Below are positions 1 through 64,000 of a stretch of DNA of 64,000 nt, one piece after another. Position numbers and translations under genes: made by a program. The stretch is taken from assembly GCA_031414955.1 (NCBI GenBank), contig JANOQV010000146.1:19917-83916 (forward strand), written 5' to 3'. Each line of letters starts with the position of its first letter. The stretch's first letter is position 1. The notes beneath the pieces are model-generated. The model did no database searches. It was not told where the DNA came from and saw nothing but the letters and a program-made list of their open reading frames with translations. The stretch is from Pedosphaera sp. (GTDB lineage: Bacteria; Verrucomicrobiota; Verrucomicrobiia; Limisphaerales; SIBH01).

Positions 1-766
1 CCGTTTCACTCAGCAGCGCAACGCCTGCGTGGTCGGACGCAAGACCATGGAGCGTTTCGGCTGGCGCGTGGGCCAGCGCATTACGCTCCTGGGCGCGATG
101 TGGCCCTGCAATCCAGAACTGGAAATCGCCGGCACCTTCACCGGCGGCGTGGATGAATCCAGCCTCTATTTCCACCACGAGTATGTTGATGAACTCCTCG
201 GCGACCAGGGCATCACCGGCCTGTTCTGGCTTCGCGCGGACTCACCGGCCTCGGCCTCGGCGCTGATCGAGCGCATCGACGCTGAGTTCGCCAACTCCGA
301 CGCCGAGACCATCACCGAAACCGAACACTCGTTCCAAATCGGCTTCGTCTCCCTGCTCGGCAATCTCAAGCTGCTCATCGGCTCCATCTGCACGGTCATC
401 GTGTTCACGCTCGTGCTCGTCACCGGCGGCACCATGAGCATGGCGATTCGCGAGCGGGTGAAGGAGATCGCCATTCTCAAGGCGCTGGGCTTTCCCGGCG
501 CGCAGGTCTTCGCCCTGATTCTGGCCGAGTCGTTCGTGCTGGCGATGCTGGGCGGACTGATTGGCCTGGTTGCCGCCTGGCTGGCGCTGCATTCGGCGGA
601 CTTCTACCAGGTTTCTCGCGGCATGTTCGTTCACTTCGCCCTCACGCCGGCAATTCTCTCCCGCACCCTCGCCGCCGCCGCCATGCTGGGCTTGGTGAGT
701 TGCCTCGTCCCGGCGTGGTCCGCCACCCGGCGCAGCGTCGTGGACGGACTGAGAACTGAGGACTGA
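1..766 (+). CDS. ABC transporter permease (MacB/FtsX family), 5'-truncated by window edge
   Basis: Frame is open from the window edge. C-terminal FtsX-type motif 'MSMAIRERVKEIAILKALGF' followed by TM helices. Confidence 0.85.
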   Translation, partial: RFTQQRNACVVGRKTMERFGWRVGQRITLLGAMWPCNPELEIAGTFTGGVDESSLYFHHEYVDELLGDQGITGLFWLRADSPASASALIERIDAEFANSDAETITETEHSFQIGFVSLLGNLKLLIGSICTVIVFTLVLVTGGTMSMAIRERVKEIAILKALGFPGAQVFALILAESFVLAMLGGLIGLVAAWLALHSADFYQVSRGMFVHFALTPAILSRTLAAAAMLGLVSCLVPAWSATRRSVVDGLRTED

Positions 767-778
767 GCACTGTTCCCA

Positions 779-1939
779 ATGGCTATTCCTCTGACCTACA
801 GCCTCCGCCACCTGCGTCTCCGCTGGCGCTCGACGCTCATCACCACGCTGTGCATCGCCCTGGTCGTGGCCGTGTTCGTGATGCTGATGTCATTGGCGAA
901 CGGATTGCAGGCGACCTACATCAGCTCGGGCGATGCACGCAATCTGATCGTGCTCCGCCAGGGTTCCATGGCCGAGTCGAGCAGCCAGATCACGATCGAC
1001 AACGTGCGCCAGGTCAAGTTCCTCGCCGGTATCGCGCGCGGCGCCGGCGATGAACCGCTGGCCTCCGCGGAGATCATGGTCCTCATCACTGTGCCCCGCG
1101 CCAGCGGGGGCAAGGCGCACGTCCAGGTGCGCGGGTTGAGTGCCGCCGGCTGGCAGTTGCGCACGCAGGTAAAAGTCCTGCAAGGCCGCGCGTTCAGGCC
1201 GGGCCAGCGCGAGTGCGTCGTGAGCAAGAAGGTGGCGGAGCGATTTCCCGATCTCGCGTTGGGCCGGACTTTCCGATCCGGCAAGCACGCCTGGACCGTG
1301 GTCGGTGTCTTCGAGGCGGGCCGCACGGCTTACGACTCCGAGGTGTGGGTGGACGCTGATGAAGCACGCTCCGCCTTCAACCGCACATTCTACGGCTCCA
1401 TCCTGCTGCGGCCCGTGGATGACGCCGCAGTGCTCGCGCTGAAGCAGCGCATCGAAGGGGACAAGCAGTTGCAGCTTCGCGTGCTCACCGAGCCGGAATA
1501 TTACGCCGAGCAGACCAAGACCGCCGCGCCCATCCGGTTCTTCGGCGTCGCGCTGGCGGCCGTGATGAGTATCGGAGCCGCCTTCTCGGCGATGAATGCC
1601 ATGTATGCCAGTGTCGGCCGGCGCGCGCGGGAGATCGGGACGCTGCGCGTGCTGGGCTTCCGCCGACGGAATATCTACTTCGCCATCATGCTAGAGTCCT
1701 TGTTCATTGCGATTGTCGGCGGCGTGATCGGCTGCGCATTATCTCTACCGATGCACGGACTGGCCACAGGCACCTTCAACTGGAGCACCTTCGCCGAGGT
1801 GGCGTTCGAGTTTCGCATCACGGGCCAGTTGCTCGGCGCGGGCCTGGTCTTCGCGATGGTCATGGGCGTGCTGGGCGGATTGCTGCCCGCGCGGTACGCG
1901 GCCCGGAAGCCAGTCCTGGAAGCGTTGCGAGGAAGCTGA
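779..1939 (+). CDS. ABC transporter permease (MacB/FtsX family)
   Basis: N-terminal TM, periplasmic domain, 'RAREIGTLRVLGF' motif and 3 C-terminal TMs. Paralog of the upstream gene. Confidence 0.9.
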   Translation: MAIPLTYSLRHLRLRWRSTLITTLCIALVVAVFVMLMSLANGLQATYISSGDARNLIVLRQGSMAESSSQITIDNVRQVKFLAGIARGAGDEPLASAEIMVLITVPRASGGKAHVQVRGLSAAGWQLRTQVKVLQGRAFRPGQRECVVSKKVAERFPDLALGRTFRSGKHAWTVVGVFEAGRTAYDSEVWVDADEARSAFNRTFYGSILLRPVDDAAVLALKQRIEGDKQLQLRVLTEPEYYAEQTKTAAPIRFFGVALAAVMSIGAAFSAMNAMYASVGRRAREIGTLRVLGFRRRNIYFAIMLESLFIAIVGGVIGCALSLPMHGLATGTFNWSTFAEVAFEFRITGQLLGAGLVFAMVMGVLGGLLPARYAARKPVLEALRGS

Positions 1940-1941
1940 CC

Positions 1942-4740
1942 ATGCTCCGCTTTCTCAACCTTCACCAATGGGTCGTCGGCTTTTTTGCCGCGTTGGCGCG
2001 GTATTCCATCAAGCATCCCAAGCGCGTCATCCTCTGTGCCTTGCTGGTCACGCTGGCGGTCGCGCCCGGGGCGCTGAAGCTGAAGCTCCGCACCGACGGT
2101 CATGCCCTGGTGGACAAGAGTGCTCCCGAAGTTCGCTACGACCAGTTGGTGCGCGAGAGATTTGGCATCCAGGATCCGGTGGTGGTCTTGATCGAAGCGA
2201 CGCATCCCGACGGCATCTACAACGCGGACACGTTGCAACTGGTGCGCGAACTGACCGAGGAATTCACGCGCCTCAAAGGCGTCGATTCCAACAAAGTGGT
2301 GAGCCTGGCCAACCAGCGGGGCTTCCGCAATCGCCCGGCCACGTTGCACTTCATGACCTTGTTGGAAAACCCGCGCCAGACGCAGGCCCAACTGGCCGAG
2401 CTGCGCGATGACTTGCGGCGTATCGAACTTTACACCGGTACGATTGTATCTTTCGACGGCCAGTCCACCGCCATCATGGTTGGCGCACCCGACGGGACTG
2501 ATCGGACCGCACTTTATCAGCAGGTGCGCGCAGTCATCTCCCGCATCACTGGCGGTGCGGACAAGATTACGGTCACAGGCCCGCCGGTGGCCGAGGCACT
2601 TTTGGGCACGCACATTCTGGAGGACCTCGGGGTGCCGGCGGCGCTTTTGGGCACCAGCACCCGCAGCGACGGAGACGGCTCCACGGGCTTTTCCAACCTC
2701 CACGAGCTTCGTCGCTTCATCGCCCGGCGGGTGGGGCTGGTGCCGGTGGCGATTCTGATCATGGCGCTGATTTTCCAAATCAGCTTTCGCCGCACTGTGG
2801 CCAGCGTGCTGCCTCTGATTGAGGTCGGTGCCTGCCTCGCCTTCACCTTCGGCCTGATGGGCTATTGCGGCGTGCCAGTCTATCTCACCATTGCGGTCAT
2901 GCCCGTGCTGCTCACGGCCATGGCGGTCACGGATGAGATTCACATCTACAGCCGCTACTTCGCGCTGGTGCATGAGCGTCCCAGTGCGCCTCAACCCGAC
3001 CTCGTGCGCCTGACGATGGAGGAAATGGTCTGTCCCATCGCCAATGCCTCGCTCACCACCGCCATCGGCTTTGTCTCGTTTGCCTTTTCGCCGCTGCCGC
3101 CGGTGCAGGCGTTTGGCATCTTCACCGCCGTCGGGTTAATCTTCTGCCTGTTCTGGACGCTCTGCGTGCTGCCTGCGCTGTTGACGCTGATTCCAAAGAG
3201 TTGGGTGATGACGCGTGGTGCCAGGGAGCGTGGTCTTCCGGCTGCTTCAACCTCCGCGGACTCAACAGCGTCAAAGCGGCCTGTTGGTCGCGCCCCCTTC
3301 GGACTCTTCGCCCTCTGGGCTGTTCGTCGCCGCTGGTGGATTGTGGGCGCGGTTGGTCTGGCCGTTGCCCTCACACCCCTGGGCCTGCGCCGTCTCGTTA
3401 TTCAAGACAGTTGGATTGATGGCTTCGAGCCGGAGAGCGAATTCAGCCACGCCACGCGCACCATCAACGAGCATTACCACGGCATGCACCTGCTCAAGGT
3501 GAGCCTCGACGCTGGCGAAACCCTGCGCGGCATGGTGGCCGCCACAAACGTAAGCTTCGCGAGAATTCTTCTTCCCACCAATCTCGTGGCGCAGCCGCAG
3601 TCCCTCGCGGGCCGCTGGCTTTACCTGTTTGCCGGCGACGCCTCGAACGCGCCTTCGTGGCGGGCCTCCATCGAATCCGCCACCGTGACGGGGGACAAGC
3701 TTGTCGTCATCACGCAGCAACGGGAATCAGACTCCATCGTCTGGACGAACCTGCCGCAGCTCGCTCACGTCCGCTTCGAGATCATTTCCCAGCCGTTCTT
3801 GCAGCAGCCCACGCTCGACGCTATTGCGAAGCTGGGCGCGTTCATCGAGCAGCATCGTGACTGCAAGGTAGGCAAGGTCTTGAGCGCACCCGATTACGTG
3901 GCGACGACGCGATTCATGGTGCGTCCCAACGAAGCCGGCTCGCGCTTCGTGCCCACCAACTCAATCGAGATCAAGTTACTCTGGGACTATTACCGCATCG
4001 TGCGCGGCCCGGAACAATTGCGTGAAGCCGTGGACACCAACCACGCCAGCGCGGTGCTGACCATATTTCTGAAGGAGGCCAACTTCCGCGACACCGCCCG
4101 GCTCTTGGCGGACATCCGCGACTACGAGCGCCGGGAGCTGATGCCGCTGAACATCCGCCTTGGCTTCGCCGGCGACGTGGCGGTGAGCCAGTCGCTCATC
4201 CGCGGCATCGTCACCACGCAGATGCAATCACTGTTCGGCTCGCTCTTGGGAATCTATCTCGTCACTGCGCTGCTGGGTCGCTCGTTGCGCTGGGGGTTGT
4301 ACGCGGTGATTCCCTGCACGCTGGCGGTGCTTTTCAACTTCACCGCCATGGGCTGGCTGGGCATTCCGCTCGGCGTGGCCACCTCCATGTTCGCGGCCAT
4401 GACGCTCGGCAACGGCGTCGATTTTGCGATTCATGTCCTGGAAGGTTTCACGGCTGCCCGCGGCCGTGGGCTGTCTCCTGATGAGGCTCTGGCGGAATCG
4501 CTGACGCGCACCGGACCCGCAGTGGTGGTGAACACGCTGGCCATTGCGCTGGGCTTTGGCGTGCTGATGTTGTCCCAGGTGCCGGCCAATGCCCGGCTCG
4601 GCTCGTTGATAATTCTCGGAATCGTGAATTGTCTGCTGGCGTCCCTCTTCTTGCTCCCAGCACTGCTCCATTGGTGGCCGCTGAAGGGTTCAGTCGATTC
4701 CACAACCAGCGCGCCGACGAACGCTCAAGGTGTTCCGTAG
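1942..4740 (+). CDS. MMPL/RND-family exporter (932 aa)
   Basis: Two TM blocks with two large extracytoplasmic loops. RND-like motifs 'AMAVTDEIHI', 'SLTTAIGF', 'GNGVDFAIH'. Starts 2 nt after the permease stop. Confidence 0.85.
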   Translation: MLRFLNLHQWVVGFFAALARYSIKHPKRVILCALLVTLAVAPGALKLKLRTDGHALVDKSAPEVRYDQLVRERFGIQDPVVVLIEATHPDGIYNADTLQLVRELTEEFTRLKGVDSNKVVSLANQRGFRNRPATLHFMTLLENPRQTQAQLAELRDDLRRIELYTGTIVSFDGQSTAIMVGAPDGTDRTALYQQVRAVISRITGGADKITVTGPPVAEALLGTHILEDLGVPAALLGTSTRSDGDGSTGFSNLHELRRFIARRVGLVPVAILIMALIFQISFRRTVASVLPLIEVGACLAFTFGLMGYCGVPVYLTIAVMPVLLTAMAVTDEIHIYSRYFALVHERPSAPQPDLVRLTMEEMVCPIANASLTTAIGFVSFAFSPLPPVQAFGIFTAVGLIFCLFWTLCVLPALLTLIPKSWVMTRGARERGLPAASTSADSTASKRPVGRAPFGLFALWAVRRRWWIVGAVGLAVALTPLGLRRLVIQDSWIDGFEPESEFSHATRTINEHYHGMHLLKVSLDAGETLRGMVAATNVSFARILLPTNLVAQPQSLAGRWLYLFAGDASNAPSWRASIESATVTGDKLVVITQQRESDSIVWTNLPQLAHVRFEIISQPFLQQPTLDAIAKLGAFIEQHRDCKVGKVLSAPDYVATTRFMVRPNEAGSRFVPTNSIEIKLLWDYYRIVRGPEQLREAVDTNHASAVLTIFLKEANFRDTARLLADIRDYERRELMPLNIRLGFAGDVAVSQSLIRGIVTTQMQSLFGSLLGIYLVTALLGRSLRWGLYAVIPCTLAVLFNFTAMGWLGIPLGVATSMFAAMTLGNGVDFAIHVLEGFTAARGRGLSPDEALAESLTRTGPAVVVNTLAIALGFGVLMLSQVPANARLGSLIILGIVNCLLASLFLLPALLHWWPLKGSVDSTTSAPTNAQGVP
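3225..3296. repeat. Degenerate GGAG-REP doublet, in frame within the MMPL gene
   Basis: ggagcgtggtcttccggctgcttc ... aagcggcctgttggtcgcgcccc forms an imperfect inverted repeat (needs G:T pairs). It encodes the linker 'RERGLPAASTSADSTASKRPVGRAP'. Confidence 0.45.
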
Positions 4741-5153
4741 GGGACGAGCGCCTCACGCAAAGTCTTCGGCACCGGCGTCGGCGTGAGTTTCTCGCCCTCC
4801 CGACGCAGGCAGGCGATCTGTTGCTGTCCGCGGGCCATCAGTTCCTGCGTCCCGTTCTTTACCCGCCAGTATTCGAAGAGCAGCGTGATGCGGCTCTGGG
4901 TCAACTCGCCCAGCCTCATGCGAATGACCACTTCGTCGAAGGCGTAAAGCTCGGAGAGGTATTCGCACTGCACGCTGACGGTCGCCAGACTGAGGCCGCG
5001 CGACAACTCAGCGATGATGTCCGGCGCGTGATCGTGCAGAAACATCTCCCGCACGCGCCCCTGCCACGAGACGTGGTTCACGTAATAGACGTTCCCGACG
5101 AGGTTGGTTTCCTCGAAGCTCACGATGTGACGGTGTTCGTAGGCGAGGCTCAT
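4725..5153 (-). CDS. E10: Enediyne biosynthesis thioesterase E10 (hotdog fold, 4HBT-like), 142 aa
   Basis: 'YEHRHIVSFEETNLVGNVYYVNHVSWQGRVREMFL' matches the SgcE10/CalE7/DynE7-type signature. Lies directly downstream of PKSE. ATG at 5153; the ORF-track extension is repeat-derived. Confidence 0.93.
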   Translation of the reverse strand: MSLAYEHRHIVSFEETNLVGNVYYVNHVSWQGRVREMFLHDHAPDIIAELSRGLSLATVSVQCEYLSELYAFDEVVIRMRLGELTQSRITLLFEYWRVKNGTQELMARGQQQIACLRREGEKLTPTPVPKTLREALVPYGTP

Positions 5154-5173
5154 GCGACGGGAAGACTGCGGGG

Positions 5174-5314
5174 AAAAACACCAAACACAAAACGGCAAAC
5201 ACCAAAGAAACACCAAGCTCCAAACTTCAAACACCAACTGGCGGTCGAAAGGCTCGGGTTGGTGTCGGCGTTCTTGGAGCTTAACTGATGTTTGATGTTT
5301 GGTGTTTGATGTTT
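5174..5314. repeat. Heptamer tandem-repeat element with two oppositely oriented arms
   Basis: Left arm aaacacc/aaacaca/aaacggc/aaacacc...caccaag/ctccaaa/cttcaaa/caccaac. Right arm ttggagc...tgatgtt/tgatgtt/tggtgtt/tgatgtt. Confidence 0.75.
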
Positions 5315-8300
5315 CATTCCACGCACACCCCTACCACCATCGTCTCCTCCCGCTCCCGCCCCTTGGTCACTCCTGTCACGACCGTCCTCGTACCGCTCTG
5401 CATCGTGATCCAGCCATCGGGCTGGCGGTCGGCCAGCGTGAGCGGCGCGTCGGAGAGAGCGCCGGATTTCTTCAGGCATTCGAGCGCGGCCCAGACGCGC
5501 GTGGCGGCGGTGTCGAGGTCGCCGCCATTGGCGACCAGTTCGGCGAGGCGGAATCGTTCCGCGCCCAGCAGACCGCGCCAGGTCTCGGGTGTGCGCGCGG
5601 AAATCATTTCCATGTCGCAGCCCACGCTGCCGGTGCTGCTCATGGCCAGGGTCAGATCACCGGCCCGCGTGACGGAGAGATGGTTCCCGCCCGGCACCTC
5701 CGGCTTGCCATCCGCGCGATGATGGAGAGTCGCGTCGTCACCGAGCAGGCGGCGGACGCTCTCCTCGCTGCCTGCGCCGCGCGCCGCGCTCACCGAGATG
5801 CGGGCGGCCGGCAGCAATTCCTCCAGGCGGCGCTCGACGTACGGGCCGAACAAACCATCCGGCCACGCGCTGTCAGTGGACAACTCCTCGACCTTGCGCA
5901 GGCGCAAGCCCTGCCAGGCCTCCAGCACCGCGCCGCCGGGACCGAGCAGTTCCAAATCGTATTCAAAGGTGTCGCCTTCGCGCTTCACTTCGCGCGCGTG
6001 CAGGAGCAGTTCCGGCAGGCAATCGCCGCTGTGCCACTGCTCCATTCGGCACGGCACCTCGCCCACCACGATGCGGCGCACGCCGACCGGCAGCAGCCGC
6101 GCGTGGGGGATGCAGGCCTGGATGGCGTGAATGGCGGCGTCGCGCACCGCGCCACAGCCGAGCACGCGTTCCTGCGGCAGGTAGCGGCCAAACCAGTCCG
6201 GCCCGATGTAAGGCGCGAGTTGCACCGCGCACTCCCGCGCCGTGAGCAGGCGATAGTTCAACACCCGGCGGAAACGTCCGGTGTGGAAGAGCAGCCGGTC
6301 GTAGAGGTCGCGTTCGATATCGAGCGCCGCGGCTGATCCTGGTGATCGGCCATCGGCCATCGGCCAATGGCTTTTCGTAGCGACGAATTGTTGCGCGCTC
6401 CCTCCGAAGCGGCACACCGCTTTGAAATGATCCGCCTGAAAACCCGTCTGCTCGCAGCGCAGCGCGACTTCGATCACGCCCGACTCGCGGACCAGCGCCG
6501 CGACGCGAATGACGTTCTTCCCGCCGCGCGGCACCACCACCGGACGAGACAGCTCGACGTTTTCAAAACTCGGCGGCTCGCTCGAACCAGCCAGGGCCAT
6601 CGCCACCTGGGCCATCGCTTCCAGTCCCATCACCGCCGGGAACAGCGGCTCGCCGTGGAAGACGTGTTCATCGACATACGGATCGGAGTCGGACGAGAGC
6701 GTCGAGTCCACGATCAACTCCACGCCGGGATAAAAGACGCGCGTGTGTTCGAGGAACCGGCGGAAGGGCAGCTCCGGCTTGGTGAGATTCAGCGTCGGCA
6801 TCTCGCCGAAGCGTCCGCTGATGACCACAGAAGTGGCTGGCAACTCGCGCCGCAAAAGCTCTTCGAGAATCTCCACGCCGGCCTCCGGTGAGATCGGCGT
6901 GATGCCCTGTTGACGCAACGATTCAATGCGCCCCAGCCGCGCGCCCATGCCCACGCCCGACCAGACGGACCACTCGGCGGCCAGGCAGCGGCAGCGCGGA
7001 TGCGCGGTCTGGAATTCCTCGGTGAGTTGGGTAAGCCATTCGTTCGCGACGGCGTAGTCGGCTTCGCCCTGCAACCCGGCGCGTCCGATGATCGAGCCAA
7101 AGGTGACGAAGAGTCGAAGCTTCTCCGGGTCGAGAGCGGCGAGCACATGGCGCGCGCCGTCAATCTTCGGCGCCAGCGTGCGGCGGAAGGCCGTCTCGTC
7201 GAGCGTGCCGAGGAGTTGCGGGACGTTCGCGCCCGCCGCATGAATGAAAGCCGTGATCGTCCCAAGCTCGCGTTGCACTTCCGTGAGCGCCATCGTCACC
7301 TGCGTCTCATCGGTCACATCCGCCGCCACGTAACGCACGCGGACCTTGACGGCGGCGAAGCGCTCCAGGTTGGCCGAAAGCTCGGCATCAGTGGCGGGCT
7401 GCGAGCGTCCCATGAGCACAAGCCGCGCGCCGGACTTGCGCGCCAGGTGCAACGCGCACTCCGCCGCGATGCCCTTGCCGCCGCCGGTGACGAGCAGGAG
7501 ATCGTCTGGACCAAGCGGCAACGCTCCGACACTTGCGGGAACCATCTCGCCTCGGTCGCCGAAAGGAAGAGCTTTCATCACCAACTCATGCCGCCGCCCC
7601 GACTCGTCGTAGCGCACGTCGCGGTGACCGTGGGCAAGTGCGGATTCGCGCACGATCCACTCGACGGCTTGGGGATGCTGCGGCGGCAGTTCGAGGACGA
7701 GGGTGTGAATGGTCGGCGACTCAAGGTGTAGCGTCCGGGCCAAGCTGCCGGCCCGCTGGCCCGTTTGCACGAGCACGAACTTGCCCTCGCCGAGGGCAAG
7801 CGCGGCCTTCGCGCTGGCGAGCAGCAGCCTGATTTGAGCTGCTTCAATCCGGGGCGGCAGGCAGACGATCACGCCGGCGCCGGGCATCGAGGTGAGAGCA
7901 GGACGCAATGCCGCCGCCAGGGGATCGGTCTCGATGGCGAATACTTGCCATGCTGAACTTTGCCCTTCGTTTCGCGCGGACTCGGCGGTCCGCGCTCCAA
8001 GCGGTGCCTCGATCCATTCGCAGACGAACGGACGCACCCACGAATCAACTCCCGATGGAACGCGTTCCGTCTCATTGAGCGCCGCGCCACGATTGCGCGT
8101 GAGTTCTTCGAGCGCGGCGGCGGCCCGGCCCACCGTGGCCGTGGCGAAATCCGTGAGACCGATGAGGGGCGGCAGCCCCAACCGCTTCGCCGCCTCGGCC
8201 ATGATCTGGCCCACGGAGATCGAATTGAGGTGCAAGTCTCCGAGCAGGCGGCTCTCGCTCGTGACCGTAGCCACGGGCAGTTCCGCGCGCTCGGCCACGA

Positions 8301-11196
8301 GCTGGCGGATGAGGTCGAGCGGTGTTGCCGTGGTTGAAATGGTTTCGGGTTTCGGGTTCCGGGCTTCAGGTTCTTCAGCCGGCGCAGCCTCGCGCAGAAT
8401 GGCGCTGGAGTCGGAAACGGGCGCAAGTTCGCAGGGATTGACGAAGAACTTCGGCTGCCAGTCGAGGCGAAACGGGCGCGTGATGCGGCCTGAAAACAGG
8501 GCACGGGCGTTGACTGGTGCGCCCAGGGCGAACGCGGAGGCGACGGCCTGCCAGAGTCCGCGCAGCGATTCGCTTCCGGCGTCGATGGACACGACGGGGG
8601 CTTTCACGGAGTCGCGGGCCAGGCCGCTCAGGACTTCGCCGGGACCGACCTCGATCCACAAGTCCACTTCGCGGTTGGCGATGGCCAGAGCCTCGATGAA
8701 CTTCACGGGCGATGTGACCTGACGGGAAAGCAATTCGCCCAGGTCTTCCGTCGTGGTCAACGGTGCGCCGGTGACGGTGGAAACGACGCGGCGCGACGGC
8801 GAGTGGATTTCCTCGCGGCTCAACTGCGCAACGAGCGCGGGCGCGGCGGCGGCGACGAGCGGCGTGTGGAAGGCGTGCGAGACGGCCAGCCTGGTGGCGC
8901 GCAGCCCGCGCGCCTGCGCGGTGGCGATGACGGCGGCGACGGAAGCGGCTTCGCCCGCGATGACGGTCTGATGCGGCGAGTTGTAGCCAACGATGGAAAC
9001 AGATTCGCCGCGCAGCGCGAGGCTTTCCACCACGCTGGCGGGCGCGGCGATGGCGGCCATAGCGCCGGTCGGGCTGCCAAGTTCGGACATGGCGCGGCCC
9101 CGTTCGCGGGCGATGCGGAGCAAGGCTGCTTCATCGAAAGCCCCGGCCCAGTGCAGCGCGCAAATCTCCCCGAGGCTGTGGCCGACCGCGACGCTGGCGG
9201 TGATGCCAAAAGTTTGGAGCAGCCTGGCCCCGGCCGCGGAGGCGGCGGCAATCGCGGGTTGCGCCACGGCGGTGGAGATGCCGTCGCTGTCCGCCGGCAG
9301 ATTCGCCTCGACGTAGGTTGAGCGTGCGCTGTCGAAGCGGCGGCGGAAAATTCCGCCGCTGAGATTCGCGGGCGATCCCTGGCCGGGGAACAGAAAGCCG
9401 AGACGCGGCGCGGTGTCGCCGGAGCCGAGGAACAGGCCGGAGTCAAAGTCGAGTTTCGCGGTCACGCCGTCGAGCAACCAGGAGTGCAGCGTGGCAAGGC
9501 GTTCGGCGAATTGCACGGGAGTCGAAGCGATGAGCGCGGCGCGCGACCGTTGTGGAGCGCCGGTCTCCGACCCGGCATGATCGGCGTCACTCAACTCGCC
9601 GGGTCGGAGACCGGCGCTCCGGGCCAGTTCGGCGGCGACATCAGCGAGTTCCGAAAAGGAAAGCCGTGCGGCGAAGGTCAGCAGGTGTTCGATCTGCTTG
9701 AGCATCGCGTCGGTGTCATCGGTGGCGAGCAGGAAGATTTCGCAATCCTGGGCGGAGGCGCCGAGCGAAAGATCGCGCGGCGTGAGGGTCGCGTGGCGTG
9801 AGGTGGTCGTGTTCTCCAGCGTCAAGTGGGTGTTCATGCCGCCGAAACCCATCGCGCTCACCGAGGCGCGCAGCGGGCGGTCGCTACGCCACGGCTCCGG
9901 CTCGCGCAGCACGCGGAGCGCGGCGTTCGCCGCGGTGAGTTCGGCATGCGGACGTTCGCAGCCGGTGGTCGGGGGCAAGGTCTGCGTGTGGACGGCGAGG
10001 GTGGCCTTGATCAGTCCGGCGATTCCCGCCGCCGCCTTGGTGTGGCCGATGTTCGCCTTGATCGTGCCGATGACGGCGGGCGCGGCGTCGGCCCGGGCTT
10101 CGCGGCGCGCAGTGGAAATCACTTTCAGTTCCGTGGCGTCGCCGACGTTGGTGCCGGTGCCGTGGCCCTCGAAGTATTCCACGGTGTCGATGCCGTAGCC
10201 GGCGCGGCGATAGGCGCGGCGAATGGCCTGAAGCTGTCCATCAACTTCGGGGCGCGTGATGCCGCCCGCGCCGTCGGAGGAAATCCCCCAACCGCGAATG
10301 GTGGCGTAGATGCGGCGGCCCGACGCGACCGCATCCTCGTGGCGCATGAGCGTGACGAAACCGCAGCCCTCTCCGGGCCAGAAGCCGGCGGAACGGGCAT
10401 CGAACACGCGCATCAACTCGGGCGCGAGCGCGCCGGTCTTGGCGAAGCCGACGATCTCGAACGGATCGAGACTCAGATCGACACCGCCGGCCAGGGCGAC
10501 ATCGAGGTCACCCGCCGCGAGCGAGGAACAGGCATTGGCCACGGCGAGCAGCGACGAGGCGCACGCGCCATCGACGGTGTAGCCGCCGCCCTTGAGATCG
10601 AACTGGTTGCAGATGCGGCCGGCGATGGTGTTGGAAAGTCCGCCCGCGAGCGTCTCCTCGCCGACGGGAGGGAAGGGGAGTTTGTACTTCACTTCGAGGG
10701 CGGTGAGAAATTCCCCGCGCTGTTCACCGGTCCAGCCTTGCTCGTTCAACGCCGCGTCGAGCGTGCGCCGCACGTACGGCCAGCGGAGGCGCATGAGGTT
10801 GGCGCGGGAGAATTCCCCCGTAAGCGTGTTGCCGAGAACCACGCCGGTGGTTTCGCGGGGAAGGCCGGCGGCGTCCTTGAACCCCGCGTCGGCCAGTGCC
10901 TGCGAGGCGACATCGAGCGCGAGCCAGTGCGCGAGGTCAGCCGAGCGGTAGGTGCTGCCCACGACTTTGAAGGCGACGCGGTCAAACTCGTAGCCTTCGA
11001 TGACGGCGGCGTTGGCGGCGTAGGTCTTGTCCGGCGCGAGCGGGTCGGCGGAGAAATAATCCTCGCGGCGCAGGCGCTCGTCGGGGAGGCGGCGGAAGGC
11101 GCGGCGTTGCGCGAGCACGTTCTCCCAAAGCTGTGACGGCGTGCGGGCCTCGGGGTAGAGGCAGGCGAGACCGACGATGGAGATGCCAGAGGTCAT
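5314..11196 (-). CDS. pksE: Enediyne-type iterative type I polyketide synthase PKSE (KS-AT-ACP-KR-DH-PPTase), 1960 aa
   Basis: KS 'DGACASS', 'HGTGT', 'NIGHTKAAAG'. AT 'GHSLG' and 'HAFH' (malonyl type). ACP 'LLGDLHLNSISVGQI'. KR 'GGGKGI' and 'YAVANEWL'. DH 'HVFHGEPLFP'. C-terminal PPTase 'VGCDME' and 'WAALECLKK'. This domain order is characteristic of PKSE. ATG at 11196. Confidence 0.96.
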   Translation of the reverse strand: MTSGISIVGLACLYPEARTPSQLWENVLAQRRAFRRLPDERLRREDYFSADPLAPDKTYAANAAVIEGYEFDRVAFKVVGSTYRSADLAHWLALDVASQALADAGFKDAAGLPRETTGVVLGNTLTGEFSRANLMRLRWPYVRRTLDAALNEQGWTGEQRGEFLTALEVKYKLPFPPVGEETLAGGLSNTIAGRICNQFDLKGGGYTVDGACASSLLAVANACSSLAAGDLDVALAGGVDLSLDPFEIVGFAKTGALAPELMRVFDARSAGFWPGEGCGFVTLMRHEDAVASGRRIYATIRGWGISSDGAGGITRPEVDGQLQAIRRAYRRAGYGIDTVEYFEGHGTGTNVGDATELKVISTARREARADAAPAVIGTIKANIGHTKAAAGIAGLIKATLAVHTQTLPPTTGCERPHAELTAANAALRVLREPEPWRSDRPLRASVSAMGFGGMNTHLTLENTTTSRHATLTPRDLSLGASAQDCEIFLLATDDTDAMLKQIEHLLTFAARLSFSELADVAAELARSAGLRPGELSDADHAGSETGAPQRSRAALIASTPVQFAERLATLHSWLLDGVTAKLDFDSGLFLGSGDTAPRLGFLFPGQGSPANLSGGIFRRRFDSARSTYVEANLPADSDGISTAVAQPAIAAASAAGARLLQTFGITASVAVGHSLGEICALHWAGAFDEAALLRIARERGRAMSELGSPTGAMAAIAAPASVVESLALRGESVSIVGYNSPHQTVIAGEAASVAAVIATAQARGLRATRLAVSHAFHTPLVAAAAPALVAQLSREEIHSPSRRVVSTVTGAPLTTTEDLGELLSRQVTSPVKFIEALAIANREVDLWIEVGPGEVLSGLARDSVKAPVVSIDAGSESLRGLWQAVASAFALGAPVNARALFSGRITRPFRLDWQPKFFVNPCELAPVSDSSAILREAAPAEEPEARNPKPETISTTATPLDLIRQLVAERAELPVATVTSESRLLGDLHLNSISVGQIMAEAAKRLGLPPLIGLTDFATATVGRAAAALEELTRNRGAALNETERVPSGVDSWVRPFVCEWIEAPLGARTAESARNEGQSSAWQVFAIETDPLAAALRPALTSMPGAGVIVCLPPRIEAAQIRLLLASAKAALALGEGKFVLVQTGQRAGSLARTLHLESPTIHTLVLELPPQHPQAVEWIVRESALAHGHRDVRYDESGRRHELVMKALPFGDRGEMVPASVGALPLGPDDLLLVTGGGKGIAAECALHLARKSGARLVLMGRSQPATDAELSANLERFAAVKVRVRYVAADVTDETQVTMALTEVQRELGTITAFIHAAGANVPQLLGTLDETAFRRTLAPKIDGARHVLAALDPEKLRLFVTFGSIIGRAGLQGEADYAVANEWLTQLTEEFQTAHPRCRCLAAEWSVWSGVGMGARLGRIESLRQQGITPISPEAGVEILEELLRRELPATSVVISGRFGEMPTLNLTKPELPFRRFLEHTRVFYPGVELIVDSTLSSDSDPYVDEHVFHGEPLFPAVMGLEAMAQVAMALAGSSEPPSFENVELSRPVVVPRGGKNVIRVAALVRESGVIEVALRCEQTGFQADHFKAVCRFGGSAQQFVATKSHWPMADGRSPGSAAALDIERDLYDRLLFHTGRFRRVLNYRLLTARECAVQLAPYIGPDWFGRYLPQERVLGCGAVRDAAIHAIQACIPHARLLPVGVRRIVVGEVPCRMEQWHSGDCLPELLLHAREVKREGDTFEYDLELLGPGGAVLEAWQGLRLRKVEELSTDSAWPDGLFGPYVERRLEELLPAARISVSAARGAGSEESVRRLLGDDATLHHRADGKPEVPGGNHLSVTRAGDLTLAMSSTGSVGCDMEMISARTPETWRGLLGAERFRLAELVANGGDLDTAATRVWAALECLKKSGALSDAPLTLADRQPDGWITMQSGTRTVVTGVTKGREREETMVVGVCVE
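9554..9620. repeat. REP doublet (REPIN-like) lying in frame inside pksE
   Basis: Perfect 23-bp inverted repeat: ggagcgccggtctccgacccggc (9554-9576) and gccgggtcggagaccggcgctcc (9598-9620), with a 21-nt spacer. Confidence 0.85.
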
Positions 11197-11201
11197 GTGG
11201 A

Positions 11202-11257
11202 AAACTCCAAACTCCAAACTCCAATCTCCAAATAAACACCAAGCTCCAAGCTCCAAC
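11202..11257. repeat. Heptamer tandem-repeat element immediately upstream of the pksE start
   Basis: aaactcc x3, aatctcc, aaataaa, caccaag, ctccaag, ctccaac. Same pattern as the left arm at 5174-5238. Confidence 0.8.
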
Positions 11258-11332
11258 AGCAGGTGGACGGCGTTGGATCGCTATGCTGGCGACGCCGCAC
11301 GCCTTCGCCATTCACCATGTGGCATTGGTCAT

Positions 11333-12307
11333 TCATGTGGCAGGGACGGCGTTGGTTTGCACGGGGGCTTGAGTCTTTTTCTCGACAGGTTGTGGCGACG
11401 GGAACTTGCCGAGCATATTCCAGATGTGCAGTGAGATTCCGCGAATGGCGCAGACGGTCACGAGGGCGAAGAAGAGGCCAAAGACGAGGTGCATCACCTG
11501 GAGGACGCCATAGACCATCGCGACGGAGAAACCGAACAGCGCCTGACGCCAGGGATGAATGGGCGTCGTGGCCGGGTCGGGCACCATGTAGAGCGTGAAG
11601 ACAATGAAGGCCGCGCTGCTCATGGGCATGAGCGGCACGTAGAGCGGCGTGCCGAAATACCAAGCGCGTAACAGGCCTTGCAGCACGAAGCCGAGAATCC
11701 ACGCGCCGCAGAGCGGGAGCCGGCCGGTGAAGCAGCCGTGGATGATGATGCCCGTGAGGAGAATGAAAGCTGGAATGACCCAGTGCCAAGCGCCGGTGAT
11801 ATTCTCGGTGAAATGATACGGCGGGGCGAAGCCGACCTGCGGGAAGAGCAGCAGCGTGGCGGCGATGCCGAAGTTCGAGGGGTTGAAGATGTGCTGGTAG
11901 TGGCCGTTCCCGACGGGCGCGCGGAAGAAAACTTTGGACGCGATGGAGAGCACAACGGCGAAGGCGATAGGCCAGAGCACCTCGTTCGGGTAAAGCAACA
12001 TGCCGCAGGCAAAGCCGGGAATGAGCGCGGGCGGCAAGGCGTTGAGAAATGCGCCAGGGCCACCGGTGAAGCGGGGCGCGCGGTTCTTCGCTTTGGCATC
12101 GACCCAGTCCAGGAGGAATTGCGCGAAGATAGCCGTGGTGATGGCGACGATGGGCGAGGCCCACGATTGCTCGAAGCCGAGGAGAGTGTGGCCAAGGATG
12201 TTCCACACGATCATCAGGATGACGAAGTACCAGAGCGCGATGAGGCGCAGCTTCGGATTCTTCTGCGGGTAGAAGAGGACGGTGGTGTTGAAGGCGGAGG
12301 ATTTCAT
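11333..12307 (-). CDS. unbU: Enediyne biosynthesis protein E5/UnbU (membrane protein, NqrB/RnfD-like fold)
   Basis: 'NILGHTLLGFEQSW', 'HIFNPSNFGI', 'APPYHFTEN', 'YMVPDPATTP'. Sits between E4 and PKSE. ATG at 12307 overlaps the E4 stop (ATGA). Confidence 0.9.
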   Translation of the reverse strand: MKSSAFNTTVLFYPQKNPKLRLIALWYFVILMIVWNILGHTLLGFEQSWASPIVAITTAIFAQFLLDWVDAKAKNRAPRFTGGPGAFLNALPPALIPGFACGMLLYPNEVLWPIAFAVVLSIASKVFFRAPVGNGHYQHIFNPSNFGIAATLLLFPQVGFAPPYHFTENITGAWHWVIPAFILLTGIIIHGCFTGRLPLCGAWILGFVLQGLLRAWYFGTPLYVPLMPMSSAAFIVFTLYMVPDPATTPIHPWRQALFGFSVAMVYGVLQVMHLVFGLFFALVTVCAIRGISLHIWNMLGKFPSPQPVEKKTQAPVQTNAVPAT

Positions 12308-14280
12308 TTGGGCGAAGAAAATTGGGCAACCTGGGAATTCACCTTGCCGAGGCGCACGGTGTGCCAGCCGGGCCTGAGTCGCAGTTCGGTGCGCTGCGGT
12401 TGGCCGGCGAGGTCGCGCCATTTCAGTTCCACACGTACCGGTTGATTCGCATCCACGCGGCCGAGGCCGAGGTGAATGTCAGGACTGCGGCGGCCCGAGT
12501 GACCGCTGCCGCCATCGATCTGACCAAGGACTTTTTTCCCGTTCGCCAGGTGCGCAATGGCTTGCGCGCCAAACGCGGGCCGCCCCGCCGTGTCCGCACC
12601 GGGATGGCCGGCACGTTCGAGCAGCGGTGAATTCGCAGCGTCGGCCAGTGGGAGCAACAGGTGCAGGCCGAGGAACGCGCCGGTGTTCGTGGACTCGTTG
12701 TGGAAGAAGAACGACGGCTCCCATTGGTTGGCGAAGGCGAAGTCGAGGCGTCCGTCGCCATCCACGTCCGCCAGCGCGATGCCTTTGCTGACCATCGGCT
12801 CGTTGAAGCCGACCTGCGTGGCGACGTCGTAATAGCGCCCATCGGCGGCGCGCACGAAGAACGGGTTGATGTCGTGGCCGCTCAGATCCGCGCCGGGCTT
12901 GAAGGTCGGCCACACGCGCGGGTCGTGGACGATTTTGCTGTTGCTGGTGCCGAGCGCCTGGAGTTCGGGCCAGCGGTTGATCTTGCCCTTGAGAAAGCCG
13001 ACCGCCTGCATCGCCTCGACCGTGCCGTCGTTGTCGAAGTCGGCGAGGCGGCAGTCCCAGCCCCAGCCGCTGCGCGAAAGGCCGAGCTTCTCGCTGTTTT
13101 GGAAATAGGGCGCGAGGCCCGACTTCATTGCGTCGAGTTGCCCGGTGCTCTGCCAGAGGAAATGGCTTTCGGTCAGGCCGAACTCGGTGGCGATGTTGCT
13201 CACGTAGATGTCGAACAGTCCGTCGCCGTTCACATCGCCGAAGTCGCAGCCCATGCCCTTGAAGGAGTCGTGGCCGAGCACGCAGGACTTGGGCGTGGTG
13301 AAATCGCGCCGGCCTTCCAGTTCAGCGAACTCCAGATGACCGGGCTTGGAACGGTTGTGCATCAGCCGGTCGGGACCGAAGTCGTTGCCGAAATAAATCT
13401 CGGGCAACTGGTCGCCATCAAGATCTGCGACGCCGATGGCGAGCGTCCACCCGCGCGTGACTTCAGGGCGGAAGACATCCTTCTGCTCGGCGAAGCTCAC
13501 GGCGGGCGCGGTGCCGGCTTTGGCAGACTGCCAGAGGAAGACGTGCTTGTAGCCGCCGTTTAAGGCCTTGGCCTTGCCCTCGTGCATCGTCTCCACGCCG
13601 GTGGCCTTGGCATCGAGAATGCGCGCGCCGTCCTGGAAGTAATTTCCAATGATGAGGTCGACGTGACCGTCGCCATCGAGATCCGTCTGCACCGCGCCAT
13701 TGGAATACCAGCGCTCGCCGCTCGCCGTCAGCTCGGTTGCGGTGTAGCTCGTGCGGGCCAGCGCTGCGCCCGACACGTTGCGCAAATAAATCACCGGGGT
13801 GCGGCCCCAGAAATAGACGAGCACGTCGGGCAGACCATCCTCGTTGAAGTCCCCGGCGAGAGCGCCCATCGGTGCGGTCGTGGCGGCGTCGAACGGCAGC
13901 GGAGCCGCGTCGAGAGCGAAGGGCGTGTAACGATTCCCGGTGCCAGGCGCGGGCGCGACGGTCACGAGATCAGTGCGCGGATCGATGTGGATGAGATCGT
14001 TCGGCAGCCCGTCATCGTCGAGATCGGCGAAGGTCGCCCCGGCGCCGAGCGAGGAGATCCAGGCCGAGATGCGCGCCAGGCTCGGATGCACGGCGCGGAC
14101 GCTCTTGTAGGGCGGATGGTTGGCGACCTCGGCCAGCGGGAGCTTGTGGAACTTGAAGCGCGCGGCCAGTTGCGCGGACTCGGTGGACGTGATTTTCGGA
14201 TACTGCGTGGCGGCGTACAGTCCGAGCACCAGGGCGAGACCGGCGAGGCTGGCGGCGTAATGGCGAACTCCGTTCTTCAT
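12304..14280 (-). CDS. unbV: Enediyne biosynthesis protein E4/UnbV (CRTAC1-like FG-GAP repeats + ASPIC/UnbV domain)
   Basis: N-terminal hydrophobic segment, seven DxD/NxDG FG-GAP-type motifs, 'VLGHDSFKGMG', 'GWGWD', and C-terminal 'QIDGGSGHSGRRSPDIHLGLG'. Confidence 0.92.
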   Translation of the reverse strand: MKNGVRHYAASLAGLALVLGLYAATQYPKITSTESAQLAARFKFHKLPLAEVANHPPYKSVRAVHPSLARISAWISSLGAGATFADLDDDGLPNDLIHIDPRTDLVTVAPAPGTGNRYTPFALDAAPLPFDAATTAPMGALAGDFNEDGLPDVLVYFWGRTPVIYLRNVSGAALARTSYTATELTASGERWYSNGAVQTDLDGDGHVDLIIGNYFQDGARILDAKATGVETMHEGKAKALNGGYKHVFLWQSAKAGTAPAVSFAEQKDVFRPEVTRGWTLAIGVADLDGDQLPEIYFGNDFGPDRLMHNRSKPGHLEFAELEGRRDFTTPKSCVLGHDSFKGMGCDFGDVNGDGLFDIYVSNIATEFGLTESHFLWQSTGQLDAMKSGLAPYFQNSEKLGLSRSGWGWDCRLADFDNDGTVEAMQAVGFLKGKINRWPELQALGTSNSKIVHDPRVWPTFKPGADLSGHDINPFFVRAADGRYYDVATQVGFNEPMVSKGIALADVDGDGRLDFAFANQWEPSFFFHNESTNTGAFLGLHLLLPLADAANSPLLERAGHPGADTAGRPAFGAQAIAHLANGKKVLGQIDGGSGHSGRRSPDIHLGLGRVDANQPVRVELKWRDLAGQPQRTELRLRPGWHTVRLGKVNSQVAQFSSPK

Positions 14281-15224
14281 CGGGTGATCTTTTTTCCGTT
14301 GGAGAAATTCTTCTGAATGCGCCGCCGCCAGACTTCAAACGCCGGTTCGTCGCCACTGGCGGGAAGGTTTTCCAGCGCGGCATCGGTCAGGGCGGAGGCG
14401 TCCGCGCTCGACATGCCGCAGAGCGCCCAGCAGGCGCGGTCAGCGTAGGGCGTGGGATTGCCGGCGTGATGCCGGGCCTTGGCGGCGAAGGCCGCGCCCT
14501 GGGCGAGTTGCGGATGGAATTTTCCGGCGGCGGCGACCAGCGACTTGAGTTCCTCCTCGCTCACTTCGCCGGCGTAAACGCTCGCGAGTCCCACGCCACT
14601 CCACAAATCAGCGCGGCGCGATTCAGCGAATCCGTTGATGGTCGCCGCCACTCGCGCAACCTCCGCGCCCTCGATGAACCACAGGCTCCGGCCCAATCCT
14701 TGATCGAACACCCGTTCCGCGTAGCCGCTGATGCGCTTCGGGCGCGGGCCGTCGTTCAGATACTTCGGCCAGTGGAAGAAACCTTCGTGGAAGCCGTAGC
14801 CGTCGATGACCAGCCAGCGGAGCAACGGGTCGAGGGACTGCATCTGCTTCTCGATCCGGCCCGGCAAACGCGCCGCCGCCCAGCCGATGGCGACATGCAC
14901 CATGTAGGTGTGGGCGTCGCCGGGACCGGCGAGGAACTGCCGCACGCGATCCCGCCGCCACGGGGTGAGGCGATCCAGAATCGCCAGGGCCATGGCCGCG
15001 CCTTCATAGGCGAAGCCGCGTTCGGTCGCGGCGATGGAGTCCAGGCGCGGAACGAGGAAGGCATGGTCGGCGTTCTCCAGGGCGGCGTGGTATCCGGCCA
15101 CGAACGTCGCGCCGACCTGCTCGATGCGTTCGCGGCGTCCATTCTCACCGCCGCGAAAACCGCGTCGCGCGAAAGTTGTTTCAACTTCCGAAAGGCCGAA
15201 CATGAGTTTCAGGATCGCGCCCAT
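14277..15224 (-). CDS. unbL: Enediyne biosynthesis protein E3/UnbL (DUF1702)
   Basis: 'ETTFARRGF', 'RGFAYEGAAM', 'WLVIDGYGFHEGFF', 'DQGLGRSLWF', 'DLWSGVGLASVYAG', 'AQGAAFAAKAR'. ATG at 15224; the stop overlaps the E4 start (ATGA). Confidence 0.92.
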   Translation of the reverse strand: MGAILKLMFGLSEVETTFARRGFRGGENGRRERIEQVGATFVAGYHAALENADHAFLVPRLDSIAATERGFAYEGAAMALAILDRLTPWRRDRVRQFLAGPGDAHTYMVHVAIGWAAARLPGRIEKQMQSLDPLLRWLVIDGYGFHEGFFHWPKYLNDGPRPKRISGYAERVFDQGLGRSLWFIEGAEVARVAATINGFAESRRADLWSGVGLASVYAGEVSEEELKSLVAAAGKFHPQLAQGAAFAAKARHHAGNPTPYADRACWALCGMSSADASALTDAALENLPASGDEPAFEVWRRRIQKNFSNGKKITR

Positions 15225-15287
15225 AAAAGGCTTTTTCTTCGTGTTACGAGTCTGGTTATCGCATTTGCCAAGACCCATGCCGAGCAA

Positions 15288-15318
15288 GAAAAAGACCGGG
15301 ATTGCTCCCGGTCTTTTC
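15288..15318 (-). terminator. Intrinsic terminator after the giant repeat gene (possibly bidirectional)
   Basis: Minus strand reads gaaaagaccggga-GCAA-tcccggtctttttc: a strong stem with a GNRA loop and a U tract. Confidence 0.8.
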
Positions 15319-15348
15319 TGATTCATTCCATTTCCACCAAGCGCCCGC

Positions 15349-18300
15349 CTACGGGCAGATGACGCGGTAGAATTTGTTCACGCCCGGTTCGACCGGCAGC
15401 GTGACGCCGGAGGCTCCCGGAACATCCGTCCACACCGTGGTACCAGGCCCGCTTAACGCCGTGGTGCATTGCAGGCGGAAGCCGGTGCCGGTCCACGAGA
15501 TGGTCACGCTGGTGCCATCAGGCGAACGCGTGATGGCAAGGGACGCCGGTCCGACGCACGGCGATCCCGGCACGTTGAGGTGCATGGACGCCGGGCCACT
15601 GACGGCGGGACTCCAGTTCTGGCCGCCATCGAGGCTGATCTCCGTGAAGATGTCGAAGAAGCTGCCGATGCGGTAGGGCGCGCCGGTGGGCGAGGTACGA
15701 ATGCTGGTGCGGCCCAAGGAAGCCTTGCTCGGACTTTCACGGACCATCACTCCGTTGGGCAGGCTGCCGCCGCTGATGTTCAAGGCCAGCATCTCGGTGT
15801 CAAAGAAGCGGGTGTCGCCGCTGTCCTGACTGCTGGTAACCCGCGTCGTGACGGCGGCTGGAGCCGTGACATGAATCGGCTGCTGGCCGCCCTGGTGCAG
15901 ATCAAATGTCACCATGGAGCCGAAGCCGTGAGTCACGCTGCCACCTGGAGGAGGCGGAGGCGAGTTGGTCAGGAATCGCTCATGGCTGGCGTTGCTGATG
16001 ATGATGCCATTGGCGTAGAGCTGGTGCCACTGCTGCGGGCTGATGTACTGCCCGTTGAGCGGCGGCAGATTAGGAGTGGAGGCCGGCTGCTCAGGCGCTT
16101 CGCAGATCAGCTCCACATGGGCGGCGGCGGGCACGGGCGCCCAGTTTTGGCCGCCGTCCAGGCTCAGTTCGACGAAGACATCAAAGAAGCTGCCGATGCG
16201 GGACGTGCCATCAGACTGCGGCGCGATGGCCGTGCCGCCATGTGATTGGCGGGTCGGACTTTCGCGCAAGCGGATGCTGGGCGGCAGGTCGCCACCCTGA
16301 ATGTCCAGTTGCAGCATCTCGGTGTCATAGACTTGAGTGCCGTCGGACTCGGTGCCGCGGTGGCGCACGCTCACCTCTACTTGTGCCGGCGCGCGCATGG
16401 GAACGAAGTTCACTCCACCGTCCTGCGACACCTCCATGTCCACCTGCGACCCAAAGGTGTGCGTCTGGGACGAGCCCGGGGGCGGCGGCGGCAGCGATTG
16501 GGTGAAGAACTTGTGCTTCACGTCACGGATGACGATGCCCTGGGCGGTCAGAATGTGGTAGAGCGCCGGACTCACGTAGAGGTCATTGGGCGGCGGCAGC
16601 AGTTGCGTGCCTGCCGGTACGGAAGGTACGGTCAGTGGGTCGCGGCCCAGTTGGACTGGCGCGGCCTCCTCACCGGGCGACCAAGTTGCGCCGCCATCCA
16701 GGCTGAGTTCTGTGAACACGTCGAAGAAGCTGTCGATCATGAAGCCTCCGCCGGGCGCGGACTGCACGGCCGTGCGTCCGATCGAGGCCCGGGTCGGGCT
16801 TTCCCGAATCATGAGGCCGCCGGGGCTGCTCAGGTTGAGCGCCAGCATCTCGGTGTCATAGACCTGCGTGCCGCTTGGCTCAACGCCCACATGCGTCACC
16901 TGCACCGTCACATCCGCCGCGCCCGCCAGCGGGGACCAGGTCTGCCCGCCGTCCGACGATACCTGCCCGGAAACTTGCGAGGGGAAGGTGTGGATCTGGC
17001 TGCCGCCCGGGGGCGGCGGCGGGAAGCTCTGCAGGAAGCGGCGATGGCTCACGTTGCTGATGATGATGCCGTTGGCGTAGAGCTGATGCCACTGCTGCGG
17101 CGAGACGTACTCACCCTGCTGCGGCGGCAGCAGAGGCGTCGGGAACCAGCGCGGTTTGCGCGGGCGCACTGTCACCGTGAAGCTGCAACTGGCGCTGCCG
17201 TTCACACTACTGGCGGTGCAGGTCACCGTGGTGGTTCCGACCGGGAAGTTGCTTCCACTGGGCGGCGTGCAGGAGTAAGTCACCGGCGCGCCACATGTAT
17301 CCACCGGCCCCACCGTCGGGGCGAAGGTCACGACACGGCCCGCCGGCGTGAGGGCGAAGGCTGTGATGTTGGCCGGGCAGACGATGAGCACCGTGCAGGG
17401 CACTGGGTTCGGCACCACATGGACGTTGGCCGGACCGGTCAGCGAGGGCTGCCAGGTCTGTCCGCCGTCCGCGCTCAACTCCGTAAAGATGTCAAAGAAG
17501 CTGGCCACACTGTGTGTGCCGTCGGCTGCGCTGGTGCGAATGCTGGTGCGGCCCAGCGAGGCCTTGCTCGGGCTTTCGCGCACCATCATGCCGACGGGCA
17601 GGCCACCGCCGCTGATGTTGAGCGCCAGCATCTCGGTCTCGAAGAAGCGGGTGTCACCGTCGCTCTGCATTTCGCGCACGCTCACCGTCACCTGGGCGGG
17701 CAGGGTGGTGTGCTGCCACGTCGTCCCGTTGTTGAGCGAGAGGTCGCACTCCACGTCCGATCCGAAGCTGTGCGTCTCAGTCACGCCCGGGGGCGGCGGC
17801 GGGAAGGACTGGGTGAAGTGTTTGTGGCTCACGTTGCTGATGATGATGCCCTGGGCGTAGAGCGCGTGCCACTGCTGCGGGCTGATGTACTGCCCGTTGA
17901 GCGGTGGCAGATTGGGATTGGGCACCGGCATGGGCGGAGCTTCGCAGATCAGTTCCACGCGGGCCGGGGTCGGCGCAGGGGTCCAAGTTTGGCCACCGTC
18001 CACGCTCAGATCCACGAAGATGTCGAAGAAGCTGCCGATGCTGTGCCCGTTGGGCGTCGGGGCGATGACCGTGCCGCCTTGCGAGGCGCGGGTCGGGCTT
18101 TCACGGAGCATCACTCCGACCGGTAGATCGCCACCCTGCAGATCCAGTTGCAGCATCTCAGTGTCATAGAGCTGAGTTTCATCGGGCGCAGTGCCGCGGT
18201 GTTGCACATGGACTGCCACCGCCGCCGGGGCACGCCGGGGCTGGAAGGTCTGGCCACCGTCGAGGCTCACTTCCATGTCCACTTGCGAACCAAAGGTATG

Positions 18301-21300
18301 CATCGCTCCCGGACCGGGCGGGGGCGGCGGCTGGCTTTGGGTGAAGAACTTGTGCCGCACGTTGCGGATCTGGATGCCCTGGGCGAGCAGCAGGTGATAC
18401 TGCTGCGGCGAGACATACAGATCATTGGGCGGCGGCAACAACTGGGTCGAGGCCGGGATCGGCGTGATGGTCCGCGGGTCAGTCCGCAACTCTACCTGCG
18501 CCGCCTCCTGGGCGGGCGACCAGTTCGCCCCGCCATCCAGACTGAGTTCCGTGAAGACGTCGAAGAAGCTGTCGATGGCAAAGCCACCGCCCGGCGCGGC
18601 CTGCACAGTGGTGCGGCCAGTCGAGGCGCGGGTCGGGCTTTCACGGATCATGAAGCCACCGGGGCTGGCCAGATTGAGCGCCAGCATCTCGGTGTCATAG
18701 AGCTGAGTGCCATCGGGATCGGTGCCCACATGCGTGACCTGCACCGTCACATCCGCCGGGGCCGTGGCCGGGGTGAAGGTCGTGCCGCCATCTGTTGACA
18801 ACAGCAATTCCACGGTCGATCCGAACGAATGCGTTTCCGACGTGCCGGTTGCGGGCGGCGGGAAGCTTTGCAGGAAGTGGCGGTGGCTCACGTTGCTGAT
18901 GATGATGCCATTGGCGTAGAATTGGTGCCATTGCTGGGGCGAAATGTACTCACCCTGCGGCGGCGGCAGCAACGGCGTCGGGAACCAGCGCGGCTTGCGG
19001 GCCCGCACCGTCACCGTGAAGGAGCAGGTGGCGCTCTGGCCACAGCCGTCCGTGACCACACAGGTCACGGTCGTGGTCCCAACCGGGAAGGGCGATCCGC
19101 TGGGCGGATTGCAGACCACGTTGAACGGCGCACAGCCTCCACTCACGATCGGAGCCGGGTAATTGACGACAACTCCGGCCGCAGTGGGCGCGGTCACGCT
19201 GACGTTTGGCGGACAGGCGATGGCCAGCGGCGGGGGCGGGTTGGTCGGAATGTTGAGTTGCACGGAGACGGGGCCGCTCACGGCGGGACTCCAAGTGGCC
19301 CCGCCATCAAGACTGATTTCCGTGAAGATGTCGAAGAAGCTGGAGACGCGGTAGTCGCCGGGCGTGGTGCGGATGCTGGTGCGTCCAAGCGATTGTTTGG
19401 TCGGGCTTTCCCGGAGTTGGACGCCCCCTGGCAGCGCGCCTCCGCTAATGTTGAGGGCGAGCATCTCGGTGTCGAAGAAGCGCGTGCTGCCGCTGTCGAG
19501 GCTGCTGCTCACCTGAGCGGTCACACTGGCGGGCGCAGTCACATGCGCCGGGGGTTGGCCCGGCTGGAATAAATCGAAAGTGACCATCGACCCGAAGTTA
19601 TGAACCTGCGATCCGCCGGGCGGCGGAGGCGGCTGGTTCTGGGTGAACCGATCATGGCTGGCATTGCTGATGATAATGCCGTTGGCGTAGAGCTGATGCC
19701 ACTGGTCGGGCGAGACGTATTCGCCGTTGAGCGGCGGCAGGTTGGGCGTGGGCACCGTTTGTTCGGCGGCCGGGTTGACGAGTTCCACATGGGCCGGGGC
19801 CGGGGCCGGGGTCCAGCTTGCGCCTCCGTCCAGGCTCACTTCCACGAAGATGTCGAAGAAGCTGTGGATGCGATGTGTGCCATTGGTGTTGGGCGCGATG
19901 GATGTTCCACCGATGGACTGCTTGGTCGGGCTTTCCCGGATCAGCAGCCCCGGTGGCAGGGCGCCTCCGCTGAGATCCAGTTGCAACATCTCGGTATCGA
20001 AGCTTACCCCGTCGTTGCCGGACGAACCGATGTTGTGGACCCGGACCGTCACAGCGGCGGGCGCGCGCACGGCGGAGAAGGACAGCCCGCCATCAGTCGA
20101 GAGCATCATGTCCACCTGCGAATCGAAGGTGTGCGTGTTGGTCCCGCCCAGGGGCGGCGGCGGCTGCGAACCAGTGAAGAAGCTGTGGCTCACGTTGCTG
20201 ATCACGATGCCGCTGGCCAGCGCCAGATGGTAGTCCTGCGGACTGACGTAGGCGCCATTGGGCGGCGGGAGGTCGCCCGTGGGCATGTCCACCGGCGGGA
20301 CGGTGGTCGGATCCTTGCGCAGTTCAACGTGCGCGGCCTGCGCGGCGGCGCTCCAAGTGGCACCTCCATCCAGGCTGACCTCGGTGAAGATGTCGAAGAA
20401 ACTGATCATGCAAACATTGTCGGGGTTATTCCCGAAACCGGTCCCGCGGATGATGACCAGACCGGGTGAAGCCAGGGTCGGGCTTTCGCGCAACCGGATG
20501 CCGGGCGGCAGGTTGCCTCCGCTGATGTCGAGTTGCAGCATCTCGGTGTCAAACGTCCGGACCTGACCCGTCCCGGGTTGGGCATAGACGCTGACGCTGA
20601 CCGCCGCGGGCGCGCTCACGCTTTGGAAACTCAGGCCGCCATCAACGGAGATTTCGCAATCCACCTGCGAGTCGAACTCATGCACCTGAATGGTGCCGGG
20701 CGCGGGCGGAGGCGTGCTCTGGGTGAAGTAGCGATGCTTGGGACTGCGGATGATGATGCCGTTGGCATAGAGCTGATGGTACAGTTGCGGGCTGATATAC
20801 ATGCCGTTGGTCGGCGGCAGCCCGTCGTCGTTGAAGGGAATGTCCGGAATCGGCGGACGGACGGTCACACTGAACGAGCAGTTGGCGCTGCCACCACAAC
20901 CGTCCGTGACCACACAGGTCAAGGTCGTCGTCCCGATCGGGAAAGGCGAGCCGCTGGGCGGAACGCAGACCACGCTGACCGGCGCACAACCGCCACTGAC
21001 GGCGGGGGGTGGGTAGTTGACGACGGCTCCAGCCGCAGTGGGCGCGATCACAGTCATGTTCGGAGGGCAGGTGATGGCCAGCGGCAGCGGCGGATTGTTC
21101 GGGATGTTGAGATGCACGGAGACAGGGCCGCTGACGGCCGGACTCCAAGTTGCGCCACCGTCGAGGCTCATCTCGGTGAAAATGTCGAAGAAACTGCCGA
21201 CACGGTAGTCGGTGGGAGTGGTGCGGATGCTGGTCCGTCCGAGCGACGCCTTGCTTGGGCTTTCGCGCACCATGATGCCGCCGGGGGCGCTGATGTTCAG

Positions 21301-24300
21301 GGCCAGCATCTCGGTGTCGAAGAAGCGAGTGGAACCGGAATCCTGACTGCTGCTCACCTGCGTGGTCACGCTGGCCGGGGCCGTCATGGGCACGGGTGCC
21401 TGGCCCTGCTGGATGAGATCGAAATGCACCATCGACCCGAAGTTATGAACCTGCGATCCGCCGGGGGGCGGCGGCGGCTGGCTCTGGGTGAACCGGTCAT
21501 GGCTCGCGTTGCTGATGATGATGCCGTTGGCGTAGAGCTGGTGCCAGCGCTCGGGCGAAATGTATTCGCCATTCAACGGCGGCAGGTTCGAGTTGGTGGC
21601 TGGCTGTTCGGGCGCGGGCATGACCAGTTGCACATGGGCCGGAGCCTGAGCCGGAGACCAGTTCTGGCCACCGTCCAAACTCACTTCCACGAAGATGTCG
21701 AAGAAGCTGCCGATGCGCAGCAGATCGAAGTCGGGATCGCCAATGGGCACGCCTGAGGCTGCGATGGATGTTCGACCGCGCGAGGGCAACGTCGGGCTTT
21801 CGCGGAGCCTCACCGCAGGCGGGAGATCGCCGCCCTGAATGTTGAGCGAGAGCATTTCGGTGTCGAACGTGCCTCCGGTCGTGCCGTCCACCCGCACCTC
21901 GACGCCGGCCGGGGCGCGCACGGACTGGAAGGTCGCGCCGCCATCGAACGACAAATCCATGTCCACCTGCGAATTGAAGGTGTGAATTGCCGTCCCACCC
22001 ACGGGCGGAGGCGGTTGCGAATGAGTGAAGAAGCTGTGGCTCACGTTGCTGATGACCACGCCTTGGGCGGTAAGGATGTGGTAATCCGCCGGGCTGACGT
22101 AGGCGCCATTGCGCGGAGGCAAATCGCCGGTGGGCGCGCTGACCGGCGGGGTCAGGGTGACGTCCCGCCGCAGCTCGACATGGGCCGGTTGCAGAGCCGG
22201 GCTCCAACTCGCGCCGCCGTCCAAGCTGAGTTCAGTGAAGACGTCGAAGAAGCTCGAGATCATGAATCCTCCCGGCGCGGTGCGCATGGTGGTGTGGCCG
22301 GGCGAAGGCAGCGTCGGGCTTTCGCGAATTATCACGCCCACCGGCAGGGTGCCGCCAGCGATATCGAGTTGCTGCATCTCGGTGGCAAACTGCTGGGTCG
22401 GCCCGCCAGGAGTGTGGGTCACCTGCACGGCGACACCAGCCGGCGCGGTGTGACGCACAAAATTAGAGCCACCATCGGTCGAAATATCCATCGAGACCGA
22501 CGAGCCAAAGGTATGGACCTGAACCGTGTTCGGCGGCGGCGGCGGCGTGGATTGGGTGAACTTGTTGTGGCTGATGTTGCTGATGATGATCCCGTTCGCG
22601 TAAAGCTGGTGATACAGCGCCGGGCTGATGTACGTGCCGGTCGGCGGGGGCAGGTTCGGCGTAGGGAAGAAGATTTCCGGCGCGGGCGGAACCGGTGGAT
22701 TGACCGTCACGTTGAACGAACAGGTGGCGCTGCCACCGCAGGTGTCGCTGGCGGTGCAATTCACCGTCGTCGTGCCCAGCGGGAACGGCGAACCGCTGGG
22801 CGGAGAGCAAACCACCGTCGGCGGAGTGCAGCCGCCACCCACGGTGGGCGGGGGATAATTTACCACCGTACCGGCTGCTCCATTCACCGTCACGTTGGCC
22901 GGGCAGGCGATGGTGACGGGAGGCGGGCCGCCCAAGGTGGTCACGCTGACCGAAGCCGGGCCGGAAAGCGACGGGTGCCAGGTCGCGCCGCCATCCAAGC
23001 TAAGTTCGACGAAAATATCGAAGAAACTGGAGATGCGATAATCGCCAGGAGCGGCCTGCCGGATGCTAGTCTTGCCCGTGGACGCCTTGGTGGGGCTTTC
23101 ACGAATCATCATGCCTGGAGGCAAACTGCCGCCGTTGAGATTCAATTGCAGCATCTCGGTGTCGAAGAAGCGCGTCGTCGCCGTGTCCATCGTCGTGCTG
23201 CTGACATTGACCATCACGTTCGCCTGGGCGGTGACCGGATTGAAGGTGACGCCACCATCCATCGAGACCTGCATCTGCACGGCTGAACCGAAGGCGTGGG
23301 GCTGGCTGCCGCCGGGCGGCGGTGGCGGTTGGTGCTGAAGGAAGTCCAGGTGGCTCACGTTGGTGATGTAAATGCCCATCGCGAAATACGCGTGCCAGTC
23401 CTGGGGACTGACGTACTGGCCAGCCGGCGGGAGGTCGGGACTGGTGAACGGTTTCTCCGGTGCCTTGCTGCGCAGTTCGACATGCACCGGGCCGTTGGTC
23501 GCGGGATTCCAAGTGCCGCCGTTATCCAAGCTGACCTCGGTGAAGATGTCGAAAAAGCTCGCGATTTTGAAAGTGCCGTCCGGCATCGGTATCACGCGTG
23601 TCCGGCCGCGGGACGGCTCGGTTGGGCTTTCGCGCACCATCACCCCAAGAGGCAGGTCGCCGCCCGAGAGGGAAAGTGCGGTCATCTCCGTGTCGTAAGT
23701 GCCTGATCCCGCATCCGCCACGGTCACGGTCACCGGGGCCGAGACGCGAGCGGCCGTAAAGGTGACGCCACCATCGAGTGAAATATCCATGTCCACCGTG
23801 GAGCCGAAGTTTTCGGTGTTGGTTCCACCGGGTAGTCCAGTATTGCCTCCGGCCGGGTACGACTGAAGGAATCCGCTGTGGCTGACGTTGCTGATCACGA
23901 TGCCCACGGCGTAGAGCGCGTGCCATTGGTCAGGGGAGACATATTGGTCGTTCGGCGGCGGGAGCAGATCCGTGGGTTCGTCCACCGGCGGAGCGGTGAT
24001 GGATTTCTTCAGCTCAACATGCACCGGCGTAAGGGCGGGACTCCAGTTCGCGCCGCCATCCAGACTGACCTCGGTGAAGATGTCGAAAAAGCTGCCAATC
24101 ATGTAACCACCAGCCAGAGAGCGCACGGTGGTTTGGCCGGTCGAAGCGAGGGTTGGGCTTTCACGAATCATCACCCCCGGCGGCAGCGAGCCTCCTTGGA
24201 TGTCGAATGATTGCATTTCCGTGGCGAAGAAATCCTTGCCCAGCACAGTGCCGATATGACCGACGCCGACCACCACCGCAGCGGGGGCGGAGACGGTCTG

Positions 24301-25554
24301 GAATGTCACGCCGTTGTCGGCGGAAATCTGGAAGGTGGCCGTGGAATTGAATGGATGCGAATTGGAAAGTCCCGGTCCCGGCGGGCCGTAGAGGACGTTG
24401 CTGATGCCGGGGTTGACGAAGCGATCATGACTGGAATTGCTGATGATGATGCCGTTGGCGTAGAGCTGATGCCACTGGGCCGGGCTGACGTATTCGCCGG
24501 CCGCCGGTGGCAGGTTGTTGGTCAAGGTAAACACTTCCGGGCCGCCCGGTTGGAGCACTTGAATCGTGAAGGAGCAATTCGCCGTCTGGCCGCAGGTATC
24601 ACTCGCAGTGCAGTTCACGGTGGTCGTGCCGATGGGGAAATTGGCACCGGTCGGCGGGACGCAGGAAATGGTCGGAGGCGTGCAGCCGCCGCCCGCTGAA
24701 ACGAAGAAACCCACCGTGGCACCGCCGGGACCGGTTCCGGCCACGGTCAAATTGGGCGGGCAGGTGATGTTGACAGGCGGATCGATGATTTGCGCGAAGC
24801 GGACACCATCAAACCACCCGCCGCCAAGCTGCGTTCCCAGTCCCGGGCCAAGGATCACAGTGTCATAGGTGTCAACCGCCGCGCCGTTGAACGTCCGGGA
24901 AAGAATTCCGTCCACATAGAATTTAATCGTTGATCCGGGGGGCAGAACCTCAATGTCGAAGCGATGCCAACCGATCGAGCGATTGGGCGAACCAGCGCCG
25001 TTAAGGTTGAAAACTCCAGTTGTGCCGGCGGCAGCGGGTCCAAAGGCGACACGCCCTTGGTATTTCGTTGCGGTAAAAACTTCCCCCGTAAGAGTCGTGG
25101 CATTGAATTTTCCGGCCGCGATCAGGGCGTCCAGGCTGCCGCTGGCCACTGTGCCGCCGTTAGGCAGTCCTGAGCCTCCGGAGTGGCCTCTTATTTCGTT
25201 GTACGCGCGCGTGGCTCCGACCGTTCCCCCATTGGTCCCTTCGTCATAGAAGTAGAAGGTGAAGAGCAAGTGCCCCCCGAACTCGCCGCCCAGATTTCGG
25301 TGCATGCGGTCGATGGACGTGTTCATGAAGGCGCTGCGTATGCCGCCGCCCGGCACCACGTTGGTGGGCGTGGAAATATCGAGAGTGTTCGCGGTGGTGA
25401 CAGTCCAGTTACCGACGGGGAACAGGATTTGGCCGCTCTCGAAATCATCGGAGAAGACGATGTTGGTCACGCTGGCCGCACTGGCCGCGCTACACAGGGA
25501 CAACAGGAGGCACAAGGAGAGTACGCGCCTTGCCGCGAAGAGATTTTTACTCAT
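15349..25554 (-). CDS. Giant secreted repeat protein, 3401 aa: signal peptide, N-terminal beta-sandwich-like domain, 5 x [HYR-like domain + 3 x ~180-aa repeat], C-terminal 'FYRV' domain
   Basis: Signal peptide 'MSKNLFAARRVLSLCLLLSLCSAASAA'. Five 'CP(P/A)N..V...CxPP(S/T)GxxFPxGTTTVxC...CSF' modules. Fifteen repeats sharing 'Y(V/I)SPxx(W/Y)H', 'DTEM', 'RESP' and 'SFFD(I/V)FxE(V/L)SLDGG..W'. Confidence 0.92.
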   Translation of the reverse strand: MSKNLFAARRVLSLCLLLSLCSAASAASVTNIVFSDDFESGQILFPVGNWTVTTANTLDISTPTNVVPGGGIRSAFMNTSIDRMHRNLGGEFGGHLLFTFYFYDEGTNGGTVGATRAYNEIRGHSGGSGLPNGGTVASGSLDALIAAGKFNATTLTGEVFTATKYQGRVAFGPAAAGTTGVFNLNGAGSPNRSIGWHRFDIEVLPPGSTIKFYVDGILSRTFNGAAVDTYDTVILGPGLGTQLGGGWFDGVRFAQIIDPPVNITCPPNLTVAGTGPGGATVGFFVSAGGGCTPPTISCVPPTGANFPIGTTTVNCTASDTCGQTANCSFTIQVLQPGGPEVFTLTNNLPPAAGEYVSPAQWHQLYANGIIISNSSHDRFVNPGISNVLYGPPGPGLSNSHPFNSTATFQISADNGVTFQTVSAPAAVVVGVGHIGTVLGKDFFATEMQSFDIQGGSLPPGVMIRESPTLASTGQTTVRSLAGGYMIGSFFDIFTEVSLDGGANWSPALTPVHVELKKSITAPPVDEPTDLLPPPNDQYVSPDQWHALYAVGIVISNVSHSGFLQSYPAGGNTGLPGGTNTENFGSTVDMDISLDGGVTFTAARVSAPVTVTVADAGSGTYDTEMTALSLSGGDLPLGVMVRESPTEPSRGRTRVIPMPDGTFKIASFFDIFTEVSLDNGGTWNPATNGPVHVELRSKAPEKPFTSPDLPPAGQYVSPQDWHAYFAMGIYITNVSHLDFLQHQPPPPPGGSQPHAFGSAVQMQVSMDGGVTFNPVTAQANVMVNVSSTTMDTATTRFFDTEMLQLNLNGGSLPPGMMIRESPTKASTGKTSIRQAAPGDYRISSFFDIFVELSLDGGATWHPSLSGPASVSVTTLGGPPPVTIACPANVTVNGAAGTVVNYPPPTVGGGCTPPTVVCSPPSGSPFPLGTTTVNCTASDTCGGSATCSFNVTVNPPVPPAPEIFFPTPNLPPPTGTYISPALYHQLYANGIIISNISHNKFTQSTPPPPPNTVQVHTFGSSVSMDISTDGGSNFVRHTAPAGVAVQVTHTPGGPTQQFATEMQQLDIAGGTLPVGVIIRESPTLPSPGHTTMRTAPGGFMISSFFDVFTELSLDGGASWSPALQPAHVELRRDVTLTPPVSAPTGDLPPRNGAYVSPADYHILTAQGVVISNVSHSFFTHSQPPPPVGGTAIHTFNSQVDMDLSFDGGATFQSVRAPAGVEVRVDGTTGGTFDTEMLSLNIQGGDLPPAVRLRESPTLPSRGRTSIAASGVPIGDPDFDLLRIGSFFDIFVEVSLDGGQNWSPAQAPAHVQLVMPAPEQPATNSNLPPLNGEYISPERWHQLYANGIIISNASHDRFTQSQPPPPPGGSQVHNFGSMVHFDLIQQGQAPVPMTAPASVTTQVSSSQDSGSTRFFDTEMLALNISAPGGIMVRESPSKASLGRTSIRTTPTDYRVGSFFDIFTEMSLDGGATWSPAVSGPVSVHLNIPNNPPLPLAITCPPNMTVIAPTAAGAVVNYPPPAVSGGCAPVSVVCVPPSGSPFPIGTTTLTCVVTDGCGGSANCSFSVTVRPPIPDIPFNDDGLPPTNGMYISPQLYHQLYANGIIIRSPKHRYFTQSTPPPAPGTIQVHEFDSQVDCEISVDGGLSFQSVSAPAAVSVSVYAQPGTGQVRTFDTEMLQLDISGGNLPPGIRLRESPTLASPGLVIIRGTGFGNNPDNVCMISFFDIFTEVSLDGGATWSAAAQAAHVELRKDPTTVPPVDMPTGDLPPPNGAYVSPQDYHLALASGIVISNVSHSFFTGSQPPPPLGGTNTHTFDSQVDMMLSTDGGLSFSAVRAPAAVTVRVHNIGSSGNDGVSFDTEMLQLDLSGGALPPGLLIRESPTKQSIGGTSIAPNTNGTHRIHSFFDIFVEVSLDGGASWTPAPAPAHVELVNPAAEQTVPTPNLPPLNGEYVSPDQWHQLYANGIIISNASHDRFTQNQPPPPPGGSQVHNFGSMVTFDLFQPGQPPAHVTAPASVTAQVSSSLDSGSTRFFDTEMLALNISGGALPGGVQLRESPTKQSLGRTSIRTTPGDYRVSSFFDIFTEISLDGGATWSPAVSGPVSVQLNIPTNPPPPLAIACPPNVSVTAPTAAGVVVNYPAPIVSGGCAPFNVVCNPPSGSPFPVGTTTVTCVVTDGCGQSATCSFTVTVRARKPRWFPTPLLPPPQGEYISPQQWHQFYANGIIISNVSHRHFLQSFPPPATGTSETHSFGSTVELLLSTDGGTTFTPATAPADVTVQVTHVGTDPDGTQLYDTEMLALNLASPGGFMIRESPTRASTGRTTVQAAPGGGFAIDSFFDVFTELSLDGGANWSPAQEAAQVELRTDPRTITPIPASTQLLPPPNDLYVSPQQYHLLLAQGIQIRNVRHKFFTQSQPPPPPGPGAMHTFGSQVDMEVSLDGGQTFQPRRAPAAVAVHVQHRGTAPDETQLYDTEMLQLDLQGGDLPVGVMLRESPTRASQGGTVIAPTPNGHSIGSFFDIFVDLSVDGGQTWTPAPTPARVELICEAPPMPVPNPNLPPLNGQYISPQQWHALYAQGIIISNVSHKHFTQSFPPPPPGVTETHSFGSDVECDLSLNNGTTWQHTTLPAQVTVSVREMQSDGDTRFFETEMLALNISGGGLPVGMMVRESPSKASLGRTSIRTSAADGTHSVASFFDIFTELSADGGQTWQPSLTGPANVHVVPNPVPCTVLIVCPANITAFALTPAGRVVTFAPTVGPVDTCGAPVTYSCTPPSGSNFPVGTTTVTCTASSVNGSASCSFTVTVRPRKPRWFPTPLLPPQQGEYVSPQQWHQLYANGIIISNVSHRRFLQSFPPPPPGGSQIHTFPSQVSGQVSSDGGQTWSPLAGAADVTVQVTHVGVEPSGTQVYDTEMLALNLSSPGGLMIRESPTRASIGRTAVQSAPGGGFMIDSFFDVFTELSLDGGATWSPGEEAAPVQLGRDPLTVPSVPAGTQLLPPPNDLYVSPALYHILTAQGIVIRDVKHKFFTQSLPPPPPGSSQTHTFGSQVDMEVSQDGGVNFVPMRAPAQVEVSVRHRGTESDGTQVYDTEMLQLDIQGGDLPPSIRLRESPTRQSHGGTAIAPQSDGTSRIGSFFDVFVELSLDGGQNWAPVPAAAHVELICEAPEQPASTPNLPPLNGQYISPQQWHQLYANGIIISNASHERFLTNSPPPPPGGSVTHGFGSMVTFDLHQGGQQPIHVTAPAAVTTRVTSSQDSGDTRFFDTEMLALNISGGSLPNGVMVRESPSKASLGRTSIRTSPTGAPYRIGSFFDIFTEISLDGGQNWSPAVSGPASMHLNVPGSPCVGPASLAITRSPDGTSVTISWTGTGFRLQCTTALSGPGTTVWTDVPGASGVTLPVEPGVNKFYRVICP

Positions 25555-25767
25555 AATTCAAACGTTGTTGGTTGAACCGCGCACACTGAACACTGACCGA
25601 GACACCAAGACACCTAAGTTTCCGACACCACCAACTCATCTACACCAAGACACCAGACACGGAGGCAAACCGCTGAAAAACACTTCACCTGAAAACATCC
25701 TGAACACCAAAAATAGAATCTCGCTAGGATCGCCGGTGAAGTTCAAAAGCGAGAATGCCCAGCCCGA

Positions 25768-25783
25768 TGCAAATTTCAAGCCA
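25768..25783 (-). promoter_or_regulatory. Putative sigma54 (-24/-12) promoter of the giant repeat gene
   Basis: Minus strand TGGCTTGAAATTTGCA, i.e. GG-N10-GC with TTGCA, about 215 nt upstream of the ATG in an AT-rich intergenic region. Confidence 0.6.
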
Positions 25784-25826
25784 AGAGTTTTTTAATTTTG
25801 GCCGGCCCGCAGTTTTCACGAGTAAT

Positions 25827-28800
25827 TCACTTCCAGGCGCACAATGCCTCCACGCGCGCGGCCGAGCCATCGCGCAGCCATCCGTCCAGTTGAGCCTGAT
25901 CCTTGAGTTGTTGCCCGCGCCCGCGCGGCACCACGAAGTAGCGGCTTTCGATTTCGGGCAGACGCGTCATATCGCTCCAGAGCTTTTCCCACTGCGCCAC
26001 CGGGAAAACATCTTCCTGCCCGTGGCCCCAGCGTTTCTTCACTTCCTTGAGGGTAATGTAGGTGGGCATCTTCGCGGCGAATTCGCGGATGGCGGCGGCG
26101 ACTTTTTCCGTGTCACGCAAGTTCTCGCGGGCGAGACCGAACGCGGTGAGCAGCTTGTCGATGTGAATCCACGTCGTCATCGAATTGTAATAGGAGAGCG
26201 CAAATTCATCCTGCTCGCGCGGCATGGCGAGACCTTCGAGGATGCGCGGGCGGCCGTTCACCCGCGCCAGGCCGCCGCCGCGGTCGTCGATGCGGCGCGT
26301 GATCATCTCAAAACTGAGACAAGCCCCTTCTTGAATGTGCAAACCGAGCAGACCGGGATCGGCGTCGGTGCCCACGGTGTCGATGTTGTGCAGAAGCAGG
26401 TACTGCAATTGCGGTCGTTCCTCGAGCAGTCGGAGGAGCGTGCCGTTGCGGAAAAGGTTCGGCACCTCGTACCAATGGCCGACGGGGTGGAGGCATTGCA
26501 GCGGGACGTTGTCCGTGTAGTCGCCGGCTTCGCCAGTGGAGTGCGCCCAACCGAGGAGCGCGGTGCGCAAACTCTCGCGCACCTTCTGCTGCTGCTCATC
26601 GAGCCGCTGCTGCGGCATTTCCTCCCAGGCGAAGCGCAGGTCGCGCACCATGGGGACGAGTCGCAGGCCGATGGATTTGCCGGGCGAGAGCAGCAGTGGT
26701 CCTTCGTAGCTGTAGTTGTTCTCCCGTTGCAGAAAATCCAGGGTCGGTTGATGCGTGAGGTAACTCGTGGTGAAAACGTGCGGCAGTGGCGTGCCACATT
26801 CGCGGCCCACGCGGCGGCTTTTCGCGAGGTGGGTTTCGATGAAAGTGCGATGCCGTCCGCCGAGTTTGGAAAACGGATGCAGCGCCTTGACCACACCCGC
26901 GCCCTGCGTCCAGCGCGAGCCGGCGCCGGCGGCGAGAGTGACGACGGCCAGTTCGCCCGCAGCCAGCGCCTTGCGACCCAGTTCGCGAAGCTGTTTCACT
27001 CTTCCTTGATGCGATGAATCCGTGGTGTCGATCACGTCCTCGGCTTGCACGTCTTCGATGACGGCGCTGGGATGGAGCCGGTTTTGCGCCAGTCCGATGC
27101 GGGCCTCGCGCAGGTCGGTCCGAGTTTGATCGTGCTGGGTGCGATCAAATCCGAACTCATCGAGCAGGGTGCCGAGGCTCTGGCCGCTTTGCGATTCGGT
27201 TTTGCCGCGAGGCAGCATCTGATCGAAGAGCGTCTGCACCATGCCGCGCAGTTCGGGTCGGCAACGGCAGGCGGCGCCGAATTTGTCCAGTTCGGAGTGC
27301 CGCAGTGGAGAGAGCGAGCGCAGGTCGGCACGCAACAATCGCGGCACGGTGAGGGCGTAGTAGCTCGCGGGCATCAGAGCGTCATCGCCTGCGAGTTGAT
27401 CCGCGAACGTCCCGTTACCGTTGATCGCGAAATCGTACACCACCGGCTCCATGGCGAAGGGCAGGGCGGAGGAAAGCTCGCGCTTGGTCGCGGACATGAT
27501 CTCCTGCAGGCGCTGCTGCGCGTGTGCCTTCTTCTCCGGATTAAAAATGAATCCCATGCCGCCACCGGACATGCCGCCGAGCATCCAGAAACCCTGGAAG
27601 TCATGACCGAATTCCCGCGCCACCCGTTCGATGAGCAGTTCCGTGTAATAAGTGCTGGCCCAGGGAATAATCGTCTGGATGGGTTGGGTGAAATTGCGCG
27701 TGGTCGCCGCGCCGACGGCGGGAATGTCACCGCGTTTGAGCGCGCCGAGGATTTCGTCGAGGATGCCGAGCGCCTGCTGCCGCGCCTTCCATTCCGCCTC
27801 GGAGCGCAGCAGATATTTCTCGGTGACCATTTCGAGAATGGGTCCGACGTTCTGCGCCATGCCGCCGTGAACGAGCACCAGGCTGTCCTGCAACTTCTGT
27901 CGCGCCGCGTCTGAAATTTCTTCGCTGGCGAACACTTTGTGCTGTGGCATCAAGCGTCCGCGGCTGATGCCGGACTCGGGATCGCCTTCGCCGGCCAGCA
28001 CGCCTTCGATCAATTTGATCCCCGGCCACACGCCGCCGCTGTCCTGCCAGCCACCGCCCGAGCCGCCGATCCATTCACCGAGGATGGCCCGCGCGAGGAC
28101 GAGGCGGCGTTCGCTTTCCGCCAGCGGCCCGGAGAGCGCCGCCGCCTGCCCGGTGGCGCGCATGCAAATGGAGATCAGGCACGCGAGCAGATTGGTCGAG
28201 ACGGCGAGACGTGAACCTTTGGGGATGCTGTTGACGTTGCTGACGATTTCCAACCCGCGCCCCGGGCCGAGAATTCTTTCGAGCAACGCTTCCAAACTTT
28301 GCCCCGAACCTTCAATGCCCGGCGGCACGAGACCCGACGCGATGACGGCGGCCTTGAGCAGGCCGAGGTAATCCTTCGCGAAGTCGAAGACCTCCGAGAG
28401 ATTCGAGATGTCTGCGGTCGCGCCAAGGTCCACGCTGGTCAGTCTCAGGACTGGTTCCTCGATCACGCGCAGGTAAGCCTCGACCGGCGGGCGCGGCGCG
28501 GCGTCGCGGCCATGCACGCCTAGATCGATGGACACATTCAAGACCCGCGCGCCTTCCGGGAAATCCATGCCCAGAAAAAAGATGTCGCTCCAACCGCTGT
28601 GCGTCAGATCCATGCGCACCGGAGTTCGTTCGCGCAATATCGGATACGTGCCGTCTGGTGCTCGTTCCAAAAGCTCCCCTCGGAGGCGCAACGGTTGGTC
28701 GGCCGGATGCCCCATGCGGAACATCCATTGGTTGCCCCGGACCGAGCGCACGCTACGCCGGACCTGATCGGCCAGCGTTTGGAAGGCAAGCCGGTGATAG

Positions 28801-29159
28801 GCCTGCGCCAGAGCACTGGAGATGGCGTCGCTGGGGCCTTCGCGCTGCTGGATGGAGAGGAATTCATCGATGGCCTCCTCGAAGCGGCGTTGCAGCAAGT
28901 GCTCGTAACCGTGAAATGGAATCAGCCCGCGCTGGTTCAAGCCCGCGATACGCGGAATGTGGAAGCGATGAATGGCGTAGAGAAAGAACAGCGCCCGCAC
29001 TCGTTCGTAAAGATTCTCCGAACGGCGGCGGAACTCATCCAGCGCCGTTCCTTCGGCCAGCAGTTGTACGAGCGAAACACCTTGGCAGATCGCGTCCAGC
29101 GATTGATTGCGCACCGCCGGATCGCTCGCGGTAATGATCTCCGTCAGCCGGCTGCTCAT
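25827..29159 (-). CDS. Fused GHMP-family sugar kinase (fucokinase-like) + UDPGP-family UTP-sugar-1-phosphate uridylyltransferase, 1110 aa
   Basis: Kinase half: '[13 protein letters not shown]', '[10 protein letters not shown]', 'GGGWQD', 'GGMSGGG'. C-terminal half: '[17 protein letters not shown]', 'HPVGHW', 'HNIDT', 'GGGLARVNG'. Confidence 0.8.
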
Positions 29160-30001
29160 TTCGTCCCTTTTAAGGCGAGCAACTCCACGATGCCGCTGAG
29201 CACCTCGTCCCGACCAGGCCCGTCGAGCGCGAGAGCGAGTTGGGCGGTGAGCAGTCCGTACTTCAAGCCCACGTCGTAACGATGCCCGGCCACTTCATAG
29301 GCCAGATACCGTTCGTGCGCGGCGAGGCGGGACAGGGCGGTGGTCAGGTGAGCGCCCGTGGCCAGGCCTTCGCCCACCAAATCACCCAACGACTCCATGA
29401 CGGCCGGGGTGAGAACGTGCATTCCAAAAAAGCAGAGGTAATGACCCGCCCGCAAACCTGGCACGATAATCTGCTGTTCCGCCTGGGTTGGGGTCGGTTT
29501 CTCCAGCACTTCGTCAACCTCGTACAGCGCGTGGGCGCCGGTCACGAGTTTGCCGCCCACGGCACCGTAAAACGGCAGCTTGCTCTCGTGGGTGGCTTGC
29601 ACGGCGGAGACGGCGCACTTCTGTTCGCGCGCCGTTTCCACCAACTGCTGCGCGCAGCCTTGGGCGTTCCGGCTGACGTAAAGATGATCGCCGACCAGCA
29701 GCAGAAACGGACTGCCGACCGTGAAAGCCTTGGCGCAATGCACCGCGTGGCCATAGCCGAGCGGTTGCGTCTGCTCCACGAACGTCAGCCGCGCCGCATG
29801 GGCGCCGGCGGCGGACTCGTAAGCCTGCTGGTCGCCCGGCGAAATAACCACGGCGATCTCGTCGATGCCGGCGCGCACTACTTCGTCGATGATGATTTGC
29901 AACGCGGTCCGAGTTGTGCCGTCACGATCCACGAGTGATTGCAGCGGCAGGGTGCGCTGGTTCTTGCCTGCGGCGGTGATGATCGCCTTTTTGATTTCCA
30001 T
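29156..30001 (-). CDS. GalU/GalF-like sugar-phosphate nucleotidyltransferase family protein
   Basis: 'KKAIITAAG', '[11 protein letters not shown]', 'PFLLLVGD', 'VLEKP', 'RYDVG..YG'. ATGA-coupled to the fusion gene. Confidence 0.8.
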
Positions 30002-30215
30002 AAACCGGGGCGAGCCTCACAAAACCTCACCGCCTCGTCAAACCAACCATTCGGCGGCTGCTTGCTTTGACCGACATACGTCCGGCGAACCATGTCGGTC
30101 ACTCTCTTGGTTGAACCTCGGTCAGTGCCCCCACCCGAGGCTGCTTCCCGGTCCGGTCGCCTCATCCCGCGTCGCCCTCTTGACCGCGCCGGGCCACATG
30201 GCGAAGGTTCGCCGA

Positions 30216-31088
30216 ATGGAACCGCAAACTCCGCCGCCGCTGCCGCCGTCCCCAGCCTTGCCCCCGATGCGCTACGGGCCAGCGCCCACCAGCGCCTGGA
30301 AGTCGTTCAAGAAATTCGTCGGCCCGGTTGGCTTGGGATTGTTTTTGTTGGTGAAGTGGTTCGGCAAGCTCAAGCTGCTGATTCCGGCCCTGAAGTTCCT
30401 GCCGGCGGTGCTCAAGACCGGCGGCTCCATGATTCTGACCATCGGAGTTTACACGATGGTTTACGGAGCGTGGTTTGCCGTCGGCTTCGTGCTCCTGATT
30501 TTCATCCACGAGTGCGGACATCTGGTCGCGGCGAGGAGGCTGGGACTGAAAGTGGGCGCGCCGGTCTTCATCCCGTTCATGGGTGCCTTCATCGCGTTAA
30601 AGGATGCGCCCAAGAATGCGTGGATCGAGGCCCAGGTCGGCATCGGCGGACCGCTCTTTGGCGCGGCCGGAGCGGTGGTCTGCCACGGACTCTATCTTGC
30701 CACCGGCACTCCGATGTTCCTGGCCCTGGCCTATTCGGGCTACTTGTTGAACCTTTTTAATCTGGCCCCGGTGGGTTTCCTCGACGGGGGTCGCATCGCC
30801 ACCGCGCTTTCACCGTGGCTCTGGATCGTGGGCACGGCCTTGATGGTTGTGCTGCTGGTCAAGCACTTCAATCCGATCCTGCTGCTGGTGCTGATCATGT
30901 CCGTGCCGCGCCTGATCTCGCTCTTTCGCAAACGGACTGAGGAGGAAAAACGCTTCTACGAGGTCACGCCCGGCCAGCGCGGTTTCATGGCTGCACTCTA
31001 CTTTGGCCTGGCCGGCGCGCTCGCGCTGGGTATGAAGATGATCTATGACTCGGGCCTCACCTCGACCCACGCCCCTTCACAGCACTAG
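30216..31088 (+). CDS. Site-2 protease (peptidase M50 family)
   Basis: 'HECGH' zinc motif, 'NLAPVGFLDGG', multiple TMs. Start chosen at ATG 30216 (30198 also possible). Confidence 0.88.
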   Translation: MEPQTPPPLPPSPALPPMRYGPAPTSAWKSFKKFVGPVGLGLFLLVKWFGKLKLLIPALKFLPAVLKTGGSMILTIGVYTMVYGAWFAVGFVLLIFIHECGHLVAARRLGLKVGAPVFIPFMGAFIALKDAPKNAWIEAQVGIGGPLFGAAGAVVCHGLYLATGTPMFLALAYSGYLLNLFNLAPVGFLDGGRIATALSPWLWIVGTALMVVLLVKHFNPILLLVLIMSVPRLISLFRKRTEEEKRFYEVTPGQRGFMAALYFGLAGALALGMKMIYDSGLTSTHAPSQH

Positions 31089-31448
31089 CCGGTAGCCGTT
31101 CCGGTAAACCGTCTGGAGAAAGCGCGGCCGCTCCGGGTCCGGCTCAATCTTCTTGCGCAGCGTGGCCATGGTCTGGTCCACCGTGCGGGTGAACAGGTCG
31201 GCGTGATAATCCCAGACCCGCCGGAGCAACTCCTGCCGGGTAAACGTCACCCTGGCGTGCGCATAAAGGTGGAGCAACAGTTCCAATTCCTTGGGCCGCA
31301 ACTGAAACTCGCCCGCCGCACTGCGCACCCGCCCTGTGCGCGGATGCACTTCCACCGGCCCGACCCGGAAGGATTCGGGTGCCACTTTCGGCCCGGCCTG
31401 CTTCCTCAGTTTCGAACTCCATTCGATGCTTTCGTTAAACGCCACCAT
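31077..31448 (-). CDS. Stand-alone OmpR/PhoB-type winged-helix DNA-binding protein (start uncertain: 31448 or 31616)
   Basis: 'LRPKELELL', 'TRQELLRRVWDY', 'TRTVDQTMATLRKKIEPDPERPRFLQTVYRNGYRL'. No receiver domain visible. Confidence 0.75.
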   Translation of the reverse strand: MVAFNESIEWSSKLRKQAGPKVAPESFRVGPVEVHPRTGRVRSAAGEFQLRPKELELLLHLYAHARVTFTRQELLRRVWDYHADLFTRTVDQTMATLRKKIEPDPERPRFLQTVYRNGYRLVL

Positions 31449-31888
31449 ACGCTTTTCGCTGCCTCTCTTGTTGATTGTTACCCGGCCGTCCTGGCTGCGG
31501 GCGGCGGCCCCGCCTGCTTTTCCGCCTCCTGGCCGGTCATTGAACGCCAGCGCACCGCAGAAGTTGCTTCCGGCACTCCCCGGAAATTGCTGCGCGCCCG
31601 GCAAGTTCTGTTTCATGGACGGAGTATTTCGACCAATGCTCCCACTATGGGGCAGCGGTTTGTAAAATCTCCGTCTGGAATTTACCTGGAGTTGCAGATG
31701 ACCGGCCCCTTCTGAGTGGACTGCCCGCCATCTGCTCAAGAACTCGCGCGGGAAGGCCAAGACCGAACCACTCATGGGTTGAAAGTGGCGGTTGCGTTCC
31801 GCCCTCCGGCTCGCGTTGGGACTTCGACCGCAAGGATCAGATTGCGTTCAAACAATGTGGCGGAAGGCCCTTAACTGAGCGCCGTTCT

Positions 31889-31926
31889 TGACCTCTTTTT
31901 GACCCCTTTTCTTTCTGACCCCTTTC
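31889..31926. repeat. Three short direct repeats TGACC(C/T)CTTT
   Basis: tgacctcttt-t-tgacccctttt-ctttc-tgacccctttc in an intergenic region. Confidence 0.6.
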
Positions 31927-32074
31927 CGAACTGCGCGTAGAAAATCCGAGGACGTGGTGGAAGACGCCGAGCAAACCGCCGGGCTGGTGGTGGTGGTTGA
32001 TTGAGGTGGAGGTTGGATCGCGAACCAGCCCGGCGGCTTGCTGGCCTGGCCGCGGGTCGGCACACTCGCGACCA

Positions 32075-33169
32075 ATGACTGCTCCGCTGACCCGCGCCGC
32101 GATTGCCGAGGGCTTGCCGGCCGGCCTGCATCCGGGCGCCCAGCTCTACGCCTCACGTAACGGCCAAGTCGTGATTGACGAAGCCTTCGGTGCGGCGCGC
32201 GCAGGCGTGCCGATGGAGCGCGACTCGATCATGCTCTGGTTCTCGGCGGGCAAACCTCTCACGGCGGCGGCCATTGGGCAGTTGGTGGAGCGTGGCGCGT
32301 TGCAGTGGACGACGCACGTTACGGAGGTCATCCCGGAGTTCGCGCCGCAAGCCAAGGAAGCCATCACGCTCCGCCATCTGCTCACGCACACGGCGGGTTT
32401 GCGCCACGCCGACGACCTCGACAAGACGCTGACGTGGGACGAACGCACGGCGCGCATCTGCGAACTGGCGTTGGAGGATAATTGGATTCCCGGAAAGCGT
32501 GCTGGCTATCATGCCTCGGGCACCTGGCATCTGCTCGGCGAAATCGTCCGGCGGGTCGATGGCCGCGACCTCAATGCCTTTACCCGCGAAAGCATCCTCC
32601 GTCCTCTGGGTCTTCATTCGTCCGTGCTGGCCCGGACCCCGGCCGAAGTGGCGTCGCTTGGAAATCGTGTCGCGCACATTTACGACACGAGCGATGGCGC
32701 GGCGCGGTCCAAGACCGGCTGGAACAGCGTGGAGGGAATGACCAGTTGCCGGCCCGGCGGCACGGCCCGCGGTCCAATCAGCGAACTGGGACGTTTCTAC
32801 GAAGCCCTGCTGCAGGGCGGCAAGAACATCCTGCGCCCCGAGACGGTTGCCACGATGACTTCGCGCCAGCGGGAGGGAATGTTCGACGAGACCTTCCAGT
32901 TCAAGACGGACTGCGGCTTTGGTTTCATCCTCAACTCGAACCACGACAGCTTCCAGATGCCTTACGGCTACGGACGCCACGCCTCGCGCGAAACCTTCGG
33001 CCACAGCGGCAATCAATGTTCCTGCGCCTTTGCCGATCCGAGGCACCAACTCGTGGTCGCCTGGGCCTGCAGCGGACTGCCTGGCGAACGGCATCACCAG
33101 CGCCGCCAGCGCGCCATCAACAACGCCATTTACGAAGACCTGGGGCTTGCGGGAAAGACCTGCCCATGA
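32075..33169 (+). CDS. Serine hydrolase, beta-lactamase/class C-like family
   Basis: SxxK 'FSAGKP', 'LLTHTAG', 'GYH', 'FGHSG'. ATG at 32075. Confidence 0.88.
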   Translation: MTAPLTRAAIAEGLPAGLHPGAQLYASRNGQVVIDEAFGAARAGVPMERDSIMLWFSAGKPLTAAAIGQLVERGALQWTTHVTEVIPEFAPQAKEAITLRHLLTHTAGLRHADDLDKTLTWDERTARICELALEDNWIPGKRAGYHASGTWHLLGEIVRRVDGRDLNAFTRESILRPLGLHSSVLARTPAEVASLGNRVAHIYDTSDGAARSKTGWNSVEGMTSCRPGGTARGPISELGRFYEALLQGGKNILRPETVATMTSRQREGMFDETFQFKTDCGFGFILNSNHDSFQMPYGYGRHASRETFGHSGNQCSCAFADPRHQLVVAWACSGLPGERHHQRRQRAINNAIYEDLGLAGKTCP

Positions 33170-33326
33170 AATCGAGTGCCACTGGTCCTGGCCTTGAAAG
33201 GCACGCGGTGCGCCGGGCAGGCGCGGGCCGGGCTTCAAGAGTGAGGTCCAACTGCCCTGGATGAAATCGACTCCTCAAAAACCGCCCCTTGAACATCCGA
33301 CGCCGAACGGGAAACATCGGTCCAGC

Positions 33327-34328
33327 ATGATTCGCTCGTTCGCTTTCACCACCCAGGGCAAGTTGCACAGCTCGGACCTGGAGCGATTCCTCATGCCCAC
33401 GCTGCTCAGTGACACCAATCTGTTTCTCTGGATCGATTTGGAAACTCCCACGCCCGAGGACACCAAGTTCTTTCTGGAAGGGTTGTTCCACTTCCATCCG
33501 CTCTCCATCGAAGATTGCGTCAAAGAGTGCCAGTCGCCCAAAGTCGAGGAGTACACGCCCAAGGAGGAGGACAAGTTCGCGCCCTATCTGTTCATGGTCA
33601 TTCACGCCGTGGATTACAGTCGCAAGGATTCCGTGTTCGGCACCCGGGAGCTGGATTTCTTCCTCGGGAAGAATTTCCTCGTGACCTATCACACCGGTCC
33701 ATTGAAGAGTGTTTCCCAGGTCGAGGAGATGTGCGTGAAAGGCTCGTTGGGCGTGGCCCGCGCGCCGGATCGCGTCGCGCAGAAGCTGCTCGACAACCTG
33801 GTGGAGAATTACAAGCCCGCGCTCGAGGAGCTTTCCCTCGAAATCGCCGAGTTGGAGACCAACGCGCTGGAGCATCCGACCAAGGAAACTTTGAACCGCA
33901 TCCTCACGGTGAAGAAGGAGGTCTTCCATCTGCGCCGCATCATCGGACCGCAGAGCGAAGTGCTGGCCCGGTTCGCGCGCGGCGAGTTCAAGCTCATCCG
34001 TCCGCATCTCGTGCCGTACTACCGCAATGTCTATGATGCTCTCTTCCACATCTCCGAGATGGCGCAGAACTACGCCGACTCGCTGACCGGCATCCTCCAA
34101 GTCTATCTGAACATGTCCTCGAACAAGACGGGGCAAATCATGAAGACCCTGACGCTGATCACCATCTTGTCCACGCCCGCCACCATCATCGCCAGTTGGT
34201 ATGGCATGAACTTCAAGCACGACATGGTCGAACTGGACTGGATGCACGGCTACGCCTTCGCCTTCGCCGTCACGGCCCTCAGCACCCTGGCCACTTGGTG
34301 GTTTGTGAAGAAGCGGAACTGGTTCTGA
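33327..34328 (+). CDS. corA: Magnesium/cobalt transporter CorA
   Basis: 'WIDL', 'FHPLSIED', 'PKVEEY', and the signature 'YGMNF' before the C-terminal TM. Confidence 0.92.
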   Translation: MIRSFAFTTQGKLHSSDLERFLMPTLLSDTNLFLWIDLETPTPEDTKFFLEGLFHFHPLSIEDCVKECQSPKVEEYTPKEEDKFAPYLFMVIHAVDYSRKDSVFGTRELDFFLGKNFLVTYHTGPLKSVSQVEEMCVKGSLGVARAPDRVAQKLLDNLVENYKPALEELSLEIAELETNALEHPTKETLNRILTVKKEVFHLRRIIGPQSEVLARFARGEFKLIRPHLVPYYRNVYDALFHISEMAQNYADSLTGILQVYLNMSSNKTGQIMKTLTLITILSTPATIIASWYGMNFKHDMVELDWMHGYAFAFAVTALSTLATWWFVKKRNWF

Positions 34329-34329
34329 A

Positions 34330-34364
34330 AATGCCGAACGCACAATGCCGAATGTCGAATGAGG
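34330..34364. repeat. Heptamer tandem repeat after corA
   Basis: aatgccg aacgcac aatgccg aatgtcg aatgagg. Confidence 0.65.
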
Positions 34365-34430
34365 CCCGCGCTCGAACCCGTTCCGCGCGCGGCGGCGGCC
34401 GCCAGTCCTTCGTCATTTCCCCCCTGACGC

Positions 34431-35672
34431 GTGGCCAGTAAAAGCAACTTCCTCGACAAGGTTCTCGGTCGCCTGCCGCGGCTCGACAAGGAGGGGCTGC
34501 AAACGGTCGTCGAGCGTCTGGCCCACGAGCGCGCTTTTCTGGAGACGCTCTTCAACACCATCGAGGACGGGGTGCTGGTGGTGGATGAGGACGGTCGCGT
34601 GGCCTACTTCAATGACGCGGCCACCCGCTTGCTTGGATTGCCCGAAGCGGCGGAGGGGCAGCTCATTTCCCGCTTCCTGCCCGAACTGGATTGGGAGCGG
34701 GTCGCGGCCATGGATCGCGCCGGCGGCCAGCGCGTGGCGCGGCACGAATTCGAGATTCATTACCCGCGCCCGCGTTTTCTCAATGTCTATGCCGCGCCGC
34801 TCGACTCGGAGCACCGTGGCGGCAGCGGCGTGGCGCTCATCCTGCACGACGCCACCGAAGCGCGCGAAAAAACCTTCGCCGCCATCGAGAGTGAACGCAG
34901 CCAGGCTTTGACCCTGCTCGCCGCGAGCGTGGCGCACGAGATTGGCAATCCGCTCAACGCGCTGAGCATTCACCTGCAACTCCTCGAGCGCGAAGCGAAG
35001 AAGCTCAAACAGCTCGTGCCCGAGATTCGTGGCGGTGCCCGTGGAGCCAAGGCCGCAGCCCAGACCGGGGCCGACGCCATGGAGATCGCCCTCAAGGCCG
35101 AGCGCTACCTCGGCGTGGCCAAGGGCGAGATCAACCGCCTCGATTACATCGTGACCCAGTTTCTCCAGGCCATTCGCCCCGCGCCGCTCCAGGTAAAACC
35201 CGCTTCGCTGAACGACGTGGTGCGCGAGACGCTGGAACTGCTCCGTCCCGAGATCGAAAATCGCGGCGTGCGCGTGGAGGAAAAACTCTTCAAGAAGTTG
35301 CCCCTCGCGCCCATCGACGCCGCGCAGATCAAGCAAGTGCTGGTCAATCTTTGCAAAAACGCGCTGCAAGCCATGACCCGTGACGGCGTGCTCACGCTTG
35401 GCACCGAGAGCCGCGACGGCGGCGTGGGCCTGCTGGTCAGCGACACCGGCGGCGGCATTCCGCAAGACATGCTCAACCGGATCTTCGAGCCTTTCTACAC
35501 CACCAAGAAGAAGGGCAGCGGGCTGGGCTTGATGATCGTACAGCGCATCGTGCGCGACCACGGCGGGCGCATCCAATTGGAAAGCAACGTGGGGCAGGGA
35601 ACCACCTTCCGCATCTGGTTTCCCACCGGCCCGCGCCACCTGCCCTTGCTCGGCGAACCGGCCGCAGCTTGA
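34431..35672 (+). CDS. Cytoplasmic PAS-domain sensor histidine kinase (NtrB-like)
   Basis: PAS region, H-box 'VAHEIGNPL', N-box 'NLCKNALQA', G-boxes 'DTGGGI' and 'GSGLGL'. GTG start. Confidence 0.92.
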   Translation: MASKSNFLDKVLGRLPRLDKEGLQTVVERLAHERAFLETLFNTIEDGVLVVDEDGRVAYFNDAATRLLGLPEAAEGQLISRFLPELDWERVAAMDRAGGQRVARHEFEIHYPRPRFLNVYAAPLDSEHRGGSGVALILHDATEAREKTFAAIESERSQALTLLAASVAHEIGNPLNALSIHLQLLEREAKKLKQLVPEIRGGARGAKAAAQTGADAMEIALKAERYLGVAKGEINRLDYIVTQFLQAIRPAPLQVKPASLNDVVRETLELLRPEIENRGVRVEEKLFKKLPLAPIDAAQIKQVLVNLCKNALQAMTRDGVLTLGTESRDGGVGLLVSDTGGGIPQDMLNRIFEPFYTTKKKGSGLGLMIVQRIVRDHGGRIQLESNVGQGTTFRIWFPTGPRHLPLLGEPAAA

Positions 35673-35967
35673 GGGTGTGATTCAGGATCAGCCGTCGTTG
35701 GAATCAATCCGTCCCCGCCGGTAAAACTGCGGGCCGGTTTCCTCGGGATTCTGCATTTCGTGGGCGTGGTGGTTGGTCTCAGTCGGCTCGAAGGTTCCCA
35801 CGCCAAAACCTGCCGTCAGATCTATCGAGTCGTCGAGCCGGGGCTTGCGCTAGGAATCCGGCCAGGAGAAAGCCAACCCCTCGGTTGTGCGCGCGAGGCT
35901 TGCCCTGCCAGGTGCCGGAATCGGGATCGCCTCTACTGACGGAAGAGGTAGTGCGAGCCGGGCACGT

Positions 35968-36348
35968 TCACCGGGTCACTCGATTGGTCATGGGGCTGCG
36001 CTGGGGTTGAGCTGCGGCCAGGGCCCGGGCCACGGCATCAAGAGAAGTTCGGACTCCAGGCCGGGCCAGCATTTTAGTCTTTTGTTCCAGGGCCAGGATT
36101 TCTCCGAGTACGGTCTGGCGCAATTTTCGGTCGCTCAGGCCTTTGGCTGACTTTTTCCAGTCCTGCAATCGCGCCCAGAGTTGATCCGGCCAGTCAGCCA
36201 TTTCCAGGGCCTGTTCAGCGTGTTGCCGATGGGTTTCCATTTCGATGAGCAACTGTCGCTGTTGCTGTCGCGTTCGGACGAACGCCGCCGCTCCGAGCGC
36301 GAGCAGCAGCGCAGCGGCCAGGATCCAGAGACGGCGCGGCAAAGGCAT
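35968..36348 (-). CDS. Hypothetical membrane-anchored helical protein downstream of the ECF sigma factor
   Basis: N-terminal TM 'LWILAAALLLALGAAAFV' followed by Q/E/L-rich helices. Same strand as the sigma gene. Confidence 0.55.
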   Translation of the reverse strand: MPLPRRLWILAAALLLALGAAAFVRTRQQQRQLLIEMETHRQHAEQALEMADWPDQLWARLQDWKKSAKGLSDRKLRQTVLGEILALEQKTKMLARPGVRTSLDAVARALAAAQPQRSPMTNRVTR

Positions 36349-36462
36349 GGGTCTTGTTTATCGCGAACCAACTGGAGAGTCACTGGTGAAAAAACGCCAC
36401 TGACGGGTGGCGGCGGGGATTGGCCCCTGCTGCCCCGGAGCCTGTGCCCGGTGGCGCCCGAC

Positions 36463-37029
36463 CTACCGTTCTTTGCGAATCTCGCGCTGCAACCACGCGC
36501 GGGCGTAAGTCCAGATGCGTTCGGCACTGCGCGGCGCCATGTCCAGCGCGGCGGCGGCTTCCTCCATGGTCATGCCGACGAAGTAGCGCAGCTTGACCAA
36601 CTCGGCCACGGGCTTGTCTTCGAGGGTAAGTTTTTCCAAGGCGTCGTTCACGGCCAGCAATTCGTCCGGCGGCGCGCTGAGGATGAGTGCGTCCTCGTTC
36701 AGTTCCTCGCGCACGAATTCGCCACCCCGTTTCAGGCTCTGCTTGCGCCGCGCGTGCTCGACGAGAATACGCCGCATGGCTTCGGCCGCCGCCGCGAAGA
36801 AGTAGGCTCGGCTCGGCCAGGACTTTTGATCCCCGCCCACCAGGCGCAGCCAGGCCTCATGCACGAGCGCGGTAGGCTGGAGGGTGTGGCCCGAGGATTC
36901 GCCCGCCATCTTGCGGCCCGCGATCTGGCGCAGCTCGCGGTAAAGCAACGGGAGCAGCTCCTCGGCCGCCTGCGTATGGCCGCTCTGAACGGCGTTCAAA
37001 ATCATCGTTACTTCGTGTGACTCGGTCAT
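36463..37029 (-). CDS. ECF RNA polymerase sigma factor (TIGR02999-like)
   Basis: 'LLPLLYRELR', 'HTLQPTALVHEAWLRL', 'AAAEAMRRILVEHAR', 'WTYARAWL'. Confidence 0.92.
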   Translation of the reverse strand: MTESHEVTMILNAVQSGHTQAAEELLPLLYRELRQIAGRKMAGESSGHTLQPTALVHEAWLRLVGGDQKSWPSRAYFFAAAAEAMRRILVEHARRKQSLKRGGEFVREELNEDALILSAPPDELLAVNDALEKLTLEDKPVAELVKLRYFVGMTMEEAAAALDMAPRSAERIWTYARAWLQREIRKER

Positions 37030-37194
37030 GCGGATGATTGAGCGGACGGTGCGGTCTCCTCGTTCATCGGCCTGAGCGAATCATGGACGAGAGCGGCAAG
37101 GCAATGGTTTGTTGGCCGGAACAGGGGACGCCCCGCCGCGCCGGCTCCAGGACGCGAGTCTTTGGCCCAAGCGGGCCCGGCCAGGCGCGGCCGG

Positions 37195-37968
37195 CTATTT
37201 CCCGCGCCAGTCTTGGGGCCAGCGGTGGCGCCGGTAGTCGAGGCAAGACCGGGCCAGCGCGCGAGCCTCCTCGTCCAGCTTCTTCTTGCCCAAGTAAGCG
37301 AGGAGAAAACGCAATCGCTCCGCCCGCGAGGAGAGCTTCACCGCCGCCTTGTCGAGCGAGGCCAGATCGCGCAGGCATGGCCGCTCACGCCCGACTCGGG
37401 CGAAAAATCCGCGCGGGCAATCGATGAGAAAGAGCCGGGGCGCATCCGGCTGGGCGAGGCTCACCAGAACATTTCGCCAGACAAAATCGCTGTGGTAGAA
37501 GCCCGCCTTGTGCAGGCGCCGCGCCAGCTCTGCCAGTTCGCGCGTGAGGCGGTGGCGTTGGGCCTGCGGCGGTTTCGTCTGCATGAATTTGTCCAGTTCC
37601 ACGGCCTGCGGCACGGCGCGGGTGAGAATGAAGGCACGTTGCAACAGCCCCCAAAAATTCCGCTGCTCTCCGCACACGATGCGCTCGGCGGAAGGAATCC
37701 CCAGGCGCTCGAAGACCGCGTAGTTGTCGAATTCGCGCCGCGCTTTGGAGGGTCGGAACCAGAACGTCCAACCGCTCTGCTGGTGATGGTAGAGCTTGAA
37801 AAAAGCATCCACGCTGCCGCCGGGCGCGGGCACCGGCACGCGCTTGACCGTCATCTTGGCCAGTCGCTCATAGTGGGGCAGGCAATGGTTGAAGACGCGC
37901 TCGAAGCTGGTCCAGCCCAGAGCCGCCAAGTCGTTTGCGAACTTCGGGTTAACGAAGAGCCGCGTCAT
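37195..37968 (-). CDS. Lipopolysaccharide kinase family protein (Kdo/WaaP/InaA-like)
   Basis: 'FFKLY', 'ARREF', 'LHKAGFYHSDFVWRNVLV', 'FLIDCP', 'RDLASLD'. ATG at 37968. Confidence 0.85.
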   Translation of the reverse strand: MTRLFVNPKFANDLAALGWTSFERVFNHCLPHYERLAKMTVKRVPVPAPGGSVDAFFKLYHHQQSGWTFWFRPSKARREFDNYAVFERLGIPSAERIVCGEQRNFWGLLQRAFILTRAVPQAVELDKFMQTKPPQAQRHRLTRELAELARRLHKAGFYHSDFVWRNVLVSLAQPDAPRLFLIDCPRGFFARVGRERPCLRDLASLDKAAVKLSSRAERLRFLLAYLGKKKLDEEARALARSCLDYRRHRWPQDWRGK

Positions 37969-38216
37969 GCTTGCTGGGTTGCCGCCATGTTCCGTACACG
38001 GGGCAAGTATTCGGAGTGGAGCGGGTGCGTGCAAAAGCTTTTTCCGGCCCAAGGCGGAAAGTGGGCGTCATGCCCCGGCGGCTGGACCGGGGTGGTCCGG
38101 GTCAGATGCGCCCCACGCGCCTGGGGAATCGAAACAAAGATTGAACGGCCGAGACCACTTTGTAAGCTGGCGCCCTCTCTGGCCCCGGCACCGGAGGCAA
38201 CACAGGAAATACAATT

Positions 38217-38852
38217 ATGGCACTGCGACTTGGCGACGAAGCACCAAACTTTACGGCGGACACCACCGAGGGACGCCTCGACTTTCACCAATGGCTCGGC
38301 TCCGGCTGGGGCGTGCTCTTCTCGCACCCGGCCGATTACACGCCGGTCTGCACCACCGAACTGGGCGCGGTGGCCAAGATCAAGGGCGAGTTTGACCGGC
38401 GGAATTGCAAGGTCATCGCCGTGAGCGTCGATCCCCTCCAAGCTCATCACGGCTGGATTCAGGACATCAACGAGACGCAGCAGACGACGATGAATTTCCC
38501 CATCATCGCCGACCCCACGCGCGAGGTGGCCGCGCTCTATGACATGATTCATCCCAACGCTGACAACACTTTCACCGTCCGCTCAGTCTTCGTCATCGGC
38601 CCGGACAAGAAGGTCAAACTCACCCTCACTTACCCGGCCTCGACGGGACGGAACTTTCTCGAATTGTTGCGCGTGATCGATTCCCTGCAACTGACGGCCA
38701 AGTTCAAGGTGGCCACTCCGGCCAACTGGCAGGAGGGGCAGGACTGCATCATCGTGACGGCGGTAAAGGACGAGGAAATCCCCGCGCACTTTCCCAAGGG
38801 CCATCGCCAGGTGAAGCCCTACTTGCGCTACACTCCCCAGCCGAACAAGTAG
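38217..38852 (+). CDS. 1-Cys peroxiredoxin (Prx6)
   Basis: 'FSHPADYTPVCTTE', 'YPASTGRNF', 'TPANW'. Confidence 0.95.
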   Translation: MALRLGDEAPNFTADTTEGRLDFHQWLGSGWGVLFSHPADYTPVCTTELGAVAKIKGEFDRRNCKVIAVSVDPLQAHHGWIQDINETQQTTMNFPIIADPTREVAALYDMIHPNADNTFTVRSVFVIGPDKKVKLTLTYPASTGRNFLELLRVIDSLQLTAKFKVATPANWQEGQDCIIVTAVKDEEIPAHFPKGHRQVKPYLRYTPQPNK

Positions 38853-39219
38853 CGGGGAGTTTGATCCGGCCACGCTCCGCTCCCCCGGTTGCAAGGGCTG
38901 GGTGCAACACCTGCGTCATCGTGATGGCAGTCCAGTGCTTTGGAGGGAGGGATGACGTTGGTCTGGACCTGCGTGTATCTCTGCGTTGCTCTGGCTCAGG
39001 TGTGCGCGGTGAGTTCGTCGCGAAGCCGGAGGGCCGTCCTTAATTTATCCCGGCTCCTGGCCATCGCGATGATGGCACCAACTCCAAGCCACGCTGCTCG
39101 GTCTTTCAAATTGCACTCGCTGGAGATTGCGTGGAATGCCTTGGAGCGGAGGGTGGCGTTGCTCCTGCGCATCCGCTTGCTCCGCCGTAGTTGAAGGAAC
39201 AGCGCGCCACCCCGCCTCA

Positions 39220-39810
39220 TCACTCCAACCGTCGCAGCACCCGCACCCGCTCCCGGCCTTCGCGTCCCAGGAAGGCCACCTCCGGCACGTAATCCTCCAC
39301 GATGTCGTAGCCATCCGCAAAGAGCGCCGTTAGATCCGCCACGCTGAACGGGAAGGGAGGCCCTTCTTCACCCGGATCGAGATCCGGATTGATGAACCAC
39401 ACTCCGATCAACAGGCCGCCCCGCCGCAGCGTCAGGTCAATGCCGCGCCGGTAGTCCGCCCGCAGCGTCGGGGGCAACGCGCTCATGCAAGTGTGTTCCA
39501 GCACCACATCGTAGGTGCCGCGCATCTCGTCCGGCGGATCAAACAGACTTCCCGTCACGAATCGCTCCGCCAGATGCGGATATCGCGCGCGCGCCTCCGC
39601 AATCCCCGTCGGAGCGATGTCCAACCCGGTTGCGTCCAATCCATGCATCACCGCCAGCGCCACCTCATGTCCGCGGCCGCAGCCGGGCACCAGTGCCCGT
39701 CCACGCACCGTCTGCCGTTCCAGATACTGCTTCATCGGCGGGGCCGGGACTCCTTTATCCCAGAACACTTCGCCTTTTTGGTACATTTCGTCCCAGTTCA
39801 TAAATCCCAT
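39220..39810 (-). CDS. SAM-dependent methyltransferase, TPMT / thiol-halide methyltransferase-like
   Basis: 'WDKG', 'RALVPGCGRGHEV', 'EHTCMSALPP', 'GPPF'. Confidence 0.85.
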   Translation of the reverse strand: MGFMNWDEMYQKGEVFWDKGVPAPPMKQYLERQTVRGRALVPGCGRGHEVALAVMHGLDATGLDIAPTGIAEARARYPHLAERFVTGSLFDPPDEMRGTYDVVLEHTCMSALPPTLRADYRRGIDLTLRRGGLLIGVWFINPDLDPGEEGPPFPFSVADLTALFADGYDIVEDYVPEVAFLGREGRERVRVLRRLE

Positions 39811-40251
39811 TCACTCGTTCCTGGGCACGATGTCAATGGGCGGAGTAGGCAAAATTGTCGCTGGGAATTCTGATTCCCAGCGACGTGATGGCCAGGCTTC
39901 TCCTCCAGGGTGGCGCTTGCTGAATCAGATTGAACGAAGTCTCGGTTGCCCGGAAGCAAACACCAAAGCCTGCCTGCGCCGCGCAGACATCTGCGAGTGC
40001 CGACAAGTGGATGGCAGCGGGGATATTGTCGAGGGCAGCGTGGTTTCGAATATCCACTGGGACGGCTCCGGGGCGGCGACCAAGAGATTACTGATGAGAT
40101 CGTGGAGTTCGAGCTGGCCAGGCCGCCGCCCCTTCGGGACGCGCATTTTTCGGCGGCCGTAAAGAGCATGTAACCTTTGGCCCTTCCGGCCCGAATAACC
40201 GAGAGTCAAACCGCGCCGCCGCACGGGGCCGGCGCGTATCAAGGAACGAAT

Positions 40252-41187
40252 ATGAAAACTTGGCGGAAGCTGACGGGGTGGATGTTGTTGATGGCCGGGA
40301 CGGCTTGGGCCGGGCCGTTGCCGCGCGCGGAGGTTTCGGCCAAGGCGAAGTGGGTGCTGCACCTGGACGCGGAGCAGTTTCGCGAGAGCAAGGTCGGCCA
40401 GCATTACATCGAGAACCTGCTGGTGCAGCAGGTGGACACGGTGCAGTCCCAGATCGGTTTCGACTTCGCGCCCTTCCTCGACTCGCTGACGTCGGCGACG
40501 GTTTACGGCACTGACTTCGCCAAGGGCGAGGAGAACTCGGCGGTCCTGCTGCTGCGGGGCGAGGCTGGCGAGGCGAGGATCATTGAGGAATTTCTCGCGG
40601 CGAACAGCAGCCAGGCGAAGCGGGCCAAGCTGAAACAAATCCAGACCACGCCGTTCCCGCTCTTCCAACTGGAGAAAGCCTTCGCCGCCCTGCTGACCAA
40701 CGGCACGGTGGTGATCGGCCGGACGCAGAAGTTGGTGGAGGACGCCTGGGAAGTCGTCGCGGGCAAGCAACTGAATGTCACGACGACGACGCGTTTCGTG
40801 GAACTGGCGAACACCAATGCTGGTTATGCCTTCGCCGCCGCCGCCGATGGTTTCACCGGCGAAGTGTCCCTGCCAAAGAACTTGAAAATTTTCCGACAGG
40901 TCGAGGGCGTGCAATTGATGATTCGGGAAAGCGCGGCGCATCTCTCCCTCGAAATCGCGCTGAAGACGGGCAGCGCGGAAGTGGCCACGCAGATCAGGAC
41001 GGTGGCGGAGGGCTTGCTTGTCCTGGCCAGCACGGAAAGGGCGGAGGACAAGAATCTTCAGGCGCTGACCAGATCAGCGAAGATTTCCGCCACTGATCAG
41101 ACTGTGACCGCCACATTTGAAGTCTCCAACAAGCGGGCCATCGCACTGATGAAGCGCGGCGGCGCGGCACGGGCCGAAGCCAAATGA
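40252..41187 (+). CDS. Secreted hypothetical protein
   Basis: Signal peptide 'MKTWRKLTGWMLLMAGTAWA' with a purine-rich RBS. ATGA-coupled to the next gene. Confidence 0.75.
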   Translation: MKTWRKLTGWMLLMAGTAWAGPLPRAEVSAKAKWVLHLDAEQFRESKVGQHYIENLLVQQVDTVQSQIGFDFAPFLDSLTSATVYGTDFAKGEENSAVLLLRGEAGEARIIEEFLAANSSQAKRAKLKQIQTTPFPLFQLEKAFAALLTNGTVVIGRTQKLVEDAWEVVAGKQLNVTTTTRFVELANTNAGYAFAAAADGFTGEVSLPKNLKIFRQVEGVQLMIRESAAHLSLEIALKTGSAEVATQIRTVAEGLLVLASTERAEDKNLQALTRSAKISATDQTVTATFEVSNKRAIALMKRGGAARAEAK

Positions 41188-43223
41188 TTGCAAAACACTT
41201 TTTCCCGCCGGCGCTCGCCGGCCTTGTGCTCTCGATCCTGACGGTGGGAGCGGCCACCACCAAGCCTGACGTTGCGACTCCGGTCAAAGAAGCACCGCGC
41301 ATCTTCGCGCCGCATGAACTTGGCATCGGGAGGCTTGTGCCTGACTTGCGCATTCAGCCCACGGCGGGGAAATCGTTCCGCCTCAGCACGCTCAATTCGG
41401 CCAAGGCCACGGTCATCGCCTTCGTCAGCACCAGTTGCCCGGTGAGCAAACGGTTCGCGCCGACGCTGGCGCAGTTGGAGCGGGATTACGCAATGCGCGG
41501 GGTGAAGTTCGTGTTCATCGACCCGCTGGTTTCCGACACGGCAACCGACATCGCCGCCGCCGTTCGCGTGCATGGTTTCAAAAGCCCGTTTATGCGCGAC
41601 GTGGACCGGGAAGTCCGCAATGCGCTCGGAGCGCGCTCCACGACGGAGGTCTTCGTGCTCGATGCGGCGCGCACGCTCGTTTATCGCGGCGCAGTGGATG
41701 ATCAGTACGGCCTCGCCTATTCGCTGGATGCGCCACGTCAGCGTCTCCTGGCTGACGCGCTTGATGCGGTGCTGGCGGGCAAGGCTCCACGAGTGCAGGC
41801 CACGAGCGCGCCGGGTTGCGCGCTGGAGACGACTACGAAGAACATCGCGAGCAGTGCGGTGGATTATCACAGCCGCATCTCGCGCATCGTGCAGCAGAAT
41901 TGCCTGGAGTGTCATCACGCAGGCGGCGTCGCGCCGTTCTCGCTGGAGACATACGACGATGTGGCCAGTCACGCCGGGATGATTCGCAAGGTCGTGGACA
42001 AGGGCGTCATGCCGCCGTGGTTCGCCGCGCCGGCAACGGTGGGGCAGGCCAGTCCGTGGGCCAACGACCGCACCTTGCCGGCCGAGGACAAGCGCGACTT
42101 GCTGGCGTGGGTTGAAGGCGGCAAGAAGCCCGGCCATTCCGCTGATGCTCCCTTGCCGCGCGTGTTTTCCAAGGACTGGCAGATCGGCACGCCTGACGCG
42201 GTGGTTCAGATTCCCAAGCCCATCGTGGTGAAGGCCACGGGCAAAATGCCGTATCAAAATGTGTTCGTGGAAACGTCCTTTGCCGAGGATCGCTGGGTGC
42301 GTGCGATGGAGGTTCGTCCCACGGCCCGCGAGGTGGTGCATCATGTTCTGGTCTTCGTGATTCCGAAGCCGACCAACGAGGTGGCTGGCGTGACCAAGGC
42401 AGCGACGAAGAGGCGCGGTCGTCAGGACGAGGGCGGAAACTTTTTCGCCGTCTATGTGCCGGGCAACAGCGTGATTGATTACCCGCCGGACTTCGCGAAG
42501 TTGCTGCCCGCCGGGGCGACGTTGCATTTCCAGATTCACTACACTCCGAACGGAACGGTGGCGGGCGATCAAACCCGGCTGGGCCTGGTCTTCTCGCCGA
42601 AGCCGCCGCGTCATGAAGTGCGGGTGGCCGGCATCGCCAATCCATTCCTGCGCATTCCGCCCGGTGATGCGAATCATCAAGTGGACGCCGTGCTGCCCGT
42701 GATGTTTGACGCCAAACTGCTTTCGTTCATGCCGCACATGCACGTTCGCGGGAAGGCGTTCCGTTACGAACTGGGGCAGCTCGACGGCTCGAAGAAGCTG
42801 CTCCTTGATGTGCCCCGCTACGACTTCAACTGGCAGTTGCAATACAAGCTGGCCGAGCCGGTCGAGGCGCCCTTCGGCAGCAAGCTGCTCGCGACCGGCT
42901 GGTATGACAACAGCGCAAACAATCCCGCCAATCCCGACCCGCTGCGCGAGGTGAAGTGGGGGCCGCAGACCGAGGACGAGATGATGCTCGGCTACCTGGA
43001 GTATTACGTGCCGAGTCAAAAGCCTGGGGAAAAACTCTCCGTCGGTGAAACGGTCGCGCGGGATGGTTCGTTGATGTTCAACCTCCTTGACCGCAACCAC
43101 GACGGGAAAATAACCCGCGACGAAGCGCCCACCGCCGAGGCCTTCCGTCAGGCCGACGCGAACGCTGACGGCTTCGTGACGCGCGAGGAATTGAAAGTCT
43201 ATTTGCAGCGCAACAAGCGCTGA
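41184..43223 (+). CDS. Secreted multidomain redox protein: redoxin + c-type heme + copper type II monooxygenase-like + EF-hands
   Basis: Redoxin 'SCPVS' and 'YRGAVDDQY'. Heme motif 'CLECH'. Candidate Cu ligands 'VHHVL', 'QIHY', 'PHMH', 'DEMM'. EF-hands 'DRNHDGKITRDE' and 'DANADGFVTREE'. Confidence 0.82.
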   Translation: MIAKHFFPPALAGLVLSILTVGAATTKPDVATPVKEAPRIFAPHELGIGRLVPDLRIQPTAGKSFRLSTLNSAKATVIAFVSTSCPVSKRFAPTLAQLERDYAMRGVKFVFIDPLVSDTATDIAAAVRVHGFKSPFMRDVDREVRNALGARSTTEVFVLDAARTLVYRGAVDDQYGLAYSLDAPRQRLLADALDAVLAGKAPRVQATSAPGCALETTTKNIASSAVDYHSRISRIVQQNCLECHHAGGVAPFSLETYDDVASHAGMIRKVVDKGVMPPWFAAPATVGQASPWANDRTLPAEDKRDLLAWVEGGKKPGHSADAPLPRVFSKDWQIGTPDAVVQIPKPIVVKATGKMPYQNVFVETSFAEDRWVRAMEVRPTAREVVHHVLVFVIPKPTNEVAGVTKAATKRRGRQDEGGNFFAVYVPGNSVIDYPPDFAKLLPAGATLHFQIHYTPNGTVAGDQTRLGLVFSPKPPRHEVRVAGIANPFLRIPPGDANHQVDAVLPVMFDAKLLSFMPHMHVRGKAFRYELGQLDGSKKLLLDVPRYDFNWQLQYKLAEPVEAPFGSKLLATGWYDNSANNPANPDPLREVKWGPQTEDEMMLGYLEYYVPSQKPGEKLSVGETVARDGSLMFNLLDRNHDGKITRDEAPTAEAFRQADANADGFVTREELKVYLQRNKR

Positions 43224-43290
43224 TGGTGGAGTGCGAAAACGCGCATGGTGACAGTGGGGGCAGAAATTCTGTCTGAATTGGACATGATTT

Positions 43291-43375
43291 CTTTCGCCCC
43301 GCTGGGGCTGGCGGACCTCCCTCCGCCGACCAATGGCTCACGCCGTGGGCCGCTCTCTACTGCCGCGCTGCGGCT
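43291..43375. repeat. Partial copy (right half) of the palindromic element at 59496-59693
   Basis: ctttcgccccgctggggctgg ... ggctcacgccgtgggc resembles 59603-59666. Confidence 0.65.
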
Positions 43376-43392
43376 GAATTTGAAGACGGATC

Positions 43393-43602
43393 TTAAAGCT
43401 CATCCTCGCGTTCGGCGTAGAAGAGCTGGTGGGCGTGGTCGTAGCCGGCTTCGGGCACAAACACTTCTGCGATGCGGTTCAGGTCGTCCTCATCGGTCGA
43501 TTCGCCCGCCACGAGTTGCTGCGTCGCGTGGATGCCATGCTTCTCCAGCATCATCACGAGCATCTCGGTGTTGATGACCGGGCCAGTGTAGAAGAGTTTC
43601 AT
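43393..43602 (-). CDS. Small hypothetical protein (DUF2007-like)
   Basis: 69 aa 'MKLFYTGPVINTEMLVMMLEKHGI...VFVPEAGYDHAHQL', with typical codon usage. Confidence 0.65.
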   Translation of the reverse strand: MKLFYTGPVINTEMLVMMLEKHGIHATQQLVAGESTDEDDLNRIAEVFVPEAGYDHAHQLFYAEREDEL

Positions 43603-43788
43603 TTCAATCGTGACGCCGGACGATGGCGGCAAGCATCAGCTTCATGCTGACGAGCGGAGCATTCCTGGCCTGCATTGGCAAAACGAATCGAGATCCGTGG
43701 CTGTCGGCGAGGGGCGGTGACGGGGTGGAATTCCAGGCCGGCCGAGAATTTGATTGTGCCGCGCCACGTCTCCGCTAGTGATCTGCGC

Positions 43789-44259
43789 ATGACTCCAGAG
43801 TTGCGTCTCACCGAATTGAAAATCGAGCTGCCGCCGGCGCCCAAGCCGGTCGCGGTTTACAAATCGTTCGTCCAGGTCGGGAACATTGCCTACGTGTCCG
43901 GGCACGGCCCGCTTAAGCCCGATCTGACGCTCATGACCGGTCGAGTCGGCAGTGAGGTGGACGGCGCTTTCGGCAAAGCCGCTGCGCGCCAGACTGGGCT
44001 GGCCATTCTGGCCACGCTTCGTGCCCACCTCGGTTCACTCGACCGGGTGCAGCGCGTGGTGAAAGTGCTGGGCATGGTCAACTCCACGCCGGAGTTCCTC
44101 GAGCATCCCGCCGTGATCAACGGGTGCAGCGAACTGTTTCGCGATGTCTTCGGCGCGGAGCGTGGCGTCGGCGCGCGGAGCGCGGTGGGCATGGGATCGT
44201 TGCCGGGGAACATCTCGGTGGAGATTGAAGCCATCTTTGAAATTCAATCCGCACCCTGA
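43789..44259 (+). CDS. RidA/YjgF family protein
   Basis: 'YVSGHGP', 'VVKVLGMVNS', 'VINGCSEL', 'GARSAVG..SLP.NISVEIE'. Confidence 0.92.
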   Translation: MTPELRLTELKIELPPAPKPVAVYKSFVQVGNIAYVSGHGPLKPDLTLMTGRVGSEVDGAFGKAAARQTGLAILATLRAHLGSLDRVQRVVKVLGMVNSTPEFLEHPAVINGCSELFRDVFGAERGVGARSAVGMGSLPGNISVEIEAIFEIQSAP

Positions 44260-45393
44260 ATGGCCGAAGAACCCGCGCGACTCATGGACGACGGTTGGCC
44301 TGAAGTAATCAACGTGGACGAGGTTGCCTCGCCGGCTCTGCTTATCCACGTCGGGCACGTCGAGGAGAACGTGCGGCGCATGATCGAAATGGCCGGCGAT
44401 GTCGGACGGTTGAGACCGCACCTCAAGACGCACAAAATGGCGGAGATGATCCGGCTGCAACTGGCGCGCGGCATCAGCAAGTTCAAGTGTGCCACGTTGG
44501 CCGAAGCAGAAATGGCCGCCGCCGCCGGGGCAGGGGACATCCTGCTCGCCTACCAGCCCGTCGGGCCGAATGTGGATCGGTTTCTGGACTTGTCGGCGCA
44601 CTTTGCCAGCGTGCGTTTCAGTTGCGTGGCCGATAACGCGGGTTCCATCGGCGACCTTTCGGATGCGGCTGCGCGGGCTTCGGCGCGGATCGAGGTCATG
44701 CTTGACCTCGACCTTGGCCAGCACCGGACCGGCCTCGCCCCAGATCAACATGCTCTGGACCTTTACCATCTCATCGCCTCCTTGCCCGCGCTGACCCCGG
44801 GCGGTTTGCACGCTTACGATGGACATATTCATCATTCCGACGTGACCGAGCGCGCGGCGGCCTGCGAGTCGGCGTACGCGCCGGTGGAAGCCTTGCGTCG
44901 CAAAATCGAACGCGCTGGACTGGCCATGCCGCGCATCGTGGCGGGCGGGACGCCGACCTTCCCGATGCACGCGCGGCGCGAGGGCGTGGAGTGCAGTCCG
45001 GGCACTTGTGTATTTTGGGATGCAGGCTACGCGCACAATTTGCCCGACCTGGATTTCTTGACTGCGGCCGTGCTGTTGACGCGCGTAGTGAGCCAGCCCG
45101 CCTCCAACCGGCTCTGCCTTGATCTGGGGCACAAAGCGGTGGCGGCTGAGATGCCGCATCCGCGGGTGATTTTTCCTGATTTGCCGGAGGCCAAGCCGGT
45201 GATGCACAGCGAGGAACATCTCGTTCTCGAGACGCCGCGAGCGGCGCAATACCCGGTCGGCTCTTGCCTGTACGGCATTCCCTGGCATGTCTGTCCCACG
45301 GTGGCGCTGCATGATGAAGTGGTGGTGGTGCGGAGCGGCCGGGCCGAGGAACGATGGAAGGTGGCCGCGCGCGGGCGGACCGTTTTAATCTAG
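44260..45393 (+). CDS. D-TA family PLP-dependent enzyme (D-threonine aldolase / D-serine dehydratase-like)
   Basis: 'RPHLKTHK', 'KCATLAEAE', 'HAYDGH', 'GGTPTF', 'SEEHL', 'HVCPTV'. Confidence 0.9.
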   Translation: MAEEPARLMDDGWPEVINVDEVASPALLIHVGHVEENVRRMIEMAGDVGRLRPHLKTHKMAEMIRLQLARGISKFKCATLAEAEMAAAAGAGDILLAYQPVGPNVDRFLDLSAHFASVRFSCVADNAGSIGDLSDAAARASARIEVMLDLDLGQHRTGLAPDQHALDLYHLIASLPALTPGGLHAYDGHIHHSDVTERAAACESAYAPVEALRRKIERAGLAMPRIVAGGTPTFPMHARREGVECSPGTCVFWDAGYAHNLPDLDFLTAAVLLTRVVSQPASNRLCLDLGHKAVAAEMPHPRVIFPDLPEAKPVMHSEEHLVLETPRAAQYPVGSCLYGIPWHVCPTVALHDEVVVVRSGRAEERWKVAARGRTVLI

Positions 45394-45566
45394 TTACCCG
45401 ACCTCCACGGTAAGAAACGTGTGCCCCGGCTCGAGGTCTGGGCCGGGTTCTGGCGTTCCTCGAAGGTCAAACCGCAGTCCACCGGAAACTGCGGTGCCGG
45501 ATAGGTGCTCCGTCCCGGGCTGAATCCACTTCCAGGACACCAGTCCTGGTTCGCCTCTGCCGGCGC

Positions 45567-45588
45567 AGTGTCCAAAGTTCGAGACACT
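45567..45588. promoter_or_regulatory. Possible enhancer (UAS) dyad upstream of the pil promoter
   Basis: agtgtc-caaagttcga-gacact dyad plus nearby GGACA half-sites, about 80-100 nt upstream of the sigma54 motif. Confidence 0.35.
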
Positions 45589-45667
45589 TTTCCAAGGACA
45601 GGACAGTCGTGGACGAAGGCGGGACAGTTTGGGTCAAGGTTGCGTCGCTGTTTGTTGGAACCCTCTT

Positions 45668-45683
45668 TGGCACCGGGGCTGCT
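45668..45683 (+). promoter_or_regulatory. Putative sigma54 promoter of the pilM operon
   Basis: TGGCACCGGGGCTGCT, i.e. TGGCAC-N5-cTGC with GG-N10-GC spacing, just upstream of ATG 45697. Confidence 0.6.
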
Positions 45684-45696
45684 AAGTCAGAGTTGC

Positions 45697-46767
45697 ATGA
45701 CGTTGCCCTTTTTTAGCACGCGCGCGCAGAAGCGCGACGAGGTAATCGCGATTGACCTGGGAGGTCGCCACACCAAAGCGGTGCATCTCCAGCACAAAGG
45801 TGATCGCTTCAACCTGGTGAGTTACACCATTCAGGATGCGCCGAGTGACAAGGCCACTTGCTCCGTGGAAGTGCTGTCGGAGCATCTGAAGGCGGTGAGC
45901 CGCGCCCTGGGTGACGGCACGAAGTCGGTGGTCATTTCACTGAGTGTGAATGATGCGCTGGTTCGTCGCACCGAAATGCCTCCCATGTCGATGAATGACA
46001 TGCGCCAGTTGCTCAAGTTCAATTCCAAGAATTATCTCCAGCAGGACTTGCCGGATCATGTTTTTGATTGTGCGGCCATCCTCACTCGTCCGGTGGCTGA
46101 AACGGCGGAACCGTCCAAGCCGGCTCCTGGGCAGAAGCAAAAGGTGCTGGTGGGCGCGGGCAAACGGCAGTTGATCGAGGATGTGGCCAGCGCGGCTCGC
46201 AGTGCCGGATTGAATGCGGTGCAAATTGTGCCGGGACTCGTTGGGCCGGCGAATGCCTTTGAATCGAGCGAACCCGAAGCCTTTGCCAACGAAGCCGTGG
46301 CCCTGGTTGATCTGGGTTTTCGTAACACCACCATCGCCATCCTGCAAAAGGGCGAACTCATCATGCATCGCGTGGTGAACATGGGTGGGGATCGCATCAC
46401 GACGGCTTTGGCCGAGGCCATGGGCATCAGCTACCCCGAGGCGGAGGGCATCAAACTGGGCATGCCTACCGAGGTGCAGACCGCGCTCGAACCCGTCGTG
46501 AGTTCCCTCGGCCGCGAATTGCGTGCCTTCATCGACTTCTTTGAGCATCAGCAGGATGTAGCGGTGTCGCAGGTATTCGTTTCCGGAGGAACCGCGCGGG
46601 GCGAACTGCTGGTGCAGGCGCTGCAAATGGAACTGGTCGTGCCGTGCAAGACTTGGAACCCGGCGGCCCGTTTGCACATGACTCTGCCCGCTGAACAGAC
46701 GGCGGAATTCACCAATCTTGCCCCGCAATTGGCCGTGGCCGTTGGTTCCGCCATCGCCGCCCTCTGA
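45697..46767 (+). CDS. pilM: Type IV pilus / T2SS assembly protein PilM (actin-like)
   Basis: 'IAIDLGGRHTKAV', 'LVDLGFRNT', 'GGDRIT', 'AEGIK', 'VFVSGG', 'AVAVGSA'. Confidence 0.88.
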   Translation: MTLPFFSTRAQKRDEVIAIDLGGRHTKAVHLQHKGDRFNLVSYTIQDAPSDKATCSVEVLSEHLKAVSRALGDGTKSVVISLSVNDALVRRTEMPPMSMNDMRQLLKFNSKNYLQQDLPDHVFDCAAILTRPVAETAEPSKPAPGQKQKVLVGAGKRQLIEDVASAARSAGLNAVQIVPGLVGPANAFESSEPEAFANEAVALVDLGFRNTTIAILQKGELIMHRVVNMGGDRITTALAEAMGISYPEAEGIKLGMPTEVQTALEPVVSSLGRELRAFIDFFEHQQDVAVSQVFVSGGTARGELLVQALQMELVVPCKTWNPAARLHMTLPAEQTAEFTNLAPQLAVAVGSAIAAL

Positions 46768-46775
46768 TTTTACTT

Positions 46776-47468
46776 ATGCCTATCCGCATCAACTTATTGG
46801 CTGAAGCCCAGGCGCTGGAGGAAGCGCGACGCAAAGATCCGGTCAAACGCGCCATCTGGATCGGCGGCTTCGTGGTTTTCGCCGTGCTGCTCTGGAGCGC
46901 GACGCTGCAATTCAAGATCATGGCCGTGCGCTCTCAGGTCAACTCGACCGAGGCGAACTGGAAATCCATCGAGAAGCAGGTCACGGAGGTCAACGACCAT
47001 CGCAATCGCACCCGCGATCTGGAATCCAAGCTGTCCGCGCTTCATCAATTCACCACCAACCGGGTTTTGTGGGCGCGCACGCTCGACGCCTTGCAGCACA
47101 CGCCGGTGGAAGGAGTGCAACTGGTGCGTTTTCGCAGTGAGCAAACTTTCCACGCCACCGAACCGGGCAAGCCGGCGGCGCCCGGACCTGGGGCTGCGTT
47201 GGCCAAGTCCGCCCCCGCTCCCGCCACGGTCATGGAAAAAGTGGTGCTCACCTTGGAGGGCAAGGATTACAGCCTGTCGCCCGGCGAGCAGGTGCCGCGC
47301 TACAAGCAGTCGCTGGTCAGCGTGCCGACTCTGGCCAGTCTCCTCCAGAAAACCAATACCGTGCAATTGACCAGCCAGTCCGCGCCCCAGAGCGAGTTGG
47401 GCCGCAGCTATGTGGCCTTTGGATTGCAATTGTTCTTCGAGCAGAAGGAGCGCCGCCTTTATGAGTAA
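46776..47468 (+). CDS. pilN: PilN-like assembly protein
   Basis: N-terminal 'INLL' motif, single TM, coiled coil. Follows pilM. Confidence 0.75.
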   Translation: MPIRINLLAEAQALEEARRKDPVKRAIWIGGFVVFAVLLWSATLQFKIMAVRSQVNSTEANWKSIEKQVTEVNDHRNRTRDLESKLSALHQFTTNRVLWARTLDALQHTPVEGVQLVRFRSEQTFHATEPGKPAAPGPGAALAKSAPAPATVMEKVVLTLEGKDYSLSPGEQVPRYKQSLVSVPTLASLLQKTNTVQLTSQSAPQSELGRSYVAFGLQLFFEQKERRLYE

Positions 47469-48075
47469 ACTTCCCAAAGACAAGCGAGATAAGATCATCG
47501 TGGTCGGGGTCATTACGGTCGTGGCCAGCGCGGCCATCTGGCTGATGCTGATCAAGACCCAGTTCAACACCCTGCACAAAGCCCGCGAGCAAGCCGTCAC
47601 GGCTCTGGGACAATGGGATCGCGGCCAGGCCACGCTCAAGACCAAGGAAAAAACCGCTGCGGACTTCGAGGTGGCCTCCACACAGCTCCGCGACAAGGAG
47701 ACCTTGATGGCTGCCCCGAACGACATGTACTCCTGGCTCATCCAGACGCTGAACAAGTTTCGCGCCGGTCATCGGGTGGAGATTCCGCAGTTTGGGCCGC
47801 CCCAGATGTCCGAAGTGGGCGTGTTCGCCAAATTTCCCTATCAGGCGGCCGTGTTCAATATCCGCGGCACGGCCTATTACCATGACTTGGGCAAATACCT
47901 CGCTGACTTCGAGAATACGTTTCCTTTCATCCGCGTTCAGAACATCGAATTGGAACCGTCCAATGGCGACAACCCGGCCCGCTCGGGCGGTGAGACCGCC
48001 GCCAGCCCCGAATCCCGCGAGAAGCTGAACTTCAAACTCGAACTGCTCACGCTGGTCAAACCCGTCGCACCATGA
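47461..48075 (+). CDS. pilO: PilO/GspM-like assembly protein
   Basis: N-terminal TM, coiled coil, 'GTAYYHDLGKYLADFEN'. Position after pilN. Confidence 0.75.
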   Translation: MSKLPKDKRDKIIVVGVITVVASAAIWLMLIKTQFNTLHKAREQAVTALGQWDRGQATLKTKEKTAADFEVASTQLRDKETLMAAPNDMYSWLIQTLNKFRAGHRVEIPQFGPPQMSEVGVFAKFPYQAAVFNIRGTAYYHDLGKYLADFENTFPFIRVQNIELEPSNGDNPARSGGETAASPESREKLNFKLELLTLVKPVAP

Positions 48076-48539
48076 AAATAACCATGTTCTCCACTGCCAC
48101 CTTGAAGCACTTCGTCGTGACCGCGCTGCTCGGTCTCGTGCTCCTGGCTCAAGCTTCCGACAAATCGGCCACCGTCGCGAAACCCGCCCCGGTCGTCGTG
48201 CCCAAGTCGCTGTTCACGGATGACGCGCAGTTGGGCAAGGATCCGTTCTTCCCCAACTCGACGCGCCGGGTGGCGCAATCTTCCCGCGTCGTGCCGACCA
48301 ACGCCCCGCCCACGGTCTCCAGTTTTAACCTGCTAACCCTCAAAGGCATCTCCGGCACCAAAGGGCAGAGGTTGGCGCTGATCAATGGGGCCACGGTCGC
48401 CGAAGGTGAAGCCGCCGATATCCGCGCCGGCGCCCAAATCATCAAGATCCGGTGCGCGGCCATTCATGAAACTTCCGTGCTCCTCGAACTCGTGGGCAGC
48501 AAGGAAATGAAGGAAATCAGACTCCGCGAAGGAATTTAA
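48072..48539 (+). CDS. PilP/GspC-like protein
   Basis: Signal/TM, 'KDPFFP', 'LTLKGISG..LALING'. Lies between pilO and the secretin. Confidence 0.6.
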   Translation: MKITMFSTATLKHFVVTALLGLVLLAQASDKSATVAKPAPVVVPKSLFTDDAQLGKDPFFPNSTRRVAQSSRVVPTNAPPTVSSFNLLTLKGISGTKGQRLALINGATVAEGEAADIRAGAQIIKIRCAAIHETSVLLELVGSKEMKEIRLREGI

Positions 48540-48583
48540 CCAAAAGGCGCTCCAGCCAAAACGCATCCCAACCGAATAATCCT

Positions 48584-50515
48584 ATGACAACTATGAAAAC
48601 ACACGTTCTGCTCATCGCTGGCTGCCTGGCCGCCACTCCCGTGGCCTGGGGTCAAGACAACGCGGCCCCGACCGCACCCACCAATGCCGCGCCTGCGGCC
48701 ACCAACGCCGCCCCCCCGGTCAAGGCGGACGCCACGCCGGCCGCGCCGCCGGTGGAAAGCGCCAAAGCCGCGAACAACGAGAAAGTGCCGCTCATCGTGA
48801 TCGACGACGTGCCGTTGCTCGACGCCGTCAAGAACCTGGCCCGCCAAGCCGGTCTGAATTACCTGCCCGATCCCAAACTCGCCACCGTGACCAACCAGCC
48901 CAACGTCACTTTGCGCCTGGAGAACGTCTCCGCGCAGGACGCGCTCACGGCCGTGCTCGACACCTACAACCTGCAAATCGTCCAGGATCCGCGCATCAAT
49001 GTGGCGCGCATCACGGTCAAGGATCCGAAGGCCGCCGAGCCGCTCGTGACCAGGATTTACCAGCTCAAGAACATCCAGCCCACGAACATCGTGGACATCA
49101 TCAAGAAGAGCTTCGTCGATCCGCGCGGCAGCGTCATGGGCGACCCCCGCACCAGCCAGTTGATTGTCCTGGCCCCGGAAAAGGAGCTCGTCACCGTGGA
49201 GGACACCATCGCCAAGCTCGACACTCCGACGCGCCAGGTTTTGATTGAGGCGCAGCTTTGGGAAACGGCCCGCAATCCGAAGACGGTCAAGGGCATTGAT
49301 TGGAGCGGCACTTTGGCCAACCAGCAAGTGACCTATGGCAATGGCCGCCTGGATCAGTCTGGTTCCTCCGTCACCACCACCACTCCGGGTGAGCCGTTTA
49401 GCGGCACCACTCCGGCTGGCGTCGCCACTCCTCTTGTGACTCCGCAGTCCAGCACCAAGGCGACGTATAAATACATTCCGGGCAGCGGCCTCACCTTGGA
49501 CAGCGTCAAGGGTTTCCATCCCGCGACGGCCTTCCTGAATGCCGACGGCCTGAGCGCGGTGGTTTCGTTCTTCAACACCGAAACGGACACCGAAATCGTC
49601 TCGACTCCCCGCGCCGTCACCCTGGATCACAACACGGCCCAACTCTCCGTGACCCGCGCCTTCCCGATCTTCAAGATCACGCCCGGTTCGGCCAACAGCC
49701 CGGCCGGTTCGGAAATCACCTACACCAACCTCGGCACCATCCTCAACGTCACGCCGCACATCACGGCGAACAGTAACATTTCCCTGCACGTCATCCCAGA
49801 AGTGTCGGACGTGGCCGGCCAGGACACTTCCATCGTCAACGGCTTCGAGAATCGCGCGAATGTTTACGCCATCCGCCGCATGGAAACCCACGTTCTCGTC
49901 CCGAGCGGCAACACCCTCGTGCTGGGCGGTCTCATCAGCGACCGGACGAAGAATGCCAACAAAAAGGTGCCCCTGCTTGGTGATATTCCGATCCTCGGCA
50001 AATACCTCTTCAATCACGAGAGCAAGGAACGGGACAAGGCGAACCTGATCGTGTTCATCACCCCCACCATCGTCAGCGACAACGACTACCAGGCTGATCC
50101 CAACTCCATCGACTTCCTCAAGCACAAGAAAGTCGAGCGCGCCGACACCAAGGAATCCTTCTGGGACAGCGCCAAGCCGCACGACTGGACGCGCCCGAAG
50201 AAAACGGCGGCCGTCGCGGCCAGCCCGGCTCCGGCCCCGGCCCCGGTCACGCCTGCCGTCGCTACCACGGCGGTCTCCGCTCCGGCGACGTCCGAGACTC
50301 CGGCGCCCGCGGCCGACCTCGCGGCAGTCCCAGCTCCGGTGACACCTCCGACCGACACGGTCGCGGCTCCGGCTGCGCCCGAAACTCCGGCGGCTCCGAC
50401 GGCTCCGGTAGCTCCGGCGGTGGAAAACGCCCCGGCTGTTCCGACTCCGGAGAATGCTCCGGCTCCGGCTCCGGCCAGCCCCACGAATGATGGCGGTGCC
50501 ACCCCGGCTAAGTAA
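48584..50515 (+). CDS. pilQ: Outer-membrane secretin (PilQ/GspD family) with Pro/Ala/Thr-rich termini
   Basis: 'DPRTSQLIV', 'QVLIEAQ', 'SGNTLVLGGLI', 'KVPLLGDIPILGKYLF', 'LIVFITPTIV'. Confidence 0.88.
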   Translation: MTTMKTHVLLIAGCLAATPVAWGQDNAAPTAPTNAAPAATNAAPPVKADATPAAPPVESAKAANNEKVPLIVIDDVPLLDAVKNLARQAGLNYLPDPKLATVTNQPNVTLRLENVSAQDALTAVLDTYNLQIVQDPRINVARITVKDPKAAEPLVTRIYQLKNIQPTNIVDIIKKSFVDPRGSVMGDPRTSQLIVLAPEKELVTVEDTIAKLDTPTRQVLIEAQLWETARNPKTVKGIDWSGTLANQQVTYGNGRLDQSGSSVTTTTPGEPFSGTTPAGVATPLVTPQSSTKATYKYIPGSGLTLDSVKGFHPATAFLNADGLSAVVSFFNTETDTEIVSTPRAVTLDHNTAQLSVTRAFPIFKITPGSANSPAGSEITYTNLGTILNVTPHITANSNISLHVIPEVSDVAGQDTSIVNGFENRANVYAIRRMETHVLVPSGNTLVLGGLISDRTKNANKKVPLLGDIPILGKYLFNHESKERDKANLIVFITPTIVSDNDYQADPNSIDFLKHKKVERADTKESFWDSAKPHDWTRPKKTAAVAASPAPAPAPVTPAVATTAVSAPATSETPAPAADLAAVPAPVTPPTDTVAAPAAPETPAAPTAPVAPAVENAPAVPTPENAPAPAPASPTNDGGATPAK

Positions 50516-50550
50516 TCCAGGCAGTCAACGCAACATTCACGAACCAACTT

Positions 50551-53253
50551 ATGAAGATTCTGCTTCGCAAATGGCGGGGGCTGCAAATCGCGGCGGCGAT
50601 GACCGCGGCGATCCTGCCCCTGCACGGCGCGCAGGTGAAAACGCTCGGTGGCGGACCCAACAACAGCGGCTTTTCCCGCTCTGGTTTCGTCAACGGCAAC
50701 ACCTTGCTCAACGCCAAGTTCTTCAATCCTTACGGACTCGCGCAGGACCAGAATGGCAACCTGTTCGTCGCGGACCGCGCCAACAACATGGTGCGCAGGA
50801 TTAGCAGGCCCGGCGCGGCCGACAGCATGACCAGCACTTTCAAGAGTGGTCTGTTCAGCCCGGTCGGCGTGGCCGTGGACGGCTCGAACAATGTCTATGT
50901 GCTCACTCAGGGCGACGGCAAGTTGCGCAAGTACAGCAACACCGGGCGCCTGCTCCGCACGGTCGGCCGCCTTTCCAGTCCCACAGCCCTGGCGGTCGGG
51001 ACAAACTTCGCGGTCTATGTCGTGGAGTTGGGTGGCAGTCTGAAGAAGATCCCGCTCTCTGGTCCCACCCAGTTGCTCGGCCCGGGCGGATTCAACTCGC
51101 CGCGCGGCATCACCGTCCTGCCGGATGGACGCCTCGCGGTCAGCACCGTGCGCAATCACGCCCTCTATCTCGTGGATCAGAACACGGGTGCGGCCACGCT
51201 CCTGGCCGGAGGCAATGGGGCTGGCTTCAACGATGGTCCCGGCGGGTTGGCCCAGTTCAACGCCCCGCACGGTCTGGCCACGGCCCCGAACGGCATGATT
51301 GTCCTCGCGGACCGCAACAACCATCGCGTTCGCCTCATCTCCACGAACGGCACCGTGAGCACGATCTTTGGCGTCTCGCGCAGCCAATGGACGAGCAGTT
51401 ACGGCGGATGGTCCGACGGCGATTCCTCGGTGGCGGCGATCCGGTCCCCGGTCGGCGTGGCCGTGGGCCGCGACGGCACGGTGTATGACACGGAAGTTTA
51501 CTGGCACTTGATCCGCCAGGCCACGGGTCTGGCGCTGCAATCGACCGGCGGCTCGGGTGCCGTCACGAATATCGTGGGCACAAATATATTCGTCGGCACG
51601 AACGTCATCAGCTTCGGCTTTCCGTCCGGAGAAGGTTCGAGTGAATTCGTGGGCGCAGCCGGCCAGAGTTTCTATGCTCCGGTGACGCTGGCACTGGCGC
51701 CCGGCCAGGAGATGTACTCGTTGCAATTTGGCATTACCGCCACCAACGAAACGGCCACGCCCTTCGATGCTTCCACCGCCCGTTTCGAATCCATGCTGTT
51801 GCAGCCCGGCGGTGTCGTCATCACCTTCGACATTTTGTCGGGGACATTCAAAACCAACGTGACCTACATCTCGATCAACCAGAACTATCAATTCCAGGAT
51901 AACGCCGCCAACCTGCTTGGCGTCGGCTGGATCGAGAAGTATCTTCACACGAACCTCTACAACACCCTGAATCATCACCTGGTGAAATATTCCCAAGCCA
52001 AAGATCATCGGTTTGTCGCCGAGGAGGTTAACAAGGCCATTGTCGGAGCCTACCGCGTGGTCATCCCGGCCACGGCCACGGAAGCGGATACTTTCCGCAT
52101 CAAGTTGTCCAACGCGTCGGCCACCCCGAAAGACTGGACCGAAAACGTCCCCTTGCGCTCGCCCACCGATGGGTCGCTAGGTGCCGGTGCCATGAACGTC
52201 GTCAAACGCATCACCGTGGGTTCCAGGCCGTATATCGTGGGGGATACCGTGCCGTTCCGTTGGTACAACGCGGGTGATTTCGGCGAGGGGACGTTGCTCA
52301 ACAACGACGTCATCCAGGTTTTCGAATCGGCCTTGACCATATACGAGGTGAACTATCCCATCCTGGACAGCGATCTGTTCGACGCCTTGGATGCATCCGA
52401 TGGCACGAGCACGAACGCTCTGTTCCAGGTCGATGATCTGTCGATCAATTCCAAGACGGTGGGTGACGGCCTCCTCGCCGTGGATGATGTGTTCGTCACC
52501 TTCCGCCGTTCCCTCGACCCGACGTTGAAATGGTTTGCGCGTTACTGGTCCAATGGCGTGCGCCATGTCGTGGAGGTTCCGAACGCACTGTCCCTCGGTT
52601 TCGATGTGGCACCCAAGGCCGTGCTGGTCCAGCCGGCGGCGGATGCTCCGGCGGTGCGCCCCTCGGTGGCTCTGAGCTTGAACGACGCGCTGACGACTCC
52701 GAACGTGACGCTTCAGTTCCCCGTTCATGCGGATGTCCTCGGCGGGCACCCGTTGCGAGTGATGATGTTGAGCCTGACGGTCGAGGCTCTGGATGGTTCT
52801 CCGGCCCTCACCACCCCCATCCAGTTTCAGACCGCGCCCGGCTTCCAGGCCCCGGAACTGAGCCGCACGCGCAGCGCAGCCCATTATGCCGCAGTCTGGT
52901 TGACCAACGGCGTCATCGGTTTCTCCGGTTCCGGCACGCTGGCCTTGTTGCATGTCACCATCCCGGCGAACGCCGGCTCCGGGGCGGCCTACCGCGTTCA
53001 CTTCAACCACTTCTCGGGGTCGCCCAACGGCACGGATCTGTTCGCCACTCACACGAGTGACGCGCTCATCCTCCTCTCGGATCGTTCCGGCTCGACCTGG
53101 GGCGACGGCATCTCCGATGCGTGGCGCTTGCGCTGGTTCGGTTCCATCTTCTCGTCCGACGGTGCCGCCGGCGGCGACCCGGATGGCGATGGCGTGATTA
53201 ACTCCATCGAGTCCGCGAACGGCACGGACCCGACCAACGCGCTGTCATACTAA
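50551..53253 (+). CDS. Secreted NHL-repeat protein with Ig/cohesin-like domains and a C-terminal DxDGDG (TSP3-like) motif
   Basis: Signal peptide. NHL repeats 'FFNPYGLA', 'FSPVGVAVD', 'FNSPRGI', 'FNAPHGLA'. Tail 'DPDGDGVINSIESANGTDP'. Confidence 0.8.
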   Translation: MKILLRKWRGLQIAAAMTAAILPLHGAQVKTLGGGPNNSGFSRSGFVNGNTLLNAKFFNPYGLAQDQNGNLFVADRANNMVRRISRPGAADSMTSTFKSGLFSPVGVAVDGSNNVYVLTQGDGKLRKYSNTGRLLRTVGRLSSPTALAVGTNFAVYVVELGGSLKKIPLSGPTQLLGPGGFNSPRGITVLPDGRLAVSTVRNHALYLVDQNTGAATLLAGGNGAGFNDGPGGLAQFNAPHGLATAPNGMIVLADRNNHRVRLISTNGTVSTIFGVSRSQWTSSYGGWSDGDSSVAAIRSPVGVAVGRDGTVYDTEVYWHLIRQATGLALQSTGGSGAVTNIVGTNIFVGTNVISFGFPSGEGSSEFVGAAGQSFYAPVTLALAPGQEMYSLQFGITATNETATPFDASTARFESMLLQPGGVVITFDILSGTFKTNVTYISINQNYQFQDNAANLLGVGWIEKYLHTNLYNTLNHHLVKYSQAKDHRFVAEEVNKAIVGAYRVVIPATATEADTFRIKLSNASATPKDWTENVPLRSPTDGSLGAGAMNVVKRITVGSRPYIVGDTVPFRWYNAGDFGEGTLLNNDVIQVFESALTIYEVNYPILDSDLFDALDASDGTSTNALFQVDDLSINSKTVGDGLLAVDDVFVTFRRSLDPTLKWFARYWSNGVRHVVEVPNALSLGFDVAPKAVLVQPAADAPAVRPSVALSLNDALTTPNVTLQFPVHADVLGGHPLRVMMLSLTVEALDGSPALTTPIQFQTAPGFQAPELSRTRSAAHYAAVWLTNGVIGFSGSGTLALLHVTIPANAGSGAAYRVHFNHFSGSPNGTDLFATHTSDALILLSDRSGSTWGDGISDAWRLRWFGSIFSSDGAAGGDPDGDGVINSIESANGTDPTNALSY

Positions 53254-53304
53254 TCTGGGTGCGCCGGCGAAAGTGCGGCGCATCCCACTCTCCGCAGGAA
53301 ACAC

Positions 53305-53340
53305 GAAGAGGCCCGACGCAAGTCGGGCCTCTTCCGTTTT
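53305..53340 (+). terminator. Intrinsic terminator of the pil-NHL operon
   Basis: gaagaggcccgac-GCAA-gtcgggcctcttc followed by cgtttt. Confidence 0.8.
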
Positions 53341-53545
53341 CCCCGGGCCGGTTCACCACCCTCGAGTCGGGACACCCCGATGCGCCAAGACGTCCGCACG
53401 ATGCTTTGGAGCAACACGAACCAGAAAGACATGAGCCACGCGCTCGCCTTTCTTACGAACCTGATCTGGGTCTGTTCAACACGACCACGCCGCTCCGACT
53501 CAGGGCCGCGGTGCGGCGGGCCGCCCAACGCGGGCCATGGAAGCT

Positions 53546-55576
53546 TCAACCAATCGCGTCGCGCATCGCGGCGAACATGCTTTTCCCTGACTCGACCGTG
53601 ACCGGCGCCTTGGCTTTTTCATCACCACGCTCGATGAAATCCTCCGGAATTTCCGCAAGAAATGGCGAGGTGTGGCAAGGCAGGGACTGGCCGTATTTCT
53701 TTCGAGTCAGGCAATGGCTCATGGTGAGGGTCTGCATCGCACGCGTGATGGCGACATAGAACAAGCGTCGTTCCTCGTCCAGAGTTCCCTCCACCTTGGA
53801 GCGAGTGTGTGGCAGGAGGCCATCCTCCAACCCCACCACGAAGACATGCGGGAACTCCAGTCCTTTGCAACTGTGCATCGTGATCAGCGTCACCGCGTCC
53901 TTCTCGGCCTCCCGCTCTTCTTTGCGATCCGCGTCCAGCGTCAATTCTTCAAGGAAATCGCCAATGCGCTCGCCGCACGGGCCGCTGCCGGTCTGGTCGA
54001 GGCGCGCGAGCAGGTCTTTGATGTTCCGCACGCGATTGTCCGCCGTCTCAATGTTCTTCTCGCCGCGTCGCAGGTCGTCAATATAACCGGCGTCCGCCAA
54101 AAACTTTTCCGCCCATTGAGTGAGTGACGCAGGGCGCACCGTCGCGTCCGCGCTGTCAATCGGCGCGCGCGTCTCCTCGATGAACAGCACGAACTCGCCG
54201 ATGGACTCCCGCGTCTTGGTCGTGAACATCGCCTGCACGTCCGTGTGCCGCATGGCGCTGAAGACCGAGCAATTCCGCTCCTGGCTCGCGCCCAGCAGGC
54301 GCTCCATCGTCACGTCGCTCAGGCCGCGCGCGGGCACGTTCGCGATGCGCAGCAGGCTGATGTCGTCGTGCGGATTCACGAACATCTTCAGGTAGGCCAG
54401 CGTGTCGCGGATTTCGCGCCGGTCGAAAATGCTCTGCCCGCCGATCAGGTTGTAGCGGACGCCCGCCTTGCGCAGCGCGATTTCCAACGGCGTGGATTGA
54501 ATGTTCGTGCGGAAGAGAATCGCGCATTCCTTCCACGGCACGCGCTTGGCCATGCGCTGAAATTCAATCTCCTCCACCACCGTGCGCGCCTCGTCCTCGT
54601 CGGTCTCGAAGGTGTTCAGCGTGATGCGGTTCCCGTCGCCCTTCGCGGACCAGAGCTGTTTGCCACGCCGCTGCGCGTTGTTTTTAATCACCGCGTTGGC
54701 CGCTTTGAGAATGATGTTCGTGGAACGGTAGTTCTGCTCCAGCTTCACGACCTTGACCTCGGGAAAATGCTTTTCCAGGTCGAGCAAGTTGGCGATCTCC
54801 GCGCCGCGCCAGCCGTAGATGCTCTGGTCGTCATCGCCCACCACGCAGAGGTTGCGATGCTCCACGCACAACTGATTCACCAGTTCGAACTGCGCCGCGT
54901 TCGTGTCCTGATACTCATCCACCATCACGTAGCGATACTTCGCGCGGCAGGCTTCGAGCACGGCAGGATGTTCGCGAAAGAGTTTCAGCACCAGCAGCAG
55001 CAGGTCATCGAAGTCCACCGCGTTGCAGGCCTTGAGCGCGCTGTCGTAACGCCGCGAGACGTGCTGCGCCAGAGCCACCGCACCCTCGTCCATCAGCTTG
55101 GCGTTCAAGCCGCCGTTCTTGAAGCGGCTGATCAGCGCGTGAATCACCTTCGGATCAGTCTTCTCGCCTTTCGCGGAAATGTGGCTGAGGATTTTCTTGA
55201 TCGCCCCGAGCTGCTCCGCCTCGTCGTAGATGACAAAATTCCGTTTGTAGCCGAGCACCTCGATGTGCTGACGGAGAATCCGCACGCAGAGCGAATGGAA
55301 CGTGGAAATGGTCGGCTTGTCCGTCTCGCCCTCGTCGTTCTTGGCCGCGCGCGGCAGCAACTTGGTCACACGCTCCTTCATCTCGCGCGCCGCCTTGTTC
55401 GTGAAGGTGACGGCGAGAATGTTCCCCGGCTTGAGGCCACGCTCGACCATGTGCGCGATGCGGAAGGTGATGACGCGCGTCTTGCCCGTGCCCGCGCCGG
55501 CGAGGATGAGCACCGGTCCGCGGATCGTCTCCGCAGCCAGGCGTTGCTGGGGGTTGAGCGAGTTCAGGTTCACCAT
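53546..55576 (-). CDS. UvrD/Rep/PcrA-family ATP-dependent DNA helicase
   Basis: 'AGAGTGKT', 'TFTNKAAREM', 'VDEYQDTN', 'VGDDDQSIYGWRGA', 'LEQNYRS', 'HSCKGLEF', 'EERRLFYVAITRA'. Confidence 0.95.
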   Translation of the reverse strand: MVNLNSLNPQQRLAAETIRGPVLILAGAGTGKTRVITFRIAHMVERGLKPGNILAVTFTNKAAREMKERVTKLLPRAAKNDEGETDKPTISTFHSLCVRILRQHIEVLGYKRNFVIYDEAEQLGAIKKILSHISAKGEKTDPKVIHALISRFKNGGLNAKLMDEGAVALAQHVSRRYDSALKACNAVDFDDLLLLVLKLFREHPAVLEACRAKYRYVMVDEYQDTNAAQFELVNQLCVEHRNLCVVGDDDQSIYGWRGAEIANLLDLEKHFPEVKVVKLEQNYRSTNIILKAANAVIKNNAQRRGKQLWSAKGDGNRITLNTFETDEDEARTVVEEIEFQRMAKRVPWKECAILFRTNIQSTPLEIALRKAGVRYNLIGGQSIFDRREIRDTLAYLKMFVNPHDDISLLRIANVPARGLSDVTMERLLGASQERNCSVFSAMRHTDVQAMFTTKTRESIGEFVLFIEETRAPIDSADATVRPASLTQWAEKFLADAGYIDDLRRGEKNIETADNRVRNIKDLLARLDQTGSGPCGERIGDFLEELTLDADRKEEREAEKDAVTLITMHSCKGLEFPHVFVVGLEDGLLPHTRSKVEGTLDEERRLFYVAITRAMQTLTMSHCLTRKKYGQSLPCHTSPFLAEIPEDFIERGDEKAKAPVTVESGKSMFAAMRDAIG

Positions 55577-55690
55577 TGGCCCGCGCAGTCTAGGAGCCGT
55601 GGATGGTCAGACAAGCAGACAAAGCGGGACGCAGAGGAAATAATCCTGGCCGGCCCGAAGGAGGACGCGGCTGGCTGGGTTGGCCGTCGC

Positions 55691-56995
55691 TCACCGCCTC
55701 GCGGACGGTTGGGCGGCGGGTTTCAATTCATCCTCTTCTGAACGGAAGGTTCCGGTGCCGACCAGCCGCTCGAAGATCGGCGAGGCCATGAGGGTGGTGA
55801 TCACGGCCATGATGACCAGGCTGGCAAACAGCCCTTCCGAGATCACCCCACGTTGCAGGCCGATGTTGATGATGATGAGTTCCATCAACCCGCGCGCGTT
55901 CATCAGCGTGCCGATGCCGAGGGCTTCGCGATTGGAGATGCCGGTCCAACGCGCAGCCAGCCAGCAGGCCACGCCTTTGCCGAGGATGGCCGCGACCAGC
56001 ACCGCGCCGCACATGAGCCAGAGGAAGCCGGAGTTGAGCAGGCCGATTTTGGTGTTCAATCCCGAGTAGGTGAAGAACAGCGGCAGGAGGAGCGCCACGG
56101 TGAGCGGTTGAATGCGGGCGATCAGATCGCGGGTCATCATGCCGCGCGGGATGGCCGCTCCCATGACAAAGGCGCCGAAGACCGCGTGCAGGCCGATCAA
56201 ATCGGTGAACCATGCCGCCAGGGCCATGCAGGCCAGCCCCACCACCAGTCCGGCCTCCGTGAGGGTGCCGTCCTGCTCCAGCCAGCGGGCCAGTCGCGCC
56301 AGCAGTGGGCGGATGATTAGCAGTGTCACCAGGACGAAAGCCGCTCCACCGCCGATGTTGAGCACGGCATGGCTGAAGTTGTGGTCGAAGCTGGCCAGCA
56401 CCACGGCCAGCAGGCACCAGGCCGTCGCGTCATCAATCGCCCCCGCGCCCAGCGCCACCGTTCCCATGGTGGTGCCGGAGAGTTTCTTGAAATGGATGAT
56501 GCGGGCCAGCATGGGAAAGGCGGTGATGCACATGGATGCGCCCAGGAAAAGCATGGCCTCGGTGAGGGTGGTTTTCTGGGGGAAGAGTTCCGTGTGGTGA
56601 AACAAGACCCAGGCCAGGGCCGCGCCGAGGATGAACGGCGCGGCCATGCCGGCTACGGACACGGCGATGGAGCTCTTGAGCTTCTTGCGCAAGATATCGA
56701 CCCGGAACTCCATGCCGACCACGAACATGTAAAGCGCCAGCCCGAGTTGGGACGCGGGATACAAGTAGCTCTGGGTGTCGCGGGTTTGCTGCGCCTTGTC
56801 CCAGGGGAAGAGCCAGTGCTGGGCCTCGGGGGCGAGCAGTCCGAAGAGCGACGGCCCGAGCAGTACGCCCGCGATCATCTCCGCCACCACCTGCGGCTGG
56901 CCGAAGCGCGCTGCCACCGCGCCGACCACCCGGCAAAAGAGCAGGATGACGGCGATCTGCAAAAAGAACTGCACGGCCAGGTGAAGATTGGTCAC
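55691..56995 (-). CDS. Cation:proton antiporter (CPA2/Kef-like)
   Basis: 'QPQVVAEMIAGVLLGPSLFG', 'ITAFPMLARI', 'AIDDATAW', 'MNARGLMELI'. Probable GTG start at 56995. Confidence 0.9.
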   Translation of the reverse strand: MTNLHLAVQFFLQIAVILLFCRVVGAVAARFGQPQVVAEMIAGVLLGPSLFGLLAPEAQHWLFPWDKAQQTRDTQSYLYPASQLGLALYMFVVGMEFRVDILRKKLKSSIAVSVAGMAAPFILGAALAWVLFHHTELFPQKTTLTEAMLFLGASMCITAFPMLARIIHFKKLSGTTMGTVALGAGAIDDATAWCLLAVVLASFDHNFSHAVLNIGGGAAFVLVTLLIIRPLLARLARWLEQDGTLTEAGLVVGLACMALAAWFTDLIGLHAVFGAFVMGAAIPRGMMTRDLIARIQPLTVALLLPLFFTYSGLNTKIGLLNSGFLWLMCGAVLVAAILGKGVACWLAARWTGISNREALGIGTLMNARGLMELIIINIGLQRGVISEGLFASLVIMAVITTLMASPIFERLVGTGTFRSEEDELKPAAQPSARR

Positions 56996-57052
56996 GACGG
57001 AAAGTGTGCCCAGGTTGCCCGTGGTAACGGAAATATAATCTCGCTCTGAGCG

Positions 57053-57071
57053 TGATGCCGTGCTGGCATCA
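57053..57071. promoter_or_regulatory. Putative LysR binding site
   Basis: Dyad tgatgcc-gtgct-ggcatca containing T-N11-A, between the divergent antiporter and LysR genes. Confidence 0.6.
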
Positions 57072-57082
57072 GCAAACTTCAC

Positions 57083-57994
57083 ATGGAACTCCGGCACATT
57101 CGCTACTTTCAGGCCGTGGCCGAGGAACGCAGTTACTCCCGCGCCGCGCAGCGCCTGCATGTCGCCCAGCCCGCCTTGAGCCGCGCGGTCAAAGACATCG
57201 AGTCGTTCCTCGGGGTGGCCGTGCTCGACCGCTCCCGGCATCACGTCCGCCTCACGCCCGCCGGGGCCGCGTTGCTGCATGAGACGGGGGTGCTGCTGGA
57301 ACGGTGGGAGGAGGCGTTGCGGCGCGTCAAGCGCACTGCCGCCGGCGAGGAGGGCGAATTGCGGCTTGGCTACATCGGGCCGCCCACGGAGACGTTCCTC
57401 GGACGGCTGCTGCACGAATATCGCCGCCGCTTTCCGCTCGTCTCCGTTCACCTCGAGGAGCGGACGCCAGAACGTGTCTGGGAGATGGTGGCCAAGGGGC
57501 GTCTTTCCGCCGGGCTGACCCGTCCCGTGCTGACGCATGAGGCGCTGGGACTAAGAACGATTCTTTTGCGCGAGGAACCGCTGGGGGCGGTGGTGCCGGA
57601 CGGACATCCGTGGGCCCGGCGGCGTTCCCTGCCATGGACGGCGCTGCGCCTGGAACCGCTCATCGTGCTGGCCCGGCGCGAAGGCATGGGCCTGCATGAT
57701 GCGGTCCTGGCCGGTTGTCGTCGCGCTGGGTTCGTCCCGCGTTTCGCCCACACGCCGAGCCTGATCGGCACGGTGCTGAGTTACGTCGAAGCCGGGGCCG
57801 GACTTGGGGTGGTGACCGATTCCGTGGTCCATCCGGCCTCCGAGTTGCGTTTCATTCCGCTCCAACCCGCCGCCTCCGTGCCCTTGGTCATGGCCTGGCA
57901 GGAGCACGATGATTCACCGCCCGTGCAACGCTTCCGCGAGTTGCTGCTGGAGTGGAAGCGGGGCAAAAAACTCTGGAAGCGCCCGACGCATTGA
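57083..57994 (+). CDS. LysR-family transcriptional regulator
   Basis: 'MELRHIRYFQAVAEERSYSRAAQRLHVAQPALSR'. Divergent from the antiporter. Confidence 0.95.
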   Translation: MELRHIRYFQAVAEERSYSRAAQRLHVAQPALSRAVKDIESFLGVAVLDRSRHHVRLTPAGAALLHETGVLLERWEEALRRVKRTAAGEEGELRLGYIGPPTETFLGRLLHEYRRRFPLVSVHLEERTPERVWEMVAKGRLSAGLTRPVLTHEALGLRTILLREEPLGAVVPDGHPWARRRSLPWTALRLEPLIVLARREGMGLHDAVLAGCRRAGFVPRFAHTPSLIGTVLSYVEAGAGLGVVTDSVVHPASELRFIPLQPAASVPLVMAWQEHDDSPPVQRFRELLLEWKRGKKLWKRPTH

Positions 57995-58029
57995 ACCGGT
58001 GCGCTCCTGAAAGGTTGCGGCCCTGAAGC

Positions 58030-58066
58030 CTCGGGCGGAGCAGGGGCCAGAACCGCTCCGCCCGAG
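58030..58066. terminator. Hairpin between convergent genes
   Basis: ctcgggcggagc-N13-gctccgcccgag (12-bp stem), no clear U tract. Confidence 0.35.
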
Positions 58067-58101
58067 ATAATCCCATGTGGTCGGCGACCGCGACGTGCCA
58101 C

Positions 58102-58494
58102 TTAATCCGGCTTGTGCACGCTGTGGCAGGCCTTGCAGTTCACAGCGTCTTTGTACTTGGCGGCGGCACCGGCCTCGCCCTTCTGCAAGGACTGGGCTGC
58201 GGTCAGCAGCTTGCCCGTCTTGTCCTTCCAACTCACCTCGTCGCCCTGCGGCGGCTTGGCCTTGGCCATGGCGGTGTAGCACTCGACGAGTTTGCTCAAC
58301 TCCTCGGGAGTGGCCTTGCCGTCGGTGGCTTTTTTGCAGACCGGGTCCACGCCTTTGGGCGCCTTGTGGTAGGTCTTCATGGCGTCCTTGATGACGCTCT
58401 TTTCCTCGGCGGACTGCAACTGCCAGGCGAAGGCGCCGAGGGCCAGCAGCGCGACCAGGCCCGTGGTGACTCTGAGGACAATGTGTTTGTGCAT
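58102..58494 (-). CDS. Small periplasmic c-type cytochrome (helical, C-terminal heme motif)
   Basis: Signal peptide and C-terminal 'NCKACHSVHK'. Confidence 0.82.
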   Translation of the reverse strand: MHKHIVLRVTTGLVALLALGAFAWQLQSAEEKSVIKDAMKTYHKAPKGVDPVCKKATDGKATPEELSKLVECYTAMAKAKPPQGDEVSWKDKTGKLLTAAQSLQKGEAGAAAKYKDAVNCKACHSVHKPD

Positions 58495-58660
58495 GTGTGT
58501 TTTGTTTTGGTGTTTGGCCCGCGGTCACGACGAAAACGCACGGCGCAAAAGCGCCGTCTCCCCAGGCAAGCCAGGTGTTGAAATCATTCGTGCCACAAGC
58601 TGATGCCCGGCATGGACGCATGAAACGGGCGAATTGTTAAGCGGGATTTTGCGGTGACGC

Positions 58661-59440
58661 TCAATTCTTCGCCACGCTGGTGCGGTTCTTGAGCCAGTCG
58701 AAATCCACCGGCGCGGAGGCGGGGAAAGTGCCGCTGGCCGAACCGTAGGGCCGCCGCGTTTCACCGAGCGCCCAGCGCTGAAGTTCAGCGTGACCATCGG
58801 CGAAGGTGAGGTTGGCGCCGCCCCGATGCCACGAGCCGGGCAGGTTGCCCCACACGTAGTCTTGCCAGCGGTTCATAAAGAAGCCGTCGTTGATCGTGTC
58901 CGGGTTCTCATCGAGGAAGACGTAGATTTGTGAAGGATTGGGCATGTCTCCAAGCTGGAAGAATTGCACGAACTGGGGATTGAACTGGTTGGTCAGCTCG
59001 CCGGGATCGCCGACCAGCGAATTCATCGAGACGCTGCGCAGGCGCGGACCGTTCTCGGCCACGGAGCGATCGGACGGACACTTGAAAACTTTTACCGAGC
59101 CGCTGAGATAGGGAGCCAGGAGGCTGCTGGCGAGCAGCGCGACGTTGGTGTTGCCGTCACGGTTGAGTAAATCCTGCATGTTGTTGGCCCAGTTCTGCTG
59201 GCGCAGCAGCGTCTCGTTGATGCCGTGATTGTTGACCAGACGATCCTCATGTTCGTCCGCGTAGAGAAACCAGGCCAGGGAGAGCTGCTTCAGGTTGCTC
59301 GCGCAGGCGATTTGTTGCGCCCGGCCCTTGCCCTGGGCCAGCGCCGGCAGGAGCAACGCCACCAGCACGGCGATGATGGCAATCACCACCAGCAGTTCGA
59401 TGAGAGTGAAACCGCGCCGTGAGGACTGGGACTTGGGCAT
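58661..59440 (-). CDS. Prepilin-type N-terminal cleavage/methylation domain protein with H-X9-DG motif
   Basis: '[18 protein letters not shown]', 'CASNLKQ', 'FKCPSD', '[16 protein letters not shown]'. ATG at 59440. Confidence 0.9.
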
Positions 59441-59495
59441 GGCTACTTGTGGCGAAAACCCGCGCGCCCGGCGATGGAAATCGTCGGGGCGACTG

Positions 59496-59693
59496 GAGCG
59501 CCGTAGGCGCGGCCAGAGAGTAGCCCACGGCGGCAGCCGTGGGATCGGATGGGCGAGACGACCCAGCCCCAGCGGGGCGATAGAAGCCCAGCGACGGCCA
59601 GTCTTTCGCCCCGCTGGGGCTGGGGGGGGCGGGCATGTCATTTTTCCCACGGCTCGCGCCGTGGGCTACTCTCTGGCCGCGCCTACGGCGCTC
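59496..59693. mobile_element. 198-bp nested palindromic element (MITE/REPIN-like, non-autonomous)
   Basis: Perfect 37-bp terminal inverted repeat (59496-59532 / 59657-59693) and an inner 19-bp inverted repeat (59562-59580 / 59606-59624). Partial second copy at about 43291. Confidence 0.7.
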
Positions 59694-59832
59694 AGGAACG
59701 GTGCCCTCCGCCTTCTCTCCATCTATTCAATCCCACCCGGAGCAGGGACGGCCCGTCCCCACGGTGGCCCGCAACGGGGATTGATTGCGCCGCGTTTTTG
59801 CCGCAGCGTTTCGCCCGAACAAACGAGCATCA

Positions 59833-62208
59833 ATGACGCACACCACCGCACAAAAGCGCCACCTTGAACTGGCCGGGGAAATTCGCCGCCATGATCAGGC
59901 CTACTACGTCGAGGCCCGGCCCGCCTTGAGTGACTTTGAGTATGATCGGCTTTACCAGGAGCTGCTCGACCTGGAGAAACAATTCCCTGACCTCGTCACG
60001 CCCAATTCCCCGACTCAGCGCGTCGGCGGAGCGACCACCGAAGGCTTCGCGCGCGTGGCCCATCTGCAACCCATGCTCTCGCTGGAAAAAATCGAAGGCG
60101 CGGAACATCCGACCAAGGAGGAGGAGCCGGATCGTGAGCGGCGCAATTGCCAACAGGATGAGAATACGCTGGCCGCATTGCTTTCGTGGGACGCCACCAT
60201 CCGCAAGCAACTGGGCCGCGAGCGTGTGGAATACGCGATGGAACCAAAGGTGGATGGCGTGTCCCTGAGCGTCCACTACCGCCACGGTAAACTCGCTCTC
60301 GCTGTCACGCGCGGCGACGGCCAGGTGGGTGATGACATCACCGCCAACCTCCGCACTGTGCGCGCCGTCCCGTTGGAATTGCAGTTGCCGAACCCGCCCG
60401 CGCTGCTCGAAGTGCGCGGCGAGGCCTACATCGCCACCAAGGATTTTGACGCCGTGAACGCGAAGCTGGCGGCGGCCGGTGAAAAAACTTTTCCCAACGC
60501 CCGCAATGCCACCGCCGGCGCGCTCAAGCAGCTCGACCCGAAGCTCGTGGCGCAGCGACCCATCAGCGCCGTGTTCTACGCCGTCGGTGCGTGCGAGGGC
60601 ATTGAGTTCGCGACGCACGATGAAATGCTCCTGGCGCTCGCGCGCTTCGGTCTGCCCACCCAGCGGCATTGGGTCTGCGATGGCATCGGGGCGGTGCTCG
60701 ACATTTACCGGAAGGAGATCGTCTGTGGCTATGACGAGACGCGCGACTTGCGCCGCCAGTTGCCCTACGAGATCGACGGCCTCGTGCTCAAGGTCAACCG
60801 CCTGGCCGACGCCCAGCGCATCCCGTCCAAGACGCGCGCGCCCGGCCACGCCATCGTCCACAAGCCCATCCCCTGGATCACGCCTGCGGAGACGTTGCTC
60901 AAGAACATCACCGTGCAAGTCGGGCGCACCGGCGTGCTCACGCCCGTGGCGGAGTTGGAACCCGTCTTCGTGCAAGGCTCCACCGTCGCGCGCGCCACCT
61001 TGCACAACGAGGACGAAATCCGCCGCAAGGACATCCGCATCGGCGACACCGTGGTCATCCGCAAAGCGGGCATGGTCATTCCGGAAGTGCTCGAAGCCGT
61101 CATGGGCAAACGTCCGCCCGGCGCGAAGGAGTTTGATTTCCTGGCGCACATCAGTGGCAAATGCCCGGCCTGCGGTGGACCGGTGGCACGGGAGAAGATT
61201 GCCGGGGGCGAGGAGGAGGTCGCGTGGCGTTGTGAAAATGTCGCCGGCTGTCCCGCCCAGAAGACGCGACGGGTGGAATACTTCGCCCAGCGCAAGGCTC
61301 TCGACATCGAATCGCTCGGCGGCATCGTGGCGGAAAAACTCGTCGAGCGCGGTTTGGTGAGCGAACCGCTCGATCTGTTCAACCTCAACAAGGAACAACT
61401 CGGCAAGCTGAACCTCGGCACGGACGATGAGCCACGCATCTTCGGCGAGAAGAACGCGACCAAGGTCATCGAGGCTTTGGAGCGGGCGAAACAAGCCCCT
61501 CTGCACCGCTGGATTCACGCCCTGGCCATTCCCGAGATCGGCGAAACCACCGCCTGGCAACTGGCTCAAGTCCACGGCTCGCTCGTGGAACTGGCCTCCT
61601 CCTCCGTCCTGCGCGACATCCGCGAGCTTGGCGACAAGGAGGCCGAGCGCGCCGAGATTTCGCCGCGGTCGCGCAAGAACCCTCCGAAGAGTGACGAGGA
61701 ACGCGCCACCCGGCAGCAGCGCAGCGAGGAACTCGCGGGCCAGATCGCCCTGCTCGAAAACCGGCTTGATGCCAGTGGTACGAAGCTAGCCCTCGCAGAA
61801 GTCGGACCCGTGGCCAGCGCGGCAGTGCTGGATTTCTTCGCCTCGGACACCGGAACGCGGGTTCTCGATCGGCTGCGCGCTCTGCGCATCAACCCCGCCG
61901 GTGCCGAGGTCAGGACCGTGGCGACGAATTCCCCCAAACCGCTGACCGGCAAAACCTTCGTCCTGACGGGCACGCTGCCCACGCTCTCTCGCGATGACGC
62001 CTCGGCCCTGATCCGCGCGGCCGGTGGCGAAGTCAGCAGTTCGGTGAGCAAGAATTCCGGCTTTGTGCTGGCGGGCGCGGAAGCGGGATCAAAACTCGAC
62101 AAGGCGCAGAAGCTCGGGGTGCCGATCATCGACGAGGCGGAATTCCGTAAAATGATCAGCTCCGAACCCTCAGCCCGGCCCCCTGGAGCCCAAACCGAAT
62201 TGATCTGA
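59833..62208 (+). CDS. ligA: NAD-dependent DNA ligase
   Basis: 'SPTQRVG', 'PMLSL', 'EPKVDG', 'TRGDG', 'EVRGE', 'DGLVLK', 'QVGRTG', Cys4 zinc finger, HhH, BRCT 'GKTFVLTGTL...AGSKLDKA'. Confidence 0.96.
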   Translation: MTHTTAQKRHLELAGEIRRHDQAYYVEARPALSDFEYDRLYQELLDLEKQFPDLVTPNSPTQRVGGATTEGFARVAHLQPMLSLEKIEGAEHPTKEEEPDRERRNCQQDENTLAALLSWDATIRKQLGRERVEYAMEPKVDGVSLSVHYRHGKLALAVTRGDGQVGDDITANLRTVRAVPLELQLPNPPALLEVRGEAYIATKDFDAVNAKLAAAGEKTFPNARNATAGALKQLDPKLVAQRPISAVFYAVGACEGIEFATHDEMLLALARFGLPTQRHWVCDGIGAVLDIYRKEIVCGYDETRDLRRQLPYEIDGLVLKVNRLADAQRIPSKTRAPGHAIVHKPIPWITPAETLLKNITVQVGRTGVLTPVAELEPVFVQGSTVARATLHNEDEIRRKDIRIGDTVVIRKAGMVIPEVLEAVMGKRPPGAKEFDFLAHISGKCPACGGPVAREKIAGGEEEVAWRCENVAGCPAQKTRRVEYFAQRKALDIESLGGIVAEKLVERGLVSEPLDLFNLNKEQLGKLNLGTDDEPRIFGEKNATKVIEALERAKQAPLHRWIHALAIPEIGETTAWQLAQVHGSLVELASSSVLRDIRELGDKEAERAEISPRSRKNPPKSDEERATRQQRSEELAGQIALLENRLDASGTKLALAEVGPVASAAVLDFFASDTGTRVLDRLRALRINPAGAEVRTVATNSPKPLTGKTFVLTGTLPTLSRDDASALIRAAGGEVSSSVSKNSGFVLAGAEAGSKLDKAQKLGVPIIDEAEFRKMISSEPSARPPGAQTELI

Positions 62209-62226
62209 TCCAAAAGTGAATCTCGA

Positions 62227-62859
62227 TTGAAAACTTCGCCGCGCATTTGCCCCGAGTGTAGATCGGTCTTGTTGCGAAGCGAGACGAGCAGCGCGGCCAG
62301 CGTGGCGGCTGAATCGCCCGCGGAACCACGCCTCACTGTCGGTGCGGTCGAACCCCAGCCCGCCTGGTGCTGCCCGAATCCCGATTGTCCAGCGCAGGTG
62401 CGGAGATGGATCGCGCATTGGTGCGCGCCGGGCGCGATGGACATCGAGGGTGCGGACGCCACGCTCATCGCGCGACTTGTCCAGCGCGGACTCGTGCGCG
62501 ATGTGGCCGAACTGTATCAATTGACCGAGAGCGATCTGCTCCAGCTTGGCGGCCTGGATTCAAACGCGGCCCAAACTTTTCTCGCGTCTCTTGACTCCAG
62601 CAAGTCGCGCGACTTGTGGCGGCTGCTCTTCGGCCTCGACATTCCGCGCGTCGCCCTGGCCGAGGCTCAGGCGCTGGCCCGACGCTTTAAGGACCTCGAA
62701 GAAGTGATGGGTGCCCCGCTCGATCTGTTGCAGGGCACGCTTGGGCACGGCAGCGAGGAAACAACGCGCAGTCTCGTGCAGTGGTCCAAGAGTTCCTACA
62801 ACCGCAAACTCATCAAGCGCCTGCGCGAGGCCGGACTGAGTTTTCGTTCGTTGCTTTAG
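62227..62859 (+). CDS. Stand-alone LigA-like zinc-finger + HhH protein (partial ligA paralog)
   Basis: 'CPEC...WCCPNPDCPAQ', 'AMDIEG', 'LVQRGLVRDVAELYQL', 'SKSRDLWRLLFGLDI'. No adenylation, OB or BRCT domain. TTG start. Confidence 0.75.
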   Translation: MKTSPRICPECRSVLLRSETSSAASVAAESPAEPRLTVGAVEPQPAWCCPNPDCPAQVRRWIAHWCAPGAMDIEGADATLIARLVQRGLVRDVAELYQLTESDLLQLGGLDSNAAQTFLASLDSSKSRDLWRLLFGLDIPRVALAEAQALARRFKDLEEVMGAPLDLLQGTLGHGSEETTRSLVQWSKSSYNRKLIKRLREAGLSFRSLL

Positions 62860-62887
62860 CCTGAAACAGGGCTTGGTCCCGCTCCAC

Positions 62888-63769
62888 TCACCTGCGTTTG
62901 CTGTCCACGTAAGCCCACGCCATGCCGAGCAACAGCCCGCCCGCGTGGGCGTAATTGGCCACATGCTTGGCTCCGACAAAACAGATCACAAACCAGATCA
63001 TGGCCATGATCCAGGTTTGCCGATCGAGCATCACGCCGGCCGAGGGATCAAAGCGGCCGCGAATCCAGGCATAGCCAATCAAGCCGTAAACCACGCCGGA
63101 CATGCCGCCGAAAAGCACATGGCCACCAATGATGTATTCCGCGAGGTTCGACCCTGCTGAGACCACGAACACAAACGCGGTGAGGTAAGCCGCCCCGAGC
63201 CGCGCTTCAAACATGCTCCCCAGATCCCGCAGCATGAGCAGATTGAACACGATGTGGAGCAGGCCAAAATGAATGAACATCGGGGTGAACAGCCGCCAGA
63301 TTTCACCGTGCCGGATCTCGGTCAGACCGAAACCTGCGCCCCGCCCGTGCTGCGTCTCCGTGATCAGCAGCGCGGCAATGCGTTCAATGTCCTGCCCCAT
63401 TTTGGAGACGAAAAAAACGATCACGCACACCACGATGAGCGCATAGGTCACAAACCCAAAGCCGTAGCTCGACCGTCCTTGGAACATCTGAGTGCTCGGC
63501 ACGACGCGTTTGCGATAGGCCACGTCCTCCGCCTGGGCTTTCTGACGGAGCTTCTCGGCGGGCGAGCCGGCCAGGAAACGCGCGTCGCGAGGATTGACCC
63601 GAAATTCCTCCAGCAACCTGGCCGCCGTGCCGAGGTGCTCCTCGGCATGAACCCAAATGGCCCAGCGCTTTCCATCCTCCTCGAACTGGGTCTCGATGCC
63701 CTGCACGTAGAGATAATCTCCAAACGTGCGGGCATCCTGGTCGTTATCGAGATGGCCGATGAGTCGCAT
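62888..63769 (-). CDS. glpG: Rhomboid intramembrane serine protease, GlpG-like
   Basis: N-terminal soluble domain, 'WRLFTP', 'HFGLLHIVFN', catalytic 'GMSG' and 'AHAGG'. Confidence 0.9.
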   Translation of the reverse strand: MRLIGHLDNDQDARTFGDYLYVQGIETQFEEDGKRWAIWVHAEEHLGTAARLLEEFRVNPRDARFLAGSPAEKLRQKAQAEDVAYRKRVVPSTQMFQGRSSYGFGFVTYALIVVCVIVFFVSKMGQDIERIAALLITETQHGRGAGFGLTEIRHGEIWRLFTPMFIHFGLLHIVFNLLMLRDLGSMFEARLGAAYLTAFVFVVSAGSNLAEYIIGGHVLFGGMSGVVYGLIGYAWIRGRFDPSAGVMLDRQTWIMAMIWFVICFVGAKHVANYAHAGGLLLGMAWAYVDSKRR

Positions 63770-63905
63770 GAGCGGGGCTTTGGTAACACGCGGCGCGGCG
63801 CGGCGTCACCCGAAGAGTGCCGGGATCCGGGCCGTAGGGAGATCAAGCAGGCCGTCCACCCCGGGGCGTGCCCGCGTCCTACTGAGGCTCGTGCCATAGA
63901 ATGAT

Positions 63906-63973
63906 GGAGCGCCGAGCATTGCTCGGCACGAAGGGGCGGCGTTCCACTCATGCCGAGCAAAGCTCGGCGCGCC
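63906..63973. repeat. Intergenic GGAG-REP doublet (REPIN-like)
   Basis: ggagcgccgagcattgctcggca (63906-63928) and tgccgagcaaagctcggcgcgcc (63951-63973): 23-bp arms with 2 mismatches. Confidence 0.75.
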
Positions 63974-64000
63974 TTCTACAGACACGCCGGTCGCATCATG

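Follow-up and report, generated by a model that had tools for sequence, protein, structure and literature searches.

An enediyne-type PKS cassette recurrently paired with exporters and proteins carrying predicted DynF-like barrels

Introduction

Hand-off of a lipid from an RND transporter to a soluble carrier is a familiar paradigm, and the apoproteins of the enediyne chromoproteins adopt an immunoglobulin-like fold. The full five-gene enediyne cassette is reported to give iodinated polyene and polyyne intermediates. The minimal enediyne PKS cassette is defined by five genes, E3, E4, E5, E and E10 (PMC4480864), and PKSE together with the thioesterase has been shown for other clusters to release a heptaene (PMC9992847). 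Phyla with no reported enediyne commonly carry enediyne-type PKS genes (PMC10308959). Anthraquinone-fused enediyne clusters encode DynF or its ortholog Sgd15, a single domain of 211 aa with no evident signal peptide (PDB 6UBL, PMC8725005); DynF holds a C16 chain, and its role was left unconfirmed in the paper that solved its structure.

Here we describe a locus of a Pedosphaera sp. genome (G000) in which such a cassette lies between transporter genes and a gene for a giant repeat protein. The window, that is, the whole 64,000-nt stretch analysed, corresponds to G000:C146:19917-83916; C, G and L numbers denote contigs, genomes and loci, and the genome and locus sets overlap, some contigs being present in both. 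An initial annotation of the window had proposed that the cassette product is exported and loaded onto, or used to modify, the repeats of the giant protein.

Locus organization

All named genes were found at their coordinates by ORF and domain matching:

1..766, + strand, ABC (FtsX/MacB-type) permease 1, 380 aa, starting 376 nt ahead of the window
779..1939, + strand, ABC permease 2 (MacB_PCD + FtsX), 386 aa
1942..4740, + strand, MMPL/HAE3-type RND transporter (MMPL), 932 aa
4725..5153, - strand, E10 thioesterase, 142 aa
5314..11196, - strand, PKSE, iterative type I PKS (KS-AT-ACP-KR-DH-PPTase), 1960 aa
11333..12307, - strand, E5/UnbU-like membrane protein, 324 aa, six hydrophobic segments
12304..14280, - strand, E4/UnbV (FG-GAP + ASPIC/UnbV), 658 aa
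14277..15224, - strand, E3 (DUF1702), 315 aa
15289..15318, - strand, 13-bp hairpin between the giant gene and E3
15349..25554, - strand, giant gene, predicted secreted product, 3401 aa

The E5 label follows from gene position, the match to the RnfD family being weak. As initially annotated, the giant gene is co-oriented with E3 and lies upstream of it, 124 nt from the E3 ATG (15224), and the MMPL and E10 genes converge with a 3' overlap of 16 nt (4725-4740); a longer E3 start at 15326, given by the ORF finder, would shrink the first gap to 22 nt. The description of a compact block of ~26 kb was right as to the gene grouping, which exceeds chance judging from co-occurrence across genomes, and needs correction at one end, since permease 1 starts 376 nt before the window and the block thus continues past coordinate 1. 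The neighbours of the cassette are transporters, the giant protein, sugar-nucleotide genes, a peptidase and regulators. At 25827-30001 (- strand), behind a nucleotidyltransferase gene and 272 nt upstream of the giant gene, a co-oriented gene encodes a 1110-aa fucokinase-like (NF009948, below cut-off) and UDPGP-like protein. Degenerate 7-nt repeats of the TTGGAGC/TTGGTGT type, partly inverted, are clustered intergenically between PKSE and E10 (5155-5310), between E5 and PKSE (11197-11330) and upstream of the giant gene (25560-25700).

The hairpin ahead of E3 has a GCAA loop, a 13-bp stem and a U run at its end, and likely serves as a leaky terminator or mRNA stabiliser. Its z score was -2.5, with 5 of 200 shuffles equally good, and comparable hairpins were judged by eye to be present in 7 of the 15 corresponding gaps of relatives. 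A promoter and terminator scan of positions 14800-16000 returned none and did not flag the hairpin, and Rfam gave no matches over window positions 1-32000.

The PKS cassette and its probable product

The minimal cassette is complete here, with E3, E4, E5, E and E10 together. KS, AT, KR and DH domains of PKSE were identified by Pfam, and ten motifs that we take to be the PKSE active-site motifs, including those of ACP and PPTase, are all intact. The window shares with the minimal cassette (PMC4480864, PMC9992847) all five genes, their order and the intact PKSE motifs. It differs from known cassettes in being flanked by a surface protein and transporters, and in lacking the second DUF1702, flavin reductase, P450 and other tailoring genes of the Streptomyces cluster L187; no core-tailoring or peripheral enediyne genes were found beside it. 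In the KS tree, the actinobacterial clade, which is defined by three named records and contains L186-L188 (support 0.998), excludes the close relatives of the window.

E4 and E5 were not found in some close relatives. Whole-genome searches of five genomes in which E3 lies close to PKSE, all of them incomplete, matched neither gene in G235, found only E4-like proteins of 32-35% identity and no E5 in G059 and G258, a 35% E4/E5 pair elsewhere in the genome of G282, and true E4/E5 orthologs, also located elsewhere, in G298; E10 of G235 lies on a separate contig. Among 36 non-actinobacterial loci, E3 is within 600 nt of PKSE in 13, 6 of which also carry a barrel domain (see below). What persists is the barrel together with E3, PKSE and E10. 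This set suggests that the product is the heptaene or a compound closely derived from it (PMC9992847). A nine-membered enediyne chromophore, the precedent behind the initial annotation, is unlikely, since no tailoring genes lie beside the cassette and E4/E5 orthologs were not found in two close relatives.

Several variants of the cassette region were also observed. At L119:3971-9997, the E4-E5 pair of the cassette is present twice in tandem, alongside a gene resembling flavin reductases and a regulator gene, and there is no barrel. An AraC-family regulator often lies just downstream of E10 (L069:1217-2077, Pfam-checked; L082:1171-1983; L109:7479-8285), in L069 and L082 between E10 and the barrel gene; the window has no such regulator. 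Distant E4/UnbV-like genes (23-28% identity) unlinked to PKS occur on at least eight G000 contigs (C277, C162, C115, C125, C254, C230, C273 and C10).

A giant protein with fifteen predicted barrels

The giant protein has a hydrophobic, signal-like N-terminus followed by an unassigned domain, five units of one HYR domain and three barrel repeats, and a C-terminal tail (all on the - strand):

24781..25473, N-terminal ~230-aa domain without a family match
24544-24774, 22687-22917, 20851-21081, 18997-19227 and 17161-17391, five HYR spacer domains
15574..24528, fifteen ~170-aa type A repeats, 46-84% mutual identity
15352..15555, C-terminal 68-aa tail, common to six other proteins of the genome

The initial count of 15 repeats was borne out, each of three repeat motifs being present 15 times, and the repeats form five triplets, each following one HYR domain. 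In relatives, too, triplets are the most frequent arrangement (60, against 59 single repeats and 26 runs of other lengths), and chains there carry up to 16 copies. The ~230-aa domain recurs in a few other repeat proteins. The 68-aa tail, which has no match in Pfam or NCBIfam, is likely a surface-sorting domain that anchors the giant protein to the cell surface. The barrel family comprises 2428 representatives fused to many different other domains. One type C protein belongs to a cultured species, Aquisphaera insulae. Some loci have tandem single-barrel genes instead of one giant chain (L064:7620-12086; L181:5736-10008; L061:1996-4251), and cassette-linked barrel proteins of L007, L089, L106 and L147 end on a barrel, lack a sorting tail and stop 11-39 nt before the E3 match. 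A sialidase or propeller identity of the giant protein was considered and dropped, because the BNR and Reelin Pfam matches are explained by short Asp-box matches.

The type A repeats are predicted to be eight-stranded, DynF-like barrels. In predicted models, the antiparallel barrel of the repeat family superposes on the DynF structure (6UBL); kinship to DynF, like the fold itself, is a prediction. Profile searches of PDB sequences with five profiles (types A, B and C) did not match DynF and returned only short Asp-box matches, and the resemblance of the repeat motifs to the DynF sequence is by eye alone. HHalign linked type A to type B at 93.7% and type C to A at 80% and to B at 46%. The type A barrel is likely circularly permuted relative to DynF; because permuting the type A alignment brought no gain (93.5%), this assignment rests on motif register and aligned range. 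A DUF6073/DUF6004 signal was solely an Atlas lead (0.80-0.83): Pfam found neither family in the giant protein, three genomes held none above cut-off, and Atlas gave nothing usable for the type B barrel.

Compared with DynF, the window barrels are secreted, tailed and arranged in triplets, with no sequence-level match. The analogy to secreted chromoproteins in the initial annotation survives as to function and not as to structure: like neocarzinostatin and C-1027, the giant protein may be a secreted protein that stabilises a reactive cassette product, whereas its repeats are predicted to resemble the lipid-binding enediyne-pathway protein DynF and are unrelated to the classical apoproteins, differing in family and fold. 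In contrast to those small, diffusible apoproteins, the giant protein is multivalent and likely anchored. The neocarzinostatin family (PF00960) is absent from the giant protein; a genome search was also blank, its control being silent. Nothing was found that points to the proposed covalent modification of the repeats.

Polar residues of the type A repeat are invariant or near-invariant (His34, Thr96, Glu97, Arg115, Glu116, Ser122, Ser139 and Asp142), most conserved ones persisted in a further alignment check, and type B retains two His and one Glu. Such residues would suit extracellular, DynF-like enzymes that make an exported polyene or polyyne more reactive at the cell surface, away from the producer's DNA. 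A lyase step with an iodinated polyyne as substrate has reportedly been ascribed to the tiancimycin ortholog of DynF. Sungeidine biosynthesis requires Sgd15 at an early stage (PMC8725005). However, 15 copies per chain fit stoichiometric binding better than catalysis, PKS is absent from most barrel genomes, and barrels are kept in relatives with no detectable E4/E5, so that we regard an enzymatic role as unlikely.

Distribution of barrels and cassettes

The pairing of the cassette with two export systems and a barrel-array protein recurs in several bacterial phyla. When loci were collected by the repeat, a PKSE match lay within the fetched flank at 9 of 65, in records titled Verrucomicrobiota (3), Bacteroidota, Ignavibacteria, Planctomycetales, Proteobacteria and Nitrospirota and one titled Bifidobacteriaceae. 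The last record (L003, G235) falls in the genus of the window genome, and its title is likely a mislabel.

Across 251 genomes of the order, the type A repeat was found in 17 (two weak), type B in 7, type C in 4, E3 in 8, a PKSE-type KS of at least 71% identity in 8, an MMPL ortholog in 9 and a permease ortholog in 6; 28 further genomes had KS matches of at most 42%. Seven of the eight PKS genomes carry type A, and the eighth, G157, carries type C beside E3. MMPL orthologs occur only in repeat-bearing genomes of the order (9/9 with type A), and all six genomes with close permease 2 orthologs carry the PKS, with none among those lacking it. With G000 and G235 excluded, Fisher tests gave p values, overstated by kinship, of 2e-6 (PKS-repeat) and 6e-10 (MMPL-repeat).

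From 525 metagenome KS loci, a cassette-first survey took the best 80. Outside the actinobacterial clade, a barrel was found at 24 of 57 cassettes, at 23/35 of those with one adequate flank and at 14/19 of those with both, the remaining 5 of the 19 having none; inside the clade, the corresponding numbers were 0/23, 0/15 and 0/6. Shallower profiles gave barrels at 25 of the 80 cassettes.

The linkage expected in the initial annotation therefore holds in one direction: repeat, MMPL and permease pair track the cassette, but most barrel carriers have no PKS. Carriers without PKS make up 10 of the 17 type A genomes of the order, in which some barrel is present in 13 of the 243 genomes lacking the PKS. 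Outside the order, 50 more barrel genomes, representing 50 of 57 first-listed loci, were searched: 40 of them lack a PKS, 10 contain a PKSE-like KS (a doubtful one at 53%), and MMPL is present in 4. This asymmetry, with a barrel in every PKS genome of the order, is directly explained if the product is a diffusible weapon (a toxic polyene, polyyne or enediyne) and the barrels are a protective sponge that traps it before it enters the cell, making producers self-resistant and non-producers immune. Orphan barrel genes fit this as well, no neighbour family being recurrent among 135 genes scanned (cut-off 1e-15, first 420 aa). However, a dedicated MMPL accompanies the barrel even with no PKS nearby, suggesting delivery to or from it, and the cassette is not flanked by tailoring genes for a finished antibiotic; we consider a sponge distinctly unlikely.

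Alternatively, the barrel could be a generic lipid-binding or adhesion domain that lies beside the cassette because the two descend together as parts of a single mobile island, irrespective of the product. The size of the family, its many domain fusions, its mostly PKS-less carriers and the non-independence of related genomes would agree with this. Yet three divergent barrel types with different sorting tails each occur at cassettes across the KS tree, in differing positions (upstream of E3, between E3 and E4 as in L061, or downstream of E10), the predicted fold agrees with that of an enediyne-pathway protein from actinobacteria, and GC3 of the block equals that of the flanking genes. We consider this generic reading very unlikely. 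It is highly probable that barrel and cassette are connected in function, and the readings of that connection given here are candidates.

Transporters

The nearest solved relatives of MMPL are HpnN and NPC1, which places it in the same RND branch as the lipid transporters of transporter-carrier pairs (HpnN, BstA/B/C, NPC1-NPC2). As in these pairs, MMPL repeatedly neighbours an extracytoplasmic domain of lipid-binding type: 11 of 22 orthologs (at least 41% identity) have a barrel domain no more than about 700 nt away. Unlike HpnN, BstA and HAE3, it falls under every family cut-off (HAE3 211.7 vs 351.9; HpnN 107.5 vs 751.85) and has a conserved insert of its own, and its cargo is likely a polyene. 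A complex prediction for MMPL residues 40-860 with one repeat scored 0.00, which we read neither for nor against interaction. No ABC ATPase was found among ORFs of at least 150 aa upstream on the contig of the window; since contig C308 of G000 carries a paralogous permease pair with an ATPase, the latter may be supplied in trans.

G000 contains a second module, which has no PKS (L001:8420-16452; G000:C54:16419-24451). There, the gene of an MMPL paralog (52%) immediately precedes that of a secreted protein of 1654 aa, which combines one barrel each of types B and A with four LamG and Ig domains; the next gene encodes a CotH kinase/LTD protein of 2103 aa. Distant MMPL proteins (19-35%) are found beside other non-actinobacterial cassettes (L156:14306-16789; L158:2936-5230; L161:3036-5408; L166:4804-7086), which suggests that RND lipid exporters were recruited repeatedly.

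Discussion

From what is observed, namely the genes and their order, the intactness of the PKS motifs, the five-by-three architecture and the repeated co-occurrence of barrel, MMPL, permeases and cassette, we favour, at roughly 55%, a conserved module in which a PKS polyene is exported by MMPL and the ABC permeases and held non-covalently in the 15 surface barrels. Evidence on the other side is that DynF itself took up no heptaene when co-expressed, and that the link to the cassette runs one way. Product, export, display and the role of the hairpin are what we infer. The enediyne-type PKS would produce a linear polyene, either the heptaene or a derivative formed by E3 and, where present, E4/E5. 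Made at the membrane, it would be moved out of the inner membrane by MMPL, of the HpnN/NPC1 branch, together with the ABC pair. Barrels on the likely surface-anchored protein would then hold the polyene inside, stabilising and displaying it, perhaps as a shield against light or oxidants or as a contact deterrent, and the hairpin would set many carrier chains per enzyme. In PKS-less genomes, the ligand of the barrels may be another long-chain lipid, or this same product obtained by scavenging.

More tentatively, many of the unexplained non-actinobacterial enediyne-type cassettes might serve polyene display and not antibiotic production, with PKS, exporters and anchored DynF-family barrels coating the cell with a bound conjugated polyene or polyyne. 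On this reading, DynF would have been captured from a larger carrier family, of which the enediyne pathway would be an elaboration. A literature search, mostly of open-access papers, found no description of barrel arrays at enediyne-type cassettes.

The block joins two open questions, enediyne-type PKS without enediynes and the role of DynF. It offers genome mining a rule for separating likely non-antibiotic cassettes from true enediyne clusters, and the family supplies thousands of natural DynF-like domains, small single-domain ones included, for the study of binding and catalysis. The barrels also suggest how the polyene precursor of enediynes, which is unstable, might be stabilised in nature. 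If the carrier reading is true, these proteins likely hold a reactive polyene on the cell surface instead of serving to make an antibiotic.

Follow-up and report, generated by a model that had tools for sequence, protein, structure and literature searches.

An intact enediyne-type polyketide cassette in a verrucomicrobial genome, whose conserved partners are an MMPL exporter and a secreted protein of beta-barrel repeats

What is made by an enediyne-type polyketide cassette when the usual tailoring genes are missing around it? The question is raised by a 64,000-nucleotide stretch of DNA (the window) from an uncultured sediment bacterium. It bears E3, E4, E5, PKSE and E10, the five-gene set that defines enediyne clusters (PMC4480864). 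We argue here, from sequence and structural models and at about an even chance, that the product is a predicted linear C15 polyene or polyyne, exported and held by surface barrel proteins, and that no classical enediyne is formed. The features concerned are as follows, with percentages giving global identity to the C-1027 proteins, taken from Streptomyces globisporus plasmid SGLP1.

1..766, plus strand, start 377 bases left of the window: MacB/FtsX-type ABC permease 1, 380 aa (Pfam FtsX, MacB_PCD)
779..1939, plus strand: MacB/FtsX-type ABC permease 2 (Pfam)
1942..4740, plus strand: MMPL/RND exporter, 932 aa (Pfam MMPL, sterol-sensing)
4725..5153, minus strand: E10 hot-dog thioesterase, 142 aa (phmmer; 49.3% to SgcE10)
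5176..5314, no strand: inverted heptamer repeats, intergenic (117 similar clusters in the genome)
5314..11196, minus strand: PKSE, iterative KS-AT-ACP-KR-DH-PPTase, 1960 aa (49.5% to SgcE; motifs; KS tree)
11333..12307, minus strand: E5 membrane protein, 324 aa (42.5% to SgcE5; five hydrophobic segments)
12304..14280, minus strand: E4, FG-GAP and ASPIC/UnbV, 658 aa (Pfam; 46.2% to SgcE4)
14277..15224, minus strand: E3, DUF1702, 315 aa (38.9% to SgcE3; Pfam E 4e-114; the sole DUF1702 match in the genome)
15290..15317, minus strand: perfect 12-bp hairpin with T tract, in the gap between giant gene and E3 (sequence inspection)
15349..25554, minus strand: giant secreted protein, 3401 aa (Pfam, AlphaFold, fold search, co-occurrence)

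The sequence bears out a genuine, intact PKS cassette of the enediyne type, and the preliminary description of its layout holds: five co-oriented genes in the order E3-E4-E5-PKSE-E10, all on the minus strand, with ATGA overlaps at both E3/E4 and E4/E5. PKSE was also said to retain its catalytic motifs. Its KS, AT, KR and DH are detected by Pfam, the ACP and PPTase, without Pfam matches, were assigned by motif alignment, and all 12 motifs checked over these six domains align to SgcE. In a quick tree, built without NcsE, CalE8 and DynE8 and with nine probable-duplicate loci left out, the KS lies in a 69-row clade containing SgcE (SH-aLRT 95). E10 matches SgcE10 (4i4j), CalE7 and DynE7 with E-values of 4e-43 to 2e-40 (phmmer). 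E5 has no Pfam match, and the hydropathy profile of E4 shows a hydrophobic segment at its N-terminus; structure searches found no solved structure for E3 or E5, and CRTAC1 as the only match for E4. The heptamer repeats are a dispersed genomic repeat, not pathway-specific. The hairpin is terminator-like, a function that we infer from its form; it is missing from the listing of a terminator scan, and a promoter scan did no better than shuffles.

The cassette had first been taken as exceptional, as standing alone, and as having flanks unrelated to it; the first two claims are not supported and the third needs correction. Cassettes outside the actinobacteria are already in print (PMC4480864, PMC10308959, PMC8788690), at least 540 E3 relatives were confirmed in genome contigs, and bare cassettes are common (80 related loci examined). 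The cassette has two conserved partners, one a secreted protein built of beta barrels, the other an MMPL exporter: in relatives it is again accompanied by the giant gene (15349-25554) and by the MMPL/ABC genes (1-4740). The giant gene lies directly upstream of the cassette; its product has a signal-peptide-like start, an N-terminal domain without family assignment, and five blocks, each of one HYR domain and three beta-barrel repeats of about 170 aa, making 15 repeats in total. Its C-terminal tail appears sorting-like, with a motif common to 133 frames of the host genome. Sugar-nucleotide genes (25827-30001) further upstream are left out of the cluster, since in two other annotated loci a different gene lies upstream of the giant gene. 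The MMPL gene lies downstream of the cassette, convergent with E10 with a 16-nt 3' overlap; in a relative (G196) a permease pair about 70% identical to that of the host likewise converges on E10.

Among 300 genomes of the order, DUF1702 was found in 10 and the type-A barrel in 18, with both in 7 against 0.6 expected. With subtype profiles, which were partly seeded from cassette neighbours, and among related genomes that are not independent, a barrel gene stands beside the cassette in 9 of the 10 DUF1702 genomes, from eight families. The MMPL subfamily of the exporter occurs in 10 of the 300, seven of them DUF1702-positive and all ten with a barrel gene, which the MMPL gene adjoins in six. Type-B barrel genes are found only beside the cassette in 4 of 5 genomes tested, with a profile built from those same genes. 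Of 200 genomes in the class of an Acidobacteriota record, that record itself not counted, 7 have barrels, 8 have DUF1702 and 6 have the two together, so that barrel genes are present in 6/8 cassette genomes versus 1/192 others; these six carry 2-12 barrel copies each. Linkage cannot account for this match, since the copies are on other contigs or more than 100 kb away. In two Methylococcales genomes the gene immediately before E3 encodes a PEP-CTERM barrel, and an MMPL gene follows; barrels elsewhere are single PEP-CTERM proteins or dispersed paralogues. A barrel is visible at 26 of the 80 related loci, or 17 of the 37 long ones. The link is weaker in planctomycetes (a type-B match in one of four new cassette genomes of Planctomycetia), and four actinobacterial clusters examined gave no barrel match. 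Three further observations speak against the main reading: a P450 follows E10 at one locus (G427), two others (G011, G078) have giant gene, E3 and PKSE without an E5 match, and in the host the terminator-like hairpin lies between the giant gene and E3.

The barrel domain family has no Pfam model and numbers 2554 clusters at E <= 0.001. The AlphaFold model of the repeat (pLDDT 93) is an all-beta barrel, with hydrophobic residues at alternate positions along its strands; for the type-C domain no usable model resulted (pLDDT 42). BNR/Asp-box Pfam matches might have suggested a sialidase or propeller, a reading we rejected: they cover a short motif only, and the barrel model is against it. Foldseek with the repeat against PDB and BFVD returned nothing at E <= 0.001. 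The repeat appears to be distantly related, by a link of moderate strength, to DynF (DUF6073), the palmitate-binding barrel of dynemicin biosynthesis (PMC8725005). First profile comparisons between the barrel and the DynF family gave only 0.8% and 1.6%, with shuffles reaching 6.9%; in a second attempt, a merged A+C barrel profile matched DUF6073 with a probability of 64% (E 7e-5, 87 columns), and 20 shuffles gave 0.5% or less. DynF ranks 28th in a fold search with the repeat (Z 6.8, rmsd 3.7, 140 aligned), below generic barrels, among them the unrelated PagL (Z 10.0). When the PDB was searched by sequence and by profile from the three alignments (A, B, C), DynF was not among the matches, and the repeats had no score above cut-off against Pfam DUF6073 (PF19550) or DUF6004; ESM Atlas matches to these two families (0.79-0.89, low recognition) serve as leads only. 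Ktedonobacter robiniae encodes a DUF6073 protein 2.3 kb from E3, matching DynF at E 9e-22.

In homologous systems the product released by PKSE and E10 is a linear C15 heptaene, and the same would be expected here. E3, E4 and E5 reportedly turn the heptaene into iodinated or oxidised linear polyynes (work of Gui et al. in 2024), and such a conversion may take place at the membrane in this host. The dedicated MMPL protein, perhaps with the ABC permeases, would then carry the hydrophobic, unstable product over the inner membrane, where the secreted DynF-like barrel domains could take it up, bind it and stabilise it as a surface chromoprotein. Such a pathway would be short and export-oriented, and for want of the oxidative core-tailoring genes no cyclised, DNA-cleaving enediyne would be formed. 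Against uptake by such barrels, DynF co-expressed with SgcE and DynE7 did not take up the heptaene (PMC8725005). The minimally processed polyene or polyyne proposed at first stays the likeliest predicted product; of the forms then offered, the protein-bound one is favoured over a pigment or free lipid because the cassette has conserved barrel and MMPL partners.

Alternatively, though we consider it unlikely, free heptaene or polyyne might be retained in the cell envelope, acting as a pigment, antioxidant or lipid, with the barrel and MMPL genes forming a separate surface module that often co-travels with the cassette. The type-A barrel occurs without a PKSE match in 8 of its 18 genomes, six of the eight being at least 92% complete; two of these (G123, G226) also have the MMPL gene, and well-assembled genomes such as G094 and G158 have barrels without MMPL or cassette. 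Many cassette loci show no barrel (none was seen at those of G549, G573, G576, G403, G427 and G715), and the host itself has a second barrel gene adjoining a second MMPL gene of the subfamily, with no cassette there. Mere co-travelling is at odds, however, with the unlinked acidobacterial co-occurrence, and with an adjacency that recurs across phyla in several arrangements (upstream, downstream, and between E3 and E4).

The barrels might instead be enzymes or folding templates that cyclise or rearrange the exported polyyne into a reactive product outside the cytoplasm, so that cytoplasmic tailoring and self-resistance genes would not be needed. We judge this fairly improbable. Invariant His, Glu, Arg and Asp residues occur over the 40 aligned repeats, and loss of the DynF orthologue Sgd15, which is essential, abolishes all intermediates (PMC8725005). 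The fold list includes dirigent, allene-oxide-cyclase and Diels-Alderase barrels, but their Z of 5.6-6.1 is within the background of the tool, and 15 tandem copies in one chain, and up to 12 dispersed paralogues, would better suit stoichiometric binding than catalysis.

That the cluster makes a classical enediyne antibiotic, its tailoring and resistance genes being unlinked, too divergent, or absent from the 313-contig assembly, is very improbable, for all that the five-gene set is the defining one. No classical tailoring or apoprotein set had been noticed at the outset, and none came to light in the wider search: the main ORFs of the contig gave no Pfam match to a P450 or glycosyltransferase, no tailoring genes lie in the 19.9 kb between the contig start and the left edge of the window, and tblastn found no match in the 95.9%-complete genome (G000) to SgcE6, E7, E8, E9, E11, CagA, SgcF, SgcI, SgcJ or SgcA6. 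These queries are C-1027 genes only; 10-membered (calicheamicin, anthraquinone-fused) sets were not among them. The E6-E9 and E11 genes that stand beside the cassette in nine-membered, C-1027-type clusters are thus lacking by these queries, as is the apoprotein (CagA, and PF00960 in a search that lacked a positive control). Over the 80 related loci, SgcE7, E8, E11, CagA, SgcF and SgcA6 had no matches and E6 and E9 two each, whereas E6-E9/E11 directly adjoin the cassette in 3/3 other actinobacterial loci, which served as controls. What could speak for hidden tailoring is, in the genome, an unlinked ammonia-lyase/halogenase-methyltransferase group on contig C68, an NRPS on C266, an AHSA1 protein and a single P450, also unlinked. 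Genes on C68 and C59 were considered as in-trans tailoring functions and dropped for that lack of linkage.

That an actinobacterial cassette was wrongly fused to a verrucomicrobial contig in assembly or binning is already largely refuted and has next to no chance: despite a bin contamination of 5.8% and a tetranucleotide distance at the 95th percentile of the genome, the cassette has the GC3 of housekeeping genes, its KS clusters with Verrucomicrobiota-labelled rows (SH-aLRT 91-94; identity 74-81%, versus 65-67% to actinobacterial KS), and contigs from a second sample bridge both flanks (permease-MMPL-E10 and E4-E3-giant gene) with zero differences. The host is verrucomicrobial, as first proposed, by 8 of the 10 helicase relatives that bear an organism name.

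Two gaps have long persisted in enediyne chemistry, namely how E3, E4 and E5 convert a polyene to an alkyne and what role DynF plays. Bare cassettes in many phyla have so far been read as hidden enediyne producers; the data point instead to a shorter pathway of another kind, in which a barrel domain family without a Pfam model and an MMPL subfamily are two partners open to testing. To study how the enediyne core forms, an intermediate-stabilising protein would be of practical use. Some of the named loci belong to organisms in culture (Aquisphaera insulae, Paludisphaera soli, Ktedonobacter robiniae), and the prediction that barrel and polyene or polyyne co-purify is therefore directly testable. 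As a speculation, and with the balance leaning against it, the cassette outside actinomycetes might mainly serve a widespread, undescribed system, in which a linear polyyne is exported by MMPL and carried by, or covalently tagged to, surface DynF-like barrels, up to 15 molecules per chain; surface chromoproteins could then be the ancestral use, and enediyne antibiotics and cytoplasmic DynF an actinomycete elaboration.

Among known systems, the C-1027 cassette (SgcE3, E4, E5, E, E10) shares all five genes, with the same order and orientation of E3-E4-E5-E. The host differs in lacking matches to the E2 paralogue, E6-E9, E11, CagA, epoxide hydrolase and glycosyltransferase, and in flanking its cassette with the giant secreted barrel protein and the MMPL/ABC set. 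Five-gene cassettes with no demonstrated product are likewise found outside actinomycetes in Herpetosiphon, Haliangium, Cyanothece, Nostoc, Methylomicrobium and Methyloprofundus INp10; the accessible portions of these sources do not have Verrucomicrobiota among enediyne-KS hosts and mention no barrel or MMPL partners (PMC4480864, PMC8788690, PMC10308959). The enediyne literature, mostly at title level, likewise yielded no such partner; Rudolf 2016 and Gui 2024 may list such clusters. With DynF/Sgd15 (PDB 6ubl), the eight-stranded lipid-binding barrel of anthraquinone-fused clusters, the repeats share the barrel fold, the association with PKSE and, in the second comparison only, a distant profile match; unlike DynF, a dimer-forming protein of one 211-aa domain, they are secreted, occur in tandem and are joined by HYR domains. 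With chromoprotein enediynes (CagA) they share the concept of an unstable PKSE-derived chromophore held by a secreted protein (PMC4480864), the candidate carrier here being an unrelated, multivalent barrel protein with a C-terminal sorting-like tail.

As the preliminary description had it, five co-oriented genes lie in the order E3-E4-E5-PKSE-E10; we confirmed their coordinates on the minus strand, and the ATGA overlaps at both the E3/E4 and E4/E5 junctions can be read in the window sequence. They are given here with global identities to the C-1027 counterparts on plasmid SGLP1:

14277-15224, minus strand, E3, 38.9%
12304-14280, minus strand, E4, 46.2%
11333-12307, minus strand, E5, 42.5%
5314-11196, minus strand, PKSE, 49.5% (to SgcE)
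4725-5153, minus strand, E10, 49.3%

Retention of the PKSE catalytic motifs, likewise claimed, is borne out by 12 motifs across KS, AT, ACP, KR, DH and PPTase that align to SgcE, and in a quick KS tree (74 rows) the window falls inside the expected PKSE clade together with SgcE, nested among rows that are labelled Verrucomicrobiota or come from the same order (SH-aLRT 91-94, not starred). E10 matches PDB 4i4j (whose aligned stretch is identical to SgcE10), CalE7 and DynE7. Judged by sequence, the likeness to the C-1027 genes is far beyond chance, and these genes belong to the enediyne PKS cassette family. Tandem heptamer repeats flank PKSE (window 5176-5314 and 11202-11247), with 117 similar clusters genome-wide.

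The earlier account of the flanks held in part: tailoring genes were indeed not seen among the ORFs scanned, but the cassette does not stand alone, a giant gene (15349-25554, minus strand) lying directly upstream of E3. Its 3401-aa product has a signal-peptide-like start, five HYR domains and 15 copies of a ~170-aa repeat (type A) arranged as triplets, one of them at about residues 1575-2100; its C-terminal tail motif occurs in 133 frames of the genome versus 3 in a shifted control. The repeat is modelled as all-beta (AlphaFold, pLDDT 93), with alternating hydrophobic positions along the strands and invariant His, Glu, Arg and Asp residues, and a wide structural search led to beta-barrels: PagL (Z 10.0), NspA, OmpW, avidins and DynF (Z 6.8). 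The family has no Pfam model and numbers 2554 clusters at E <= 0.001. Domains beside other cassettes form subtypes B, C and D, whose tie to the repeat comes from profile comparison (93.5%, 80% and 97.6%) and iterated search; small PEP-CTERM proteins make up many of them. The giant gene is preceded on its own strand (window 25827-30001, minus) by an NTP-transferase gene and a 1110-aa sugar-kinase/UDPGP-like gene, neither of which was seen in that position at two other loci. On the contig left of the window (L001:5772-10240), one gene run encodes a secreted M43 peptidase bearing a dockerin together with a Gly-rich and a cohesin protein.

In Ktedonobacter robiniae, 2.3 kb separate E3 from a DUF6073 gene whose product matches DynF (E 9e-22), so that DUF6073 is, on sequence grounds, the DynF family. 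DynF is an eight-stranded barrel holding palmitate, its orthologue Sgd15 is essential to sungeidine biosynthesis, and heptaene was not loaded into DynF on co-expression with SgcE and DynE7 (PMC8725005). First profile comparisons of the barrel with DUF6073 were null; a merged A+C profile with two divergent members added gave a match (64%, E 7e-5, 87 columns; 20 shuffles, <=0.5%). The barrel is probably a remote homologue of DynF/DUF6073. Near another cassette, a secreted-looking DUF6004 protein (L050:3-1400) weakly matches the merged profile (37%).

Among 300 genomes of the same order, which include kin and so are not independent, 18 have the type-A barrel, 10 have DUF1702 (the E3 domain, our cassette marker) and 7 have both. 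When all subtypes are counted, by profiles seeded partly from cassette neighbours, a barrel gene adjoins the cassette, upstream or downstream, in 9 of the 10 DUF1702 genomes, spanning 8 families. The subfamily of the window's 932-aa MMPL exporter (1942-4740, plus strand) occurs in 10 order genomes, 7 with DUF1702 and all 10 with a barrel, adjacent to it in 6. The ABC permease pair converging on E10 recurs in one related genome (G196), and the MMPL in another (G070). In an acidobacterial class (200 genomes, centre excluded) the barrel is found in 7, DUF1702 in 8 and both in 6; those with both carry 2-12 barrel copies, none of them linked to the cassette. Counting against the association, only one of four new cassette genomes of Planctomycetia has a type-B match, and none of four in Methylococcales does, though in two of three fetched loci there E3 is immediately preceded by a divergent PEP-CTERM barrel, and an MMPL follows. 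Around E3 relatives, a barrel is visible at 26 of 80 loci, some probably from the same order genomes, and none was seen at six fetched cassette loci.

From the full cassette, Gui et al. in 2024 reportedly obtained iodoheptaene, diiodotetrayne and pentaynes. Of interest for the reported iodination step, K. robiniae has, between E3 and its DUF6073 gene, a gene with a DUF6851/VCPO domain (vanadium haloperoxidase-like; L068:6125-7705). The heptaene itself is described as the product of PKSE and the thioesterase (PMC4480864, PMC9682884, PMC8341276). Later steps would plausibly occur at the membrane, given that E5 is a membrane protein and that the N-terminus of E4 includes a hydrophobic segment (hydropathy). 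The MMPL and secreted barrels suggest that a dedicated exporter would release the linear product, which the barrels would bind on surface proteins; we judge the chances of this to be even.

PKSE matches are absent from 8 of the 18 type-A barrel genomes (6 of these >=92% complete), and on another contig of the window's genome (C54; L087:8420-16452) another barrel protein (1654 aa; type C and A domains, LamG, Ig domains) adjoins a further MMPL of this subfamily (54%), on a stretch lacking the cassette. Such barrels speak for the doubtful alternative of a free envelope polyene with barrel and MMPL as a hitch-hiking module; those adjoining cassettes speak against it. The invariant residues speak for another reading, which we think unlikely, that the barrels are extracellular cyclases.

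That a classical enediyne is made, with tailoring genes that escaped view, is quite improbable. The proposed lack of such genes extends leftward: no P450, epoxide hydrolase or glycosyltransferase was found among ORFs scanned in the 19.9 kb that precede the window and in the remainder of the window itself. When queried with 51 proteins of C-1027, a nine-membered enediyne, the genome had no match to SgcE1, E6, E7, E8, E9, E11, CagA, SgcF, SgcI, SgcJ or SgcA6; its single P450 is on another contig. As a control, three other actinobacterial loci have E6-E9/E11 adjoining the cassette. Unlinked to the cassette (C68; L135:2753-8068) is an ammonia-lyase gene, after which come a halogenase-like/methyltransferase fusion and another FAD-dependent gene. 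Tailoring genes do accompany some non-actinobacterial cassettes, since in an acidobacterial one (L128, genome G427) a P450 (38% to SgcE7) directly follows E10.

An artefact is scarcely credible: contigs from a further sample of that study span permease-MMPL-E10 and E4-E3-giant gene with zero differences. Close variants occur in two sediment runs from another study. The 83.9-kb contig that includes the window is part of a 6.5-Mb bin (completeness 95.9%, contamination 5.8%), and the verrucomicrobial host first proposed agrees with the helicase, for which 8 of the 10 organism-named rows among 120 relatives listed are Verrucomicrobiota. The cassette, judged by DUF1702, is patchy (1/11 same-genus genomes, 1/40 relatives, 10/300 order genomes).

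The scan confirmed at least 540 E3 relatives and returned the 80 loci, which extend <=10 kb beyond E3, the far side of E10 often lying outside. By label, eleven belong to Verrucomicrobiota and many to Acidobacteriota or Planctomycetota, with others in Proteobacteria, Chloroflexota or Cyanobacteria, and two in Bifidobacteriaceae (one, placed in the KS tree, groups with Verrucomicrobiota). Among cultured bacteria, Aquisphaera insulae and Paludisphaera soli carry the cassette and a PEP-CTERM barrel. Bare cassettes are common: SgcE7, E8, E11, CagA, SgcF and SgcA6 have no match across these loci, E6 and E9 occur in 2 each, an SgcR2-like AraC in 16 and MMPL in 12, with a single P450 in the flanks (Pfam scan covering 241 out of 389 ORFs picked there). 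A reduced order, giant barrel gene-E3-PKSE, occurs in two related genomes, G011 (L085/L086) and G078 (L101, with E10); neither genome has an E5 match, and this is possibly a simpler pathway variant. Divergent E4 paralogues (26-30%) lie beside E3-PKSE cassettes in L029, L067, L068, L071 and L073, joined in L067, L068 and L073 by divergent E5 paralogues, with a TPR-like gene between paralogues. NusG paralogues directly upstream of E3 (L023:9082-9714, L048:9326-9898) suggest antitermination control.

By its sequence, the locus as a whole is not a C-1027-type cluster. Non-actinobacterial cassettes were already known: in the portions available, 7 of 61 lay outside Actinomycetales in 2014 (PMC4480864), Methyloprofundus INp10 has all five genes (PMC8788690), and metagenomes contain abundant enediyne KSs from outside the actinobacteria, Verrucomicrobiota being absent from the phyla named there (PMC10308959). 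The verrucomicrobial host is a modest widening of the known range. For the recurring partnership of barrel and MMPL with the cassette, no description was found in the literature searched (most subscription journals lying outside its coverage).
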